A stretch of 64,000 nt of DNA from Eubacteriales bacterium (GCA_045541455.1 JAZQJA010000019.1:22387-86386); one strand, 5' to 3'; counted from the stretch's first letter, positions 1 to 64,000 are shown. Made by a program: numbers and translations. Notes: generated from the sequence alone by a model not told the origin.

Positions 1-208
1 AAAAAACGCAACATTTGTTACTCTATTAAACATATATAGGTGAAAAAGACCCGAATGATTAAAATAATTTACCGCTTTTGCCGCGGCGTGAAAGGAGGGT
101 AGGCTTTGGTTTGTTGGTTTTGCAACAAAATACAGTATGCGGCTTGTGCATAGTTTACAAAATTCGTAAAAACGGTTTGTTAAATTTTAAAAATTGTTCA
201 TATATCGG

Positions 209-238
209 TTGACAAACGGCCGATAAGTTATGTATAAT
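209..238 (+). promoter_or_regulatory. sigma-A promoter of first solute-binding lipoprotein gene
   Basis: TTGACA 209-214, 18-bp spacer, TATAAT 233-238; inverted repeat TATCGG/CCGATA (203-208/220-225) brackets the -35. Confidence 0.75.
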
Positions 239-284
239 TGATTAACAATATATTTAATATATTAATAAAAAAGGAGAAATTGTT

Positions 285-2117
285 ATGAGAAAAATCAGTA
301 AGTATCTTGCAATGCTGCTTATCGTTCTCATGCTTGTCACTCTTTCAACATCATGTAAAAAAACTGATGAAGAAGACGGCGCTGCTACAAGCGACGAAAC
401 AGGCTTAGATGTAGAAGGCGGCGACACCACAGGCGGCGACGATACAACTGGCGGCAACGGCACAACCGGTGGCGACAAACCAACCGGCGGCGACTAAAAG
501 CCCAACGGTAACGGCGGCACATCTGGTGGCAACAAAACCCCCAGCAGTGTAAACCCGTCAGGTGGCGAAGAAATTGAAAAAGATGGCTTTACCACTAATG
601 AACAGGGCGACATCATCAATTCAAATACCGAAATCGAAGTAGATGAAGACGGTGTTATCAAAGCTCCTGTTGACAACAACAACCCCTTTATTCCTGATGA
701 AGAACAGGGCCTTGAAAAGTCAGACAGATTTGCTACTGAAAACTCAAAGTACAACTTTGACCAAAACCCGCTCATCAACCGTGACAGACACGCAAACGAT
801 AAGACAATGCCGTCTTTCGAATTAAACGACACAGGTTTCGTTCGTTCGGGTACTAAAATTTCAGACCTTAAAGGTAAAACACTTGTATTCTTTACAGCAG
901 ATAACTTTGACCCGTGGTCATACCGCAATGCTAAGGGCGAAACCGTTGGTGAACGCGCTTGGTTTGCAGAACTCAAAAAGACAATCGGTCTTAACGTTAA
1001 ATACCTCGAATCATCAAACTTAACATCAGCTAAAAAGCCTTTGGAGTACATGAACGCAGGTAAACAGTGTGATATTATTTACACCGCTCACGTTGCATGG
1101 CCTATGTCAATTTGTATCACTCGTTCAATCACAAGCTTCATTGCTATTAACAACGTTGGTTCATCACCAGGCGTATGTAAAAAGACAATGGATATCACCA
1201 AATGGGGTAACACTCTTCGTGCTATCGCTCCTATCGGTCTTGTTGACGTTTTATGGTACAACCAGACACTCGCTCAGCAGCTCAGCTTACCCGATCCTCA
1301 CGTAATGTGGGAGCAGGGCAAATGGAACTGGGATACATTTAAACAGTTCTTGCTTCAGGCTCCTAAGACCACTCAGGACGGTAAAACACTTACAGCATTT
1401 ACTCACTGGGGTTCAGATATCGGTTATACATTCTCTTCAACAAACGGTAAAGAGAGAATTAAAATCGATGCAGATGCTCCAACTCCTCAGCTTATAAGCA
1501 ACTGGTCAGATCCGCTTGTTATGGAAGCTACAGAGTTCTTCTGCGAACTTGCTTCACAGATTAAATACGGTAAATCTTCAGAAACAACTCCTGGTAACCA
1601 GCCTGAACACAACGGTCTTTACGAAGGCACAACTCTTATGTCCGGTACAATGTATACTCAGGTTTACAGAGATACAGAGTATTCAAAGAACGTTCAGATT
1701 AACTGGGTACCTTATCCAAAATCAACAAACGCAACAGGTAAAGACATTGCAAACTTCGATGGCTTTTCAATGATGCTTCCCAGAAAGACTATTAAAGAAG
1801 ATAACGTAGACATCGCACTTAAGTTCATGGAACTTTGGGCAACAAGATTTACAGAATCAATCTTTGATAACCTTCATACTTGGGAATACTACAACTTCAA
1901 CTATGTACAGAGAAAACAGTACTTTGACTTTGTTACAAAGAATACTGTATTCTCACTTGCTATGAACGACTTCCACGGTTCAGATATCAAAGACGATATC
2001 AACAACTATATGCGTTGCTGGACCGGTGATAGCACTTATAATGTTAAGACTGAGGCAACCAAGGTTGCAAACGGTGTTACTAACTTTATTTTTGAGTCAA
2101 TGAAGTTCGGTCAGTAA
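285..2117 (+). pseudogene. extracellular solute-binding lipoprotein, copy 1, interrupted by one in-frame TAA (495-497)
   Basis: SD AAGGAG, lipobox LSTSC; ORFs 285-497 and 807-2117 are in the same frame and the read-through (KPNGNGG...PSSVNPSGGEEIEKDG) aligns with intact paralog 2244-4028; ABC SBP-like segments WYNQTL, GKWNWDTF, WVPYP. Confidence 0.8.
418..530 (+). repeat. imperfect ~18-nt coding repeats (GGxxTT linker)
   Basis: GGDTT-GGDDTT-GGNGTT-GGDKPT-GG; equivalent tract at ~2391-2466 in copy 2. Confidence 0.7.
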
Positions 2118-2131
2118 AATAAATTTATAAT

Positions 2132-2160
2132 AAAAAAGCAGCCTTTTGGCTGCTTTTTTT
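2132..2160 (+). terminator. intrinsic terminator
   Basis: AAAAAAGCAGCC-TTTT-GGCTGCTTTTTTT. Confidence 0.9.
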
Positions 2161-2185
2161 ATGCTTTAAATATTAAAATGGCAGA

Positions 2186-2214
2186 TTGACATAACGATTT
2201 ACTCTTAGTATAAT
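2186..2214 (+). promoter_or_regulatory. sigma-A promoter of copy 2
   Basis: TTGACA-17 bp-TATAAT. Confidence 0.85.
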
Positions 2215-2243
2215 GTATATATTAATGAAAAGGAGAAAATGTT

Positions 2244-4028
2244 ATGAGAAAAATCAGTAAGTATCTTTCAACGCTGCTTATCGTTCTCATGCTTGTCACT
2301 CTTTTGTCATCATGTAAAAAGACTGATGAAGAAGATGGTGCTGCTTCAAGCGATGTAAATTCGACAGTAGAAGGGGAAAACTCTACTAGTGGCAATGACA
2401 CTACAGGCGGTAACGGCACAACCGGCGGTGACAAAACAACCGGCGGCAACGGCACAACCGGCGGCAATAAAAATCCCAGCAGTGTAAACCCGTCAGGTGG
2501 CGAAGAAATTGAAAAAGATGGCTTTACCACTAATGAACAGGGCGACATCATCAATTCAAATACCGAAATCGAAGTAGACGAAGACGGTGTTATCAAAGCT
2601 CCTGTTGACAACAACAATCCCTTTATTCCTGATGAAGAACAGGGCCTTGAAAAGTCAGAACGTCGTGCTACCGAAGCATCTAAATACAGTTTTGATGAAA
2701 ACCCGCTTATTAACCGCGACAGAAATGCAAATACTAAATCAATGCCCTCTTTTGAGATTGACGAAACGGGTTTCGTTCGTTCGGGCACTAAAATTTCCGA
2801 CCTTAAAGGTAAAACACTGGTATTCTATACAGCGGATAACTATGATGTATGGTCTTATCGTAATGATAAGGGTGAAACAATAGGCGAGAGAGCATGGTAT
2901 CAGTCGTTAAAAAAGGATATTGGTCTTAATATAAAATACATAGAGGCTACAAATACTGGATCAATTAAAGGCGCACTACAGTATATGAATGCAGGTAAAC
3001 AATGCGATATAATATATAATGCTCATGTTGCATGGCCTATGTGTATTTGTATAACACGTTCTATTACAAGTTTTGTTAACATAAACAACCTTGGTTCGTC
3101 ACCCGGTGTATGTAAAAAGACTATGGATGTTTGTAAGTGGGGTAATACACTCCGCCTTATCGCTCCTATCGGTCTTGTTGACGTTTTATGGTACAACCAG
3201 ACACTTGCTCAGCAGTTAAGTATGCCAGACCCCCATGTTATGTGGGAGCAGGGCAAATGGAATTGGGATACATTTAAACAGTTTTTACTTTCTGCACCAA
3301 AAACAACGCAGGACGGCAAACAATTGTACTCGTTTGTTCATTGGGGTAACGACCTTCGTTACACATTCCCTACAACAAACGGTAAAGAATGTATAAAAAT
3401 TGATGCCAACGCGCCGGAACCTGCACTTGTAAACAACTGGGACGACCCGCTTGTTGTTGAAGCGTGGGAATTTATCTGCGGAATTTTAATAAGCATTAAT
3501 AACGGTAATAGGGCAGAACAGTACCGTGCATTGTTTGAGGGCTCAACTCTTATGACCGGTACAATGTATAGCCAACGTTATTATGACACCGAATATTCAA
3601 AGAATGTTCAAATTAACTGGGTGCCTTATCCAAAATCAACCGCGTCAACCGGTAAAGACATTTGTCAGTACGAAGGTATTGGTATGATGCTGCCGCGTAA
3701 AACCATTAAGGAAGACAATGTAGATATAGCACTTAAGTTTATGGAACTGTGGGCAACACGCTTTACCGAAACTATTTTTGACAATCTTCACACCTTTGAA
3801 TACTTTAGTTTTAACTATGTTCAAAGAAAACAGTACTTTGATTTTGTTACAAAGAATACTGTATTTTCACTTGCTATGAACGATTTCCAAGGCTCAACTA
3901 TAAATACCGATACAAGTATATATCTTTGCTTCCAGGGTGATCCCGCTTTTAATGTAAAGACAGAAGCAGCAAAGGCATCTAACCTTGTTAAAACTTATAT
4001 ATATGAGTCGCTTAAATACGGTCAATAA
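2244..4028 (+). CDS. extracellular solute-binding lipoprotein, copy 2 (intact)
   Basis: 594 aa, lipobox LLSSC, G/T-rich linker, SBP-like C-terminal domain; paralog of 285-2117. Confidence 0.8.
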   Translation: MRKISKYLSTLLIVLMLVTLLSSCKKTDEEDGAASSDVNSTVEGENSTSGNDTTGGNGTTGGDKTTGGNGTTGGNKNPSSVNPSGGEEIEKDGFTTNEQGDIINSNTEIEVDEDGVIKAPVDNNNPFIPDEEQGLEKSERRATEASKYSFDENPLINRDRNANTKSMPSFEIDETGFVRSGTKISDLKGKTLVFYTADNYDVWSYRNDKGETIGERAWYQSLKKDIGLNIKYIEATNTGSIKGALQYMNAGKQCDIIYNAHVAWPMCICITRSITSFVNINNLGSSPGVCKKTMDVCKWGNTLRLIAPIGLVDVLWYNQTLAQQLSMPDPHVMWEQGKWNWDTFKQFLLSAPKTTQDGKQLYSFVHWGNDLRYTFPTTNGKECIKIDANAPEPALVNNWDDPLVVEAWEFICGILISINNGNRAEQYRALFEGSTLMTGTMYSQRYYDTEYSKNVQINWVPYPKSTASTGKDICQYEGIGMMLPRKTIKEDNVDIALKFMELWATRFTETIFDNLHTFEYFSFNYVQRKQYFDFVTKNTVFSLAMNDFQGSTINTDTSIYLCFQGDPAFNVKTEAAKASNLVKTYIYESLKYGQ

Positions 4029-4060
4029 AGTAATTAAATATTTTGGGGGACTCTTTTAAA

Positions 4061-4768
4061 ATGAAAGGTTTTGTTTTTGACCTTGATAACACTCTTTTTG
4101 ACAGATACGCAACTATTACAAAAATTATCGAATTGAATTTTGATAAAATCCGCGCTCACATAAACCCTTCGTACGATGCACAAAAATGTGCGCGTCATCT
4201 GTGCGATATTGAACGGTTGTATATTCATTCTTACGGCTGGGTAGGTATTTTCGAAGCGCTGTGTAAAACACACTTTTTTAATATTGATAATATACCCGAT
4301 ATGCAGCGCTCATTTGCGTTTTTCGTTGACAACTTTGCAAAAACAGCAGTTGCCTATCCTTATACACGCGATGTACTTACAGCAATACGTAATAAAGGCT
4401 ATAAAACCGCCATGATAACAAACGGGCACGAGCAACTTCAAAACGGTAAAATTGCACTTATCGGTATAGCAGACCTTTTTGATTTAATTCTGCCGTCTGA
4501 TACTTACGCAAAACTTGCAGGCTTTGAAGACGCTAAAGAATGTCAAAAGCCTAATACGTATATGTTTGACTATGTTGCAAAACAACTCGGTGTGTGTGCA
4601 AGCGAACTGTACTATGTCGGTGACAGCCCGCCAAACGATGCTGTAGCGTCTGCAAAAGCGGGGTATGTTCCTGTTTGGATTCGTTCGCAAAGCCCGTGGA
4701 GTGAGGAAAACGAATTTATCCCAAAACTCTGTTATGACACAATCGAAGGTCTTTACGAACTGATATAA
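4061..4768 (+). CDS. HAD-superfamily hydrolase
   Basis: FDLDNTL motif I, ITNG motif II, KP...YVGDSPPND motifs III/IV; ATG 4061 after GGGGGA. Confidence 0.85.
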   Translation: MKGFVFDLDNTLFDRYATITKIIELNFDKIRAHINPSYDAQKCARHLCDIERLYIHSYGWVGIFEALCKTHFFNIDNIPDMQRSFAFFVDNFAKTAVAYPYTRDVLTAIRNKGYKTAMITNGHEQLQNGKIALIGIADLFDLILPSDTYAKLAGFEDAKECQKPNTYMFDYVAKQLGVCASELYYVGDSPPNDAVASAKAGYVPVWIRSQSPWSEENEFIPKLCYDTIEGLYELI

Positions 4769-4879
4769 AAAAACACTGTAGAAACTTTGGTTTCTACAGT
4801 GTTTTTTTACATTATAACGGGAGTTATCTGCTTGCCGTTTAGTGCCTCTGTTATTGTTTTATCAAGCATTGTCATATCG
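4766..4879. repeat. direct repeat copy A: bidirectional terminator + 3' 73 nt of dpaB
   Basis: matches 7667-7779 except one T in a T-run and one substitution. Confidence 0.95.
4767..4808. terminator. bidirectional terminator
   Basis: AAAAAAACACTGTAGAAAC-TTTG-GTTTCTACAGTGTTTTTTT. Confidence 0.9.
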
Positions 4880-4918
4880 AAATAACTTTGAATTTAGAAA
4901 TAAACTGCACAAAAAATA

Positions 4919-4947
4919 TTGACACTTATAACAATTTTTGGTATAAT
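4919..4947 (+). promoter_or_regulatory. sigma-A promoter with extended -10
   Basis: TTGACA-17 bp-TATAAT, TG at 4939-4940. Confidence 0.85.
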
Positions 4948-4979
4948 ATAAATGAAATAACAATTAGGAGGTAATACCA

Positions 4980-4994
4980 ATGAGCAGTAAATGA
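4980..4994 (+). other. 4-codon upstream mini-ORF (MSSK*)
   Basis: AGGAGGT SD directly upstream of ATG AGC AGT AAA TGA. Confidence 0.45.
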
Positions 4995-5126
4995 TTTAAG
5001 GCATAGATTATAAATAGAACTTAATAATCATTGCCTTTTTTGACTGATGACAAACACACAGGTTTCGTTTGCTATGCTGTATCTTTTGCAGATGAAACAA
5101 AGAAAGCGAAAGGTTGATGAGTTATT

Positions 5127-6722
5127 ATGAAACTAAAACGATTGTTTACAGGTATTATATGTATCTGTATTGTTCTTACTTCATTTTCCGGTATAACAGT
5201 TACTACTAAAGCTGCAACAGTTGACGGTGTAACTAATAAATATACTTATGTTAGAATGGCTCCCTATTGGACAGCTTCAGTTGTAGATAATATGGCAGGT
5301 GGGGTGGCTATAACAATAATTGAACGTGATTATAATTACTTATATGTTCAGTATAACAAAGATGGAATAACAAAGCGCGGTTATATACCTATAGCAGACA
5401 CTAGTAATACAGGTTATTCATGGTGTAACCATACATATTTTATACCTGGAAATTGCTATAACACTGTTACTGTTTATTATGGTCCCGGTAGTACATATTC
5501 TTCCTGCGGAACAATTTATTCAGGGGAATTCCCTCTCCTTGTATTAGAAAAAGAATCGGGATATTACTATGTTCAATATGTAACTAATCCAACAGCAACC
5601 GGATCTACTCAACCGCTGTATAAAAGGGGCTGGGTTAATGCGTCTTATATAACATTAAGGTTATCAACAAAACCCAGCTATTTTTCAACAGATTCTTCAC
5701 AATATACTTTAATTCGAAGCCCATATGGAAGTTATTTAACAGCAGTTGCAGATTCATCTCAAGAAAGCGGGTATGCTCTTGGTTTAACAACAGGAACAGG
5801 AGATCCTAATCAACAATGGATTGTATATAAATATAATTATTCCAATGCCATATATTATAAAATTAAATCTGTTTCCACTGGGCTGTTTATTCAGGTGCAA
5901 GATGTAATTCCGTTAATTGATAAACAACTAATATTAACAACTGAATCATCTCCCAACAAAGCACAGGAATTTGAAATTAAATTTTTGAATACAATTGATT
6001 CGAATAACGGAGCTTTTGAATTTGGATATAAATCAATGATATTACCTAGAAGTAGCGGCGATTTTTTGGCAGCTCAAGAATATGGAACAACAATTCGACA
6101 ATACCGAGCTAATAGTTCATATCAAAATCAATGGTTTTATTTTGATCCTATTGATAATATGTGGGACGGTAAATATTCATCGGGAAGAACAAATTTAACT
6201 TATTATATAGACCCATCTGTATTGGTTGGTAGAATTAGAGTATATGAAATTGAAAGTGCCGCTAATTCGTGGAATGGTATTAGTAATGTGAGTTTAACGC
6301 GTGTGTTCAGTTCTGCCGGTGCGGATATAGTGCTAAAAGGGACTGATAGTATTAATAACATAGAAAAATTGGCAGGATTGTGTTCTCCTATAGTGGAATC
6401 GACAACAGATGCTAATAATTCTAATTGGTATGGAGTTGTCCTGTATATAAATACTTATGTCGATAGTGAAGGATATATAGCTGATGGAAAACATACTGAT
6501 TCAGTCATTAAATTAAAAAACATTCAAAAAACTATTGCTCATGAATTTGGTCATGCTATAAAACTTAGGCATCATCACGAAGATTCGAATCCCAATGATA
6601 ACTATCAATATGCATATATTAAATCAATAATGAATCAAGGTCTTCATAGTGACGAAACAACTAATAGACCCATAAGTCCAAGCCAATTTGACCAAAGAGC
6701 GTTAAAACTTAAATGGGATTAA
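5127..6722 (+). CDS. secreted metzincin (matrixin-like) Zn protease with two SH3b-like domains and a ricin-type lectin-like region
   Basis: signal peptide; SH3b-like segments ending KRGYI and KRGWV; NQQW/NQWF; HEFGHAIKLRH (HExxHxxxxxH) and Met-turn SIMN. Confidence 0.8.
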   Translation: MKLKRLFTGIICICIVLTSFSGITVTTKAATVDGVTNKYTYVRMAPYWTASVVDNMAGGVAITIIERDYNYLYVQYNKDGITKRGYIPIADTSNTGYSWCNHTYFIPGNCYNTVTVYYGPGSTYSSCGTIYSGEFPLLVLEKESGYYYVQYVTNPTATGSTQPLYKRGWVNASYITLRLSTKPSYFSTDSSQYTLIRSPYGSYLTAVADSSQESGYALGLTTGTGDPNQQWIVYKYNYSNAIYYKIKSVSTGLFIQVQDVIPLIDKQLILTTESSPNKAQEFEIKFLNTIDSNNGAFEFGYKSMILPRSSGDFLAAQEYGTTIRQYRANSSYQNQWFYFDPIDNMWDGKYSSGRTNLTYYIDPSVLVGRIRVYEIESAANSWNGISNVSLTRVFSSAGADIVLKGTDSINNIEKLAGLCSPIVESTTDANNSNWYGVVLYINTYVDSEGYIADGKHTDSVIKLKNIQKTIAHEFGHAIKLRHHHEDSNPNDNYQYAYIKSIMNQGLHSDETTNRPISPSQFDQRALKLKWD

Positions 6723-6749
6723 ATATTTAGAGAGTAGAGGTGTCATAAT

Positions 6750-7637
6750 ATGAAAAAGAAATTACATTTGATAATAATTTTATTGATATTTACTTTATGC
6801 TCTTGTTCAAATACAAAAGAAAATCCTGCTCTTTATCAAAAACTTAAGGAGCTATATCCAGATGCTCAAATATCTAGTGACGGAGGTTATTATAATATAA
6901 TTGAAAATGTTTCTATTGAAGGACTTGAAAAAAATAAAATTGGCTCAGGAGATATGATAGTATATTCTGACTTTGATTCATATGAAAAAGATTGTATTAT
7001 ACCTTCTAAAACTATAATATTTAAAGGCAAAAAAACTGATATATCAACTCAATATATAACTGTTTCTGCTGATACTGGTAATATCGAAGGATTACCTAGA
7101 ACAGAAATTAAAATAGAGGTTATTGAGTCTTATTACGGTGATGTAAAAGCTGGAGATTTTATAACTTATACCGACTTGTTTTATGTTACTACAAATGATA
7201 ATGGCGAAAGTATTATAAATTCATACGATGCAATAATTCCCGATGAAGGTGAACTTATATATATTTTAAATTTTAACAGTGATAAAAAAGTCTATTGGGT
7301 TTCCAATAATATGGTACCGCCTGTATCACTTGAACTGTATGAAAATGCTAAGCAACAGAATTTTATCTTGTCAAATATATATAAAAAATATATTTTAAGT
7401 AACGAGGCTGCGTCTGACAAAACGTCGCTTGCTGTAAAAGAACTTCAGTGGCAAAGAGAACTTGCTAGGCGTAAGGCTGAGGCAAATATGGAAGTTGAAA
7501 AAAACAAAAGAATTATTTCAAAGTGCGATAAAGTTTTGGCGCTTGAAAATCCAACACAAACTCAGCTTATGGAGGCTTTACCTGAAGCAGAACGGGAAAT
7601 TATTAACAGACTTGTAGAAAAATACAGCAAAAAATAA
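6750..7637 (+). CDS. lipoprotein of unknown function (family member 1)
   Basis: lipobox LCSC; paralog of 9180-10088 and 10111-11025. Confidence 0.8.
   Translation: MKKKLHLIIILLIFTLCSCSNTKENPALYQKLKELYPDAQISSDGGYYNIIENVSIEGLEKNKIGSGDMIVYSDFDSYEKDCIIPSKTIIFKGKKTDISTQYITVSADTGNIEGLPRTEIKIEVIESYYGDVKAGDFITYTDLFYVTTNDNGESIINSYDAIIPDEGELIYILNFNSDKKVYWVSNNMVPPVSLELYENAKQQNFILSNIYKKYILSNEAASDKTSLAVKELQWQRELARRKAEANMEVEKNKRIISKCDKVLALENPTQTQLMEALPEAEREIINRLVEKYSKK
7338..7634 (+). repeat. near-identical 3' block shared with 9789-10070
   Basis: only scattered substitutions and one short divergent/indel segment between copies. Confidence 0.9.
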
Positions 7638-7666
7638 AGTTCTAAATAAAAAGTAAGTAAAGAATG

Positions 7667-7779
7667 TAAAAAAACACTGTAGAAACTTTGGTTTCTACAG
7701 TGTTTTTTACATTATAACGGGAGTTATCTGCTTGCCGCTTAGTGCCTCTGTTATTGTTTTATCAAGCATTGTCATATCG
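7667..7779. repeat. direct repeat copy B (terminator + functional dpaB 3' end)
   Basis: matches 4766-4879. Confidence 0.95.
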
Positions 7780-8279
7780 GCAATGCAAGAGCGTTCTTTG
7801 TTTTGAGGGTCGTCTTGCGAAAAGGGTACAAAATAAATATTTTTACAGTTAAGCAACATACCGATGTTTTTAGCGCTGCAAGCAAGAGCGTCATTGGTTG
7901 ATACTGCAATAATGAGCGGTCTTGCATTTCTAAGGTGTGCTTTTGCCGCCATTGTAACGGCGGTGTCAGTAACACCAAGGCAAAGCTTTGCCAGCGTGTT
8001 TCCCGTGCAAGGCGCAATTACAAGCGCATCGCACATTCGTTTCGGGCCTATCGGCTCGGCATCTTTTACCGTGTGAATCACATCTTTTTTACAAGCACAT
8101 TTTGCCCTGTCAATAAAGTCTTTTGCTCTGCCAAACCGTGTGTCAGTTTCATAAGTGATTTGTGACATAATCGGCAGTATATCGTATTTTTCGCTCAGCC
8201 GTTCAAGTTCTCTCATTGCTTTGTCAAGCGTACAAAACGAGCCGCACATTGCAAAGCCAAGCCGTATTTTATTTTCCAT
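7707..8279 (-). CDS. dpaB: dipicolinate synthase subunit B
   Basis: GFAMCGSFCT, TDTRFG, AEPIGPK, APCTGNTLAKL, FVPFSQDDP. Confidence 0.95.
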   Translation of the reverse strand: MENKIRLGFAMCGSFCTLDKAMRELERLSEKYDILPIMSQITYETDTRFGRAKDFIDRAKCACKKDVIHTVKDAEPIGPKRMCDALVIAPCTGNTLAKLCLGVTDTAVTMAAKAHLRNARPLIIAVSTNDALACSAKNIGMLLNCKNIYFVPFSQDDPQNKERSCIADMTMLDKTITEALSGKQITPVIM

Positions 8280-8280
8280 T

Positions 8281-9000
8281 TCACACCTCCGAAAGCCGTA
8301 GGAGAATGGTGCGTTTTAGTATCTCTCCTGCACTTTTTGGTGCAACTTTGCCCGGCAGCCCCAGTGCTGTAATAGTGCTTATGCCGTAACGCTCGGCACT
8401 GTCAATGTCTACACTTCCGGGGCGTGAGGCAAGGTCAATAATAAGCGTGCTTTTATCAAGCGTTTTTATAACGCTGTCGGTGATTACAAGGTGAGGTACC
8501 GTTGAAAATATAATATCACTTTTAATATTTTCAAGCTTTTCAAAACCAAACGCTAAGGCGCCGCGGTTTTCCGCCTCTGCTTGTGACTCTTCGCGCCGTG
8601 CAATAACCGTTACGTTTGCACCCAAAGCTATCAGCCTGTCAGAGAGTACTTTTCCAATGTTACCGTAACCGACCACCGTAACACAACTTCCGCTTATTGT
8701 ATAGTCGGTGTTTTGCATGGCAATAGCCAGCGCGCCCTCTGCAGTGGGAAGTGCATTTCGCGCTTTGAAATATGCGCTGTTTGCATAATTTATACAACCG
8801 TCACAGTCCATACTGCAAAATACTGTTTTGCCGCACATATCTTCTGTCGGTTTCATACCTATCGGCAGTATTATAATGTCACAGTTTTTAGCGCAGCTGC
8901 CAATATCGTCATACATTTTTGTGCAGTAGCCGTCGTTTTCAAGCGCTTGGTTTAAATATTCCATTCGTTTGTCACCTTTAATAACCCCAAACCGATACAT
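8281..9000 (-). CDS. dpaA: dipicolinate synthase subunit A (short form)
   Basis: NALPTAEGA, VGYGNIG, IDLASRPG, ALGLPGKVAPKSAG; adjacent to dpaB. Confidence 0.9.
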   Translation of the reverse strand: MYRFGVIKGDKRMEYLNQALENDGYCTKMYDDIGSCAKNCDIIILPIGMKPTEDMCGKTVFCSMDCDGCINYANSAYFKARNALPTAEGALAIAMQNTDYTISGSCVTVVGYGNIGKVLSDRLIALGANVTVIARREESQAEAENRGALAFGFEKLENIKSDIIFSTVPHLVITDSVIKTLDKSTLIIDLASRPGSVDIDSAERYGISTITALGLPGKVAPKSAGEILKRTILLRLSEV

Positions 9001-9086
9001 AAAGCACTATTCTCCTTTCTGTATATACTATTCAAAACCTCTTGTTTGGGTGAAACTTTAATGACTGTTGAATTATATAGGAAACA

Positions 9087-9115
9087 TTTACTTTTATAAT
9101 GGTTTATAGTATAAT
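9087..9115 (+). promoter_or_regulatory. putative sigma-A promoter for orphan lipoproteins
   Basis: TTTACT-17 bp-TATAAT. Confidence 0.55.
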
Positions 9116-9179
9116 ATAAATAGGGAAAGTTCTTTAACAATTGTCGCCTTTTAATTAAAAAATGAAAGGAGAATTTGTA

Positions 9180-10088
9180 GTGAAAAATAAACTTAAACTG
9201 TTTACAGTATTAATATTAATAGCCGCGTTGTTGCTATGCTCTTGCCAAAAAACAAAAGAAAATCCTAAACTCCTTTTAAAACTTAAAGAGCAATACCCAA
9301 ATGCCCAGATAGTGTCTGCGGGAGATGTGTATAATGTTACAGAAACAGTGTCAATAACGGGTCTTGAAAAACAAGAAGCTTCTATAGTTGATTATATGAT
9401 TTTTGATGATTATGAATCTTTTGAGCAAGCATGTATAATTCCATCCAAAACTCTTATTTTCAAGGGCAAAAGAACGGACGTAGTTAAACAGACTATACCT
9501 ATATCTATAACACACGCTGTTATGGAAGGTCAGCCGAAAGCGGAAATGCAAATAGAGGTTATTGAAGCGTATTACGGTGATGTAAATGCAGGAGATTTTG
9601 TAACTTATACAGATTTCTTTTATGTTACAGAAAATAAAGACGGTAAAAGAGTTATTGTTTCTCACGGTGCAAAAATTCCCGACGAGGGCGAGCTTATATA
9701 TATTTTATATCTTTATGGAAAGCCTGATGATAGTAAAAAAGTATATTGTAATGCATACGGGCTGCTTCGTCCTTTGGCGATTGAAATATATGAAAATGCT
9801 AATCAACAGAATTTTATCTTGTCAAATGTATACAAAAAATATATTTTAAGTAACGAGGCTGCGTCTGACAAAACGTCGCTTGCCATAAAAGAACTCCAGT
9901 GGCAAAGAGAACTTGCAAGTCGTAGGACTGGGTTTAAAAACAAAAGAATTGTTTCAAAGTGCGATAAAGTTTTGGCGCTTGAAAATCCAACACAAACTCA
10001 GCTTATGGAGGCTTTACCTGAAGCAGAACGAGAAATTATTAACAGACTTGTAGAAAAATACAGCAAAAAAACACCAAATACAAATTAA
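9180..10088 (+). CDS. lipoprotein of unknown function (family member 2)
   Basis: GTG after AAAGGAG; lipobox LCSC; aligns full length with 6750-7637. Confidence 0.8.
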   Translation: MKNKLKLFTVLILIAALLLCSCQKTKENPKLLLKLKEQYPNAQIVSAGDVYNVTETVSITGLEKQEASIVDYMIFDDYESFEQACIIPSKTLIFKGKRTDVVKQTIPISITHAVMEGQPKAEMQIEVIEAYYGDVNAGDFVTYTDFFYVTENKDGKRVIVSHGAKIPDEGELIYILYLYGKPDDSKKVYCNAYGLLRPLAIEIYENANQQNFILSNVYKKYILSNEAASDKTSLAIKELQWQRELASRRTGFKNKRIVSKCDKVLALENPTQTQLMEALPEAEREIINRLVEKYSKKTPNTN

Positions 10089-10110
10089 GTGCCATAAAGG
10101 AGTGATAAGA

Positions 10111-11025
10111 GTGAAAAACATATTTAAATCGTTTGTTGCTATACTGTTAATGCTTTTACTGTTCTTATCCTCTTGTGAATCTAAAGTGCCAAGCAGTCTT
10201 AAAGAAAAATATCCTAATTCTTTAATAGAAAAAGAATTATGGGGATATTCGGTAGTTTCCAAATTTGATAATTTTGACTGGCTTGAAATTACAGATGTTA
10301 ATACATCTGCAGGCAGTATAGACCGTAGGGTTTATGAAAGTTTTGATGAAATATATTCTGAATATTCAGCCGTGTCTACCAAAGTTTTTTTGGGTAAAAA
10401 AACAGGAGAGTCAAAGCAGTATATACCTATAGATAAAACAGATTATGTAAATGGGATATATTTTACTGAAAGTGTTGTAGAAGTAATCGAACCGTATTTT
10501 GGGGATATTACAACCGGACAAAAATTAATTTACAGAGAATTGTTTGCTGTATTTGCTGATGAAAACGGAAATAAAAAGATTAATGGTGTAGAAAAACCTG
10601 TAGGAGATGAAGAAAGAATTTTCGTTGTGGGAGCGTCAGGAAATGCTGAGCTATATGAAAACGAAGCACAGCACCTTTCTATAGATGGACCGTATTATAC
10701 CGATATATCGAAATATGAAAACTTAAACCGTGAACTGTATAGAAGTGAAGTGATAGCCAAAGCGTTTATAGAAAAATATTATATAAACAAAGATACTGCA
10801 GTTGATAAGGTACAACTTGCAAAATATATAGCTCATCGTAAAAAAGAAAGTATAAAAAAGAAAATTGACACTTTATCTAAAGAGGAACTTTCAAAATATG
10901 AAATGTTAACTGATACTTTAAAAGAAGAAAATGCTACTTATTCACAACTTAAAGAGTTTCTTACAGACAAAGAAGTGGAGTCTATTGAAAATATTGCAAA
11001 AAGGTACGGCGAAATAAAAAAGTGA
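10111..11025 (+). CDS. lipoprotein of unknown function (family member 3, divergent)
   Basis: GTG after AGGAG; lipobox LSSC; shared motifs LKEKYPN, VFLGKKT, VEVIEPYFGD, EKYYI. Confidence 0.75.
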   Translation: MKNIFKSFVAILLMLLLFLSSCESKVPSSLKEKYPNSLIEKELWGYSVVSKFDNFDWLEITDVNTSAGSIDRRVYESFDEIYSEYSAVSTKVFLGKKTGESKQYIPIDKTDYVNGIYFTESVVEVIEPYFGDITTGQKLIYRELFAVFADENGNKKINGVEKPVGDEERIFVVGASGNAELYENEAQHLSIDGPYYTDISKYENLNRELYRSEVIAKAFIEKYYINKDTAVDKVQLAKYIAHRKKESIKKKIDTLSKEELSKYEMLTDTLKEENATYSQLKEFLTDKEVESIENIAKRYGEIKK

Positions 11026-11400
11026 GATGCTTGCGAGACTTCTCATAAGGAAGTCTCGCAGTTTTATTCGCCAAAGGCGAGTGATATTGCTTCGCAGTTA
11101 TATGATGCTTTCGCATCGTGATATTGTCCTACGGACAGTTTTTAGGGCGAATAAAATATCACTGCGACCAGAGGGAGTAATATCACTTTCACAAAGTGAA
11201 AATATCACTCTTTGCACAGCAAAGAATATCACTTATCTTTCTTGTTTGTTGTTAAAAGGGTTTGGGTATCACCCAAAAAGAAGCATTTGTACTTACAAAT
11301 GCGATGCTGGTTCTTTCCGATAAGCATAAGAAAAGCCTCGATGAATTTCATCGAGGCTTTAATCATCCTTATGAGAAGCACCCTTTTGCATCTCACTTTT
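11018..11400. repeat. structured non-coding element with inverted ends and internal hairpin arrays (MITE/REP-like or ncRNA)
   Basis: AAAAGTGAGATGC..CTTCTCATAAGGA at left mirrored by TCCTTATGAGAAG..GCATCTCACTTTT at right; GT(G/T)(A/T)TAT(T/G)+hairpin x4 then AATATCAC x4. Confidence 0.8.
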
Positions 11401-11404
11401 AAAT

Positions 11405-12448
11405 TTACGGACGGTATTTATTTACTATCTCAAGCATTTTATCTTTGTTTTGTTCCATTTCGTACACAAGTTTTAACTGTGTATGACAGCGGTCGAGATT
11501 ATGCTCGGGATATGCTGTTTTAAAGTATGTATCACCGTCAAGATAGTCGGTTAAAAACCTAACACCGCATTCGTATGTCATCATAATTGCGCCGTGCGGT
11601 AAAAGTTTAATTTCGTCATCGGTAAGAGCGTTACCCACACCCTCGAAATAGCCTTTGACATACGCTTCAAAAAGGTCTAGTGAAAAGTGCACTTTGTCAA
11701 GGTCTTTTTCGTCCTCTTTGGCGGTTGATGCACCAAAACGGATAGCGTCGCCAAAATCGTTAATCGAAAGGCCGGGCATTACGGTATCAAGGTCAATAAC
11801 GCAAGCGCCCTTGCCTGTTTTCTCATCAAGCAAAACATTGTTAAGTTTTGTGTCGTTGTGGGTTACGCGAAGCGGTAAAACAACACCCGTTTCAATATCC
11901 TTTTCACGAGCAAGACAAAACTCAATTTCTTTTAAAACGCTGTCTTTTCTGCCGGCTTTGTTAGCCTTCACCGCATTTTTCAGGTTTGAAAGACGCCACA
12001 TTGTATTGTGAAAGTCTTTAATTGTTTCGTTTAATGTATCAACGGGGAAACCTGCAAGTTTTTTCTGAAAACTGCCGAATGCAACGGCACTTTCATAAAA
12101 ATCATCAGCGTTTCTTGCACTGTCAAGCGCGATAACATTATCAATGTAAACAGACAGTCTGTAACAACCGCTGTCGCACTTAAAGTACTTTTTACCGTCT
12201 TTTGTGCGTACATACACAATAGTTTTATCGTTTGGATAATTTGCTTTAAGATACTCTGTTACAGCAAATAAGTTATCCATAAGTTCGTCGGGGTTTTTGA
12301 AAACATTGGTGTTGATTTTTTGAAAGGTGTACTTTTCACAGCAGGTTTCAACAAGACAGGTGTCGTTGATGTGACCGTTGCCGAGCGGGGAAATGCTTTT
12401 GATTTCACCTTTCAAATCAAACTGTTTTAAAATATCTCTTACTTCCAT
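11405..12448 (-). CDS. APH/choline-kinase-fold sugar kinase (N-acetylhexosamine 1-kinase-like)
   Basis: GNGHINDT, QKINTNVF, THNDTKLNN, IDLDTVMPG, RFLTDYL. Confidence 0.8.
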   Translation of the reverse strand: MEVRDILKQFDLKGEIKSISPLGNGHINDTCLVETCCEKYTFQKINTNVFKNPDELMDNLFAVTEYLKANYPNDKTIVYVRTKDGKKYFKCDSGCYRLSVYIDNVIALDSARNADDFYESAVAFGSFQKKLAGFPVDTLNETIKDFHNTMWRLSNLKNAVKANKAGRKDSVLKEIEFCLAREKDIETGVVLPLRVTHNDTKLNNVLLDEKTGKGACVIDLDTVMPGLSINDFGDAIRFGASTAKEDEKDLDKVHFSLDLFEAYVKGYFEGVGNALTDDEIKLLPHGAIMMTYECGVRFLTDYLDGDTYFKTAYPEHNLDRCHTQLKLVYEMEQNKDKMLEIVNKYRP

Positions 12449-13356
12449 AATATATCGGGATATACTCCGTTGTCCTTTAAAGATTGAATGCCTGCAGCAA
12501 CCTTGGGTTTATCTTCGGCATAAGTAACACCGTACCATTTGTCTGGTGTGTTGAGCACGTCGACCTCGGCTATACCGTCTTTTAACATACCGTCAACGGC
12601 AAAAGGAAGGAAAAATTCACCTTTAAGCGGGTTTGTCTTAGCGGTTTCATCAAGAAAAGCAGGGAATCTTCTTTCAAGCTCATTTATGAAGTCGCTGTCA
12701 TAACCCCACATATTCATCGAAGCCACACTGTCACCGGGCAGTGAAACATAAGTTTTACCGTCGTCTTCGGTGTATTTTGCGTTTTCACCGTCAATTTCGA
12801 TATGAGTGCGCTCGTCAATTTTTTTGAGTTTACCGTCTTCTACAACACAGATACCGCGTGAAACATAACCGTTGTCGGTAAGTGTGTTTGAAAGTCTGTA
12901 ACCGATAAGCGCGATTGAGTGTTTGTCCGATTTTTTGTCGGTTGTAAGGTAGTCATAAACAACTTTGTATGCTGTAGGACCGTAATAGTCGTCAGAGTTA
13001 ATAACAGCAAACGGGCCGTCGATAACATCTTTACAACAAAGGATGGCGTGAGCGGTGCCCCACGGTTTTACACGGCCTTCGGGAACGCTGTAGCCCTTGG
13101 GAAGTTTGTCAAGTTCCTGATAAACATAATCAACTTTAATATACTTTGAAATTCTGTCACCAATGGAATCTTTAAACTCCTTTTCAATTTCATGCTTGAT
13201 AACAAAAACAACCTTTTCAAAGCCTGCTTTTATTGCATCGTAAATTGAAAAGTCAATAATAAGGTTTCCGTGGCTGTCAATGGGGTCGATTTGTTTAAGA
13301 CCGCCGTAACGGCTGCCCATGCCTGCCGCCATAACTACAAGTGTCGGTTTTGCCAT
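12439..13356 (-). CDS. sugar-phosphate nucleotidyltransferase
   Basis: MAAGMGSRYGGLKQ, KPWGTAHA, VINSDDYYG. Confidence 0.85.
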   Translation of the reverse strand: MAKPTLVVMAAGMGSRYGGLKQIDPIDSHGNLIIDFSIYDAIKAGFEKVVFVIKHEIEKEFKDSIGDRISKYIKVDYVYQELDKLPKGYSVPEGRVKPWGTAHAILCCKDVIDGPFAVINSDDYYGPTAYKVVYDYLTTDKKSDKHSIALIGYRLSNTLTDNGYVSRGICVVEDGKLKKIDERTHIEIDGENAKYTEDDGKTYVSLPGDSVASMNMWGYDSDFINELERRFPAFLDETAKTNPLKGEFFLPFAVDGMLKDGIAEVDVLNTPDKWYGVTYAEDKPKVAAGIQSLKDNGVYPDILWK

Positions 13357-13514
13357 GATAAATATCTCCTTTTTAGGTTATTTATTATGTCTTTATTATA
13401 CCACGCACTTTTTTCAATTACAACAACAAAAACCTTTATTATACAAATAAAGACCTATCTTGTTGACTTTGAATTTTAAAGTTGTTATAATCATACTTTA
13501 AGGAAGTGATATTT

Positions 13515-14060
13515 ATGGCTATTATAGGCGGTCTTAACAGCGTGCCCGACGTTAAGGTGCTTGTTCTTTATATTTTAAACTATGCAGGCATCCCCCTTTC
13601 AAAAGATAATATTATAAACATTGGGCTTGATGCAGGCACCGCGGCATATTTTGATTTGGCGCAGGCAATTGATGAAATGTTGATTACAGGCCTTATTGAT
13701 ATAACATCTACAAAAACGCCCGACATTTTGCGTATAACGGAAATGGGCAGACAAACGCTTTTGATGTTTGAAAAAACATTACCGCACAGTATCCGCCGTA
13801 AAAACCAGTCGGCACTTTTAAAACTGCTTGCGGATATTGAGCGCAGTAAAAGCGTAAAAAGCGATATTATTAAAAAACAAAACGGCTATGAAGCGGTGTG
13901 CACTCTGCTTGACGGTGAGGACACCTTGCTGGAATACCGCTTGTTTGTTCCCACTCAAATTCAGGCACAAATGGTGGTTGACCAGTTTACCAAAAACCCA
14001 ACAGACAAGTATAAAAATATTTTGCAACTTTTAATAGACGAAAAACTTTTTGAGGAATAA
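13515..14060 (+). CDS. DUF4364-like winged-helix protein
   Basis: KVLVLYILN...YFDLAQAI...ITEMG and VPT..QA pattern of this clostridial family. Confidence 0.65.
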   Translation: MAIIGGLNSVPDVKVLVLYILNYAGIPLSKDNIINIGLDAGTAAYFDLAQAIDEMLITGLIDITSTKTPDILRITEMGRQTLLMFEKTLPHSIRRKNQSALLKLLADIERSKSVKSDIIKKQNGYEAVCTLLDGEDTLLEYRLFVPTQIQAQMVVDQFTKNPTDKYKNILQLLIDEKLFEE

Positions 14061-14062
14061 AA

Positions 14063-14566
14063 ATGAACAGAGTCCGTAACTTTTTAATATGCATCGGCGT
14101 GGCACTTGTGTGCGTGTGTGCTTATCTTTTGGTGTCGGTTTTAACAAAATCGCCAGAGCCGGCGCTTGATTTTAGCGCTGCAACCGCATCGGGAGAGGTT
14201 ATCTCCCTTTCCGATAACTTTCAAAAACGCGCTACAGTTTTAATTTTTATCGACCCTGAGGTCGAAGGCTCACTTTTAGTGCTTGATAAAGTTATGCAAA
14301 ATGCAGGTGCGGCAGAGGTTTTGGCAATCTCGGTAAGTTCGTTGCCGGTAGATGAACAGAAAAAACTTTTAAACGAAAAAGCGCTCGCTTTGAACAAACT
14401 GTGCTTTGAAGGAAGCGAAGCAATTGAAACTTATAACATCGGCAACGCACCGATAACTTATTTTATAGACATTGACGGTCTTGTTCAAAACGCTTTTGTC
14501 GGCAATATCAAAGAAGAAACAATTGTAAAATATATAGAAAAAATAACAGAGAAATCCGCAAATTAA
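14063..14566 (+). CDS. membrane-anchored TlpA/redoxin-fold protein lacking CxxC
   Basis: N-terminal TM, PALDFS...ISLSD, YNIGNAPITYFIDIDG. Confidence 0.7.
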   Translation: MNRVRNFLICIGVALVCVCAYLLVSVLTKSPEPALDFSAATASGEVISLSDNFQKRATVLIFIDPEVEGSLLVLDKVMQNAGAAEVLAISVSSLPVDEQKKLLNEKALALNKLCFEGSEAIETYNIGNAPITYFIDIDGLVQNAFVGNIKEETIVKYIEKITEKSAN

Positions 14567-14586
14567 CTGCGGATTTCTTATCTTTT
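14550..14586 (+). terminator. intrinsic terminator
   Basis: AGAAATCCGCA-loop-TGCGGATTTCT followed by T-rich tract. Confidence 0.7.
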
Positions 14587-14590
14587 TATA

Positions 14591-14628
14591 TTGACTTTTA
14601 CGCATTAGCGTGTTATCATACTAAAGTA
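14591..14628 (+). promoter_or_regulatory. his operon promoter with overlapping putative TrpR-family (HisR) operator
   Basis: TTGACT-17 bp-TATCAT with TG extension; TTA-N6-TAAAGT site over the -10. Confidence 0.6.
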
Positions 14629-14653
14629 AAACATAAAAACGGAGAGAGTAATT

Positions 14654-14935
14654 ATGGATATTTTTCATACAGAGGGTGGCGAGCTTTTAATAAAAGCGTT
14701 ACTGTCGCTTGAAAATGAGCAGGAATGTATAGATTTTTTAGAGGACCTTTTAACCACAAAAGAAATGCTTGATATGTCACAGCGAATGGTTGTTGCAAAA
14801 CTTTTGTCGGAAGACAATGTGTATAACAAAATAGTTGCACAAACGGGGGCGAGTTCTGCCACCGTTACCCGCGTAAACCGTAGTTATAAATATGGTAACG
14901 GCGGTTATAAAAAAGTATTATCGAGGATTAAATAG
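14654..14935 (+). CDS. TrpR-like YerC/YecD protein, probable his repressor
   Basis: FLEDLLT, SQR, TGASSATVTRVNR, YGNGGY; first gene of his operon. Confidence 0.85.
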   Translation: MDIFHTEGGELLIKALLSLENEQECIDFLEDLLTTKEMLDMSQRMVVAKLLSEDNVYNKIVAQTGASSATVTRVNRSYKYGNGGYKKVLSRIK

Positions 14936-14937
14936 AA

Positions 14938-16011
14938 ATGCAAAACAGTTTTTTAAGGCCGTCGGAAAAGGCGGTGTATGACCTTCGTGCGCTTTACCGC
15001 ACATACGGTTACAGATATTATAAAGTAAGCCGTTTTGAAGAGTATGATTTATATGCGAAAAACAAAAGTTTTCTTGCTGATAAAAACGTACTCACCTTTA
15101 CTGATACTGACGGACGGCTTATGGCGTTAAAGCCCGACGTTACGCTGTCCATTATAAAAAATACCGATGTTATGTCGGGAATGCAAAAGGTGTTTTATAA
15201 CGAGCAGGTTTACCGCACAAACGGCGGCGGATTTTGTGAAATTATGCAAACGGGGCTGGAATGTATAGGTGATATTGACTTATACTCTACAGCCGAGGTA
15301 ATAAACCTTGCCTATAAAAGCCTTGAACTTATAAACGAAGATTTCATAATAGATTTGTCGCACATGGGCTTTGTTTTGGGGCTTGTTTCAAACCTCACGC
15401 AAGACGAGTCGGTGTCGCGCCGACTTACAAATGCGGTAAGTGACAAAAACACAGCCGAAATACAGGCAGTGTGTCAGAAAATCGGGGCAGACCCCAAACC
15501 GCTTTGCACATTGGCAATGCTTTACGGTACATCTGAATATTGCCTTGACCAAATGAAACAGCTTATTGTAAATGATAAAATGCAAAGTGCGTGGCAAGAA
15601 CTTTATGACATAACCGAAATTTTAAAGCAACAGGGTATTTATAAAAATATCCGCCTTGACTTTTCAGTTATAAACGATATGAGATACTATAACGGCATTA
15701 TTTTCCGCGGCTTTATAAATGGAGTATGGGGCAGCGTGCTTTCGGGCGGAAGATATGATAATCTTATGCTGTGTATGGGCAAAAACTGCGGCGCAATTGG
15801 TTTTGCGGTGTATCTTGATAAACTTGACAGACTGCTTATGCAAAAAAGCGAAACTGATGTTGATATACTTCTTGTTTATGAAAAAGGCACTCCACCGGTT
15901 GTTGTTGCAAAAGAGGTGCAAAAATTGTCACAGGGTAATAAAACCGTGCGTGCCCAGTGCGGCGAAAAGACAGACTTGCGTGTCGGCACCGTCATAAAAA
16001 TGGAGGTGTAA
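14938..16011 (+). CDS. hisZ: ATP phosphoribosyltransferase regulatory subunit
   Basis: ALKPDVTLSI, QTGLECIG, YYNGIIF, SGGRYD. Confidence 0.9.
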   Translation: MQNSFLRPSEKAVYDLRALYRTYGYRYYKVSRFEEYDLYAKNKSFLADKNVLTFTDTDGRLMALKPDVTLSIIKNTDVMSGMQKVFYNEQVYRTNGGGFCEIMQTGLECIGDIDLYSTAEVINLAYKSLELINEDFIIDLSHMGFVLGLVSNLTQDESVSRRLTNAVSDKNTAEIQAVCQKIGADPKPLCTLAMLYGTSEYCLDQMKQLIVNDKMQSAWQELYDITEILKQQGIYKNIRLDFSVINDMRYYNGIIFRGFINGVWGSVLSGGRYDNLMLCMGKNCGAIGFAVYLDKLDRLLMQKSETDVDILLVYEKGTPPVVVAKEVQKLSQGNKTVRAQCGEKTDLRVGTVIKMEV

Positions 16012-16014
16012 GCG

Positions 16015-16650
16015 ATGACAGATAAATTTATAAATGTCGCTTTGCCAAAAGGCAGGCTGGGTGAAAAAGCATACTCCATTTTTGAAAAAGCAGGGCTTGA
16101 ATGTCCATCTATTAAAGAAGAAAACCGCAAACTCATTTTTGAAAATATCGAAAAAGGTGTTCGTTATTTTTGGGTAAAACCGTCAGATGTCGCAATTTAT
16201 GTAGAAAAAGGTGCGGCAGATGTGGGTGTGTGCGGTAAGGATATTTTGTCAGAATACTCGCCCGATGTTTACGAACTGTGCGACCTTGGTATCGGCAAAT
16301 GCAAAATGGCGGTGGCTTCAAAGCGTGATTTTCGCGATAATCCCGAAATGGCGCTGCGCGTTGCAACAAAGTTTCCCAATATTGCAAAACGCTATTACTC
16401 CGATAAAAGCCGTGAAATTGAAATAATAAAACTAAACGGTTCAATCGAACTTGCACCCCTTTTAAATCTTTCAGATGTAATTGTCGATATTGTCGAAACG
16501 GGTAAAACTTTACTTGAAAACGACCTTGTTCCGTTTGAAACTGTTGAGCAAATAAGTGCTCGGCTTATTTCAAACAAGGTAAGTTACAAATTTAAAAACA
16601 AAGAGATTACACAACTTTTAGAAAAGGTTAACCAAATTTGCAAGGACTGA
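16015..16650 (+). CDS. hisG: ATP phosphoribosyltransferase (short form)
   Basis: ALPKGRL, ATKFP, GSIELAP, DIVETGKTL. Confidence 0.95.
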   Translation: MTDKFINVALPKGRLGEKAYSIFEKAGLECPSIKEENRKLIFENIEKGVRYFWVKPSDVAIYVEKGAADVGVCGKDILSEYSPDVYELCDLGIGKCKMAVASKRDFRDNPEMALRVATKFPNIAKRYYSDKSREIEIIKLNGSIELAPLLNLSDVIVDIVETGKTLLENDLVPFETVEQISARLISNKVSYKFKNKEITQLLEKVNQICKD

Positions 16651-16654
16651 TAAA

Positions 16655-17932
16655 ATGATTAAAATAATTAACTATAGCGAAATGGATAAAAACGACCTCT
16701 TTATAAGAGACGTTGCCGTAACACAGGTTGGCGATATTGTGTCGGATATTATAAACGATGTCAAAGTGCGCGGGGACGCGGCACTTATTGACTATGCCAA
16801 AAAGTTTGATAAAGCAACGCTTGAGTGTGTTGAGGTAACTACCGCCGAAATCGAAACGGCTATGGCACAAGTTTCTCCTGAACTTATCCGCGTGCTTGAA
16901 ACGGCGGCAAATAATATTAAAGAATTTCATAAAAACCAGTTAAAAAGCGGGTTTATTTGTGAGCGCGGTGACGGCATTGTAACAGGTCAGCGCGTGTTGC
17001 CTATCGAGCGGGTGGGGCTTTACGTTCCCGGTGGCACAGCCGCTTATCCGTCATCAGTGCTTATGAACTGCGTTCCTGCAAAACTTGCAGGCTGTCCACT
17101 TATCGTTATGACAACACCGCCACTTGCAGACGGCACGGTAAACCCCAATATTCTCGCTGCTGCTAAAATTGCAGGCGTTGACAGAATTTTTAAAGCAGGC
17201 GGTGCGCAGGCGGTTGCCGCGCTTGCTTACGGTACGCAAACAGTGCCCTGCGTTGATAAAATTGTAGGTCCTGGCAATGCATTCGTTGCCGAGGCAAAAC
17301 GGCAGGTGTTTGGTAAAGTTGCAATTGATATGATTGCAGGACCGAGTGAAATACTTGTAGTTGCTGATAAAAACAGTAACCCCGCATTCGTTGCGGCAGA
17401 CTTGCTTTCGCAGGCAGAACACGACAAAATGGCATCGGCAGTACTGGTAACAGACAGTTTACAACTGGCGCGCGCTGTAAGCGAACAACTCGAAAAACAG
17501 ATACCAATGCTCTCACGCGCCGAAATTGCCCGTACATCTATTGATAATAACGGTAAAATTATTGTTGCAGACGATATCGTCTGTGCTGTGGACATTGCAA
17601 ACGAACTTGCACCCGAACATCTTGAAATTTGTACCGATTCTCCGTTTGACCTTTTACCTAAAATCAAAAATGCAGGCTCGGTATTTTTGGGTAGATACTG
17701 TCCCGAGGCTATCGGTGACTATTACTCAGGTGCAAACCATACTCTGCCTACAAGCGGTACGGCTCGTTTTTCAAGCCCCTTGTCAGTTGACGATTTCGTT
17801 AAAAAGACACAGTATACTTATTACACCAAAGACGCGCTTGAAAAGGTTTACCGCGATGTAGATATGTTTGCAAAAGCAGAAGGCCTTACAGCACACGCAA
17901 AAAGTGCAACCATTCGTTTTGAGGAGGAATAA
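16655..17932 (+). CDS. hisD: histidinol dehydrogenase
   Basis: GLYVPGG, GPGN, AGPSE, QAEHD, PEHL, NHTLPT. Confidence 0.95.
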   Translation: MIKIINYSEMDKNDLFIRDVAVTQVGDIVSDIINDVKVRGDAALIDYAKKFDKATLECVEVTTAEIETAMAQVSPELIRVLETAANNIKEFHKNQLKSGFICERGDGIVTGQRVLPIERVGLYVPGGTAAYPSSVLMNCVPAKLAGCPLIVMTTPPLADGTVNPNILAAAKIAGVDRIFKAGGAQAVAALAYGTQTVPCVDKIVGPGNAFVAEAKRQVFGKVAIDMIAGPSEILVVADKNSNPAFVAADLLSQAEHDKMASAVLVTDSLQLARAVSEQLEKQIPMLSRAEIARTSIDNNGKIIVADDIVCAVDIANELAPEHLEICTDSPFDLLPKIKNAGSVFLGRYCPEAIGDYYSGANHTLPTSGTARFSSPLSVDDFVKKTQYTYYTKDALEKVYRDVDMFAKAEGLTAHAKSATIRFEEE

Positions 17933-18984
17933 TGAGCAAGTTTTTATCATCAAGGCTTTGTTCACTTAAAGAATATGTACCCGGCGAACAGCCTACAGAT
18001 ATGAAATACATAAAACTCAATACCAATGAATCTCCGTTTATGCCCTCTCCCGAGGTTTTAAAGGCTGTGACAGAGGGTAGGGCAAAAAACCTTCAACTTT
18101 ATCCCGAACCCGATTGCACAAAACTGTGCATGGCGCTTGCAAAACGCTACGGTGTTGAAAAGGAAAATATAATTGTTGGCAACGGCTCTGACGAGATATT
18201 AAACTTTTGCTTTTTAGCATACTTTGATAAAAATTCGCCTGTTGTTTTTCCAAATATAACCTACGGCTTTTATAAGGTGTTTGGTGATCTTTACGGCTCT
18301 GACTATACAGAAATCCCGCTGACACACGACCTTTCTGTAGATATAAATGATTATATCGGTATAAATAAAAATATTGTGCTTGCTAACCCCAATGCACCAA
18401 GCGGTAAAGCGCTTGATAAAAAGGATATTGAGCGAATTATTGCATCAAACCCCGATAATATTGTATTAATCGACGAAGCGTATGTTGATTTCGGTGGACA
18501 AAGCGTTGCAGACCTTGTAAAAAAATATGACAATCTTATAGTTGTTATGACCTTTTCAAAATCGCGCTCGCTTGCCGGTGCACGTGTTGGATTTGCAATT
18601 GCAAACAGTAAACTTATTGGTGACCTTAACAGAATTAAATATTCAATAAACCCGTATAACATAAATTCAATGAGTCAACGCGCAGCACTTGCGGCGCTTG
18701 AAAGTGCACAGTATTACGATAATAACTGTAAAACAATAATTGAAACACGAGAGTTTTTTGTCAAAGAACTTGACAGACTCGGTTTTGAAACACTGCCTTC
18801 AAAAGCAAACTTTGTGTTTACTAAAAAAAGCGGTGTTTCGGGTTTTGAACTGTATACAAAACTTAAATCGCGCGGTATCCTTGTCCGTCATTTTGATAAG
18901 GAACCTATATCGGACTATCTAAGAATAACTATAGGTACAAAACAACAAATGATGGCACTTGTAAGTGCTTTGGAGGAATTATGA
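17932..18984 (+). CDS. hisC: histidinol-phosphate aminotransferase
   Basis: [33 protein letters not shown]. Confidence 0.95.
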
Positions 18985-19568
18985 GAACAGCATCTCTTTC
19001 ACGAAAAACTGCAGAAACAGATATAACACTCACACTTAATATTGACGGCACGGGAAAGGCTGATGTTAAAAGCGGTAACGGTTTTTTTGACCACATGCTG
19101 ACTTTACTTGCTCGTCACGCAAGATTTGATATAACCCTTTGCTGTAACGGTGATACAGATGTCGATTTTCACCATAGTGCTGAGGATATTGGCATTGTGC
19201 TTGGACAGGCGTTTGAAAAAGCGCTTGGTGACAAATGCGGAATAACGCGCTTTGCCGATACAATTTTGCCAATGGACGAGGCGCTCGTAATGACTGCAAT
19301 TGACATTTCGGGCAGGCGCACACTTGTTTTTGATGTTAATTTACCCCGTGCAAAAGTAGGCGGCTTTGATACCGAACTCGTTTTGGAGTTTATGACAGCG
19401 TTTGTAATGAATGCGGCAGTAACATTACATATAAAAAGCCTTTCGGGAACAAATACCCACCACATAATTGAGTGTGCGTTTAAATCGCTTGGCAGAACTT
19501 TGCGTTATGCTGTAAAACTCGATCCCGACGCACCCGACTCAGTTCCGTCAACAAAGGGAGTTCTTTAA
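18981..19568 (+). CDS. hisB: imidazoleglycerol-phosphate dehydratase
   Basis: [31 protein letters not shown]. Confidence 0.95.
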
Positions 19569-20179
19569 TGATAGCAATTATAGATTACGGTGTCGGAAAT
19601 CTGTTTTCACTTAAAAGTACCTTTAATATGCTTGAGCATAAGTCGGTAGTGACATCAGACCCCGATACTATTAAAAATGCATCGCGCATAATATTGCCCG
19701 GTGTCGGTGCATTTGAAGACGCGTCAAAAAAACTGCGTGAGAGCGGTTTGTTTTCACTTGTTCTTGACGAGGCGAAAGCGGGCAAAGCAATACTTGGTAT
19801 ATGCCTTGGTATGCAAATGCTGTTTGAAAAGAGTTACGAGTATGGCGAACATCAAGGCCTCGGCCTTATAAACGGCAATGTTAAGGCGATACGCGATGTT
19901 GTGCCAAAGGGCGCAGGCATTCCGCATATCGGTTGGAACAGTCTTGATTTTAAAAACGGCAAAAGCCCGCTGTTTAAGTATATAAACGAGGGTGATTATG
20001 TCTATTTTGTTCATTCATATTACGGCGCCGATTGTGATGAGTTTGTAATCGCAACCACCGACTACTATCAGCCTCTTACGGCGGCAGTACAAAAAGACAA
20101 TGTAATGGGTACTCAGTTCCACCCCGAAAAGAGCGGTGAAACGGGTCTTAAAATATTAAAAGCGTTTTGTGAGATATAA
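19568..20179 (+). CDS. hisH: IGP synthase glutaminase subunit
   Basis: DYGVGN, LPGVG, GICLGMQ, QFHPEKS. Confidence 0.95.
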   Translation: MIAIIDYGVGNLFSLKSTFNMLEHKSVVTSDPDTIKNASRIILPGVGAFEDASKKLRESGLFSLVLDEAKAGKAILGICLGMQMLFEKSYEYGEHQGLGLINGNVKAIRDVVPKGAGIPHIGWNSLDFKNGKSPLFKYINEGDYVYFVHSYYGADCDEFVIATTDYYQPLTAAVQKDNVMGTQFHPEKSGETGLKILKAFCEI

Positions 20180-20182
20180 ACT

Positions 20183-20908
20183 ATGATAATTTTACCGGCA
20201 ATCGACCTTATCGGCGGCAAGGCTGTACGGCTGCAAAAGGGCGATTATAATAAAAAAACAGTATACAGCGACAGCCCGTCAGATGTTGCAAAGTCATTTG
20301 CACAAAGCGGGGCTGAGTATATCCATCTTGTCGACCTTGACGGTGCAAAAAGCGGTTGCACCGACAACTTTAAAACGGTAGAGCAAATTGTAAAAGAAAG
20401 CAATTTATTTGCCGAAGTCGGCGGCGGAATAAGAAATATAGAAACCGTTAAGCGCTATTTTGATGCAGGGGTGGGCCGTGTTATTATTGGCACCGCCGCT
20501 GTTAAAGACCCAAAGTTTTTAGATTTGTGTCTTGAAAAGTACGGCGATAAAATAGCAGTCGGCATTGATATTAAAGACGGATTTGTGGCGCTTCACGGTT
20601 GGACCGAAATTTCAAACTATGACTGCGACAGTTTTTTTGCAAGTATGCAAAGCAAAAATGTTAAAAATTTAATATGCACAGATATATCAAAAGACGGTAT
20701 GATGCAGGGCACAAACATTGCCCTTTACCGTGACCTTGCCAAAAAGTTTACCGTTGATATAACGGCGTCGGGCGGTGTGTCAAGTTATGACGATATAAAA
20801 TCACTTTGTGACATCGGCGTGTACGGTGCAATACTTGGTAAGGCGCTATATACCGGTGCTATTGATCTTTCAAAAGCAATAGCTTTTGCAAAGGAGTATT
20901 CAAAATGA
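20183..20908 (+). CDS. hisA: ProFAR isomerase
   Basis: PAIDL, HLVDLDGA, GGGIR, TDISKDG. Confidence 0.95.
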   Translation: MIILPAIDLIGGKAVRLQKGDYNKKTVYSDSPSDVAKSFAQSGAEYIHLVDLDGAKSGCTDNFKTVEQIVKESNLFAEVGGGIRNIETVKRYFDAGVGRVIIGTAAVKDPKFLDLCLEKYGDKIAVGIDIKDGFVALHGWTEISNYDCDSFFASMQSKNVKNLICTDISKDGMMQGTNIALYRDLAKKFTVDITASGGVSSYDDIKSLCDIGVYGAILGKALYTGAIDLSKAIAFAKEYSK

Positions 20909-21675
20909 TAACAAAACGAATTATACCTTGCCTTGATGTGCGCGATGCACGTGTTGTAAAGGGCGTAAATTTTGAAGGGTTAAGCGATGTTTCAAGCCCT
21001 GTAACACTTGCTGAATATTACAGTAAATGCGGCGCTGATGAACTGGTTTTTTATGATATAACAGCATCGTTTGAAAAACGAAAACTGTTTACCGATATAT
21101 TAAAGCAGGTTGCAAGCACAATTTTTATTCCGCTAACGGTTGGCGGCGGTATAAATACAGTTGACGATTTCGAGCGGGTGCTTAGTTGTGGTGCTGATAA
21201 AGTAAGTGTAAACAGCGGTGCCATTAAAAACCCGTCGCTTGTTTATGAGGCAGCAAAAAAATACGGCGACCAGTGTGTTGTTTTGTCAGTTGATATAAAG
21301 CGTGTTGACGGTGTATTTAAGGTGTTTGCAAAGGGCGGCCGTGAAAACACCGGTATGGAAGCAATTGAATGGATAAAACGATGTGTTCAAAACGGTGCGG
21401 GTGAGGTTGTTGTAAACAGCATTGATACCGACGGAGTTAAAAAAGGTTTTGACATAGAAATGCTTGATAAAGTATTAAATGCAGTAAGCGTGCCTGTAAT
21501 TGCATCGGGCGGGGCAGGCAAAATTGACGATTTTACAACGCTGTTTAAAACTCTGCCTACCGTAAGTGCAGGTCTTGCCGCGTCTATTTTCCATTTTGGA
21601 GAGGTTAAAATTTCCGACCTTAAAGACACACTTGCAAACGAGGGTATTCAAGTTAGGAGAATTAAAAATGATTAA
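20905..21675 (+). CDS. hisF: IGP synthase cyclase subunit
   Basis: [34 protein letters not shown]. Confidence 0.95.
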
Positions 21676-22315
21676 TATTGATAATTTAAAATTTGATGAA
21701 AAGGGACTCATTCCCTGCGTTGTTACCGACGCGCTTTCAAAAAAAGTTTTAACTGTTGCATATATGAACAGAGAAAGCCTTGAGATAAGTATTAAAGAGG
21801 GTAAAACCTGCTTCTTCTCGCGTTCGCGCCAAAAACTGTGGCGTAAGGGCGAAACATCGGGAAACTTTCAACACATTGTAAGTATTACGGCAGACTGTGA
21901 CAAAGACGCTTTAACTGTTGAGGTTATAAAAGATGGCCCTGCTTGCCATTTGGGTACAGACTCTTGTTTTAACGAGGTCATTTACGAGGGCGAACAAAAA
22001 TCTTTTTCGCTTGAAGGTCTTTATGATTTGCTTTTGGGCAGAAAGAATAACCCGCAGGAAAATTCCTATACCTCATACCTATTTGAAAAGGGTGTTGATA
22101 AAATTTTAAAAAAAGTAGGAGAAGAATGTACTGAGGTAATTATTGCGGGAAAGGCTGATGATAAGGCAGAAACGGTATATGAAATTGCAGACCTTGCATA
22201 TCACGTAATGGTTTTAATGGTTGAAATGGGCATTTCAGTTGAGGATATAAAAAGAGAACTTGCCTCGCGCCATATTATAAATAAAAAGGTTAAGCAGGAG
22301 AAAATGACAAAATGA
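21668..22315 (+). CDS. hisIE: bifunctional PR-AMP cyclohydrolase / PR-ATP pyrophosphatase
   Basis: ATG 21668 after AGGAG; WRKGETSG, DCDKD, CHLG..SCF, KKVGEE, EIADLAYH. Confidence 0.95.
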   Translation: MINIDNLKFDEKGLIPCVVTDALSKKVLTVAYMNRESLEISIKEGKTCFFSRSRQKLWRKGETSGNFQHIVSITADCDKDALTVEVIKDGPACHLGTDSCFNEVIYEGEQKSFSLEGLYDLLLGRKNNPQENSYTSYLFEKGVDKILKKVGEECTEVIIAGKADDKAETVYEIADLAYHVMVLMVEMGISVEDIKRELASRHIINKKVKQEKMTK

Positions 22316-23106
22316 TTTTACCCGATATACATACGCACACGGTTTTTTGTGACGGCAAAAATACACCGCGTGAGATGGTGTGTGCTGCAATTGAAAAAAA
22401 TATGAGCGGTATTGGGTTTTCGGGGCATGGTCATACTAACCTTGAAAACAATTACGGAATGTCGCCTGCTTTGACAGAACAATACATTCAGCAGATAAAT
22501 GCGCTGAAAGCTGAGTTTGACGGTAAAATTGATATATTTTTGGGTATAGAAGCAGATTTTAATACAATTTACGATAAAGCTAAGTTTGACTATTCAATAG
22601 GCTCGGTCCACTATGTCGGAGGCTTTGATGTTGATAACAGTGCCGATATTTTAAGAGATGCTGTTGAATCTCTTGGCGGGCCTGACGATTATGCTGAGCA
22701 GTATTTTGAACAAGTATCAAAGATAAAAGCAGTTACTGATTGCGATGTTATAGGTCACTTTGACCTTCTTACAAAGTTTGATGACAGTGCGAAAATTTTT
22801 AATCATGACAGCAAGCGTTATGTAACGGCGGCACTTACTGCAGTGAATGACCTTTTAAAAACCGATGTGGTATTTGAAGTAAACACCGGTGCAATTTTCA
22901 GGGGATATAGAACTACACCTTACCCTGCACCGTTTATTTTAAAACATATACTGCAAAAGGGGGGTGCCGTAACGGTTACGGGTGACGCGCACTGTGTGCA
23001 GGCAATCGGTGCGAATTTTGATTTAGCACTTGATATTTTGCGTGCCGTTGGGTTTAAATCAGTTAAAAAACTAACAAGTAACGGCTTTATTGATGTGAAA
23101 ATATAA
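22312..23106 (+). CDS. hisJ: histidinol-phosphatase, PHP family
   Basis: DIHTHT, GSVH, GHFDL, EVNTG, GDAH; last gene of his operon. Confidence 0.85.
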   Translation: MILPDIHTHTVFCDGKNTPREMVCAAIEKNMSGIGFSGHGHTNLENNYGMSPALTEQYIQQINALKAEFDGKIDIFLGIEADFNTIYDKAKFDYSIGSVHYVGGFDVDNSADILRDAVESLGGPDDYAEQYFEQVSKIKAVTDCDVIGHFDLLTKFDDSAKIFNHDSKRYVTAALTAVNDLLKTDVVFEVNTGAIFRGYRTTPYPAPFILKHILQKGGAVTVTGDAHCVQAIGANFDLALDILRAVGFKSVKKLTSNGFIDVKI

Positions 23107-23131
23107 AAAACGGAGCAAAGCTCCGTTTTTT
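23106..23131. terminator. bidirectional terminator
   Basis: AAAAACGGAGC-AAA-GCTCCGTTTTT. Confidence 0.85.
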
Positions 23132-23360
23132 AATTTCTGCATCTTTGAATTATCAAGAAAATCACGAATAATATTGCAAGGATTATAGCTGATGCAATAA
23201 TTACAGGTAATGCAGGTGTTAAAATGGCGGTAAATACAATACCGATTATAATGCCGATAGCAAGCGCTAAGAGTGCGCCGATAATAGCAAGAACGGCAGT
23301 GTAGCAACCGCCTGTCTGTCCTCTGTTTACACAGCGGCAGTTGTTATAATTATTCTCCAT
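23130..23360 (-). CDS. small two-TM protein with Cys/Asn-rich N-terminus
   Basis: MENNYNNCRC.. followed by ~50 hydrophobic residues; fills the gap between convergent terminator and next gene. Confidence 0.65.
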   Translation of the reverse strand: MENNYNNCRCVNRGQTGGCYTAVLAIIGALLALAIGIIIGIVFTAILTPALPVIIASAIILAILFVIFLIIQRCRN

Positions 23361-23459
23361 ATTTTCCACTTCCATTAAAAATCAGCCGACTGTACTATAT
23401 ACTATGAAAAACTAAAAATATGTGATACAATAAATTGTAAAAAGGGGGGCAAAACGCTT

Positions 23460-24362
23460 TTGTACTATAATTCAATTAATGAACAACTTAAAAAGCAATA
23501 TGGCACAAAGGTTTATAAACTTGCGCTGTCGGGCGGTATGTCATGTCCTAACCGTGATGGTACAATTGATACGCGAGGGTGTATTTTTTGTTCAAGTGCA
23601 GGCTCGGGCGATTTTGCACAGAGTTTTGATATAGATATAGCCGCACAAATTGAAAAGGCAAAACAACGCGTTGCAAAAAAGGCGGGAGATAACGCAAAAT
23701 ATATCGCATATTTCCAAAGCTTTACAAACACCCACGCAAGCCCCCAATATCTTGAAAATATTTTTATGCAGGCAGTAAACCACCCCGATATTGTAATACT
23801 GTCGGTTGCAACCCGTCCCGACTGCCTTGGTGACGGTGTGCTTGATGTTTTGCGCCGTGTTGCCAAAATTAAACCGCTGTGGGTTGAATTAGGGCTGCAG
23901 ACAATACATCCTAAAACTGCCAGTTACATCCGGCGCGGGTATCCGCTTGAATGTTATGATAAAGCGGTTTGCGATTTACATTCAATCGGTGCTACCGTTA
24001 TAACCCATGTAATTTTAGGCCTTCCAAATGAAACACGGGAAATGATGCTCGAAACAGTGCGCTATGCTTCAAAGGGTGACGGTGTTAAACTTCAACTATT
24101 ACATATATTAAAGGGCACCGACCTTGAAAAAGAATATAACGAAGGAAAAGTAACACCTCTTTCAAAAGAGGAGTATCTTGATATATTGTCCGACTGCGTT
24201 AAAAATCTGCCAAAACGCGTTGTGATACACCGTTTAACAGGTGACGGTGATAAAAAACTGCTTGTCGCACCAATGTGGAGTGCCAATAAACGCGATGTGC
24301 TTAATAGTATTGCCAAAATAGATATTAAGCAAGGACAAAGCCTTGACATAACAAACAAATAA
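23460..24362 (+). CDS. radical SAM protein, TIGR01212/YhcC family
   Basis: CPNRDG....GCIFC, YFQSFTNT, TRPDC, ELGLQT, HRLTGD. Confidence 0.9.
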   Translation: MYYNSINEQLKKQYGTKVYKLALSGGMSCPNRDGTIDTRGCIFCSSAGSGDFAQSFDIDIAAQIEKAKQRVAKKAGDNAKYIAYFQSFTNTHASPQYLENIFMQAVNHPDIVILSVATRPDCLGDGVLDVLRRVAKIKPLWVELGLQTIHPKTASYIRRGYPLECYDKAVCDLHSIGATVITHVILGLPNETREMMLETVRYASKGDGVKLQLLHILKGTDLEKEYNEGKVTPLSKEEYLDILSDCVKNLPKRVVIHRLTGDGDKKLLVAPMWSANKRDVLNSIAKIDIKQGQSLDITNK

Positions 24363-24371
24363 ATATATAAT
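24343..24371 (+). promoter_or_regulatory. sigma-A promoter of glyQS
   Basis: TTGACA-17 bp-TATAAT. Confidence 0.75.
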
Positions 24372-24401
24372 ATTTTGGATAATATGCAGGAGAGAAACGC
24401 T

Positions 24402-25805
24402 ATGAAAAATACAGAAAAAACAATGGAAAAAGTTGTTGCGCTTTGTAAAAACCGCGGTTTTGTTTATGCCGGCAGTGAAATTTACGGCGGTCTTGCAAAC
24501 AGCTGGGACTACGGTCCGCTCGGCGCAGAACTTAAAAATAATGTAAAACGCGCGTGGTGGAAAAAGTTTGTTCAGGAAAGCCCGTATAACGTCGGCCTTG
24601 ACAGCGCCATTCTTATGAATCCGGAGACTTGGGTGGCATCTGGTCATCTTGGCGGTTTTTCCGATCCGCTTATGGACTGTAAGGTTTGTAAAACACGCCA
24701 CCGTGCAGATAAACTTATTGAGGATTTTGTTGCACAAAACGGCAGGGACGAAAATCCTGCAGGCTGGACAGATGAGCAAATGCTCTCGTTTATTAAAGAA
24801 AACGGCATCACTTGCCCTTCTTGCGGTTCGGGTGATTTTACAGACATTCGTAAATTTAACCTTATGTTTAAAACCTTTCAGGGTGTTACAGAGGATTCGT
24901 CGTCAACACTTTACCTTCGTCCTGAAACTGCACAGGGTATTTTTGTAAACTTTAAAAATATTCAGCGCACTACCAGAAAAAAGGTGCCGTTTGGTGTAGG
25001 ACAGATAGGCAAATCATTTAGAAACGAAATCACACCCGGTAACTTTACATTCCGTACCCGCGAGTTTGAGCAGATGGAACTTGAATTTTTCTGTAAACCG
25101 GGCACCGACCTTGAATGGTTTGACTATTGGCGTGCTTATTGCCGTGACTGGTTGTATGCACTTGGTATGAAAGAAGAAAATCTCCGTCTTCGCGACCACG
25201 ACCCTGAGGAGTTGTGTTTCTATTCAAAAGCCACTACCGACTTTGAATTTATGTTCCCGTTTGGCTGGGGCGAACTTTGGGGAATTGCCGATAGAACCGA
25301 CTATGACCTTACTCAGCATGCAAATCATTCGCATGAGCCTATGGAGTATTTTGACCCCGAAACAAACGAGAAATATGTTCCGTATGTAATTGAGCCGTCG
25401 CTTGGTGCCGACCGTGTTGTTCTTGCATTTTTGTGTGAGGCGTATGACGAAGAAAATATTTCAAACGACCCTGCAAAACCCGATGTACGTACAGTTTTGC
25501 GTTTGCACCCCGCTCTTGCACCATTTAAGGCTGCAATACTTCCGCTTTCTAAAAAATTGTCTGATAAGGCAGGAGAGGTGTATGCGCAACTTTCAAAATC
25601 GTTTATGGTAGACTTTGACGACGCAGGCTCAATCGGTAAGCGTTATCGCCGTCAGGACGAGATAGGTACACCCATCTGTATCACCTACGACTTTGAGAGC
25701 TTGGAAGACGGCTGTGTAACAGTTCGTGACAGGGATACAATGCAACAGCAACGTATAAAAATCGAGGACCTCACAGCATATATCAACGAAAAAATTAACT
25801 TTTAA
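24402..25805 (+). CDS. glyQS: glycine--tRNA ligase (alpha2 type)
   Basis: [40 protein letters not shown]. Confidence 0.95.
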
Positions 25806-25910
25806 AAATTTTTGTTGACAAACCGCGTAATATTATATATAATATCAAATGCTATATTGAAATAATGGGGTTTACCCTAATTATAAACGAAATGTCAGGA
25901 GGGAACAAAA

Positions 25911-26045
25911 GTGGTTCGTACTTATCAGCCTAAGAAAAGACAGAGAAGCAAAGTTCACGGCTTCAGAAAGAGAATGAGAACAGCTAACGGCAGAAAGGTT
26001 CTTGCCAGAAGACGCGCAAAGGGCAGAGTAAGATTATCTCATTAA
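25911..26045 (+). CDS. rpmH: 50S ribosomal protein L34 (absent from ORF track)
   Basis: GTG start after AGGAGG; [44 protein letters not shown]. Confidence 0.97.
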
Positions 26046-26050
26046 ATAAT

Positions 26051-26083
26051 AGAGGGGCTCTAGGTTAAAGAGAGCCCCTTTTT
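26051..26083 (+). terminator. intrinsic terminator/attenuator after rpmH
   Basis: AGGGGCTCT-loop-AGAGCCCCT-TTTT. Confidence 0.75.
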
Positions 26084-26105
26084 ATTTAAAATCAAAAGGA
26101 AAGAT

Positions 26106-26429
26106 ATGAAAATTGACAGCGTTAAAGAAAATGTAAGTTTCCGCAGGGCGTATCATAAGGGCAAGTCGGTTAATCACCCTCTTATAAGCGTCTATTGGCG
26201 GAAAAATTATATGGGCAATTTAAGACTTGGTATCACCGTTTCAAAAAAACTCGGCTGTGCGCCAAAACGTAACCGTGTCAGGCGCATTATTCGTGCAGCG
26301 GCGACAAACTGTGCGCAAATTTTGCCCGAAAACTGTGATATTATCATTGTTGCACGCTCCGCCTTGCTTAATTGTAAGAGTACAGATGTTGAGTGTGCTT
26401 TGCGTGAGTGTTTTGAAAAAAGTAACTAA
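26106..26429 (+). CDS. rnpA: ribonuclease P protein component
   Basis: [21 protein letters not shown]. Confidence 0.95.
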
Positions 26430-26688
26430 GTTTTTAAGAAAATGTTTTATTTTCCCCATTTTGCTGTATCAAAAATATATCTCTCCCAACATTGCACCTC
26501 GGTGTAAATATTACCCCACTTGTTCAAATTATGCTGTAACCGCAATTGAAAAGCACGGCATAATTTTTGGAACACTGCTTGCCGTGTGGCGTATATTGCG
26601 CTGCAACCCATGGTCAAAAGGCGGTTTTGACTATGTACCCGAAACATTGTTTTGTAAAAAACAAAAGAAAACAAAAGGAGAACAATAA
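26413..26688 (+). CDS. yidD: membrane protein insertion efficiency factor (start approximate)
   Basis: [31 protein letters not shown]. Confidence 0.9.
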
Positions 26689-27692
26689 TGTCACTTTGGA
26701 GTTATCTCGTTATCCCGTTCGGTTGGATAATGAAAACATGCTACGATTTTGTAGGCAGTTACGGCGTTGCCCTTTTTCTCTATGCTATAATTACAAGGGT
26801 ACTTCTCTTACCGTTGTCAATAAAACAGCAAAAAACTCAGCTCAATATGGTTCGTTTAAGACCGTATCAGGAAGAGTTGATGAAAAAATACGGTAATAAC
26901 ACACAAAAATATCAGCAGGAGCTTATGAATCTCTATCAACGTGAAGGTTACAGCCCCATGTCCAGTTGTTTGCCCACCTTCATTCAGCTCCCTGTTATTA
27001 TGCTTATTTATACAATTGTGCGTCGTCCGCTTTCTTATCTTGCAGGTATGTCACTTAAAGAAATGTGGCCGGCAATGCAACCTTATATAGAAAAGTTTCC
27101 TGATGTATTTAAGGGAATTAACACTGAAAACTTTACTCGTTACGAACTTCAGGCGTTCCCGTATCTTGCAGGTGATATAAATACAAAATTCTTAGGTATT
27201 TTTGAACTTACTGCAAAGCCGTCTGACTTTTTAAAGGGTGACGGTAATTTCTGGCTTATTCTAATACCTATCCTTGCAGGTGTTACAGCCTACCTTACAA
27301 GCTGGGTGTCACAAAAACTTTCACCCGCTATGACAGGTGATCAGCAAACTGCAGGTTCTATGAAAATAATGAATATTATGATGCCGCTTATCTCGGTATG
27401 GATTTCCTATACCTATACATCGGCACTCGGCTTGTACTGGATTGCTTCAAACATTGTTGCAATCGGTCAGACTGTTCTTTTAAACCGCCTTTACAATCCG
27501 CAAAAGGTTTTAAAAGAAGTTGAAGAAAAAATGGCAAAAGACAAGGCTGCCGAAAAAGAAAAACGCCGCCTTGCTGCCGAAAAACGCGCTCTTTCAAACA
27601 ATAAAAACAGTAAGAAAAAGCGTGCTATGAATGCACAGAACGCCGCACGGTCAAAAACCGACGACGCTACTGATACCGAAAAAGGAGAATAA
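26688..27692 (+). CDS. yidC: membrane protein insertase YidC
   Basis: YGVAL, RVLLLPL, CLP..IQLP, LGLYW. Confidence 0.9.
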   Translation: MSLWSYLVIPFGWIMKTCYDFVGSYGVALFLYAIITRVLLLPLSIKQQKTQLNMVRLRPYQEELMKKYGNNTQKYQQELMNLYQREGYSPMSSCLPTFIQLPVIMLIYTIVRRPLSYLAGMSLKEMWPAMQPYIEKFPDVFKGINTENFTRYELQAFPYLAGDINTKFLGIFELTAKPSDFLKGDGNFWLILIPILAGVTAYLTSWVSQKLSPAMTGDQQTAGSMKIMNIMMPLISVWISYTYTSALGLYWIASNIVAIGQTVLLNRLYNPQKVLKEVEEKMAKDKAAEKEKRRLAAEKRALSNNKNSKKKRAMNAQNAARSKTDDATDTEKGE

Positions 27693-27698
27693 TAAAGT

Positions 27699-28499
27699 AT
27701 GGCAATCAAGGAGTTGTTTTTTGAGGGCAAAACAATCGAAATTGCTCTTGAAAACGCAGCGGCGCAGCTTTTTGAGGATAAGGATATGCTTACTTATGAA
27801 GTAGTGCAATACCCAACAAAAGGCATTTTCGGAATAGGCGCCACCCCCGCCAAAATTAAGGTGGAACGTGAGGTTGCAGAACAAAGTGCACCTCAAAAAG
27901 AAAAGAAGGCAGAGCAAAAGGAAATAAAACTTCCAAAAGGTTTTGCACCTGAAAAAATTTCTAAAAAAGAGCCTGAAAAAAACAGTGCTCCAAAACAGCA
28001 ACCTGTTACAATTGAAAGAAAACTTACTCCCGTTACCCAAGACGATGAGGTTGCAAAAGCTGTTACCGATTTTATTTTAGGCTTGCTTGAAAATCTTGAA
28101 ATCGAAAACGGAAAAGTAACTGTCAGCATTGATGAGGACGGCAGTTATTTTGCTCAAATCGACGGCAGCAAAATGGGTGTACTCATCGGCAGACGCGGGG
28201 AGGCGTTAGATGCTGCACAGTACCTTACAAATCTTGTTATAAATCGCGGCAAAGACAAAAAGGTTAAAGTTATTCTTGACAGCGAAAACTACCGTGCAAA
28301 AAGAATTGCGGCACTTACTGCGCTTGCTAACAAAACTGCCGACAAGGCAATTAAGTATAAGAGAAATCAGTCGCTTGAGCCTATGGGTGCTTATGAACGC
28401 AGAATTATTCATGCATCACTTACCGGCAGAGAACACATCACTACCTATTCAGTCGGTACCGAACCCAGACGCAAGGTTGTTATTTCTTATCAAGCATAA
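27699..28499 (+). CDS. jag: RNA-binding protein Jag/EloR (KH + R3H)
   Basis: KGIFGIG, LIGRRGEALDA, ERRIIH. Confidence 0.9.
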   Translation: MAIKELFFEGKTIEIALENAAAQLFEDKDMLTYEVVQYPTKGIFGIGATPAKIKVEREVAEQSAPQKEKKAEQKEIKLPKGFAPEKISKKEPEKNSAPKQQPVTIERKLTPVTQDDEVAKAVTDFILGLLENLEIENGKVTVSIDEDGSYFAQIDGSKMGVLIGRRGEALDAAQYLTNLVINRGKDKKVKVILDSENYRAKRIAALTALANKTADKAIKYKRNQSLEPMGAYERRIIHASLTGREHITTYSVGTEPRRKVVISYQA

Positions 28500-28501
28500 T
28501 T

Positions 28502-28530
28502 AAAAGGCAGTTCTTTAGAACTGCCTTTTT
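28502..28530 (+). terminator. intrinsic terminator
   Basis: AAAAGGCAGTTC-TTTA-GAACTGCCTTTT. Confidence 0.8.
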
Positions 28531-28549
28531 AAATCCAAGGAGAATTTAT

Positions 28550-29911
28550 ATGGATACAATTTGTGCAATAGCAACCGCACGGGCGGCATCGGCCGTTGGC
28601 ATTATCCGTGTCAGCGGTGAAAAGGCGGTTGAAATTTGTGATAAAATACTCGTCTTAAAAAAAGGTACTCTTTTTGATTGTAAAGGTGCCAATATGCGCC
28701 TTTGCACCGTAACCGACGGCAAACGCGCTGTTGACAGCGCACTTGTAACGGTGTTTTTTGCACCGATGTCATATACCGGCGAAAATGTAGTTGAAATTTG
28801 TTGCCATGGCGGCGTGTCAATACTTGAACGTGTTATGAAACTGCTTATAAAAAACGGCGCTCGTTATGCCGTTGGCGGTGAATTTACAAAACGTGCGTTT
28901 TTAAACGGAAAACTCGACCTTGTTCAAGCAGAGGCGGTGTGCGACCTTATCAATTCTACATCGGCACTCGATGCAAGTCTTGCTCTAGACAGAATGTCTG
29001 GTAGGCTGTCAAACGAATTTACAGCAATTTTTGATGAACTCGTGTCGATAAATACTGATATTTTAGCGTATGTCGATTTTCCTGAAGAGGGTCTTTATGA
29101 TGTCGATGCGGGCAGTGTACTTGAAAAACTTAATGCAGTTCAAAAACGCCTTATAGCCCTTGAAAACAGTTTTAATATGGGTAGTGTAATAAGTGACGGT
29201 GTCGACACTGTTATTATCGGTGCTCCAAACGTTGGTAAAAGCACCCTTTTAAATGCAATTGTAGGCTTTGAAAGGGCAATAGTGTCAGATACGGCAGGTA
29301 CCACTCGCGATATGGTTACAGAACGCGCGGTAATGGGGGATGTTACACTCAATCTGTGCGATACGGCGGGCATCCGAAAAGATGCGGGTGAGATAGAAAG
29401 CCGCGGCATTGAACTTGCAAAGCGCTCGCTTGATAGTGCCGGCCTTGTGCTCGCAGTTTTTGATAGTTCAAGGGCACTTGACGACGGCGATAGGGAGATT
29501 ATAGAACTTTGTAAAAATAAAACTGCAATTGCAGTAGTAAACAAGTGCGATCTATCTTGTAAAATCGACCTTGAGTTTTTAGATAATAGTTTCTCATCAG
29601 TTGTAATGCTTTGTGCAAAACAAAACCATGGTATAAATGAACTTGAAAAAGAAATAAGTAGTTTGTTTTTAAACGATAAAATTTCACTTGAAAGCGGAAA
29701 ATTGCTTACAAACGCGCGCCATTATGAGCGTGTTGTGAAAGCACGTGAAAAAACAGACAGTGCTATTCAAACATTACAAAACGGGTTTACTCCTGACCTT
29801 GCAAGCGTTGATATTACCGAGGCGGCGGGCGAAATAGGCGCAATCACGGGTGCCGGTGTGTCAGACCGCATTATTGATGATATATTCTCTAAATTTTGTG
29901 TAGGAAAATAA
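28550..29911 (+). CDS. mnmE: tRNA modification GTPase
   Basis: DTICAIAT, SYTGE, GAPNVGKS, GTTRD, DTAG, NKCD, FCVGK. Confidence 0.95.
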   Translation: MDTICAIATARAASAVGIIRVSGEKAVEICDKILVLKKGTLFDCKGANMRLCTVTDGKRAVDSALVTVFFAPMSYTGENVVEICCHGGVSILERVMKLLIKNGARYAVGGEFTKRAFLNGKLDLVQAEAVCDLINSTSALDASLALDRMSGRLSNEFTAIFDELVSINTDILAYVDFPEEGLYDVDAGSVLEKLNAVQKRLIALENSFNMGSVISDGVDTVIIGAPNVGKSTLLNAIVGFERAIVSDTAGTTRDMVTERAVMGDVTLNLCDTAGIRKDAGEIESRGIELAKRSLDSAGLVLAVFDSSRALDDGDREIIELCKNKTAIAVVNKCDLSCKIDLEFLDNSFSSVVMLCAKQNHGINELEKEISSLFLNDKISLESGKLLTNARHYERVVKAREKTDSAIQTLQNGFTPDLASVDITEAAGEIGAITGAGVSDRIIDDIFSKFCVGK

Positions 29912-29947
29912 AAAAATACCTTATGGCACAGCCATAAGGTATTTTTT
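29911..29947. terminator. bidirectional terminator
   Basis: AAAAAATACCTTATGGC-ACA-GCCATAAGGTATTTTTT. Confidence 0.9.
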
Positions 29948-29950
29948 ATT

Positions 29951-30853
29951 TTACCGTTTAGAATATTTAAGTGTAATTACCACAATAGCAACTGCCGCTG
30001 CAACAATTATCAGCAGTACTGTTAAAGCGGTTGTGATGGGGCTCATATTTTCATCTTGCTGCTCGTCAATGATTATATAGTTATCAGTTATTTCTGTTTC
30101 TTCTTCATAAGGAGAGTCAAGTCCTATCTCGACATCCGGAATAATATCATCATTGGTGGTGTTTTCTTCTATTTTTTCTATATAGTCTTTAGCAGTTGCT
30201 TTATTTTTGTCGGTCAAAACCGGCTTTTTTGGAAGCCCTGTATAGTCTTCACTGGTAGTTTTGGGCTGCGCTTCAATTACAGCATCAGGTGCATCGATGT
30301 AAACCCATGCTTGCCTTATGCCGTAATGATATGCCACATATCCCCATCTGCCGCCGTTTTTGTCAGTATAAATCTGTGATATTGTCGGTGCTTCCATTGT
30401 GTTTTCAATAAAACTGTCTGAAAGCGGATAACTGTAATATTTAATCGAAGTTACATTTTCAAACAGTGTCTTATCATCTTCAAAATTTGTCAGTTCGTTA
30501 CCGTACTCATCTAAAAACGCCTGCGAATCGTAAACCAGTTTGGTGTAAGCCATATCAATCCATAATTCATCATCGCCATTTATAAACAAGCCGTAGCAGA
30601 TACCTTTGTCGTTGTAATATACATAGGTTATGTTAATTTCACCGCCCGTTTTGGCAACGCCTGCCTTTTTACCGTCAGGCTCTTTTCTTAGTATGGTGTC
30701 CTGCGTAACGGTGTATCTGCGGTTGATATGTGTCATATCTTCCTTGTTCTCATAGTAAAAAGTGTTGTCATTGTCAGGTTCCCATATCATATCTGCGCTT
30801 GCACTTGCTGTAAGCAAAAGGGCCATTAAAATTATTGCTAAAAACTTTTTCAT
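29951..30853 (-). CDS. exported protein with SH3-like segments, acidic linker and C-terminal TM anchor
   Basis: signal peptide ending ASA, LRKEP..WI and WGYV..AWV segments, C-terminal TM + KYSKR. Confidence 0.7.
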   Translation of the reverse strand: MKKFLAIILMALLLTASASADMIWEPDNDNTFYYENKEDMTHINRRYTVTQDTILRKEPDGKKAGVAKTGGEINITYVYYNDKGICYGLFINGDDELWIDMAYTKLVYDSQAFLDEYGNELTNFEDDKTLFENVTSIKYYSYPLSDSFIENTMEAPTISQIYTDKNGGRWGYVAYHYGIRQAWVYIDAPDAVIEAQPKTTSEDYTGLPKKPVLTDKNKATAKDYIEKIEENTTNDDIIPDVEIGLDSPYEEETEITDNYIIIDEQQDENMSPITTALTVLLIIVAAAVAIVVITLKYSKR

Positions 30854-31164
30854 AAAATCACTCCTATAAAATATGATATTGCGTTTGCAAAAATTGAAAA
30901 CATAAACGGTCTTTTAATATGCTGTGAATACTTTGAGTATAAAATGCCCTCAATTATTACTACCAGTATTTCTATAAACAGTATAATAAAAATATTTCTG
31001 TCAAACATATATGCCAAAAATACGGCGATTGGGTTTGTAAGTACATTTACAAGAAATATTAAAAGCAGTTCGCGCTTTTTTAAAAAGAGTGCAAAAACAA
31101 GTTCGATTATAACAGTGAGTGTTAGCGACACCGCTAAAATCAAAGGCATTTCAATCGGCATCAA
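30850..31164 (-). CDS. small 4-TM membrane protein of unknown function
   Basis: T..IE, NVLTNP, E..V...E, AN..S pattern; overlaps both neighbours. Confidence 0.7.
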   Translation of the reverse strand: MMPIEMPLILAVSLTLTVIIELVFALFLKKRELLLIFLVNVLTNPIAVFLAYMFDRNIFIILFIEILVVIIEGILYSKYSQHIKRPFMFSIFANAISYFIGVIL

Positions 31165-32149
31165 GTAACCCCCTTGTTATAAGAATAATTGTAAGTACGC
31201 AAATTGATACAAACTGAAAGGTATTGTTAATAGCAATACTTACGCCCAAATAAGTCGGTAAAAAGCCCAAGAAAAGTGCAGTCGTGAGAATACCGAATGC
31301 AAAAGCTTTTGCACCTTTAAGTATGTCGCAAAGCGCACCAAGCGTTATAGGCATTGTCATATTAAACAGTAAAAATGAAAGTACAGCACAAAAGCCTATG
31401 TGACTTTGCGTGTAAAATATTGCCGACAAAAAAAGAGAAACAACGGCAGTCATCCAGTGTGAGAATTTATCCGAAAATATACCACCCAGCGCTTTGCCAA
31501 GAGTAATGCCCAATGCCATTACAGCAAGCCATAATTGTGTCGTTAATTTAGGGGTGAGAGCAAACCCTGTATAAGAACGCAAAAAGGTTGCAATAAAAAT
31601 ACAAACTATCGCAATAGCGCTGCTTGTGTTAATGCTTATTTTAAACGGTGTTTTTTGTAAAGGCTTGCTTTTTAAAATAAGTATTATAAGCATTAAAATT
31701 GCTGTAAAAATAATACATTCAACTATAATATAATTGATTTTGTTGTTAAATACGAGTCTGCCTAAAAATAAACCGAGTGCGCCCGATGACACAAAAATAC
31801 CGGCTGCCGTATAACCGCGGTTTTGGTGCAAAACATATCCGCCTGCACCAATATGGTAAAGCGCATTTCCCAATCCGCATAAAAAACCACATATAAGCGT
31901 ATACGGGGCTATAAATACCGATGCCGAAATTACAATAAGTCCTGCTGCTGCATAACCTTCATATCCGTTTGTTTTGTCGGCAAGCAATCCTAACGGCATC
32001 TGCAAAACAAATGCGCAAAAATTATATAAAAGTAACATAAGCGCACCATTTGTGCAAAGACCATGTGCACTGAGTATTATGTAAATACTTGCAAAATCTG
32101 CAACAAAATGTCCGTATGTATATATGTAAAGTGAAATTTTATTGTTCAT
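31151..32149 (-). CDS. MFS-like membrane protein
   Basis: many TM segments; GLLADK and GGIFSDKF loop motifs; GNALYHIG, NMTMP; ATG after GAAGGTG. Confidence 0.7.
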   Translation of the reverse strand: MNNKISLYIYTYGHFVADFASIYIILSAHGLCTNGALMLLLYNFCAFVLQMPLGLLADKTNGYEGYAAAGLIVISASVFIAPYTLICGFLCGLGNALYHIGAGGYVLHQNRGYTAAGIFVSSGALGLFLGRLVFNNKINYIIVECIIFTAILMLIILILKSKPLQKTPFKISINTSSAIAIVCIFIATFLRSYTGFALTPKLTTQLWLAVMALGITLGKALGGIFSDKFSHWMTAVVSLFLSAIFYTQSHIGFCAVLSFLLFNMTMPITLGALCDILKGAKAFAFGILTTALFLGFLPTYLGVSIAINNTFQFVSICVLTIILITRGLLDAD

Positions 32150-32306
32150 CTCACACCTTCTTTCACCTATAATATGTATGTATTGTATCAAAAAGTTTCA
32201 AACTGTATGTAAAAAATAAGTTGGTTTTTTTGTGTATATTTAATGTTGAAAAATGTTAATAGTTATGTTACAATTATTAAATATTGCTTTTAAAGAGGGA
32301 AAAACT

Positions 32307-33863
32307 ATGAAAACACTTACTATTATGGTCATCGCCATTGGCCTTTACCTTTTGGGTATGATTGGCATTGGCGTGTGGACATCAAGAAAGAATAAAAATA
32401 CTGATGACTTTTATCTTGGTGGCAGACAGCTCGGCCCTATCGTAACTGCTATGAGTGCCGAAGCGTCGGATATGAGTTCGTGGCTACTTATGGGCTTGCC
32501 CGGTGTTGCAATGCTTTCCGGTCTTGCTGAAGCGTCGTGGACTGCAATCGGCCTTGCAATCGGTACATATTTAAACTGGCTAATTGTTGCAAAACGTCTT
32601 CGCGTTTACACTCAGCGTATTGGGGCTATCACCATTCCCGAATATTTTTCAAAGCGCTACGGTGACGACAAAAACATTTTAAGCATTATTGCCGCTGTTA
32701 TCATTATAGTTTTCTTTATTCCGTATACAGCGTCTGGCTTTGCCGCTTGCGGTAAATTGTTTTCGTCTGTACTTAATGTTGATTATCTAACAGCGATGAT
32801 AATCTGTGCGGCAATTATTGCGGTTTATTGTGTTCTGGGCGGTTTTCTTGCTGCCAGCACAACCGACCTTATCCAGTCGATAGTTATGACGCTTGCGCTT
32901 GTTATTGTTATTGGCTTTGGTGAAACTGCAGTTACTGCAAATACAGGTGCATTTGGCTTTGACGGTATTCTTAATGCTGTAAAAGATTTACCAGGTTATC
33001 TTTCACTTACACATAGTTACGATGCCGCAACCGGTACTGCTACAAGTTACGGCACCGTTACAATCGTCGGCTTGCTTGCATGGGGCCTTGGCTATTTCGG
33101 TATGCCTCATATTCTCCTTCGCTTTATGGCTATTAAAGATGCTTCAAAAATTAAAACCTCACGCCGTATTGCATCGGTTTGGGTTGTTATCTCAATGGGT
33201 GTTGCAGTTATGATAGGTGTTGCAGGTCTTTCGCTTGCAAACCACGGTGTAATTCCTATGCTTGAAGGCTCAAACACCGAAACGGTTATTATCGAAATTG
33301 CAAAGGCAATCGGTAAATACGGTTATATTCTCGCACTTATCGCAGGTGTCATACTTGCAGGTATTCTTGCAGCAACAATGTCAACTGCCGACTCACAGCT
33401 TATTACAGCTTCGTCAAGCGTTACAAAAGATATTGCACAAAACTTTTTGCACATTAAAATGTCCGACAAAATGTCAATGATAATTGCAAGGGCAACGGTA
33501 ATTATCATTTCGCTTATTGCTGTTGTTTTTGCAGCAGACCCCAATTCGTCTGTTTTCCGTATCGTTCAGTTTGCGTGGGCAGGCTTTGGTGCAACATTTG
33601 CTCCGGTAGTTCTGGCTTCGCTTTTCTGGAAGCGCTCAAACAAGTGGGGTGCGCTTGCAGGTATGCTTGCCGGCGGTATTACTGTTTTTGTTTGGAAATA
33701 CGGCATTTCAAAACTCGGCGGTGTGTTTGCAGTATATGAATTGTTACCGGCATTTATCGTTGCATGCATCGCTCTTGTGGTTGTAAGCCTTTTGACCTCT
33801 AAACCGTCAGAAAAAATAATAAAAGAATATGACGAAGCAAAAGCCGCTTCAAAAGAGAAATAA
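32307..33863 (+). CDS. putP: sodium/proline symporter
   Basis: YLGGR, SAEASDMSSWLLMGLPG, WGLGYFGMPHIL, MSTADSQL. Confidence 0.9.
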   Translation: MKTLTIMVIAIGLYLLGMIGIGVWTSRKNKNTDDFYLGGRQLGPIVTAMSAEASDMSSWLLMGLPGVAMLSGLAEASWTAIGLAIGTYLNWLIVAKRLRVYTQRIGAITIPEYFSKRYGDDKNILSIIAAVIIIVFFIPYTASGFAACGKLFSSVLNVDYLTAMIICAAIIAVYCVLGGFLAASTTDLIQSIVMTLALVIVIGFGETAVTANTGAFGFDGILNAVKDLPGYLSLTHSYDAATGTATSYGTVTIVGLLAWGLGYFGMPHILLRFMAIKDASKIKTSRRIASVWVVISMGVAVMIGVAGLSLANHGVIPMLEGSNTETVIIEIAKAIGKYGYILALIAGVILAGILAATMSTADSQLITASSSVTKDIAQNFLHIKMSDKMSMIIARATVIIISLIAVVFAADPNSSVFRIVQFAWAGFGATFAPVVLASLFWKRSNKWGALAGMLAGGITVFVWKYGISKLGGVFAVYELLPAFIVACIALVVVSLLTSKPSEKIIKEYDEAKAASKEK

Positions 33864-33878
33864 AAACACTTAATAAAT

Positions 33879-33926
33879 AAAACACAGCACCCTGAAATTG
33901 TAGTACTTTCAGGGTGCTGTGTTTTT
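33879..33926 (+). terminator. long-stem terminator
   Basis: AAAACACAGCACCCTGAAA-loop-TTTCAGGGTGCTGTGTTTT. Confidence 0.85.
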
Positions 33927-33974
33927 ATCAAATATGTTGAATTTACATAAATAGTTTTAAAAAGATTAAAACTA

Positions 33975-34003
33975 TTGACAAAAGTGGAATAAAATGCTAA
34001 TAT
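33975..34003 (+). promoter_or_regulatory. sigma-A promoter of second protease-lipoprotein pair
   Basis: TTGACA-17 bp-TAATAT with TG extension. Confidence 0.65.
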
Positions 34004-34061
34004 AAATATGGCAGATGGAAGATAAAAGACGTCTTTACAGCTACATAATAAGGAGGTAAAT

Positions 34062-34685
34062 ATGTGTATAAACAGAAGTGTATATAAACGGTTTTTCACT
34101 ATAATATCTTTGGTTTCAATTATTGCTATGGTATGTTGTAGTGCCAATGCGTATGTTCACCAAGGTGGAAAGTTAAATAATGGTGTAAAAAATCAAAAAT
34201 ATTATATTGGCATTACAAATGATACATTGGCTTCACAATGTATACAAGCATTTTCTGATTGGAATTATGCTATGAATGCTCAATCACCATATTCTAGTTT
34301 AGGTTTTTCTTTTACTCGCTCAAGTCTAATACGAGATTCTACAATTAGATTTTGGGGAGAAAATGTACCCGGAGAGTCTTGGTATGGTTTAACACGCTAC
34401 TATATTGTTGATAACAACCTAAATGCCACAAGAGTGTCAAATGCATACAATAGGGATTATTCAAGTTGTATTTTAAATATGGCATATTTTGATTCATCAT
34501 ATAATTTTCCTACGGTATTACATTGGAAATCAATTTCTGCTCATGAAATAGGTCATGCAATGGGGTTGGCTCATACAAATGCTGATGGCGATGTAGGTAA
34601 ACTCATGTTTAAAGGGTTTAATGTAAGAACCGCAACATCACCGACAGGGGATGAAGTAAGGGGCATATACTATAAATATAATTGA
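34062..34685 (+). CDS. secreted single-domain metzincin (matrixin-like) protease
   Basis: signal peptide ending ANA; AFSDWN; HEIGHAMGLAH; Met-turn KLMF. Confidence 0.85.
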   Translation: MCINRSVYKRFFTIISLVSIIAMVCCSANAYVHQGGKLNNGVKNQKYYIGITNDTLASQCIQAFSDWNYAMNAQSPYSSLGFSFTRSSLIRDSTIRFWGENVPGESWYGLTRYYIVDNNLNATRVSNAYNRDYSSCILNMAYFDSSYNFPTVLHWKSISAHEIGHAMGLAHTNADGDVGKLMFKGFNVRTATSPTGDEVRGIYYKYN

Positions 34686-34750
34686 TTTAAGGGTGTATAT
34701 AACTAGATAAAATAAAAATTATAAAATCAACATATAAGAAAGGAGTTAAT

Positions 34751-35368
34751 ATGAAAAGATTATTACTAAATTTGTGTACGATAGCATTATGTGTGGCTTT
34801 TTGTTCATGCACAAGCGTAAAAGATAGCACTGATGGCGAAATATATTTTCCTACTAAGTCTGAAAAAGAATCTGTAATGTCTGCAGAAATGATTATACCA
34901 AAGAATATGAGCGAACTTTATGATACTGCTCATAGTATAGTTGTCTGCGATATTATAAAGGATGACGAGTCTATTCAAAACGGTTCTGTTGATTTGGCTA
35001 TTTCTACAGCCAGAATTGTGGAAGTAATAAAAGGAGACCATCAGAAAAATACCGATATTTTAATTCAGGAAACAGGGGAAAGGCTACAAGACGGGGATAT
35101 TTCAATAGATGGCGTACCTCTGTTAAGAAAGAATATGAAAGTGTTGCTGTTCTTAAATAAACCTACAACTGAAAATTATAACGGTAAAACAACTTATGGC
35201 ATTGTCGGTTGTTATTACGGAAAGTTTTTCTATGACAATAATAAGACTGTACATTCGGCAGTTGACTTTGCAGTTGACAATGCAACAGAATTGTCAGATT
35301 TCAAACAACCGCAAAAAGAACAAATTGTGCTAACCTCTATTGAAGAAATTTCCAAGACTTATAAATAG
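34751..35368 (+). CDS. lipoprotein of unknown function paired with the protease
   Basis: lipobox FCSC; AHSIVVCDI, IVEVIKG, PLL....VLLFL, YGIVG..YGKF. Confidence 0.8.
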   Translation: MKRLLLNLCTIALCVAFCSCTSVKDSTDGEIYFPTKSEKESVMSAEMIIPKNMSELYDTAHSIVVCDIIKDDESIQNGSVDLAISTARIVEVIKGDHQKNTDILIQETGERLQDGDISIDGVPLLRKNMKVLLFLNKPTTENYNGKTTYGIVGCYYGKFFYDNNKTVHSAVDFAVDNATELSDFKQPQKEQIVLTSIEEISKTYK

Positions 35369-35374
35369 ACTGCT

Positions 35375-35416
35375 AAAAAAATAATGAGTAGGATAAATCC
35401 TACTCATTATTTTTTT
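35375..35416. terminator. bidirectional terminator
   Basis: AAAAAAATAATGAGTAGGA-TAAA-TCCTACTCATTATTTTTTT. Confidence 0.9.
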
Positions 35417-35431
35417 ATAATTTAGTTTATT

Positions 35432-36040
35432 TTAATTATTTTTTTCTTTTTGGCGCTTAATAACTTTCATACGAATAAATTCTTCGCGCTCTTTTTCTTC
35501 CAAAAATTCGGTTATATACGCAATATCTTTTTTGTAACCGGGTATTACAATGTTTTTAAGCGCGTTTGCACGTTTTTGGGTTTTACTTATGGCAACCGCC
35601 AGCCTATAAATTGAACTTTCAAGTTCTGCAAGCTCGGCACACAGTTCTTTAACCTTTCTAAAACTTGCATACGCCTTGTCCATAGCACAACTGCCAAGTT
35701 CCATACCGTAATATGGTTTTGGTGCTTTAGGGTGATATTTAACAGTAGGTATCTCAACACCCATAACACTTTTTTCAAGAATTGTTATGCAGTCATCTAT
35801 CGGTACGGCTTTTGCAATGCTAGACACATCTGCACCCGAAACATTAGCCTTGATGAGCGCATCATACGCTTCGGAAAAGGTGGAGTTAATGCGTGTCTGA
35901 ATGTTTTTTGCACGATCAATAAGCCCCATCATTTCGCGTATAAGTATATTCCGTTTTCTGTCCATAAGGTCAAAGCCCACCGTCGCCAACGACAGCGAGT
36001 TTTTAACACGTAATAGGTTGCCCTTTGTTGGAAATACCAT
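35432..36040 (-). CDS. ntpD: A/V-type ATPase subunit D
   Basis: PTKGNL, GFDLMDRKR, KTQKRANAL, EREEF. Confidence 0.95.
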   Translation of the reverse strand: MVFPTKGNLLRVKNSLSLATVGFDLMDRKRNILIREMMGLIDRAKNIQTRINSTFSEAYDALIKANVSGADVSSIAKAVPIDDCITILEKSVMGVEIPTVKYHPKAPKPYYGMELGSCAMDKAYASFRKVKELCAELAELESSIYRLAVAISKTQKRANALKNIVIPGYKKDIAYITEFLEEKEREEFIRMKVIKRQKEKNN

Positions 36041-36047
36041 TTTAATC

Positions 36048-37418
36048 TCACTTTAAATATTTTTCTATAAATTCTTTTTTTACTCTTGTAAGTTCGGTAC
36101 GCGGCAGTAATTTTAACAGTTCCCAACCCAAATCAAGCGTTTCTTCAATAGTTCTGCCCCTGCCTGACGGCTGGTTTATAAACTGTTTTTCAAACTCACG
36201 ACCGAACATAATGTATGCTTTGTCGGTTTCAGATAATTCCTCTTCACCGATAACTGATGCAAGTGCGCGTGCGTCGGTAACTTTTGCGTATGCCGCAAAC
36301 AGCTGGTCGGAAAGACTTGCATGGTCTTCACGGGTATATCCTTCGCCTATTCCGTCTTTCATAAGTCTTGAAAGTGACGGAAGTACCGAAACAGGTGGAT
36401 AAACCCCACTTTGCGACAGCGTTCTGTCAAGAACAATTTGCCCTTCGGTGATGTAGCCTGTAAGGTCGGGGATTGGGTGGGTGATGTCGTCGTTTGGCAT
36501 TGTAAGAATCGGGATAAGCGTTACCGAACCTTTGTTGCCCTTTAACATTCCCGCTCTTTCATAAAGAGATGCAAAGTCAGAGTACAGATAGCCGGGGAAA
36601 CCTTTTCTTGCAGGAATCTCTCCTTTTGAAGCAGAAAGTTCGCGAAGTGCCTCGGCATAGGCTGTAATATCAGTCATAATTACAAGCACTTGCTTGCCTT
36701 TTTCAAAAGCAAGATATTCTGCCGCGGTAAGTGCACAGCGGGGCGTTACAATTCTTTCAATAATCGGGTCGTTTGCAAGGTTTAAAAACATTACAACATT
36801 AGAGCCTGCACCGCTTTTTTTAAATTCGCGTTTAAAAAAGTCAGCAACATCGTTTTTTACGCCCATCGCGGCAAACACGATTGCAAAATCGTCTTGCGAG
36901 CCGTCTTTTAAACCTGCACTTGTTGCAATTTGCACCGCAAGTCTGTCATGCGGTATACCCGAGCCGCTGAATATCGGCAGTTTTTGACCGCGTATAAGCG
37001 TCATTAACATATCAATTGAAGAAACACCCGTGCAAATAAAGTCACGTGGGTACTCGCGCTGGACAGGGTTAATTGCCGCACCGTTTATGTCAGCACTCTT
37101 TTCACAAAAAATCGGTCCTAAATCGTCGGCGGGCTTGCCTGCACCGTTAAAAACGCGTCCCAACATTTCTTCTGACAGTTCAAGATGCATCGGTTTGCCG
37201 GTAAACGAGGTTTTGTTGTTTGTCAGCGACATATCATTTGTTCCTTCAAACATCTGAAGTACCGCGCGATCACCGTCAATGCGTATAACTCTGCCTGTGC
37301 GGATTTCACCGCTATCAAGCACCACTTCTGCCATTTCGTCAAAGGTGACATCTTTAACACCGTCGACTACAATGAGAGGTCCGTTTATTTCTTTAATTCC
37401 AAGATATTGTATTCTCAT
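36048..37418 (-). CDS. ntpB: A/V-type ATPase subunit B
   Basis: [40 protein letters not shown]. Confidence 0.95.
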
Positions 37419-37423
37419 ATACT

Positions 37424-39181
37424 TTACCTATAGCTTTCCTCAAGTTCTGAAAGTTTTTTGCAAAGTTTGTCTGTTATTACTTCAAATTTTGAAAGTTCGT
37501 CGTTTCTTATTTCAAACTTAATGCGTGATGCCTCGTCAAAAGTACCCGTTTTTGTAATTTGTGACAGCGGAATACCTTGTTTTATAAGGGTAAGCGACTT
37601 GTCGTAAAGGGTAAGTAACATTTTCATCATTGCATATTGTTTTTCAAGCGGTGCGTATGTATCTATGTCGTTCATCGCATTTTGCTGTAAAAAGCCTTGG
37701 CGCAACAGTTTAGCGGTGACAATAATAAGTTTTTGGTCTTCAGGTAATACATCTTCACCGATAAGTTTTACTATCTCCATAAGTCTGCTTTCTTCAAGCA
37801 GTATACCGATAACTCTGCCCCTTGCATTTTCAAAGTCTTCACACACATTTTGTCCGTACCAACCGCGTAGTTCTTCAAAATACTCTGTGTAACTAGTAAC
37901 CCAGTTGATAGCAGGGTAGTGTCGAGAATATGCAAGGTCGCGGTCAAGCGCCCAAAAGCAACGTATAAAACGCTTGGTGTTTTGTGTTACCGGCTCTGAA
38001 AAGTCACCGCCCTGCGGTGATACAGCACCGATTATGGTAACACTGCCAGATTTGCCATTAAGTGTTTTTACAAACCCTGCACGTTCATAAAATTTTGAAA
38101 GTCGTGACGGAAGATATGAGGGAAAACCTTCCTCTGCCGGCATTTCTTCAAGTCTGCCCGAAATTTCACGCAGTGCTTCTGCCCAGCGTGATGTCGAGTC
38201 GGCCATTATCGCAACATGGTAACCCATATCACGATAGTACTCAGCAAGCGTAACACCAGTATAAATTGATGCTTCACGTGCTGCAACCGGCATATTTGAT
38301 GTGTTGGCAATCATAACGGTGCGTTCGATAAGTTTGCGGTTTGTTTTAGGGTCTACAAGTTCTGAAAACTCTTCAAGAACCTGAGTCATTTCGTTACCGC
38401 GCTCTCCGCAACCGATGTAAACAATAATGTCAGCATCACTCCATTTTGCAATTTGGTGCTGAACCATTGTTTTACCGGTACCAAAACTGCCGGGAACTGC
38501 CGCTGCACCGCCCTTTGCAATAGGGAACAGCGTGTCAATAACACGCTGCCCTGTAACCAGCGGTTCGACAGACGAAAGGCGCTCACCCACAGGTCGCGCT
38601 TGCTTTATCGGCCAGCGTTGCGCAAGGGCTATATCGTGTATTTTACCGTGTTTGTCTTTTACACGGATAATAGGCTCTAATATGTTATATTCCCCACTGT
38701 CTTTGGCAAACACGACTTCACCCGAAATGTCGGGCGGTACCATAGATTTGTGTATAATTCCTTCATTTTCGGGGGTTGTGGCAAACACTTGACCGCCTGA
38801 AACGGTGTCTCCTGTAGACACTAAAACAGTTACTTGCCATTTTCTCTGTGTGTCAAGGTTGTCGCAAACAACACCGCGTTGTAAAAATGCACCGGATTGT
38901 TTAGAAAGAGCATTAAGCGGACGCTCAATACCATCAAATATGTTGGAAATTATGCCCGGACCCAGCAACGCGCAAAGCGGTCCGCCACTGGCTTCAACCG
39001 GTTCTCCTGCAGCAATACCTGCAGTGTCTTCATAAACCTGAATTGTGGTACTGTCGGCAGACACCGAAATAACCTCACCTATAAGGCGTGGTTTGCCGAC
39101 GTAAACCATTTCCATCATACTAAAGGTGTCGGAGTTTTTTACGGTCACAACAGGACCGTTTATACTATAAATGACATCCAT
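37424..39181 (-). CDS. ntpA: A/V-type ATPase subunit A
   Basis: P-loop [37 protein letters not shown]. Confidence 0.95.
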
Positions 39182-39184
39182 CGT

Positions 39185-39796
39185 TTATTCTCCTGTAACC
39201 GATAACTTTGAAATTGCAAGAAACTGAGCTTTTTCATTTTCAAAGCTATAATCGAGAGTCAAATCGTAAATTACGGCGCGCTTGTTGTCTTTAATAATCA
39301 AACCGCCGATTTTTATATCTTCGCTGATAACAATATCGGCATTTTTAAAATGTGACTTTGCACATTCGCTATCAGCATTGTTTGCCGAAGTAAACACTGT
39401 TATCGAGTCGGAAAACTGTGATTTGTCAAGGGCGCAAACGCGCTTGTTAATAAATTGGCTGTAATTGTCGCTTTTTGCAAAATCGCACAGCCTTAAAAAT
39501 AACTTTTCAAACACAGCAGATTGAATTTCAGTACGTTTTTTTATAAGTTCAATACGAGTGGTTGCTGCCGCGTCTGTAAGTTGATGGCTAAAACTGTCAG
39601 TAATAAGTGCTTTTTGTTCAAGTTCATACTGTGCAGCACTTTTTTCTGCTTCGTATTTAGCTGTTGAAAGTACCTGCTTTTCGCGCGCCCTTGCATCTTC
39701 TACAATACGTTTTGCCTGAGCCTTGGCGTCTTTTAAAACGGCACTTTCAAGGTTTTGAACCATTTTATATGATTTGTTAAAATCGTTTTGAAGCAT
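39185..39796 (-). CDS. ntpE: A/V-type ATPase subunit E
   Basis: coiled-coil N-terminus, IKIGGLII, YDLTLD; operon position. Confidence 0.8.
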   Translation of the reverse strand: MLQNDFNKSYKMVQNLESAVLKDAKAQAKRIVEDARAREKQVLSTAKYEAEKSAAQYELEQKALITDSFSHQLTDAAATTRIELIKKRTEIQSAVFEKLFLRLCDFAKSDNYSQFINKRVCALDKSQFSDSITVFTSANNADSECAKSHFKNADIVISEDIKIGGLIIKDNKRAVIYDLTLDYSFENEKAQFLAISKLSVTGE

Positions 39797-39809
39797 TTTT
39801 ATAAACCTT

Positions 39810-40118
39810 CTATATCTTAATGCCTACTGCCGAACGAATATATTCGGCAATAGCGTTTTCGTCACGGCCGTTACCATGTCTGTCGGGTATCTCCAATAAA
39901 AGCGGCCGTGATTTATTTTTCTTAATATCATCTGTTTTTTCTTGGCATAGTTTACACAGAGAACCGCTGATTAAAACAATTCCTATGTCACTGTTACAAA
40001 GCGTATCGTCAAGCGCTTTGTCCGCTTCGGATTTTGTATGGACAACAACACCGTCAACCCCGGCCATTCTAAGTCCTGTCAGCGTGTCATTGTTGTCCGA
40101 AATAACATACATTTTCAT
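39810..40118 (-). CDS. ntpG: A/V-type ATPase subunit F
   Basis: MKMYVISDN.DTLTGLRMAGVDG, EIPDRHG, SAVGIKI. Confidence 0.9.
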   Translation of the reverse strand: MKMYVISDNNDTLTGLRMAGVDGVVVHTKSEADKALDDTLCNSDIGIVLISGSLCKLCQEKTDDIKKNKSRPLLLEIPDRHGNGRDENAIAEYIRSAVGIKI

Positions 40119-40122
40119 ATTC

Positions 40123-40551
40123 TTATAATACGAACAGAATAAGGAATGAAACAAGCAAACCATAAATAGCAATACCTTCGCCAAGCGCAACGAAGATAAG
40201 AGATTTACCGAAAGTAGACGAATCTTCAGCCATAGCACCGATAGCAGCGCTTGCTGCAGGGCCTACGGCAAGACCGCCGCCTATACCAGCCATACCTACC
40301 GATGCAGCAGCGGCAATAGCCTTTATTGCAGTGTCGGTAATGCCCGAGGCAACAGTGGTTGCAGTTTCAGGTGCAGCAAGTGCAATTGCAGGCATAAAAA
40401 AGCTTGCAAGCATTACAACGCCGAATGCTGATAAATTATACATCATTCTTCTTTTTGCACGTTTGCCCGAAAGTTTGCCTGAAAGAACGGGGAGAATGGG
40501 TAATAAAACAAGTAAAAATAAAACAGTAACAGTAATAAAAGCGTATAACAT
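40123..40551 (-). CDS. ntpK: A/V-type ATPase subunit K/c
   Basis: GIGGGLAVG, ALGEGIAIYG. Confidence 0.9.
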   Translation of the reverse strand: MLYAFITVTVLFLLVLLPILPVLSGKLSGKRAKRRMMYNLSAFGVVMLASFFMPAIALAAPETATTVASGITDTAIKAIAAAASVGMAGIGGGLAVGPAASAAIGAMAEDSSTFGKSLIFVALGEGIAIYGLLVSFLILFVL

Positions 40552-40563
40552 TTTTAAAACTCC

Positions 40564-42453
40564 TTAATTAAATGGTTTAAACGGCTTACCGCCGCCTGAA
40601 TAAAATCTTGAGAAAAATTCGTAAAACTGCAGCCTTAAGCACTGTATTCCTACAATTAGTCCCTCAAGACAGATTACAAATATATTACCGAAAATTAAAA
40701 CGGCTATTTCACCGCCACCGCCAAGCATTTTAGCCATGGCTGTTATTACAAGCATCATACCTGCATGGCTTATCGCAAATGCACCGATACGCACATAGGA
40801 TATAACGTTTGATAAAAATGACAGCATAACCTCAAACAGTTCAAAAAAGTTTTCAACTGCATATTCGCCCCATTTTAACTTAAATGCGTTTTTATCGCCT
40901 TTTAATAGGTTTGAAAGAGGTCCGCCGAGAAAAATAAGAATAAGTGGCAGCACGATAACTGTAAGAATATATGGTGTGGTGAGCAATTTAATATCGGTGA
41001 GGAACGTTAAAAGCGCACCGATTATAAGTCCGTAAAAGAAAACGAAACCGCAAATACCATTGGGCGAGAATAAAAACTTTTTGATGTCGCGTTGGCGGAT
41101 GCCGTTTATAATATTAAGCATCATTGCAACACCTATCAGCATAATGCCAAAGCCTGCGGCAAAGAGCAATATAAACAGCGTGTTGTTGCCGTGTAATACC
41201 GAAAAGCCGTGAATAATCTCTTCGTTTCCAAATATACTTCCGTAGAAAAAGCCGAATATCGTGCTGGACAGACCGATTACCGAGATAATGCTGCCAAGCC
41301 GCATATTTTTAAGTTTCCACGCGAGAAGACCACCGATAAAAAGGACAAGTCCTTGACCTACATCACCAAACATTATTCCGAAAAATATTGTGTATGTAAG
41401 AGCAACAAGCGGGGTTGGGTCCATTTCGTTGTAACTGGGTAAACCGTACATTTCGGTAAACATCTCGAAAAATTTGATTCCCCACGGGTTTTTAATTCGT
41501 GTCGGCGGGGTTACATGTTTTACCTCATTCGGTTCCTCAATGATAAGGTTTATATCATAGTCGTCAGAAATATATTTTTTGAATTTAGGCAGCGCTTTTT
41601 CGGGAACCCAGCCTGCTACAAAAAATTCGTCTTGTGAGCGAAGCGCATATTGTCGTAAATCATAGCATTTAGAAAGGAAATAATATTTCGAATATGCCTT
41701 TACAAGCTCACTGCGGTTCATTGTAGTCATATTGTTACGCGCGTCGTGTAACGCTTCAAGAAGTGTTACAAGTTCGGCATTCTTTTTTGTTAAAAGTTCA
41801 ATCGACTTTTCGGGGGTTTCGTGAATTTTGTCGGACAGAAAAATCTGTTCAAAATATAACGAAGATAACATAGCGTCGGCCGTTGCCTTTTGACCTTTGG
41901 GCACAAGGCTTAACCCCCATATATCTTTACCTTCTTGCCGTAGCGGTAAAAAAGTGACGGCAGTGCCCGACCCAAAATATATAAGATTGTCATACGATGT
42001 TGCAGGCATTTTACCAAACCTTGCATCAATAAATTCCATTGAAAATATTTTATCAAGTTCAACATCAAGGTCGGTAAGCGGTGTAATTTGCCGTATTGCT
42101 TCATTGTTATCTGCAATTTCGGATTCTATAGCCGAAATTTTGCTTTGCAGTTTTTTTAGTTTTTGACTAAACTCATCAACCTTTGCAGTTTCCCCATCAA
42201 TATCTGGGTTGTAGTCGGTTATGTTAACCCGCTCTTTAGCAATTCCCGCAAGATCCATAACGCCTGTCAGGCTTTCTAAAAGACTGCTGTAAGGGTTATC
42301 TGTTTCAAAGGGCACAAGGTTTTTAACGTCTGTTGTAAGCTGTGTTCCCCGCACCGGATCAAAATTTTCCGATGTAAGACAGCATTTAGCAATGTCGTCA
42401 AACTTGTCAATAGGCCCAATAAGACTAATCAGCTTTAGTTTTTGTACCGACAT
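40564..42453 (-). CDS. ntpI: A/V-type ATPase subunit I/a
   Basis: YGLPSYNEMDPT, FGIMFGDVGQG, SYVRIGA, RLQFYEFF. Confidence 0.95.
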   Translation of the reverse strand: MSVQKLKLISLIGPIDKFDDIAKCCLTSENFDPVRGTQLTTDVKNLVPFETDNPYSSLLESLTGVMDLAGIAKERVNITDYNPDIDGETAKVDEFSQKLKKLQSKISAIESEIADNNEAIRQITPLTDLDVELDKIFSMEFIDARFGKMPATSYDNLIYFGSGTAVTFLPLRQEGKDIWGLSLVPKGQKATADAMLSSLYFEQIFLSDKIHETPEKSIELLTKKNAELVTLLEALHDARNNMTTMNRSELVKAYSKYYFLSKCYDLRQYALRSQDEFFVAGWVPEKALPKFKKYISDDYDINLIIEEPNEVKHVTPPTRIKNPWGIKFFEMFTEMYGLPSYNEMDPTPLVALTYTIFFGIMFGDVGQGLVLFIGGLLAWKLKNMRLGSIISVIGLSSTIFGFFYGSIFGNEEIIHGFSVLHGNNTLFILLFAAGFGIMLIGVAMMLNIINGIRQRDIKKFLFSPNGICGFVFFYGLIIGALLTFLTDIKLLTTPYILTVIVLPLILIFLGGPLSNLLKGDKNAFKLKWGEYAVENFFELFEVMLSFLSNVISYVRIGAFAISHAGMMLVITAMAKMLGGGGEIAVLIFGNIFVICLEGLIVGIQCLRLQFYEFFSRFYSGGGKPFKPFN

Positions 42454-43456
42454 AGCTTTCTATCATCTCCCTATTCAAATTGTATCTGACCGATTCGACA
42501 ACGGTCTTAACTTTATTAATTTCACGCTGTTTGTATTCGGTGTAAGCATAAACAACAGCGGGTGCACTTTTTGAAAAATGCAAAAGTTTGCATGCTTTTT
42601 TGCATACAATTTCCGCCGCTGCAAACTCAATGCCATCGTTTGTTACAGCATCTTTAAGTGCGCTGTAAGGGGTGTCGGCAAGTATCGTGGCAAACTCCTT
42701 TTTATTGGCAGCGTTGCAAAACCTTTGTAAAACTTCGTCTGTCAAACGGTATGATGGCCGCATAACAAACGGTATAATTTCGTTTGCCGAGTAGTTAAAA
42801 TACTCACGCAAACGGAATATATTAATAATGTTACGTAAATCGGTGTGTATACCGAAAATAGTGCGTACATCTTCGTCTTTGCTTTTCTTTTTAAGAGTAT
42901 TTCCTATATCCAGATAATAGTTTTTCCACAACTCGTTTTCTATAGAAATATAGTCAAAATTGCCGTCGTTATCGGTTGCACGTTCTATTACCGACGCATA
43001 CCTAGGCGGTAAAATCGAAATTAGTTGTTTAACTGTTTTAACCAAATGCAAAGCACTAAAGTCAAGTTCAGTGTGCTTTTTCATCATAGGTTCGTACAAA
43101 GAAATGTACCCGCCTTTTACAATTTCCGGTGCGTTAAGGTTTCTTAAAAACCATAAAACAGCACCCGTCTCGTATGCCTTAAAAAACATTGAAACGACCT
43201 TTCGGTCGTTCTCTGTAAGCCCTTTAATCAGCCGTGTAAAATCAAGGTAATATTGACTGTATAACACTTTTTCGAGTTGTCCGCGGTGAATACCGCGGAT
43301 ATCTAATGTGCCAAGTGTTTTCTCAAATGCAGGGTGTGCTTTTAAAAACTGAGCACAATCCTCAACATTTTTCATTTCTGAAAGTGTTTTAAAGTCCTGC
43401 CCTGTAAGCCGTTTGCCATACATCGCTTTGGCTTTTGTAATTACAGCGTAATTCAT
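42425..43456 (-). CDS. ntpC: A/V-type ATPase subunit C/d
   Basis: KAKAMYGKRL, HRGQLE, DLRN, ESVRY; operon position. Confidence 0.85.
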   Translation of the reverse strand: MNYAVITKAKAMYGKRLTGQDFKTLSEMKNVEDCAQFLKAHPAFEKTLGTLDIRGIHRGQLEKVLYSQYYLDFTRLIKGLTENDRKVVSMFFKAYETGAVLWFLRNLNAPEIVKGGYISLYEPMMKKHTELDFSALHLVKTVKQLISILPPRYASVIERATDNDGNFDYISIENELWKNYYLDIGNTLKKKSKDEDVRTIFGIHTDLRNIINIFRLREYFNYSANEIIPFVMRPSYRLTDEVLQRFCNAANKKEFATILADTPYSALKDAVTNDGIEFAAAEIVCKKACKLLHFSKSAPAVVYAYTEYKQREINKVKTVVESVRYNLNREMIESYVGTKTKAD

Positions 43457-43764
43457 ACCGTCTCCGTTATATCAGCAAACATTTTATCAACCCATTTATC
43501 GCTGTCTTTTTCAAAACAGTCGTGCATTTTCTTTAGGTTTGATTTAAGTTCTTTTTCAAGTTTTTGAATTTCACTTTCAAGTTCGCTTTTTTTGGCTGTT
43601 TTAAAGTTTTCAATGTTTTCTTTTGCAATTTGCAGATACTCTTGCTTTATGTTTTCAGCATTTTTTATATTTCGTTCGCACTGCTTATGTGTTTTTCTGG
43701 CTATATCCATAATGTGCTGTGCCTTTTGTTCTGCACCAAATGCAGTTTCAAGTATCTTGTCCAT
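43453..43764 (-). CDS. A/V-type ATPase peripheral stalk subunit (G/H-like)
   Basis: 103-aa charged coiled coil, AEQKAQ, first gene of ATPase cluster. Confidence 0.7.
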   Translation of the reverse strand: MDKILETAFGAEQKAQHIMDIARKTHKQCERNIKNAENIKQEYLQIAKENIENFKTAKKSELESEIQKLEKELKSNLKKMHDCFEKDSDKWVDKMFADITETV

Positions 43765-43777
43765 TTTAATCTCCGTT

Positions 43778-45136
43778 TTAGTTTCTGAGCGCGTTTTGAG
43801 GAGCCGGTATACGACCGCCGCGTGAAATGAATTTTTCTGCGCTCTCTTTGTGAACAGGCATTATCGGTGCGCTGCCTAGCAGACCGCCGAATTCAACTTC
43901 GTCGCCGACCGTCTTGCCGTACGCGGGAATAAGACGGACTGCAGTTGTTTTGTTGTTAATAACACCTATACTTATTTCATCAGCGATAATAGCCGAAATT
44001 GTAGATGCCGGTGTATCACCTGGAATAGCAATCATATCAAGACCGACTGAGCAAACAGCAGTCATAGCCTCAAGTTTGTCAAGGGTGAGTGTGCCAATTC
44101 TTGCCGAGTCAATCATACCGGCATCTTCCGAAACGGGAATGAATGCACCTGACAGACCACCGACATGTGATGATGCCATAGCACCACCTTTTTTAACAGC
44201 GTCGTTTAACATAGCAAGGCAGGCAGTGGTACCGTGTGTACCACACCGTTCAAGCCCCATTCTCTCAAGAATGTGAGCAACCGAGTCGCCTATGGCAGGA
44301 GTGGGAGCAAGCGATAAATCAACAATTCCAAAAGGAACACCCAGTCTTTCAGATGCCTCTTTGGCAACAAGTTGACCGACCCTTGTTATTTTAAATGCCG
44401 TTCTTTTTATCGTGTCGGCAATTTCTGTTATATTTGCGTTTGGCAGTTTTCCGATAGCATGGCTTACAACTCCAGGACCCGAAACACCGACGTTAATGGC
44501 ACAGTCTGCTTCACCCACACCGTGAAATGCACCTGCCATAAAGGGATTGTCTTCAGGTACATTTGCAAACACTACAAGTTTTGCACAGCCTATAGAATCG
44601 TTGTCTTTTGTGAGGTATGCTGTTTTTTTGATGGTTTCACCCATCATTCCTATAGCGTCAAGGTTAATGCCGGATTTTGTTGTTGCAACATTGATAGATG
44701 AACAAACATTACCTGTTTCTTTTAGCGCCTGAGGTAATGATTCAATTAATGCAAGGTCGCCTTTTGTAAAGCCTTTATGAACAAGTGCCGAATAACCGCC
44801 GATAAAATTGATACCGCAAGTGGCAGCCGCACGGTCAAGCGTTTTTGCAATTTTAACCATATCGTCGCTGTTCATATTACAAGCAACAAGCGAAATTGGT
44901 GTAACCGATACACGCTTATTAATTATCGGTATACCGTACTGTTTGGAAATATCCTCACCGGTTTTAACAAGGTTTCCCGCAAGTCTTGTAATTTTGTCGT
45001 AAATGTTATCACACAGCTTATCAGGGTTGTCCGACACACAGTCAAAAAGTGAAATGCCCATAGTGACTGTTCGGATATCCAGATGCTGATTGTCTATCAT
45101 CTTGATAGTTTCAAGAATGTCATTAATATTAAGCAT
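43778..45136 (-). CDS. UPF0210/DUF711 (PFL-like) family protein
   Basis: [51 protein letters not shown]. Confidence 0.9.
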
Positions 45137-45147
45137 TGGAATCTCCC

Positions 45148-45414
45148 TTATATTCTGTGCATCGAATTAAATATATCTTCGTGCATTGTATGTATTTTAA
45201 GACCTATTTGCTCACCTTTTTTGTCAAGTGCGTCAACCACATCACCAAATGGAACATTTTCTGTAACTTTGGCAAGCATAACCATAGCAAAAAGGTCATC
45301 AAAAACCTTTTGAGTAATATCAAGAATATTTATGTTAAGTTCTTTGCAAACAGCCGCAATGTCAGATACAATGCCTATGCGGTCTTTTCCAATTACGGTA
45401 ATTACAATTCTCAT
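45148..45414 (-). CDS. UPF0237 ACT-domain protein
   Basis: [30 protein letters not shown]; usual partner of UPF0210. Confidence 0.9.
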
Positions 45415-45543
45415 AAGTTTCTCCTTTATTTATAATAACAACATTCTAACTCTGTTAATATAAAAAATCAAGTTTTTTTATTTTTTGTTGCAAGTTTATT
45501 AAAATGTGTTAAAATAATAACATAATACATTTTTAGGAGAAAA

Positions 45544-46032
45544 ATGATGAACGATAAAAAATTACTTGCAATACTTGAAAAAAATGCGTTTGCCGACCGT
45601 GCAGAGATAGCAAAAAAACTAAACTGTACTGTTGATGAGGTAAATAGCGCTGTTTCTCGTCTTGAAAAAGAAAAGGTAATTATCGGCTATAACGCGATGG
45701 TAGACTGGGATAAAACAAAGCGTGATTATATAACCGCGATGATAGAACTTAAAATTTCTCCTATAAAAGGCGAAGGTTTTGACAAAGTTGCACGTCGCGT
45801 TTCAAAATATCCGCAGGTTAAGAGTGTTTGTCTTATGTCAGGTTCTTATGATGTACTTTTGTCAATTGAGGGTAAATCACTTACTGAGGTTGCACTTTTT
45901 GTTTCGCAAAAACTTGCCGCGATGGATGGCGTGCTTTCAACTGCCACACATTTTGTTTTAAAAAAATACAAGGATAAAGGGATAAACTACGATGTGCCCG
46001 AAGGTGACACTCGCAGTATTTTCAATATATGA
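45544..46032 (+). CDS. Lrp/AsnC family transcriptional regulator
   Basis: N-terminal HTH, LMSGSYD, STATHFVLKKYK. Confidence 0.9.
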   Translation: MMNDKKLLAILEKNAFADRAEIAKKLNCTVDEVNSAVSRLEKEKVIIGYNAMVDWDKTKRDYITAMIELKISPIKGEGFDKVARRVSKYPQVKSVCLMSGSYDVLLSIEGKSLTEVALFVSQKLAAMDGVLSTATHFVLKKYKDKGINYDVPEGDTRSIFNI

Positions 46033-47192
46033 TGAATTACGATAATATAATTTCAGATAAAGTAAAATCAATAAAACCGTCAGGAATACGCAAGTTCTTT
46101 GATATTGCAGCAGAGTATGACGATATACTCTCGCTGTCTATTGGAGAGCCTGATTTTGAAACGCCTTGGCACATTCGTGAGGCGGGTATTGACTCGCTTG
46201 AACGCGGCAGGACAAAATATACCGCAAATGCCGGTATGACAGAACTTCGCGAGGAAATATCGACATATTTTGGCAGACGGTTTAATTTGAAATATTCGGC
46301 AGATGAAGTGCTTGTAACTGTCGGTGGAAGCGAGGCTATTGATCTTGCAATCCGTGCACTTATAAATCCCGGCGATGAGGTGCTAGTTCCCGAACCGTCG
46401 TTTGTTTGCTATTCGCCAATCACAGCAATGGCAGGCGGTGTTGCCGTTCCTATTGTCACAAAACAAGAGGATGATTTTAAGTTAACGGCTTTAGCACTTA
46501 AATCGGCAATTACTCCAAAAACAAAACTGCTTGTTTTACCTTATCCAAACAATCCAACAGGTGCAATTTTAACTAAAAAAGAACTGTCTGCTCTTGCAAA
46601 AGTTCTTCGTGGCACCAATATAATGGTACTTTCCGACGAAATTTATGCAGAATTGACATACGGTTCAAAGCATACCAGCATTGCCAACATTGACGGCATG
46701 CAGGAGCGCACAATTATCATAAACGGTTTTTCAAAGGCCTATTCTATGACAGGCTGGCGCATGGGCATTGCAGCAGGTCCGTTACCTATTATAAATAAAA
46801 TGAAGCTCATTCATCAATACGGTATTATGAGTGCTCCTACCACAAGTCAGTACGCTGCAATTGAGGCACTTCGCAATGGAGATTCCGACATTGAAATGAT
46901 GCGTGAAGAATATGATAAACGCAGAAAGTTTATACTTAAAGGCCTTCGCGATATGGGGCTTAGATGTTTTGAACCGTTTGGTGCTTTTTATATTTTCCCC
47001 GATATATCAAAGTTTGGTATGTCGAGTGATGAATTTTGCGAGCATCTTTTACATGAACAACGTCTTGCTGTTGTACCGGGCAGTGCCTTTGGTGACAGTG
47101 GTGACGGTTTTTTACGCATATCTTATGCCTATTCGGTTGAAAATATAGAACTGGCCCTTACAAGATTGCAGAAATTTATATCAAAACTATGA
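46029..47192 (+). CDS. class I/II PLP aminotransferase
   Basis: SGIRKFFD, GEPDF, PNNPTG, DEIY, GFSKAYSMTGWR. Confidence 0.9.
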   Translation: MMNYDNIISDKVKSIKPSGIRKFFDIAAEYDDILSLSIGEPDFETPWHIREAGIDSLERGRTKYTANAGMTELREEISTYFGRRFNLKYSADEVLVTVGGSEAIDLAIRALINPGDEVLVPEPSFVCYSPITAMAGGVAVPIVTKQEDDFKLTALALKSAITPKTKLLVLPYPNNPTGAILTKKELSALAKVLRGTNIMVLSDEIYAELTYGSKHTSIANIDGMQERTIIINGFSKAYSMTGWRMGIAAGPLPIINKMKLIHQYGIMSAPTTSQYAAIEALRNGDSDIEMMREEYDKRRKFILKGLRDMGLRCFEPFGAFYIFPDISKFGMSSDEFCEHLLHEQRLAVVPGSAFGDSGDGFLRISYAYSVENIELALTRLQKFISKL

Positions 47193-48031
47193 TTTTAAAG
47201 TCGTATGCAAAAATTAATTTGTCACTTGACCTGGTAGGCAAGCGCGAAGATGGGTATCACCTGCTTAAAACCGTTATGCAAACAGTATCGCTTTGCGATA
47301 TTGTTTCACTTGAACGTATTGAAAGCGGAATTGAGATAAGTTGCAACAGGCGGTATATTCCTACGGATGAGCGTAACATTGTGCACAAGGTTGCAACGGC
47401 GTTTTTTAACCATACGGGTATTAAAGGCGGCGTTCGAATCGGCTTGAAAAAGTATATCCCGTGCGGTGCAGGGCTTGGCGGCGGAAGTTCAAATGGTGCT
47501 GTAGTGCTTGACGGTCTTTGCAAACTCTATGATATTTCAATACCGGTTGAACAAAAGGTGAAAATCACACAGTCAATCGGTGCTGATATACCGTTTTTCT
47601 TTTATGGCGGCACGGCACTTTGTGAGGGAATAGGTGAAAAAATAACCCCCTTAAAATCAATTCCGAAGTGTTGGTTTGTGCTGGCAAAACCGCCAGTTTC
47701 TCTTTCGACAGCGGCAGTTTTTACATCGCCTTTAACAGCCGAAAATTTCGGTGGTAACAGTACAGATGGTGTCATTTCCGGCATTGAAAACAGTAGCCTT
47801 TTACAAATTGCCAAAAGTGCTCAAAACGCGCTTGAACCCGCAAGTTTACAACTTTGTTCTAAAATTCAAAAACTCAAAAAAATGCTTAGTGATTCAGGTG
47901 CCGTTATGTCAATGATGAGCGGTTCGGGATCTACTGTTTACGGTATGTTTACATCTCACGCACAAGCACGAACGGCATATTACAAAATGAAAATATTTTG
48001 TAAAGATACCTACATTGTAAAGCCAATATAA
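47189..48031 (+). CDS. ispE: CDP-ME kinase
   Basis: AKINLSL, DGYH, IPCGAGLGGGSSN, GADIP, MSGSGS. Confidence 0.95.
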   Translation: MILKSYAKINLSLDLVGKREDGYHLLKTVMQTVSLCDIVSLERIESGIEISCNRRYIPTDERNIVHKVATAFFNHTGIKGGVRIGLKKYIPCGAGLGGGSSNGAVVLDGLCKLYDISIPVEQKVKITQSIGADIPFFFYGGTALCEGIGEKITPLKSIPKCWFVLAKPPVSLSTAAVFTSPLTAENFGGNSTDGVISGIENSSLLQIAKSAQNALEPASLQLCSKIQKLKKMLSDSGAVMSMMSGSGSTVYGMFTSHAQARTAYYKMKIFCKDTYIVKPI

Positions 48032-48057
48032 AAAATCCGCAAAAGCGGATTTTTTTT
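48031..48057 (+). terminator. intrinsic terminator
   Basis: AAAAATCCGC-AAAA-GCGGATTTTT. Confidence 0.8.
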
Positions 48058-48087
48058 GTTTTTAAAGTCGATAATGCTTTCAAAGGA

Positions 48088-48729
48088 GTGATTTTCTTGA
48101 AACGTAGACTTATAGTTACAAGTGCTATTTTTACATTATTTTTTGCAATTGTTTTTGGTGTTCTTCATTTTACAAACAAGGATGCTAAAAATGTGCGCGA
48201 AAGTGTGCTAAGATTTCATATCGTTGCAAACTCAGACAGTGACATCGACCAACAAAATAAACTTGCTGTTCGCGATGGTGTTGCTCAACTTTGCAGTGAA
48301 TTGTTTTATGGCGCTGATACTAAACAAGATGCTATAGCTTCAGCGAATATTAATGCATATCAAATAGAGCAAAAAGCACAGCAGATTTTGCTTGAAAACG
48401 GAAGCGACGATAGTGTGAAAATGCAAGTGACCAAGCGTTTTTTCCCAACCCGTCACTATGAGGGAGTATCGTTACCTGCCGGTGTTTACGATACTGTTGA
48501 TATAACTATAGGCGAAGGTAACGGAAAAAATTTTTGGTGTGTTATGTTCCCTGATATATGCGTTGGCGCTGCAACTGATGTGTCAAACAAAGAAAAATTA
48601 TCTGATGTATTAAGCGACGGAGCCCTCTCACTTACTACAGATGACACGCCTTCGGTACGATTTCGGTTTAAACTTGTCGAACTTTACGAAAGCATAAAAA
48701 ATTTTGTCGGCTATATACATTTTGGATAA
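48088..48729 (+). CDS. spoIIR: stage II sporulation protein R
   Basis: LRFHIVANSDS..DQ..KL.VRD, FPTR.Y...LPAG.Y, GKNFWCVMFP. Confidence 0.9.
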   Translation: MIFLKRRLIVTSAIFTLFFAIVFGVLHFTNKDAKNVRESVLRFHIVANSDSDIDQQNKLAVRDGVAQLCSELFYGADTKQDAIASANINAYQIEQKAQQILLENGSDDSVKMQVTKRFFPTRHYEGVSLPAGVYDTVDITIGEGNGKNFWCVMFPDICVGAATDVSNKEKLSDVLSDGALSLTTDDTPSVRFRFKLVELYESIKNFVGYIHFG

Positions 48730-48899
48730 ATAGTTTTAAACTTAAATTTTACGATTGGTAACATCTTACAAAAAGTGCACATTTAGTGCAATTTATGCAA
48801 CATAAAGTTATATATTTTGAATATAGTGTTTGCTATAATAAATTAGTAAAGTTATATTATTAATATATAGCGCGAATAATCCGAAAGGAAGATGTTATT

Positions 48900-51800
48900 A
48901 TGAGTAAAACAAAAAGATTACTCGCTGTGTTTCTTGCAGTATTAATGGTAATGTCATCAGTATCAGTTGTTGCTTTTGCAGAAGATACTGTTGATGCACC
49001 TATATTTGCAGATGTATATTCAAGCGAGGCAGAAAATTATGGTGTTCAGCTTAAAAACACTGCATATTTGGTTGATGCAGGTGCAGCTGCCTATGGAAAC
49101 GGTGATTGGTATATTACCGAGTGGGAAGGCTTTAATTATGCTTTTAAAGTAGGCACAAACGTTTTTGCATCAATTGATGCAGCGCTTGCAGCTGCAGCAA
49201 AAGCAGAAATTGCTGTTCCGCAAATTATGCTTAGCGCAGGTGTATACGGTGACCTTTCAATCAATCAGAATGTTCAGTTTTTCGGTCCTAAGTGGAATGT
49301 TAACCCTAATGTTAAATCTGCAAGCGGTACAGAACCGTTTACTTTAAATCCTGCTTGGGAATCTGACAACGCTGTAATATATACTTTGTTTATTGCCAAT
49401 AAGTTTGACGAAGGCAAAGGCGATTATATTACTCCCAGCCTTAACTTCTCACTTTTCGGTGTTGAAATTCAAGGCCGTGTGGTTGACGCTTACCGTCCTG
49501 ACTGTGACGACCCTGCAAACTACAAGTTCGGCAATATTTTAATGAACCATACCGCTGCAGGTACAAGTTCGTCAATTGCTTCAAAAGTTGCATCGGTAGG
49601 TAGTTTTACATTTGTTACAACTCGTACATACTACACATTCAATTTCGAGAACAGACGTGTAAAACTCGGTGACGGCGCTGCTGACGAGGCTGTTTTCTAC
49701 AACTTACGTCTTCAGAATATGAGCGTTGATCGTTTTATTGGCGAATATATCCCTGCTAAAACAACATTCGACGGTTTGTATTTTGATGCAACACCTTATA
49801 AAAATGTTTCTTATATCAAAATTGGTACAAACTTTGAAGACGGTGCACTTACATTTAAAAACTCATGCTTTGTAAACTCCAATACAGCAAAACGACCAAT
49901 TGATGTGGAGGGCTATAACAAAGCCAATTACGGCACTAGAAAAATGCTTTTAAATATCACTGACAACTTGTTTTATAACGTTTGTCAGACAACTTATGAT
50001 TTAAGATTTTATTCAAACAGTTTTTCTTCAATTAAAATTGAAGGTAACACCGCAGTAAACAGCGGTGCTGCTTTGGAAAATGCTCTGGCGTTTCTTAACA
50101 TTTATGATTATAGCGGCTCAAAGAAATATCCCGCAAATGCCAGCAATGTATCGTATAAAAATAACAGATTCTTTGGCTTTAAAAACTTTAACTTCACCGG
50201 TGGTGCATCAGGAAAAACAGATGCAACAGGTATATATGTATCTGAAAAATACTCACCCGATTGGCAAACAAACCCCGATTTTATCGGAAACGGTGTTGCT
50301 CCTACGGGTAATGTTACTTACACATATTATAATAAAAATGCTGTAATGCTTCCTGATTCTATTGAGGTTGAAAACGCAACTTTAAACGGTGATACATATA
50401 CAGTAACAGCTCCTGCAGGACTTACTTACACTCCGGTTGTAAAAGATACAACTGCAGGAAGAAGCGGTGTAAATGCAATTTACAAATTGTATGCTTCTGA
50501 CGAAAACTTCTCAAATGCTGACTCGTTTGAAGACAGTGAACAACTAAGCCAAATTGAGTTTAACAGTGCTAAATCATATAACATTCTTGCAATAACATCA
50601 CCCGACGGACTTTGCAAAAAGATATATAAACTTGTTGCATGTAAGGCAAACAGCGGCTTAAAACTTGACAGTGTAAGCGGCGGTGCAGGCTCAACTTGCA
50701 CAGACGATACTGTAAGATACGAACTCAAAACAGCAAGAGATGAAGAGAACATTACAGTAAGCATTGCTCCTATTGCTGGTGCAACAATCACAGGAATTGT
50801 AAATAATGCTACCGGTGAAGCGGTTACACATACAAATGGTGTGTTTAACATTAAACTTGACCTTGGTGAAAGCATTGAATATAAAGTTGGCCTTTCAGGT
50901 CAAGGCACAACAGACAGTGTATTTGTAAATGTAACCCGTGCTTATAGTGACGCTTGTGAACTTGTTGGTGTTACCGGCCTTACAAATAACGCAGGTACAT
51001 ATACTGCAAGTGTTGACTATAACACAACAGAATATGCATTTACAGTTCAACTCCCGCTTTATGCAAAAGCAGCTCTTTATCAAGGTTCTTCTGTATTTAC
51101 TGCCGATGAAAACGGCAAAATTACAGCAAGAAGACTTGCTACCGGTGATAACGTATTTACCCTCGGTATCCTTGCAGAAGACGGCAAGACTTTAAATAAC
51201 ATTGATGTTGTAATTACAAGAGCTAAAAATAATGCTGCAGAAGTTCTTGATATTACAAATGCAAAAAAGGTTGACGGCGGTTACACAGTAACAGTTACAG
51301 ATCCATTTGAAATAAAAGCAGTTGTATCACAGGGTGCAACTTACAAAATTTACTCCGATGCTGCTTGCACAAACGAAATTTCTTCAACAGTTGAAGCAAA
51401 AGACGGCGTGTATTACATTGTTGCAACATCAGAAGATGGCTCAAACAATAGTGCTGTTGTAAAACTCACAGTAGTTAAACTTTCTGAAACCCTTTCAGTT
51501 GAGGGCGCTGTTGCAGATAAAGATAACGATAAACTTTTAGTCTTAACACTTGCAAAAGACCTTAAAGAAACAACTCTTAATGTAATATCAAGCGTTCCTT
51601 ATGAACTCTATGCTGATAAAAACCTTACTGTAAAATCAGGTGCTAAAATCGCTCTTTCACAAGGAACAACTTATATCTATGCAAAGGTTACAACAACAGG
51701 CGTTGTTTATACAATCGCAATTGTTTCAGACAGAAGTGTTGTTAACTATACAGATGCCGCTTCAATTCCAGGCTGGGCACAGTCAGCAATCACAAAGCTC

Positions 51801-52361
51801 AACCAGTCCGGTCAGGGTATAATCCTCGGCGATGAAAAAGGCAACTTTAACGCATCTAACAATATGACAAGAAATGAAATCGCAGCTATTGCTGTAAGAC
51901 TTCTTGGAATAGATGCCACTCAGTATGCAAGCGTAAAACTTCCGTTTACCGATAAGATAGCAACTTGGGCAGAAAACTACATAAAAGCAGTTTATGCTCT
52001 TGGTATTATGGATGGCAGCAACGACAAAAACGGCAACCTCGTATTTGACGGACAGGGCACTACCACCCGTGCACAACTTGCAAAAATAATTGTTGGCATT
52101 TCATTTATGGATAACGGTATTGCACAGACACCCGAAGCATACTACGAGGCAAATAAGGCAACTGTAGATAATTACTACAACACTCTTAACTTCGCAGATG
52201 AAGATTCAGTTCAAAACTGGGCAAAACCGTATATGAGACTTGCAGTCTTTGCTAAATATTTCAGCGGTTCTGCTGATAACGGTAAAAATCTTATTAGAGG
52301 TAAAGATAACATCAAACGTTCAGAAATTGCATCTGTTGTTGTTAATTACCTCGGTCTGTAA
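48900..52361 (+). CDS. large cell-surface protein with C-terminal SLH domains
   Basis: signal peptide; Asn-rich beta-helix-like region; cadherin-like repeats (AEDG); SLH motifs IPGWA..TRNE, TTRAQ, KRSE. Confidence 0.85.
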   Translation: MSKTKRLLAVFLAVLMVMSSVSVVAFAEDTVDAPIFADVYSSEAENYGVQLKNTAYLVDAGAAAYGNGDWYITEWEGFNYAFKVGTNVFASIDAALAAAAKAEIAVPQIMLSAGVYGDLSINQNVQFFGPKWNVNPNVKSASGTEPFTLNPAWESDNAVIYTLFIANKFDEGKGDYITPSLNFSLFGVEIQGRVVDAYRPDCDDPANYKFGNILMNHTAAGTSSSIASKVASVGSFTFVTTRTYYTFNFENRRVKLGDGAADEAVFYNLRLQNMSVDRFIGEYIPAKTTFDGLYFDATPYKNVSYIKIGTNFEDGALTFKNSCFVNSNTAKRPIDVEGYNKANYGTRKMLLNITDNLFYNVCQTTYDLRFYSNSFSSIKIEGNTAVNSGAALENALAFLNIYDYSGSKKYPANASNVSYKNNRFFGFKNFNFTGGASGKTDATGIYVSEKYSPDWQTNPDFIGNGVAPTGNVTYTYYNKNAVMLPDSIEVENATLNGDTYTVTAPAGLTYTPVVKDTTAGRSGVNAIYKLYASDENFSNADSFEDSEQLSQIEFNSAKSYNILAITSPDGLCKKIYKLVACKANSGLKLDSVSGGAGSTCTDDTVRYELKTARDEENITVSIAPIAGATITGIVNNATGEAVTHTNGVFNIKLDLGESIEYKVGLSGQGTTDSVFVNVTRAYSDACELVGVTGLTNNAGTYTASVDYNTTEYAFTVQLPLYAKAALYQGSSVFTADENGKITARRLATGDNVFTLGILAEDGKTLNNIDVVITRAKNNAAEVLDITNAKKVDGGYTVTVTDPFEIKAVVSQGATYKIYSDAACTNEISSTVEAKDGVYYIVATSEDGSNNSAVVKLTVVKLSETLSVEGAVADKDNDKLLVLTLAKDLKETTLNVISSVPYELYADKNLTVKSGAKIALSQGTTYIYAKVTTTGVVYTIAIVSDRSVVNYTDAASIPGWAQSAITKLNQSGQGIILGDEKGNFNASNNMTRNEIAAIAVRLLGIDATQYASVKLPFTDKIATWAENYIKAVYALGIMDGSNDKNGNLVFDGQGTTTRAQLAKIIVGISFMDNGIAQTPEAYYEANKATVDNYYNTLNFADEDSVQNWAKPYMRLAVFAKYFSGSADNGKNLIRGKDNIKRSEIASVVVNYLGL

Positions 52362-52376
52362 ATAGAAATAACATTT

Positions 52377-52406
52377 AAAAAAGCCTGCTTTTCAGCAGGC
52401 TTTTTT
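52377..52406 (+). terminator. intrinsic terminator
   Basis: AAAAAAGCCTGCT-TTTC-AGCAGGCTTTTTT. Confidence 0.9.
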
Positions 52407-52472
52407 GTGGGTAAAAATATTTTTTATATAAGGTTTTGCGGTTAAAAATATTTTGTAGGAAATGGGAAAATT

Positions 52473-53351
52473 ATGAATTGTAATTTATGTCCGCGCGGTT
52501 GTAATGTAAATCGTGCAACAACCGTCGGGCGCTGTGGAGTAAGTGAGATTATTACTGTTTCACGCGCCGCTTTGCATAAATGGGAAGAGCCGTGTGTGTC
52601 CGGAACAAACGGCTCTGGAACAATATTCTTTTCAGGTTGTCCGCTTGGCTGTGATTTTTGCCAAAACTTTTCTATCTCCAATAAGGTTGTAGGCAAACAA
52701 ATACAGCCAAACCGCCTGTATGATATAATGTTTGAATTAAAATCAAACGGTGCACATAATATAAACCTTGTTACTGCCGACCATTTTGCTTTACAACTTG
52801 CGCCTGTTATAAAAAGGGCAAAGCAAGACGGACTTGGCATTCCGGTGGTTTTAAATACATCTTCGTACATTACAAAAAGTACACTTTCATTGCTTGACAG
52901 TTTTATTGATGTGTATCTTGCCGACTTTAAGTTTATGTCACCTGCGCTTTCACAAAAATACTGTGCTGCACCGGATTATCCCGATGTTGTAAAAGAATCG
53001 ATAGATTTTATGGTGCAGCACCATAAAAAACCCATCTTTGAAAACGGGTTGATTAAAAGTGGTGTTATAGTGCGTGTGCTTATAATGCCAAATAATCTTA
53101 TAGATGCAAAACGGATTATAAAATATCTTTGCGACCGCTACGGCGATAAAATAATAATATCTGTTATGAGCCAGTATACGCCAATGCCAAACTGTAAACA
53201 CACCGAACTTTCACGGCCTATTAATGAGTGCGAGTATACCAGCATAAAAAAATACCTCGCCTCTTTTGATATTAAATACGGATATTTACAAGAGTTTGGC
53301 TCAAACGGAACAAAATATATTCCTGATTTTTCAAATTTTGAAGGAGTTTAA
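52473..53351 (+). CDS. radical SAM protein, PflX-like
   Basis: CNLCPRGC, HKWEEPC, CPLGCDFC, GAHNINLVT, MSQYTP. Confidence 0.85.
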   Translation: MNCNLCPRGCNVNRATTVGRCGVSEIITVSRAALHKWEEPCVSGTNGSGTIFFSGCPLGCDFCQNFSISNKVVGKQIQPNRLYDIMFELKSNGAHNINLVTADHFALQLAPVIKRAKQDGLGIPVVLNTSSYITKSTLSLLDSFIDVYLADFKFMSPALSQKYCAAPDYPDVVKESIDFMVQHHKKPIFENGLIKSGVIVRVLIMPNNLIDAKRIIKYLCDRYGDKIIISVMSQYTPMPNCKHTELSRPINECEYTSIKKYLASFDIKYGYLQEFGSNGTKYIPDFSNFEGV

Positions 53352-53353
53352 AA

Positions 53354-54163
53354 ATGCTCAGTTGCCCGGTATGTAAAATGCCGCTTACAGCGGTAGATAA
53401 ATGTTATAAATGCCAAAATGGTCACAGTTTCGATATTGCACGGCAGGGTTATGTAAATCTTCTGCCGTTTGGTAAAACTCAGCACGGTGATGATAAAATG
53501 ATGGCAAGCGCACGCCGTGACTTTTTATCAACTGATAGTTATCTTTTGCTTGCAAACGCTATTTGCGATATGCTTGGTAATTCAAAACGGATTGTTGATA
53601 TAGGTTGCGGTGAATGTTATTATCTCGAAAAAATTGTAAAGCATATAAATTGTGATAATATCAAGGCAATAGGTCTTGATATTTCAAAAGAAATTCTTAA
53701 AGTTGCATCGCCGCGAATTAAACAAAATGGTATAGTTGCCGCTGTCGCAAATTGTAGTGCACTGCCTATTTGTGATAACTCGGTAGATTTTGCACTGTCT
53801 GTGTTTGCACCTTTTAATGAAAGCGAGGTCCATCGCATTTTAAAAGACGGCGGTATATTTGTCAGGGTTATTCCTGCCCCAGACCATCTTTTTGAACTAA
53901 AAAATGCAGTTTACCAAACCCCTTATAAAAATGATAACCTTGAAACAAATCTTGCTCTTTTTGAAACCGAAAAAATTCAAAACCTAAGATATATTTTTAC
54001 CCTTAATAACACACAGCAAATAAAAAACCTTTTTACAATGACACCGTATTATTATAAAACTTCACCCGATGATATGTTGAAACTTGATAGTATAAACAGC
54101 CTTGATATCACGGCGGATTTCTTCATTATTAAATATATTAAAAAAAGCGATCTTAAAATCTAG
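53354..54163 (+). CDS. rlmA: RlmA-like 23S rRNA m1G methyltransferase
   Basis: Zn finger CPVC...C..GHSFD, QGYVNL, DIGCGE, MTPYYY. Confidence 0.85.
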   Translation: MLSCPVCKMPLTAVDKCYKCQNGHSFDIARQGYVNLLPFGKTQHGDDKMMASARRDFLSTDSYLLLANAICDMLGNSKRIVDIGCGECYYLEKIVKHINCDNIKAIGLDISKEILKVASPRIKQNGIVAAVANCSALPICDNSVDFALSVFAPFNESEVHRILKDGGIFVRVIPAPDHLFELKNAVYQTPYKNDNLETNLALFETEKIQNLRYIFTLNNTQQIKNLFTMTPYYYKTSPDDMLKLDSINSLDITADFFIIKYIKKSDLKI

Positions 54164-54184
54164 TGCTTTTAAGGTCGCTTTTTT
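54141..54184 (+). terminator. intrinsic terminator
   Basis: AAAAAAGCGATCTTAAAA-loop-TTTTAAGGTCGCTTTTTT. Confidence 0.8.
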
Positions 54185-54268
54185 ATGTGAAACAACAAGG
54201 TTTTGTGGTACCCGCCTGCAATTTTAATTGAGGGCGGGTAGGGTTGTTGTTTCCAATTTTTAAACATT

Positions 54269-54319
54269 TTGTTATAACAACCGTTTTTATTGACAAAAAG
54301 GCGGTTAGTGTTGTAATAT
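54269..54319 (+). promoter_or_regulatory. promoter and palindromes upstream of SPFH/P1B operon
   Basis: TTGTTATAACAA palindrome 54269-54280; TTGACA 54290-54295; TAATAT 54314-54319. Confidence 0.55.
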
Positions 54320-54371
54320 TAGTATATTAATAGTGTAAGTATACCCTTTTTACAAAAGGTGAGGAGAATAA

Positions 54372-56147
54372 ATGAATAAAACCGATAAAAAAATTGATAA
54401 ATTACGGCAAGTTAGTATAGTAGCAACCTCATGTCTGTTTGCTGTGGCACTTGTACTTTTTGCGCTTTGGTTTGTGTCAAGGGTTATGACAGTGTTGCTT
54501 ATTTGTCTGTCTGTTTCACTTTCAGCATTTGTAAATGTTGTGTTGCTGTTTAAACCCAAAAATACAGTTGCAGTACAGCAGGAAAAACAGACAATGCAGC
54601 ATAAAAATGTATTTGTGCGTTTTATAAAATCCGTGTGCAACGGTATTTGCCGTGTATTAAAAAGCGTTTTACAATTTTGTAAAACCAAACGTTTTGCAGT
54701 AACAGCAGCGCTTGTATTAATTTTTGAAATTGCTGTAAACACAGGCTTTTGGTTTGCTGTTAAAAAGCTGGTCGGCAATCATTCTTCGGGTTTTTATTTG
54801 CCTGTTGCTTTGCTTGTGTTGTTTGTTATACTTATCGTTGTCGACAAATGGTGTAAACATTCGTCGCTAGAAGGCGGAGATGACTATTTTAAAGCAATAA
54901 TACATAATCTTCGTTCGGCAATCGCGCTTGCAAAAATTATGCTTGTAATTTGCGCGGCTGTTGTAACCGTTTGTATGGTAGGCATTGTTGATTTGCATAG
55001 AATTTCTATATGGATAATATGTTTATTGTTTGTCTATCAAACGGTGTTTATATTAGTATCGTTATCAGTGCGTTTGCTGCGCCGCGAGCTTGATACAATT
55101 CCGGATATTTCAGTGCCGATGTTAGGCCTTGGCGGAGCAGACCTCGGCGTTATTACATATCTTGAAAAAAATACCGGAATTACAATGCGTTCGCTTTGGA
55201 GTATACGGCTTATTAAAAAAATAATACCTTATACAGTATTATCGGTTGTTTTACTTTTATGGCTGTCAACGGGCATTGTACTTGTTCAGTCTAATGAAGA
55301 GGGCGCACTGTACCGCCTTGGAAAACTTGACACAGACAGCTTAAAGCCGGGAATACATTTTACTTTTCCGTGGCCTATAGATAAAGTAGAGGTTTATGAT
55401 ACTAAAAGCGTAAACGAACTTACAGTGGGCTATCTTGCAACCGACTCGGTTGATAATTTGTGGACTGAGGCGCATGGGAATAACGAGTATAAATTACTTG
55501 TAGGTGGCGGCGAAGAGGTTGTGTCAATCAACCTTCGTGTTCAGTATGTTATAAGCGATCTTTATGATTATCTGAAAAATTCAACTGCCCCCAAATCACT
55601 GTTAGAGTCGGCGGCTTACCAAACGGTAACTGAAAATACCATAACGTCTGACCTTGACACTCTGCTTGCGGCAGATCGTGAAGTCCTTTCCGAAACCTTC
55701 CATGACGGGTTTGAAAATCGTATTGAAAAATATAATACAGGACTTGATATTGTCAGTGTAGTTGTTGAAAGTATACATCCGCCTGTAGAAATTGCCTCGT
55801 CATATCAGGGAATAATCAGTGCAAATATCGACGCTGAAAAACTTTTATTGCAGGCTCAGGCATTGGCAGGTGTTACGCTGTCCGAAGCGGAACGTGCGAA
55901 AGAAACTGCAATTAATGAGGCAACTGCTCAAAATCATGAAAAAATAGCTGCGGCAAAATCGTCGGTTGCACAGTTTATGGCAAGTGCACAAGCAGACGAC
56001 GCTTACGGTAGCGACTATAGATTTTATAAATATCTCGAAGCACTCAAAAAGGCGTATTCAAATGCAAAACTTGTAATTGTCGGTGACGGTATTGACGAGT
56101 CGAGTATTTATATCGGTAATGTTACCGATGGCAAAAGTGCACAGTAA
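54372..56147 (+). CDS. HflK-like SPFH protein with large multi-TM N-terminal extension
   Basis: several TM helices then EEGALYRLG, PGIHFTFPWPIDKV, IHPP.E, Ala-rich coiled coil. Confidence 0.8.
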   Translation: MNKTDKKIDKLRQVSIVATSCLFAVALVLFALWFVSRVMTVLLICLSVSLSAFVNVVLLFKPKNTVAVQQEKQTMQHKNVFVRFIKSVCNGICRVLKSVLQFCKTKRFAVTAALVLIFEIAVNTGFWFAVKKLVGNHSSGFYLPVALLVLFVILIVVDKWCKHSSLEGGDDYFKAIIHNLRSAIALAKIMLVICAAVVTVCMVGIVDLHRISIWIICLLFVYQTVFILVSLSVRLLRRELDTIPDISVPMLGLGGADLGVITYLEKNTGITMRSLWSIRLIKKIIPYTVLSVVLLLWLSTGIVLVQSNEEGALYRLGKLDTDSLKPGIHFTFPWPIDKVEVYDTKSVNELTVGYLATDSVDNLWTEAHGNNEYKLLVGGGEEVVSINLRVQYVISDLYDYLKNSTAPKSLLESAAYQTVTENTITSDLDTLLAADREVLSETFHDGFENRIEKYNTGLDIVSVVVESIHPPVEIASSYQGIISANIDAEKLLLQAQALAGVTLSEAERAKETAINEATAQNHEKIAAAKSSVAQFMASAQADDAYGSDYRFYKYLEALKKAYSNAKLVIVGDGIDESSIYIGNVTDGKSAQ

Positions 56148-56160
56148 CGGAGGTAAGCAA

Positions 56161-57240
56161 ATGTTTAAAAAAATAAAACAAAAAGATGCTCTGCAAAATA
56201 CAGAGACCAGAGCAAAAAAATTAAATACTCAACTTATTGCAAAAATTGCTAAATATGTAACCGCATCACTTGTAGTACTTGTACTTTTGTGGTTTGGCTT
56301 TACAACTGTTGTCAAAGAGGGCAGCTGCGCTGTTATTTTACGTTTTGGAGCTGTACGTGAAGAAATTACCGATGCCGGACTATATCTTAAATTGCCGTGG
56401 CCTTTCGAAACGGTTGTAAATTATGATTCGCGACTTCAGTATCTTGAATCAAATCAACTTGAAACTACTACTAAAGATAAACGTAATGTTATAATTCAGT
56501 CGTATGTTGTTTGGCAAATTGACAATCCTGTTTTGTACCATAACAGCGTTGGTGCAAAAGGTTCTGTTGATTCGTATATCAAAGACCAGGTATTTAGTGC
56601 AACAAACAGTACAATGGGCGGCTATGAACTCAAATCTCTTGTTTCACTTGAAAAAGAAGAAATAAAAATAGACGAAATACAAAACGAAATATACACACGT
56701 GTTTATGACAATTGTAAGTCGAATTACGGTATAGAGGTATCTGATGTTAGTATATTGCGTTTGTTGTTGCCCGACACCAACCTTGACAGCGTGTTTGAAC
56801 AGATGCGTGCAGACAGACAAAAAGATATTGATATAATTATTTCCAACGCCACCACCGAAGCTAAAAAGATTACAACAGCAGCAGATGCTGAGGCGGCAAA
56901 AATAAAGGCAGAAGGTGTTACTCAGGCAGCCCAAATTAAAGCTCAGACCGAAACAGATGTTGCAAAAATTTACGCAGAAGCACAGGCTGCTAATATTGAA
57001 CTATATAAGTTTCTTACAAACCTTGATACAGTTGTTGCATCTGTAAATGACAGTTCGGTTTTAGTTGTTAAAGCAGACGAATATCCATTCAGTGTACTTA
57101 GTGAGTATTCAAATAATATGGAGATAGAGGGCAACGAAACTGTTATTAAAGATTTAAACTATATTTTAACTCAACTTCCCGAAAATGACCGTACCGCGCT
57201 TGTTGATGCAATGAGTGAACTTATCGCACTCAGTGCTTAA
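56161..57240 (+). CDS. HflC-like SPFH protein
   Basis: AVILRFG, GLYLKLPWPF, TKDKRN, YGIEV.DV, VFEQMRADR. Confidence 0.8.
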   Translation: MFKKIKQKDALQNTETRAKKLNTQLIAKIAKYVTASLVVLVLLWFGFTTVVKEGSCAVILRFGAVREEITDAGLYLKLPWPFETVVNYDSRLQYLESNQLETTTKDKRNVIIQSYVVWQIDNPVLYHNSVGAKGSVDSYIKDQVFSATNSTMGGYELKSLVSLEKEEIKIDEIQNEIYTRVYDNCKSNYGIEVSDVSILRLLLPDTNLDSVFEQMRADRQKDIDIIISNATTEAKKITTAADAEAAKIKAEGVTQAAQIKAQTETDVAKIYAEAQAANIELYKFLTNLDTVVASVNDSSVLVVKADEYPFSVLSEYSNNMEIEGNETVIKDLNYILTQLPENDRTALVDAMSELIALSA

Positions 57241-57256
57241 TGGAGGGATAAGGCGT

Positions 57257-58198
57257 ATGAAGAAAAAAACACTTTTTGCCGATATTCTCGAAACGGTAAC
57301 ACGGTATTTCATTGTACTTGTTATAGCGGTTGTTATCTTTATTCTCTGCTCAGGTATAAGGATAATAGAAAGCGGTAACCTTGCGGTTATTCTCCGTTGC
57401 GGAAAACTGGTCGGCGATACCTATGAAGAACAGGTTCATAAACCGGGCTTGCTGTTTGCATTTCCGTATATTATAGATGAAGTAATTATCGTTCCTACCG
57501 GCAGTGTTATAGAACAAACGGTGTCAACTTATTACACACCTGTAGGTACTGCTACTGTCGAAGCGGATAGCTACCTTATGACAGGGGATAACAATATTGC
57601 AGTTATCTCTGCTTCAGCCAAATATACTGTTTCCGACCCTGTTAAATATGCACTCAATGTAAAAGATATCAAGTCGGTTATAAATGCCTGCGTTAGTAAT
57701 GCAATGCTTACAAAGGCAGCAGGTATCGGTGTTGACAGTTTGCTTACAGACGGTAAAGATGCATATTCAAAAGATGTTATAGCACTTGCCGAGCAAAAAC
57801 TTGAAAATGCAGGTGTCGGTATTACTTTAACTTCGATTGAACTTACACATGTTGCAATGCCCGAGGAGGTACGCGCTACCTATGAGCAGGTAAACTCTGC
57901 TACTGTTCAGGCATCTACAACTATTGAACAGGCAAACCAGTATAAAGAAAAAACCATTCCCGAGGCTCAAGCGGCGGCAGCAACAACTGTTTCTGATGCG
58001 AATACACAATATTCAACATCTGTTGCAGCAGCAAACGATGCACTTGCAGAGTTTTGGGGTGTACTTGAAGAGTATAAACAAAATCCGGATGAAGTCCGTA
58101 CCCGTATTTACTCTCAAAAATTAAGTGAGTTTATGAATAAAATCGGTACTGTCCGTGTCGTGCAGGACGGTGAAACGAAGATATTTCTCAACCCGTGA
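57257..58198 (+). CDS. second HflK-like SPFH protein
   Basis: PGLLFAFPYIIDEV, LMTGDNN, PEEV...YEQV, EYKQNPDEVRTRIY. Confidence 0.8.
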   Translation: MKKKTLFADILETVTRYFIVLVIAVVIFILCSGIRIIESGNLAVILRCGKLVGDTYEEQVHKPGLLFAFPYIIDEVIIVPTGSVIEQTVSTYYTPVGTATVEADSYLMTGDNNIAVISASAKYTVSDPVKYALNVKDIKSVINACVSNAMLTKAAGIGVDSLLTDGKDAYSKDVIALAEQKLENAGVGITLTSIELTHVAMPEEVRATYEQVNSATVQASTTIEQANQYKEKTIPEAQAAAATTVSDANTQYSTSVAAANDALAEFWGVLEEYKQNPDEVRTRIYSQKLSEFMNKIGTVRVVQDGETKIFLNP

Positions 58199-58207
58199 GG
58201 TGATTAA

Positions 58208-60130
58208 ATGGAAAATATAGATAATATGGGCCGCAACACTTTAGAGTCGCTGTCCCGTGATAACCTTACGGAATCGGGCAGAAAAAAACTCACCCGTGAA
58301 ATCCTCTTTGGCGGTGCAACTATCGCTTGCCTTGCGGTAGGACTTATATATACATATATTCTTCGCGGCAAGTATGAAATTGTGCCTCAACTATTCTATT
58401 TTATTGGCTTTTTAATTGAAGGCATTCCGGTAATTGTAGCAGGCGTTAAAGGTATATTTACAAAAAACCTAACAAATGCGATGGAAATTTTGGTTGCTAT
58501 TGCAATTATTGCTTGTGTATTTAATAAAGACCTTATACTAGCGCTTCTTATTCCGCTCATACTAAATGCTGTGCATCTTCTTGAAGAACGCAGCATAATG
58601 GGAAGCCGCGATGTTATTGAGGGCTTGAAACAAATGCAACAAAACACCGCTATTTTGCTTGACGGTGATAAAGAGATTACAGTTGATGCAAAGACATTAA
58701 AAATAGGACAGCAAATTGTTGTAAAACCCGGTTCTGTTATAGCAATTGACGGTGTTGTGGTAAGCGGTGAAACAAATATCGACCAAAAATCTCTCACCGG
58801 TGAACCTCAGCCTGCACATGCAGTTGTTGGGGACGATGTTTATGCAGGTACAGTAAACCTTGACGGTAGAATTGTTGTTGAAGTAAAAAAAGAGTATGTA
58901 GATACTTCTTTCTCAAAAATATTAAATCTTTTAGAAAAAAGCGAATCAATTTCAATTCCCGAATCAAGACTTATAGATAGGTTTCTTAGTTATTACATCC
59001 CGTTTGTTCTTGCCGTATCAGCGGCTGTGGCGCTTGTGAGTGCAGATATTTCCAAGGCAATAGCAATTTTGGTTGTATCCTGCCCGTGCGGTCAAATGCT
59101 GGTAAGTTCTGCACCTATGATTGCGGCTCTGTCAATGGCTACAAAGCGTGGTGTACTTATAAAAAATTCCAAGTTTGTAGAAATTCTAACCGAAATAAAT
59201 ACTGTTGTGTTTGATAAAACCGGAACTGTTACAAAAGGTGAACTGTCACTTACTGAGATAGTTCCTTTCGGTGATGAAACCCCTAAAAGTTTGCTTGATA
59301 TGGCGGTATCGGTCGCTGTTGGCTCAACTCATCCCATTTCACGCGCTGTTAAAGATTATGTTGGCACAGATAAAGCCGCAGTTAAACTTGATGTGCGTGA
59401 GGTTTTCGGCGGCGGTGTAGAGGGAATTAGCGTAGACGGCAAAACAATTTTACGCTTTGGCAGACGCGAATGGATTGCAGAGTGCGGTTGCCAAATTCCG
59501 CCTGATTTTGCTGTCAATCTGTCGGGTAGTGTTAGCCTTGTTTCCTGTAATAATAAACTTATCGGCGCACTCTCGTTTAATGATACTTTGCGTGAAAATG
59601 CAAAAGAGAGCATAAGTGCCCTTCACAGTATCGGTGCTGACCGTACTGTAATGCTTACAGGCGACCGCGATGAACCTGCTCAGATAATTGCAGAAAATGC
59701 CGGCATAGATGAGGTATATGCACGCTTGCTTCCTCAGGATAAACTTGATAAACTTCGTTTGCTTAGAAGCGACGAGCAAACAAAAATTCTTGCTGTCGGT
59801 GACGGTATTAATGATGCACTGGCACTGCGTGAGGCAGATGTAGGTATTGCTATGGGTGCAATGGGTTCTGACCTTGCTATCGAATCGGCTGACATTGCAC
59901 TTATGAACAATAACCTTTTAAATATACCGTTTGTTATAAAACTTGCCCGTAAGACAAAAAGCATAATTTATCAAAACCTTGCCCTTTCTGTCTGTATAAG
60001 TGCATTTATGATTGCACTGTCAGCGTTTGGTATTATAACACCGCTTGCAGGGTCAATTTTGCATAACTTCGGCGCATTTGTAGTTCTTATAAACAGTTCG
60101 CGTATTTTAAAGTCAAACTTTGATGAGTAA
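58208..60130 (+). CDS. heavy-metal P1B-type ATPase without N-terminal metal-binding domain
   Basis: LTGE, SCPC, DKTGT, HP, TGD, GDGINDA, QN and HN in the last TMs. Confidence 0.9.
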   Translation: MENIDNMGRNTLESLSRDNLTESGRKKLTREILFGGATIACLAVGLIYTYILRGKYEIVPQLFYFIGFLIEGIPVIVAGVKGIFTKNLTNAMEILVAIAIIACVFNKDLILALLIPLILNAVHLLEERSIMGSRDVIEGLKQMQQNTAILLDGDKEITVDAKTLKIGQQIVVKPGSVIAIDGVVVSGETNIDQKSLTGEPQPAHAVVGDDVYAGTVNLDGRIVVEVKKEYVDTSFSKILNLLEKSESISIPESRLIDRFLSYYIPFVLAVSAAVALVSADISKAIAILVVSCPCGQMLVSSAPMIAALSMATKRGVLIKNSKFVEILTEINTVVFDKTGTVTKGELSLTEIVPFGDETPKSLLDMAVSVAVGSTHPISRAVKDYVGTDKAAVKLDVREVFGGGVEGISVDGKTILRFGRREWIAECGCQIPPDFAVNLSGSVSLVSCNNKLIGALSFNDTLRENAKESISALHSIGADRTVMLTGDRDEPAQIIAENAGIDEVYARLLPQDKLDKLRLLRSDEQTKILAVGDGINDALALREADVGIAMGAMGSDLAIESADIALMNNNLLNIPFVIKLARKTKSIIYQNLALSVCISAFMIALSAFGIITPLAGSILHNFGAFVVLINSSRILKSNFDE

Positions 60131-60150
60131 TATTATCAGGAGATAATCTG

Positions 60151-60432
60151 GTGGATACTTTTTTAAAACTGCAACGTCTTACAGACCTTGCTAAATCTGA
60201 TGATAAGTTGCGCAAAAAACTTATTGATACAACAAATAATCCCGAACCGCTTCTCAGTTTTTGTAATGTAGCAGGGGATGTGGGTATTAAACTTTGTATT
60301 GGTGAATTATTTGCTCTCGGTCAGGAATATTCAGATAATCAATGTAAAAGTACTAACGGCGGAAATCCGTCGCCATACGAAAGTTTTGACGATACCTACG
60401 AAAACTTTATAGCATCAATAAAAAAGACTTAA
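60151..60432 (+). CDS. small hypothetical protein
   Basis: GTG after AGGAG, 93 aa, 20 bp after ATPase stop, before terminator. Confidence 0.7.
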   Translation: MDTFLKLQRLTDLAKSDDKLRKKLIDTTNNPEPLLSFCNVAGDVGIKLCIGELFALGQEYSDNQCKSTNGGNPSPYESFDDTYENFIASIKKT

Positions 60433-60457
60433 CGACTTTTAGTCGTTAAGTCTTTTT
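60421..60457. terminator. bidirectional terminator
   Basis: AAAAAGACTTAACGACT-TTT-AGTCGTTAAGTCTTTTT. Confidence 0.9.
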
Positions 60458-60459
60458 CT

Positions 60460-61371
60460 TTATATATCCAGTATACCGAGTATCAGTATACCTGCAATTG
60501 TAACTGCAATTGATATGTAATGTTTTACAGATAATTTTTCTTTAAGGAACAGTCTGCTCCATAAAACGCTTGCAACACAGTAAGCAGAGATAATAGGTGC
60601 AGCATACATAACATGGTCTTCATCACCGATAGCATAGATGTATGCAAACTGACCTGCAGTTTCAAAAATAGCACCTACATATTTAGGTCCCTCAGCCTTT
60701 GGTAGTAAAGGCTGCTTTTTAATGATAACTGTGTATATAAATGCGATAATACCTGCAAAAAGGAAAGTAAGTTCGTAAGCAACATTTGCCGAGTCTTCAT
60801 TTAAATTCTGTAAAACAAGGCTGTCAGCAAAGGTGCCTGCCGCGTCGAGTACACAATACAAAACAGGAAGCACTATAGCAAGCGCCGACTTTGCGTATTT
60901 ATAATTGCTTTTCATCTGGCGTGCAAGGCGTAACTCCTCGTCCTCATGCGCTTCGACAAACCCAAGCCCCAAAACGCCGGCACATACGGCAATCATTGCT
61001 ACAAGCGCCCAAATTCCGTTGCCTTCAAGAGTTAATTCACCCATAAAAATATAACACAGAGCAACCAGTGCACCCGAACCGTTACAAATAGGGCTTGAAA
61101 TTGAAAGTTCAATATATCTTAGAGATATATATCCCATAAGCATTGATACTATGTAAAGGATTGATACGGGAAGGTAGGTCAGAATAATATCAAAACTTAT
61201 CTCAACCTTACCTATAAAAACTTCGTACGCCGCGTGTAAACCCATTATTACACCAACTGCGGTGACCATTTTAAATTGTGAATATTTGTCGTTGCCCCTG
61301 CAACCGATTTTTGAAAAAAGGTCAGACCCTGACCAGCACAAAAGTGCCAAAATTGAAAAAATAAACCACAT
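60460..61371 (-). CDS. EamA/DMT family transporter
   Basis: about 10 TMs, WSGSDLFSK, SPI, SRLFLKEKL. Confidence 0.8.
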   Translation of the reverse strand: MWFIFSILALLCWSGSDLFSKIGCRGNDKYSQFKMVTAVGVIMGLHAAYEVFIGKVEISFDIILTYLPVSILYIVSMLMGYISLRYIELSISSPICNGSGALVALCYIFMGELTLEGNGIWALVAMIAVCAGVLGLGFVEAHEDEELRLARQMKSNYKYAKSALAIVLPVLYCVLDAAGTFADSLVLQNLNEDSANVAYELTFLFAGIIAFIYTVIIKKQPLLPKAEGPKYVGAIFETAGQFAYIYAIGDEDHVMYAAPIISAYCVASVLWSRLFLKEKLSVKHYISIAVTIAGILILGILDI

Positions 61372-61406
61372 AATTTTATTACAACCTTTCTTTTTTTACA
61401 AAAAAG

Positions 61407-62441
61407 CTACTTTATTGTTCCGCCGCCGATAACAGTGTCACCGATGTAAACAACCGCTGCCTGACCCGGCGTTATAGCGCGCTGAGGTGTTTCAAACTCA
61501 ATAAATACGCGTTTTCCGTTGTCAAGCGGAGTGACGGTGGCTGCAGCCTCTTTTGCTTTATAACGTGTTTTAACCAAAGCTTTGAAAGGTTGGTTGGGAG
61601 GCGCGAAAGCAACCCAATTAAAGTCCCACGTTTCAAGATTATCAGTGAACAATTGCTTGCTTTCGCATAGCACCACACGGTTTTGCTGCAAATCCTTTTT
61701 TAGCACATACATAGGGCAAGGCAAGGCAAGCCCTAATCCTTTGCGCTGACCTACCGTGTAGCGTATAATACCGCGGTGCTTTCCTAAAACATTACCTTTT
61801 GTGTCAACAAAGTCACCTGCGGGATAATTCTTTTTGGTGTATCTTTCGATAAAAGCGGCATAATCGCCGTCCGGAACAAAACATATATCCTGACTGTCAG
61901 ACTTGTTTGCATTTACAAACGAAAGTTTATCAGCATACTCACGCACGGCACTTTTTTCAAGGTTTCCAAGCGGTAAAAGAGTGCGTGAAAGTTCGTCTTG
62001 TGTCAGCGAATAGAGTACATAACTTTGGTCTTTAGTACTGTCAAGACCCTTTTTAAGTAAAAACCTGCCGTCTTGCTCTACAATTCTGGCATAGTGTCCC
62101 GTTACTATATGCGAACAGCCAAGTTCAGCCGCTTTATTGAGCAGGGTTTTGAATTTTATGTGTTTGTTGCATTCAATGCATGGGTTTGGTGTCAGTCCAT
62201 TTTCGTATGCTGATACAAAACGGTCAATAACTTCTTTTTCAAAGTCACCCGAAAAATCAAACACATAATGGGGAATATCAAGCGAAAGTGCAACTTTTTT
62301 TGCATCTTCTGCATCATTTTCGCCGCAACCGTGTAAACGCATTGTAGCACCTATACACTCAAATCCCTCGTTTTTTATAATGGCAGCGGCAACAGAACTG
62401 TCAACGCCGCCGCTCATTGCGATTAAAGCTTTTTTAGTCAT
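61407..62441 (-). CDS. mnmA: tRNA 2-thiouridylase
   Basis: MSGGVDSS, TPNPCIECN, TGHYA, KDQSY, SQDICF, TPGQA. Confidence 0.95.
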   Translation of the reverse strand: MTKKALIAMSGGVDSSVAAAIIKNEGFECIGATMRLHGCGENDAEDAKKVALSLDIPHYVFDFSGDFEKEVIDRFVSAYENGLTPNPCIECNKHIKFKTLLNKAAELGCSHIVTGHYARIVEQDGRFLLKKGLDSTKDQSYVLYSLTQDELSRTLLPLGNLEKSAVREYADKLSFVNANKSDSQDICFVPDGDYAAFIERYTKKNYPAGDFVDTKGNVLGKHRGIIRYTVGQRKGLGLALPCPMYVLKKDLQQNRVVLCESKQLFTDNLETWDFNWVAFAPPNQPFKALVKTRYKAKEAAATVTPLDNGKRVFIEFETPQRAITPGQAAVVYIGDTVIGGGTIK

Positions 62442-63126
62442 TTATTTTTCTTATAATACCCATAGGTGTTTGCTGGCGTGATTGACCAAGTGGATTGTCA
62501 CGCAGAACCTTTGCATAAAACTCTCTGTCAAAACTATCGTCGGATATGCCAAGGATAACACCATCAATATCGTTAATGTCAACTATAAGTACATCAAACC
62601 CAATACGCTCTTTAATAGACTTTGCAACGTGGTCGGGATTAACAGGACCAAGTACAACGTAGTTATTATACGGAGGTATTGTGCAGTCACACGGACCGTC
62701 GATAGAACGTGCCTTAGCTCCTAAGATATCATAGAATATGCCGCGCTTGCCGACAAGTTTACCGCAAGCCGAACAAAAAGCGGCAAACAATACTTTGATA
62801 GTACCACACTCACGAAGCGCCATTTCCATCGTCTGCGGAATTGAAAGCCCTATTCCGTATGGTGATTTGTATACAAATTTACATAATAATTTAGCAAGCG
62901 CACGGGGTTTTATTTCATCCATAGGAATTGCCCTGCGCTGAGTGCAGGCAACACACTTTTCTGAAATAAAAAGAATGTCTCCCTCTTTAATTACATCTTT
63001 TGTGTACTGTTCTGCAACGTCTCTTATGTCATCTTTGTCAGTGATGATATGTGTTTTTATCGGATAACGCTCAAACTGTTTGCCGTCAACCTCTATTACA
63101 AGGTTTTTATTTTCATTAACCTGCAT
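62434..63126 (-). CDS. CofE-like (F420-0:gamma-glutamyl ligase family) protein
   Basis: IKTHII, ISEKCVAC.Q.R, IDG, IVDIND, DNPLGQ..QQTP. Confidence 0.7.
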   Translation of the reverse strand: MQVNENKNLVIEVDGKQFERYPIKTHIITDKDDIRDVAEQYTKDVIKEGDILFISEKCVACTQRRAIPMDEIKPRALAKLLCKFVYKSPYGIGLSIPQTMEMALRECGTIKVLFAAFCSACGKLVGKRGIFYDILGAKARSIDGPCDCTIPPYNNYVVLGPVNPDHVAKSIKERIGFDVLIVDINDIDGVILGISDDSFDREFYAKVLRDNPLGQSRQQTPMGIIRKIND

Positions 63127-63213
63127 TTTTAACTCTCCTATTAATTATTAAATATATTGTATGTATTTTTATACCATTTTGTCAATCTTTTTAAAAAAAT
63201 AATATTAATTTGA

Positions 63214-63252
63214 TTGACATATAGTTGGTATAGTTGTATAATTGTATACAAT
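63214..63252 (+). promoter_or_regulatory. sigma-A promoter with overlapping palindromic operator
   Basis: TTGACA-17 bp-TATAAT; ATTGTATACAAT palindrome 63241-63252. Confidence 0.75.
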
Positions 63253-63275
63253 TTTTAAGAAAGGCTGGTATAAAA

Positions 63276-64000
63276 ATGCTCGAACTTTCATCAAAGACAA
63301 ATCTGCTTGAGCAGGATAATTATAAATATGACCTGCAGGATGTTGAAAAACCGGAACTGTACCGTGAGATGTATAGTTATGAAGACGTGCCTAAGGTTGC
63401 GTTTAACCATCGCCGTGTTCCGCTTTCAATGCCTGAAGATATATGGATAACCGATACATCGTTCCGCGACGGTCAGCAGTCTGTAAACCCTTATACTGCC
63501 GACCAGATTGTAGATTTATACAAACTAATGTCAAAACTGGGCGGACCGTATGGCATAATACGTCAGACCGAATTTTTTATTTACAGTAAAAAGGATAGGG
63601 AAGCTATTAACAGGTGTATGGACCTTGGCTTAAAATTCCCCGAAATTACAACTTGGATAAGGGCAAGCCGCGAGGACTTTAAACTTGTAAAAGACCTTGG
63701 TATCCGTGAAACAGGTATTCTTGTAAGTTGCAGTGACTACCATATCTTTAAGAAGCTCAAAATGACACGCCGTCAGGCGATGGAACATTATCTAGCAACG
63801 GTGCGCGACGCATTTGATGCAGGTGTTATGCCCCGCTGTCATCTAGAAGATATTACCCGTGCCGACTTTTATGGTTTTGTTGTTCCGTTTGTTAACGAAC
63901 TTATGAAAATGTCGCGTGAAGCAAAAATACCGGTGCGTATCCGTGCGTGTGATACCATGGGCTACGGCGTACCGTATACAGAGGTTGCGCTGCCGCGCAG
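63276..64000 (+). CDS. DRE-TIM metallolyase, Re-citrate synthase-like (LeuA family); truncated by window end
   Basis: own translation: MLELSSKTNLLEQ...IWITDTSFRDGQQ...SCSDYHIF...RCHLEDITRAD...CDTMGYG. Confidence 0.85.
   Translation, partial: MLELSSKTNLLEQDNYKYDLQDVEKPELYREMYSYEDVPKVAFNHRRVPLSMPEDIWITDTSFRDGQQSVNPYTADQIVDLYKLMSKLGGPYGIIRQTEFFIYSKKDREAINRCMDLGLKFPEITTWIRASREDFKLVKDLGIRETGILVSCSDYHIFKKLKMTRRQAMEHYLATVRDAFDAGVMPRCHLEDITRADFYGFVVPFVNELMKMSREAKIPVRIRACDTMGYGVPYTEVALPR

Follow-up and report, generated by a model that had tools for sequence, protein, structure and literature searches.

Genes and signals of the two units

The window, that is, the whole 64,000-nucleotide stretch analysed, comes from a gut Clostridia bacterium and carries genes for secreted zinc proteases, each followed by a gene for a membrane-anchored protein with the predicted fold of animal TIMP inhibitors (Table 1). 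A preliminary description of this DNA had placed here two two-gene units, each comprising an HExxH and Met-turn protease and a lipoprotein, along with two further lipoprotein genes lacking a protease. ORF calls recover all of them at the positions given there, and the motifs confirm proteases A and B directly upstream of their lipoprotein genes, with gaps of 28 nt and 66 nt and lipoboxes present downstream; lipoA2 and lipoA3 indeed have no adjacent protease gene. The units are AT-rich, as had been noted, with a GC content of 0.31–0.33 against about 0.40 in the surroundings. Each had also been credited with its own promoter and terminator, and consensus scans give both as pattern matches of predicted functional status. 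The palindromic hairpin after lipoA1 sits between this gene and a convergent flavoprotein gene.

Table 1. Positions of genes and putative regulatory signals, counted from the first letter of the window
Feature	Position	Strand	Basis
Sigma-70-type promoter-like site, 5′ of protease A	4919..4947	+	12/12 consensus, extended TG; pattern match
Protease A	5127..6722	+	ORF, 531 aa
LipoA1	6750..7637	+	ORF, 295-aa lipoprotein
Terminator-like palindromic hairpin	7669..7708	.	18-bp stem, T runs on both strands
Promoter-like site, 5′ of lipoA2	9087..9115	+	10/12 matches; pattern match
LipoA2, paralogue without adjacent protease gene	9162 (or 9180)..10088	+	ORF
LipoA3, second paralogue without adjacent protease gene	10102..11025	+	ORF
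Terminator-like hairpin, 3′ of lipoA3	11031..11061	+	consensus scan
Promoter-like site, 5′ of protease B	33975..34003	+	10/12 matches with TG; pattern match
Protease B	34062..34685	+	ORF, 207 aa
LipoB	34751..35368	+	ORF, 205-aa lipoprotein
Terminator-like hairpin, 3′ of lipoB	35374..35417	+	20-bp stem

Flanking genes encode a HAD hydrolase, a flavoprotein, an NAD-binding protein, an APH-family kinase, an SSF symporter and V-ATPase subunit D. Neither prophage or mobile-element genes nor a cI/cro switch flank the units, and a tblastn search for relatives among phage records returned zero matches. The genomic context of the units differs within the genus.

Protease A possesses a signal peptide, a weak SH3-like region, a ricin-B lectin domain (RicinB_lectin_2, E 1e-8) and a C-terminal M10-like metzincin domain with the motif HEFGHAIKLRH, in which K replaces the usual G, followed by SIM. 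All metallopeptidase models score under their cut-offs on this protein; its C-terminal 192 aa align with the profile of the protease B family (hhalign 78%, E 1.8e-5, 116 columns), and relatives sharing its architecture are found upstream of lipoA homologues. Protease B is a minimal secreted matrixin-like metzincin with a signal peptide, the motif HEIGHAMGLAH and a Met-turn LMF, reaching 27.6 bits on Peptidase_M10 (PF00413; cut-off 24). Alignment with four relatives from paired loci places the start of its mature chain right after the signal peptide, with no propeptide. No delivery domain or toxin-type architecture is seen in either protease, and genes of dedicated delivery systems (T6SS, T7SS, CDI and the like) are absent from the flanks; the proteases carry Sec signal peptides and lectin/SH3-like domains.

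Lipoprotein families and their predicted fold

LipoA2 and lipoA3 are 66% and 31% identical to lipoA1, respectively, the latter matching the core HMM with an E value of 1e-27. A BLASTP comparison of lipoA1 with lipoB finds no similarity except in the signal peptide. Profile-profile alignment of the lipoA and lipoB families scores 97.3% (hhalign, E 2.2e-11, 122 columns) and pairs exactly the segments in which an ordered motif pattern common to the lipoproteins had been noticed, so the pattern is real. On these profiles the two families are homologous in their NTR-like core, and the protein encoded at 34751, whose kinship with the family represented at 6750 had been made a touchstone of the initial proposal, is its distant homologue.

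The AF2 model of lipoA1 (pLDDT 92.6) consists of a small N-terminal beta domain, an NTR/TIMP-like OB domain (~67–222) and a C-terminal helical bundle (220–295). In lipoB (pLDDT 85.8, pTM 0.80), model and family alignment together delineate a lipobox Cys at ~19–20, a disordered tether in which an IYFP motif is conserved and P34 invariant, and an NTR/TIMP-like domain at ~46–205. The tether to the membrane is kept across the family, either as a lipobox or as a TM helix.

Structural comparison of the models, suggested in the preliminary description, places NTR modules at the top of both VIA lists. For lipoB they occupy ranks 1–12 (Z 10.2–7.2, generic OB folds reaching at most 6.8), including agrin NtA (Z 10.2), N-TIMP-3 (Z 9.3, 115/121 residues aligned) and TIMP-1 (Z 8.0). 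For lipoA they fill ranks 1–8 (Z 8.3–6.5), headed by N-TIMP-3 with 117/121 residues aligned and Z 8.3, a value graded as middling by VIA's own note. In Foldseek, neither model has a match at E ≤ 1e-3; for lipoB, NTR-module entries take up the whole of the first 17 rows (E 1.7e-3 to 1e-2), and the lipoA1 result is weak, its best NTR row having E 0.045. The nearest Pfam-carrying clusters in the ESM Atlas, which we treat as a lead only, are all TIMP, NtA or NTR. Both lipoprotein families are thus predicted to form NTR/TIMP-like OB domains, with a barrel and flanking helices.

Neither family has sequence matches in Pfam or the PDB, and PF00965 and PF01759 give no match at E ≤ 0.1 with the four lipoproteins of the window or with the 34-member and 10-member family alignments. 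Apart from the lipobox Cys, these two alignments contain no invariant or near-invariant Cys that could form a conserved disulfide. The sequence CSC, found in lipoA1, lipoA2 and lipoB, had been likened to mature TIMP N-termini with the caveat that it could be a mere lipobox. Only the second Cys is nearly invariant in the 34-sequence alignment and the preceding position is variable (LxSC, LSGC etc.), so the motif reads as a lipobox only: the caveat was justified and the likeness has to be given up.

Linkage to metzincins and partners without a protease

The expected linkage of lipoprotein homologues to metzincins across genomes is borne out by neighbourhood surveys from three sides. The host genome contains three metzincin-motif ORFs among 4471 ORFs, and 3/3 are followed within 16–66 nt by a match to the core HMM, a model iterated on the same small ORF set. 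Among 11 loci related to lipoB, a metzincin lies directly upstream in five (four of them distinct), is missing from three, and contig ends cut the other three; the 10 lipoA-side loci include five with a metzincin, four without and one on too short a contig. Starting from 30 PF00413 protease loci of the same order, the partner is found directly downstream in 16, upstream in one and fused in one (18/30), and is undetected at 12/30. In the fusion (L068), one 350-aa ORF encodes both, the NTR-like part preceding the protease. A Metabacillus plasmid carries an annotated matrixin-family metalloprotease gene, and the gene next to it on the downstream side matches the family profile (hhalign 96.5%, E 7.6e-10). 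Partner divergence tracks protease divergence: over 23 pairs the two sets of distances correlate with a Mantel r of 0.72, reached in 0/2000 permutations, a test which leaves shared ancestry in the correlation. The predicted fold, the family homology and the linkage in the genome and the order together identify each unit as a dedicated protease-partner module of the type known from Listeria Mtz-Tim (PMC8235301).

Six of the nine partner-family members in the host genome have no metzincin neighbour. Of these, one lies downstream of an HtrA-like serine protease gene, another of a cytoplasmic YgjP-like gene. LipoA2 is a mosaic relative to lipoA1, with dS of about 1.1 over codons 1–200 and about 0.1 over codons 201–295, accompanied by DNA repeats; dN/dS between the two is 0.26–0.45. 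LipoA2 is also strain-variable: in a 4042-nt contig from a faecal metagenome run, position 9223 is directly followed by 10157, so that this gene is missing, and the same contig departs from our sequence left of 7667. Partners without a neighbouring protease would then be duplicated, recombining, strain-variable copies.

Possible function and relation to known systems

We hypothesize, with somewhat better than even confidence, that each unit is a dedicated module in which a metzincin is bound by its own tethered NTR/TIMP-like partner, is kept latent by it and cuts it. The M10-like metzincin would be secreted via Sec without a propeptide, and the next gene would supply a membrane-tethered protein with an NTR/TIMP-like OB core. 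At the cell surface this partner may bind its cognate protease and hold it latent, acting as a prodomain in trans or as an inhibitor; the protease would sever the tether (for the lipoB family, at the conserved IYFP-type linker), freeing the NTR-like domain as in Listeria Mtz-Tim (PMC8235301). For that Listeria monocytogenes pair (LMRG_00713/00714), Boichis et al. 2021 (PMC8235301) describe cleavage of the lipoprotein Tim by Mtz around residues 49–55, just ahead of its TIMP-like part. Both proteins are required for the phenotype, with Tim as substrate; Tim is not cleaved and none of the lysis-sensitising phenotypes arise unless Mtz is catalytically active, and the sensitising effect passes to neighbouring cells with conditioned medium. 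Counting against an inhibitor, the partners described here lack the inhibitory features of TIMPs (free N-terminal Cys, disulfides, PF00965/PF01759), and the Listeria data fit a released factor as well as an inhibitor. The module reading is further weakened by the Foldseek values, by the six metzincin-less family members and by the 12/30 protease loci at which no partner is detected.

The partner could accordingly be a substrate of the protease and not its inhibitor, the freed NTR-like fragment, with or without the protease, having the cell wall or something else outside the cell as its target, in line with the proposal of Boichis et al. (PMC8235301) for Tim. We regard this as possible, if doubtful. 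It accounts for the need for active Mtz and for the transferable effect of the medium (PMC8235301), for the conserved tether motif just ahead of the lipoB fold, and for the fusion, where the NTR-like part precedes the protease like a cleavable segment. However, cleavage in the proteins of the window is argued by analogy, close co-divergence and the missing propeptide are equally expected for an inhibitor, and no downstream target is known in any system.

The preliminary description favored proteases acting as secreted antibacterial weapons, with tethered partners protecting the producer and orphan copies guarding against the proteases of other strains. The six metzincin-less partners, the faecal strain with neither lipoA2 nor the same sequence to the left of 7667, and the variable context within the genus agree with this, as do the lectin domain and weak SH3-like region of protease A, which could target cell surfaces, and the sensitised neighbours in Listeria (PMC8235301). 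None of this supports it specifically, and it is weakened by the fact that neither a secretion-system or delivery domain nor toxin-type architecture is seen. In addition, the Listeria partner is described as required for the effect, not as protective (PMC8235301), dN/dS between lipoA1 and lipoA2 gives no gross sign of an arms race, and the orphans do not form a simple array, since one follows the HtrA-like and another the YgjP-like gene. We therefore consider it unlikely. A long shot is that the partners are TIMP mimics armed by cleavage, the cut at the conserved linker motif creating a new N-terminus at the position of TIMP Cys1 that plugs the catalytic zinc, and that in a strain-level contest in the gut the duplicated, recombining, strain-variable orphans neutralise the lectin-targeted proteases of neighbours; if so, the NTR/TIMP inhibitor fold would have arisen long ago in bacteria, and animal TIMPs would be its true homologues.

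It is quite improbable that the partner merely holds the protease at the membrane or aids its folding, leaving the active site unblocked: the conserved tether, the tight adjacency of the genes and the non-inhibitory binding of several animal NTR modules (agrin NtA, the top structural match, binds laminin) would suit such a role, but cleavage in Listeria (PMC8235301) would be left unexplained. That the fold resemblance is only that of a generic OB barrel and the neighbouring gene products never interact physically is very improbable, because, common as the OB fold is and despite weak Foldseek E values and no sequence match to known families, NTR modules head both VIA lists above generic OB folds and the adjacency recurs from three independent starting points, plus one fusion.

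For the preferred module of protease and latency-imposing partner, the consequences depend on whether the partner inhibits. If it does, it would represent a new class of metalloprotease inhibitors and a clue to the origin of the NTR module; if it does not, the units are an ordinary further case of a described gene pair. A single bacterial case had been published, and many gut Clostridia now join it with a membrane-tethered TIMP-fold protein encoded next to M10-like proteases. The small pair (207 aa and 205 aa) is tractable for testing inhibition, cleavage activation or both, and natural variants for comparison are available in the three-domain lipoA partners, the fused protein and the extra copies that vary between strains.

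TIMPs have long been regarded as an animal invention. The partners share with them (MEROPS I35) and with other NTR modules (agrin NtA, C345C of C3/C4/C5, PCOLCE, meteorin) the predicted OB barrel with flanking helices, and are genetically coupled to M10-like metzincins, the enzyme class that TIMPs inhibit. In TIMPs the mature N-terminal Cys (CxC) stands at the start of the fold, where its free amino group binds the catalytic zinc, and the N-domain has conserved disulfide cysteines. Unlike TIMPs, the partners are membrane-tethered, match neither PF00965 nor PF01759, and have neither conserved disulfides nor, where the fold starts, an N-terminal CxC offering a free amino group. Their sole conserved Cys is the lipid-modified one of the lipobox, about 26 residues ahead of the fold, and in the lipoB alignment the counterpart of TIMP residue 1 comes only at about residue 46; because of this Cys, the TIMP mechanism proper cannot apply as written.

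The serralysin inhibitors AprI/Inh (MEROPS I38) resemble the partners in being encoded next to a secreted bacterial metzincin, of which they are dedicated inhibitors. They are eight-stranded periplasmic barrels whose N-terminal trunk enters the active site, and are neither lipoproteins nor NTR-like; they do not appear among the VIA matches listed. Polymorphic toxin/immunity systems have orphan immunity-like genes; here 6/9 partners lack a metzincin neighbour, one is strain-variable, and any protective role is putative. Unlike such systems, the units have no dedicated delivery system among their flanking genes.

Potempins of Tannerella forsythia offer a bacterial parallel: PotA, PotC and PotD are described as OB-fold lipoproteins with a five-stranded barrel, co-transcribed with a secreted protease, and PotA inhibits the MMP-like karilysin (PMC9890683). 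They differ in gene order (upstream of the proteases), in size (98–132 residues), in lacking the NTR helices, and inhibit via loops between strands 4 and 5 (PMC9890683). Potempins are not among the best 50 VIA rows for the lipoA or lipoB models, which does not amount to exclusion.

The pairing of a bacterial metzincin gene with a TIMP-fold gene is already in print once, for Listeria, where Mtz-Tim-like pairs are reported across Firmicutes (PMC8235301). The likeness of our units to Mtz-Tim is drawn from this published description; Listeria is not represented among the 20 proteins retrieved by a profile search, and the Bacilli plasmid pair of Metabacillus comes closest to linking the two. Common to both are a Sec-secreted HExxHxxGxxH metzincin with a Met-turn (fully in protease B, with K for G in protease A), a lipoprotein encoded by the next gene downstream, predicted to fold like TIMPs but without sequence similarity to them, pairing of the genes across genomes, and a fold starting ~45–50 residues in (~46 in lipoB), where Tim is cleaved (PMC8235301). 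In contrast to the published pair, the units described here lie apart from prophage or mobile-element genes and a cI/cro switch, lipoA-type partners have an additional beta domain at the N-terminus and a helical bundle at the C-terminus, and extra protease-less partners are present. New here are this three-domain partner variant with its ricin-B lectin-bearing proteases, the six metzincin-less partners and a strain without one of them.

Two protease–lipoprotein units and their surroundings

The window carries two units in which a gene for a metzincin protease is followed by a lipoprotein gene (protease A with lipoA1, protease B with lipoB), as well as lipoA2 and lipoA3, paralogues of lipoA1 that have no adjacent protease. 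All six genes, those of both units and the two extra lipoproteins, are present where the preliminary description had placed them. Protease A possesses a C-terminal zinc site (HEFGHAIKLRH, then SIM) and scores under the cut-offs of metallopeptidase models in a family search; its last 192 residues match the family profile of protease B (hhalign 78%, E 1.8e-5, 116 columns). In protease B, no propeptide follows the signal peptide. The locus L011, considered as a relative of protease A from a C-terminal match (E 1e-3), was rejected, as nothing related was found among its ORFs.

Features of the protease–lipoprotein region (window coordinates)
Feature	Position	Strand	Remarks
Lipoprotein, 594 aa	2244–4028	+	low-complexity Gly/Thr/Asn-rich linker; no Pfam match at E <= 1e-5
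Promoter, perfect match	4919–4947		consensus scan; pattern match only
Protease A	5127–6722	+	531 aa; signal peptide; ricin-type lectin domain PF14200, E 1e-8
lipoA1	6750–7637		
Hairpin terminator	7669–7708		consensus scan; pattern match only
Flavoprotein (PF02441) and NAD-binding protein genes	7707–9000	-	between lipoA1 and lipoA2
Promoter-like site	9087–9115		consensus scan; pattern match only
lipoA2	9162 or 9180–10088		
lipoA3	10102–11025		
Hairpin terminator	11031–11061		consensus scan; pattern match only
Gut-1 RNA (RF01706)	11059–11129	+	directly 3′ of lipoA3 terminator; 51.7 bits, gathering score 50
Promoter-like site	33975–34003		consensus scan; pattern match only
Protease B	34062–34685	+	207 aa; HEIGHAMGLAH and Met-turn LMF; Peptidase_M10 27.6 bits, cut-off 24
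lipoB	34751–35368		
Hairpin terminator	35374–35417		consensus scan; pattern match only

The GC content of the units is 0.31–0.33, compared with about 0.40 in the surrounding DNA. Their neighbours are housekeeping genes, encoding a HAD hydrolase, a flavoprotein, an NAD-binding protein, an APH-family kinase, an SSF symporter and V-ATPase subunit D. The flavoprotein and NAD-binding protein are similar to the pair of subunits that make up dipicolinate synthase in spore-forming bacteria; both genes are 99% conserved in a strain devoid of lipoA2. A tblastn search of phage records with protease B and lipoB gave no match, and Foldseek against BFVD returned poor generic OB rows and nothing else. An RNA-library contig maps to 9789–10067, which is no demonstration of transcription; a joint from 10067 to 11012 in the same run was left out, one of its sides being only 21 letters long. 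Metagenome contigs are stacked at the Gut-1 RNA site, where the final bin reaches a depth of ~1400; an element that is repeated and widespread would be expected to behave in this way.

Predicted fold and homology of the lipoproteins

Proteins lipoA1, lipoA2 and lipoA3 belong to one family (66% and 31% identity). None of the four window lipoproteins has a meaningful match in Pfam, NCBIfam, PHROGs or PDB sequences, and BLASTP of lipoA1 against lipoB aligns the signal peptides alone. Profile–profile comparison of the lipoA and lipoB families reveals a homologous core (hhalign 97.3%, E 2.2e-11, 122 columns), in whose alignment the motifs initially listed as common to the four lipoproteins are paired exactly.

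The AlphaFold model of lipoB, computed from the homologue alignments (pLDDT 85.8, pTM 0.80), finds no PDB row at E <= 1e-3 with Foldseek; NTR-module entries fill rows 1–17 (E 1.7e-3 to 1e-2), namely agrin NtA, C345C domains of C3/C4/C5 and cobra venom factor, PCOLCE NTR, TIMP-2 and N-TIMP-3. VIA, a structure search independent of Foldseek and covering 48,161 chains, likewise places NTR modules at ranks 1–12, among them agrin NtA (Z 10.2), N-TIMP-3 (Z 9.3, 115/121 residues aligned), TIMP-1 (Z 8.0) and meteorin NTR (Z 7.2), with generic OB folds beginning at Z 6.8. In the ESM Atlas the clusters nearest to lipoB are Bacillota lipoproteins, and the nearest Pfam-bearing ones are all TIMP, NtA or NTR, which we treat as a lead only. 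For the lipoA1 model (pLDDT 92.6, pTM 0.85), VIA ranks 1–8 are NTR modules (N-TIMP-3 at Z 8.3, 117/121 aligned, model residues 67–222) and Foldseek is weak (best NTR row E 0.045). Since a Z near 8 is rated middling by VIA, the lipoA assignment taken alone is moderate. The NTR/TIMP fold originally guessed for the lipoproteins is thus borne out for lipoB and lipoA1 as predicted structures. According to the model, this part of lipoA is preceded by a small beta domain at the N-terminus and followed by a bundle of helices at the C-terminus (220–295).

In the VIA alignment, the lipoB fold begins ~26 residues past the lipobox Cys, and the disordered linker just ahead of it contains a conserved IYFP motif with invariant P34. 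The CSC at the end of the signal peptide, likened to mature TIMP N-termini with the caveat that it might be just a lipobox, is indeed the lipobox, only its second Cys being nearly invariant in the family.

A search of the representatives, run exhaustively with a joint lipoA1, lipoA2 and lipoA3 alignment, yielded 39 cluster representatives, while word-indexed searches returned nothing beyond two proteins of this same genome for lipoA1, 10 proteins including the window's own for lipoB and only 20 for the family profile A7. Order-wide matches of the 34-sequence profile A4 at E ~1e-6 mostly span only profile positions 1 to ~100 (signal peptide, lipobox), and those that do were not counted as members.

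Linkage to metzincins across genomes

The metzincin motif occurs in three of the 4471 ORFs scanned in the window's own genome (1.64 Mb), namely protease A, protease B and a truncated copy lacking a signal peptide on another contig; a member of the lipoprotein superfamily lies 16–66 nt downstream of each (3/3). The profile of the NTR/TIMP-like core common to both families (core HMM), iterated three times over 5,606 local ORFs, detects nine members in this genome. Six of them lack a metzincin gene next to them: lipoA2, lipoA3, two that follow a YgjP-like and a Trypsin_2+PDZ gene, respectively, and two others.

The truncated copy belongs to a third pair (contig C38, 8304–9362 (-); locus L053, 838–1896 (-)), comprising a 134-aa M10-like ORF (HEMGHAIGLAD, PF00413 33.9 bits) and, 16 nt after it, a 212-aa NTR-like lipoprotein. 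The ORF is probably a remnant, given the missing signal peptide and an in-frame stop upstream. On contig C40 (30767–32468 (+); locus L055, 1268–2969), a 204-aa NTR-like lipoprotein follows an HtrA-like Trypsin_2+PDZ serine protease gene by 80 nt and matches the lipoA family (hhalign 97.9%), hinting that the lipoproteins may partner other protease classes. A fourth lipoA paralogue (351 aa; contig C22, locus L005, 523–2178) follows a gene for a cytoplasmic-type YgjP-like metallohydrolase (PF01863, E 4e-44), an adjacency that is probably coincidental.

Among 11 related loci reached from lipoB, in five the gene immediately upstream encodes HExxHxxGxxH (L012, L014, L018, L021 and L022, with L018 and L022 near-duplicates), three are unpaired (L015, L016 and L020, the most divergent) and three end at contig edges. 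Ten loci drawn from 401 genomes of the order were examined from the lipoA side, signal-peptide-type weak matches having been dropped: five are paired (L024, L026, L030, L040, L031), four are not (L025, L027, L028, L029) and one lies on a contig that is too short. The third starting point was the protease domain PF00413, found in 42 of the 401 genomes. Of 30 PF00413 loci listed, 16 have a core-HMM match directly downstream, one has it upstream and one is fused (L068); the remaining 12 have no partner detectable with the core HMM, and most of these show, by eye, an ORF with a signal peptide or lipobox beside the protease. The proposed linkage of lipoprotein and metzincin across genomes therefore holds from all three starting points. 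On a Metabacillus plasmid, too, an annotated matrixin-family metalloprotease is followed by a hypothetical protein matching the family profile (96.5%, E 7.6e-10).

Partners of the lipoA type go with ricin-lectin proteases. Distances between proteases correlate with those between partners (Mantel r 0.72 for 23 clean pairs; 0.73 when four truncated proteases and one YgjP pair picked up by the motif pattern are kept in, 28 pairs in all), values reached by 0/2000 permutations each and inflated by shared ancestry.

The fusion in L068 (1495–2547 (-)), from a genome 47% complete, is a single 350-aa ORF whose N-terminal part is NTR-like (core HMM 7e-15; hhalign 65%) and whose C-terminal part is an M10 domain (PF00413 38.1 bits). 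In locus L012 (2175–4621), a full protease–lipoprotein pair comes after a 65-aa metzincin-motif remnant and an NTR-like lipoprotein, an arrangement suggestive of tandem cassettes of which one has decayed. At L025, L027, L029, L067 and L078, sigma-factor-like and possible anti-sigma ORFs adjoin the lipoprotein or protease, as judged by eye only.

Orphan partners, proposed role and published pairs

The genes lipoA1 and lipoA2 form a mosaic, with dS ~1.1 over codons 1–200 and ~0.1 over codons 201–295 (DNA identity 92–99%). Positive selection between them was considered and rejected: dN/dS of 0.26–0.45 indicates purifying selection throughout. A faecal metagenome contig (4042 nt, depth 14.9) spans 7667–9223 with 12 differences and then joins 9223 to 10157, continuing to 11059, so that the strain it represents lacks lipoA2; the other 1590 nt of the contig, to the left of 7667, do not resemble the window sequence. 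Metagenome runs with small shares were excluded from habitat inference. Within the genus, different contigs carry the genes that flank pair B, and matches elsewhere to pair B itself are only weak. Mosaicism, the strain without lipoA2 and the genus-level context together mark the cassettes as accessory and recombining. The preliminary description read the locus as a candidate effector–immunity system whose orphans cover the proteases of other strains; that reading is unsupported, an accessory, recombining state being compatible with such an immunity repertoire and no evidence for one.

Computation establishes the predicted fold of the partner, the homology of the two families, their conserved adjacency and fusion to proteases and the co-divergence of protease and partner. 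Because the protease lacks a propeptide, we propose that the next gene supplies a latency partner in trans: tethered to the membrane, the lipoprotein would bind the protease at the cell surface, and cleavage of the tether by the protease may then free the NTR-like domain. The partner may act as an inhibitor, may itself be the true product, or may be both. As long as the lipoprotein is uncut, its N-terminus cannot plug the zinc in the manner of TIMP.

One report (Boichis et al. 2021; PMC8235301) describes a counterpart in Listeria, where the gene for a secreted metzincin, Mtz, is followed by that for a lipoprotein, Tim, predicted to have a TIMP-like fold without sequence similarity to TIMP. The genes are paired across Firmicutes, Mtz cuts Tim at approximately residues 49–55, releasing the TIMP-like part, and sensitising cells to lysis needs Mtz, Tim and Mtz activity; its authors had found no prior record of bacterial TIMP-like proteins. 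Our literature search found no later paper on the pair in the library it covered. In Tannerella, as described in PMC9890683, potempins are lipoprotein inhibitors with OB-fold or eight-stranded structures, encoded next to secreted proteases, and PotA inhibits an MMP-like enzyme via loops. Whereas Mtz-Tim genes are mostly located near mobile elements (PMC8235301), the units described here are flanked by housekeeping genes. Pair B is a plain member of the published Mtz-Tim kind, and the lipoA branch is a variant of it: its partners have additional domains and in some cases no protease, its proteases carry lectin domains, and one partner is missing from a strain.
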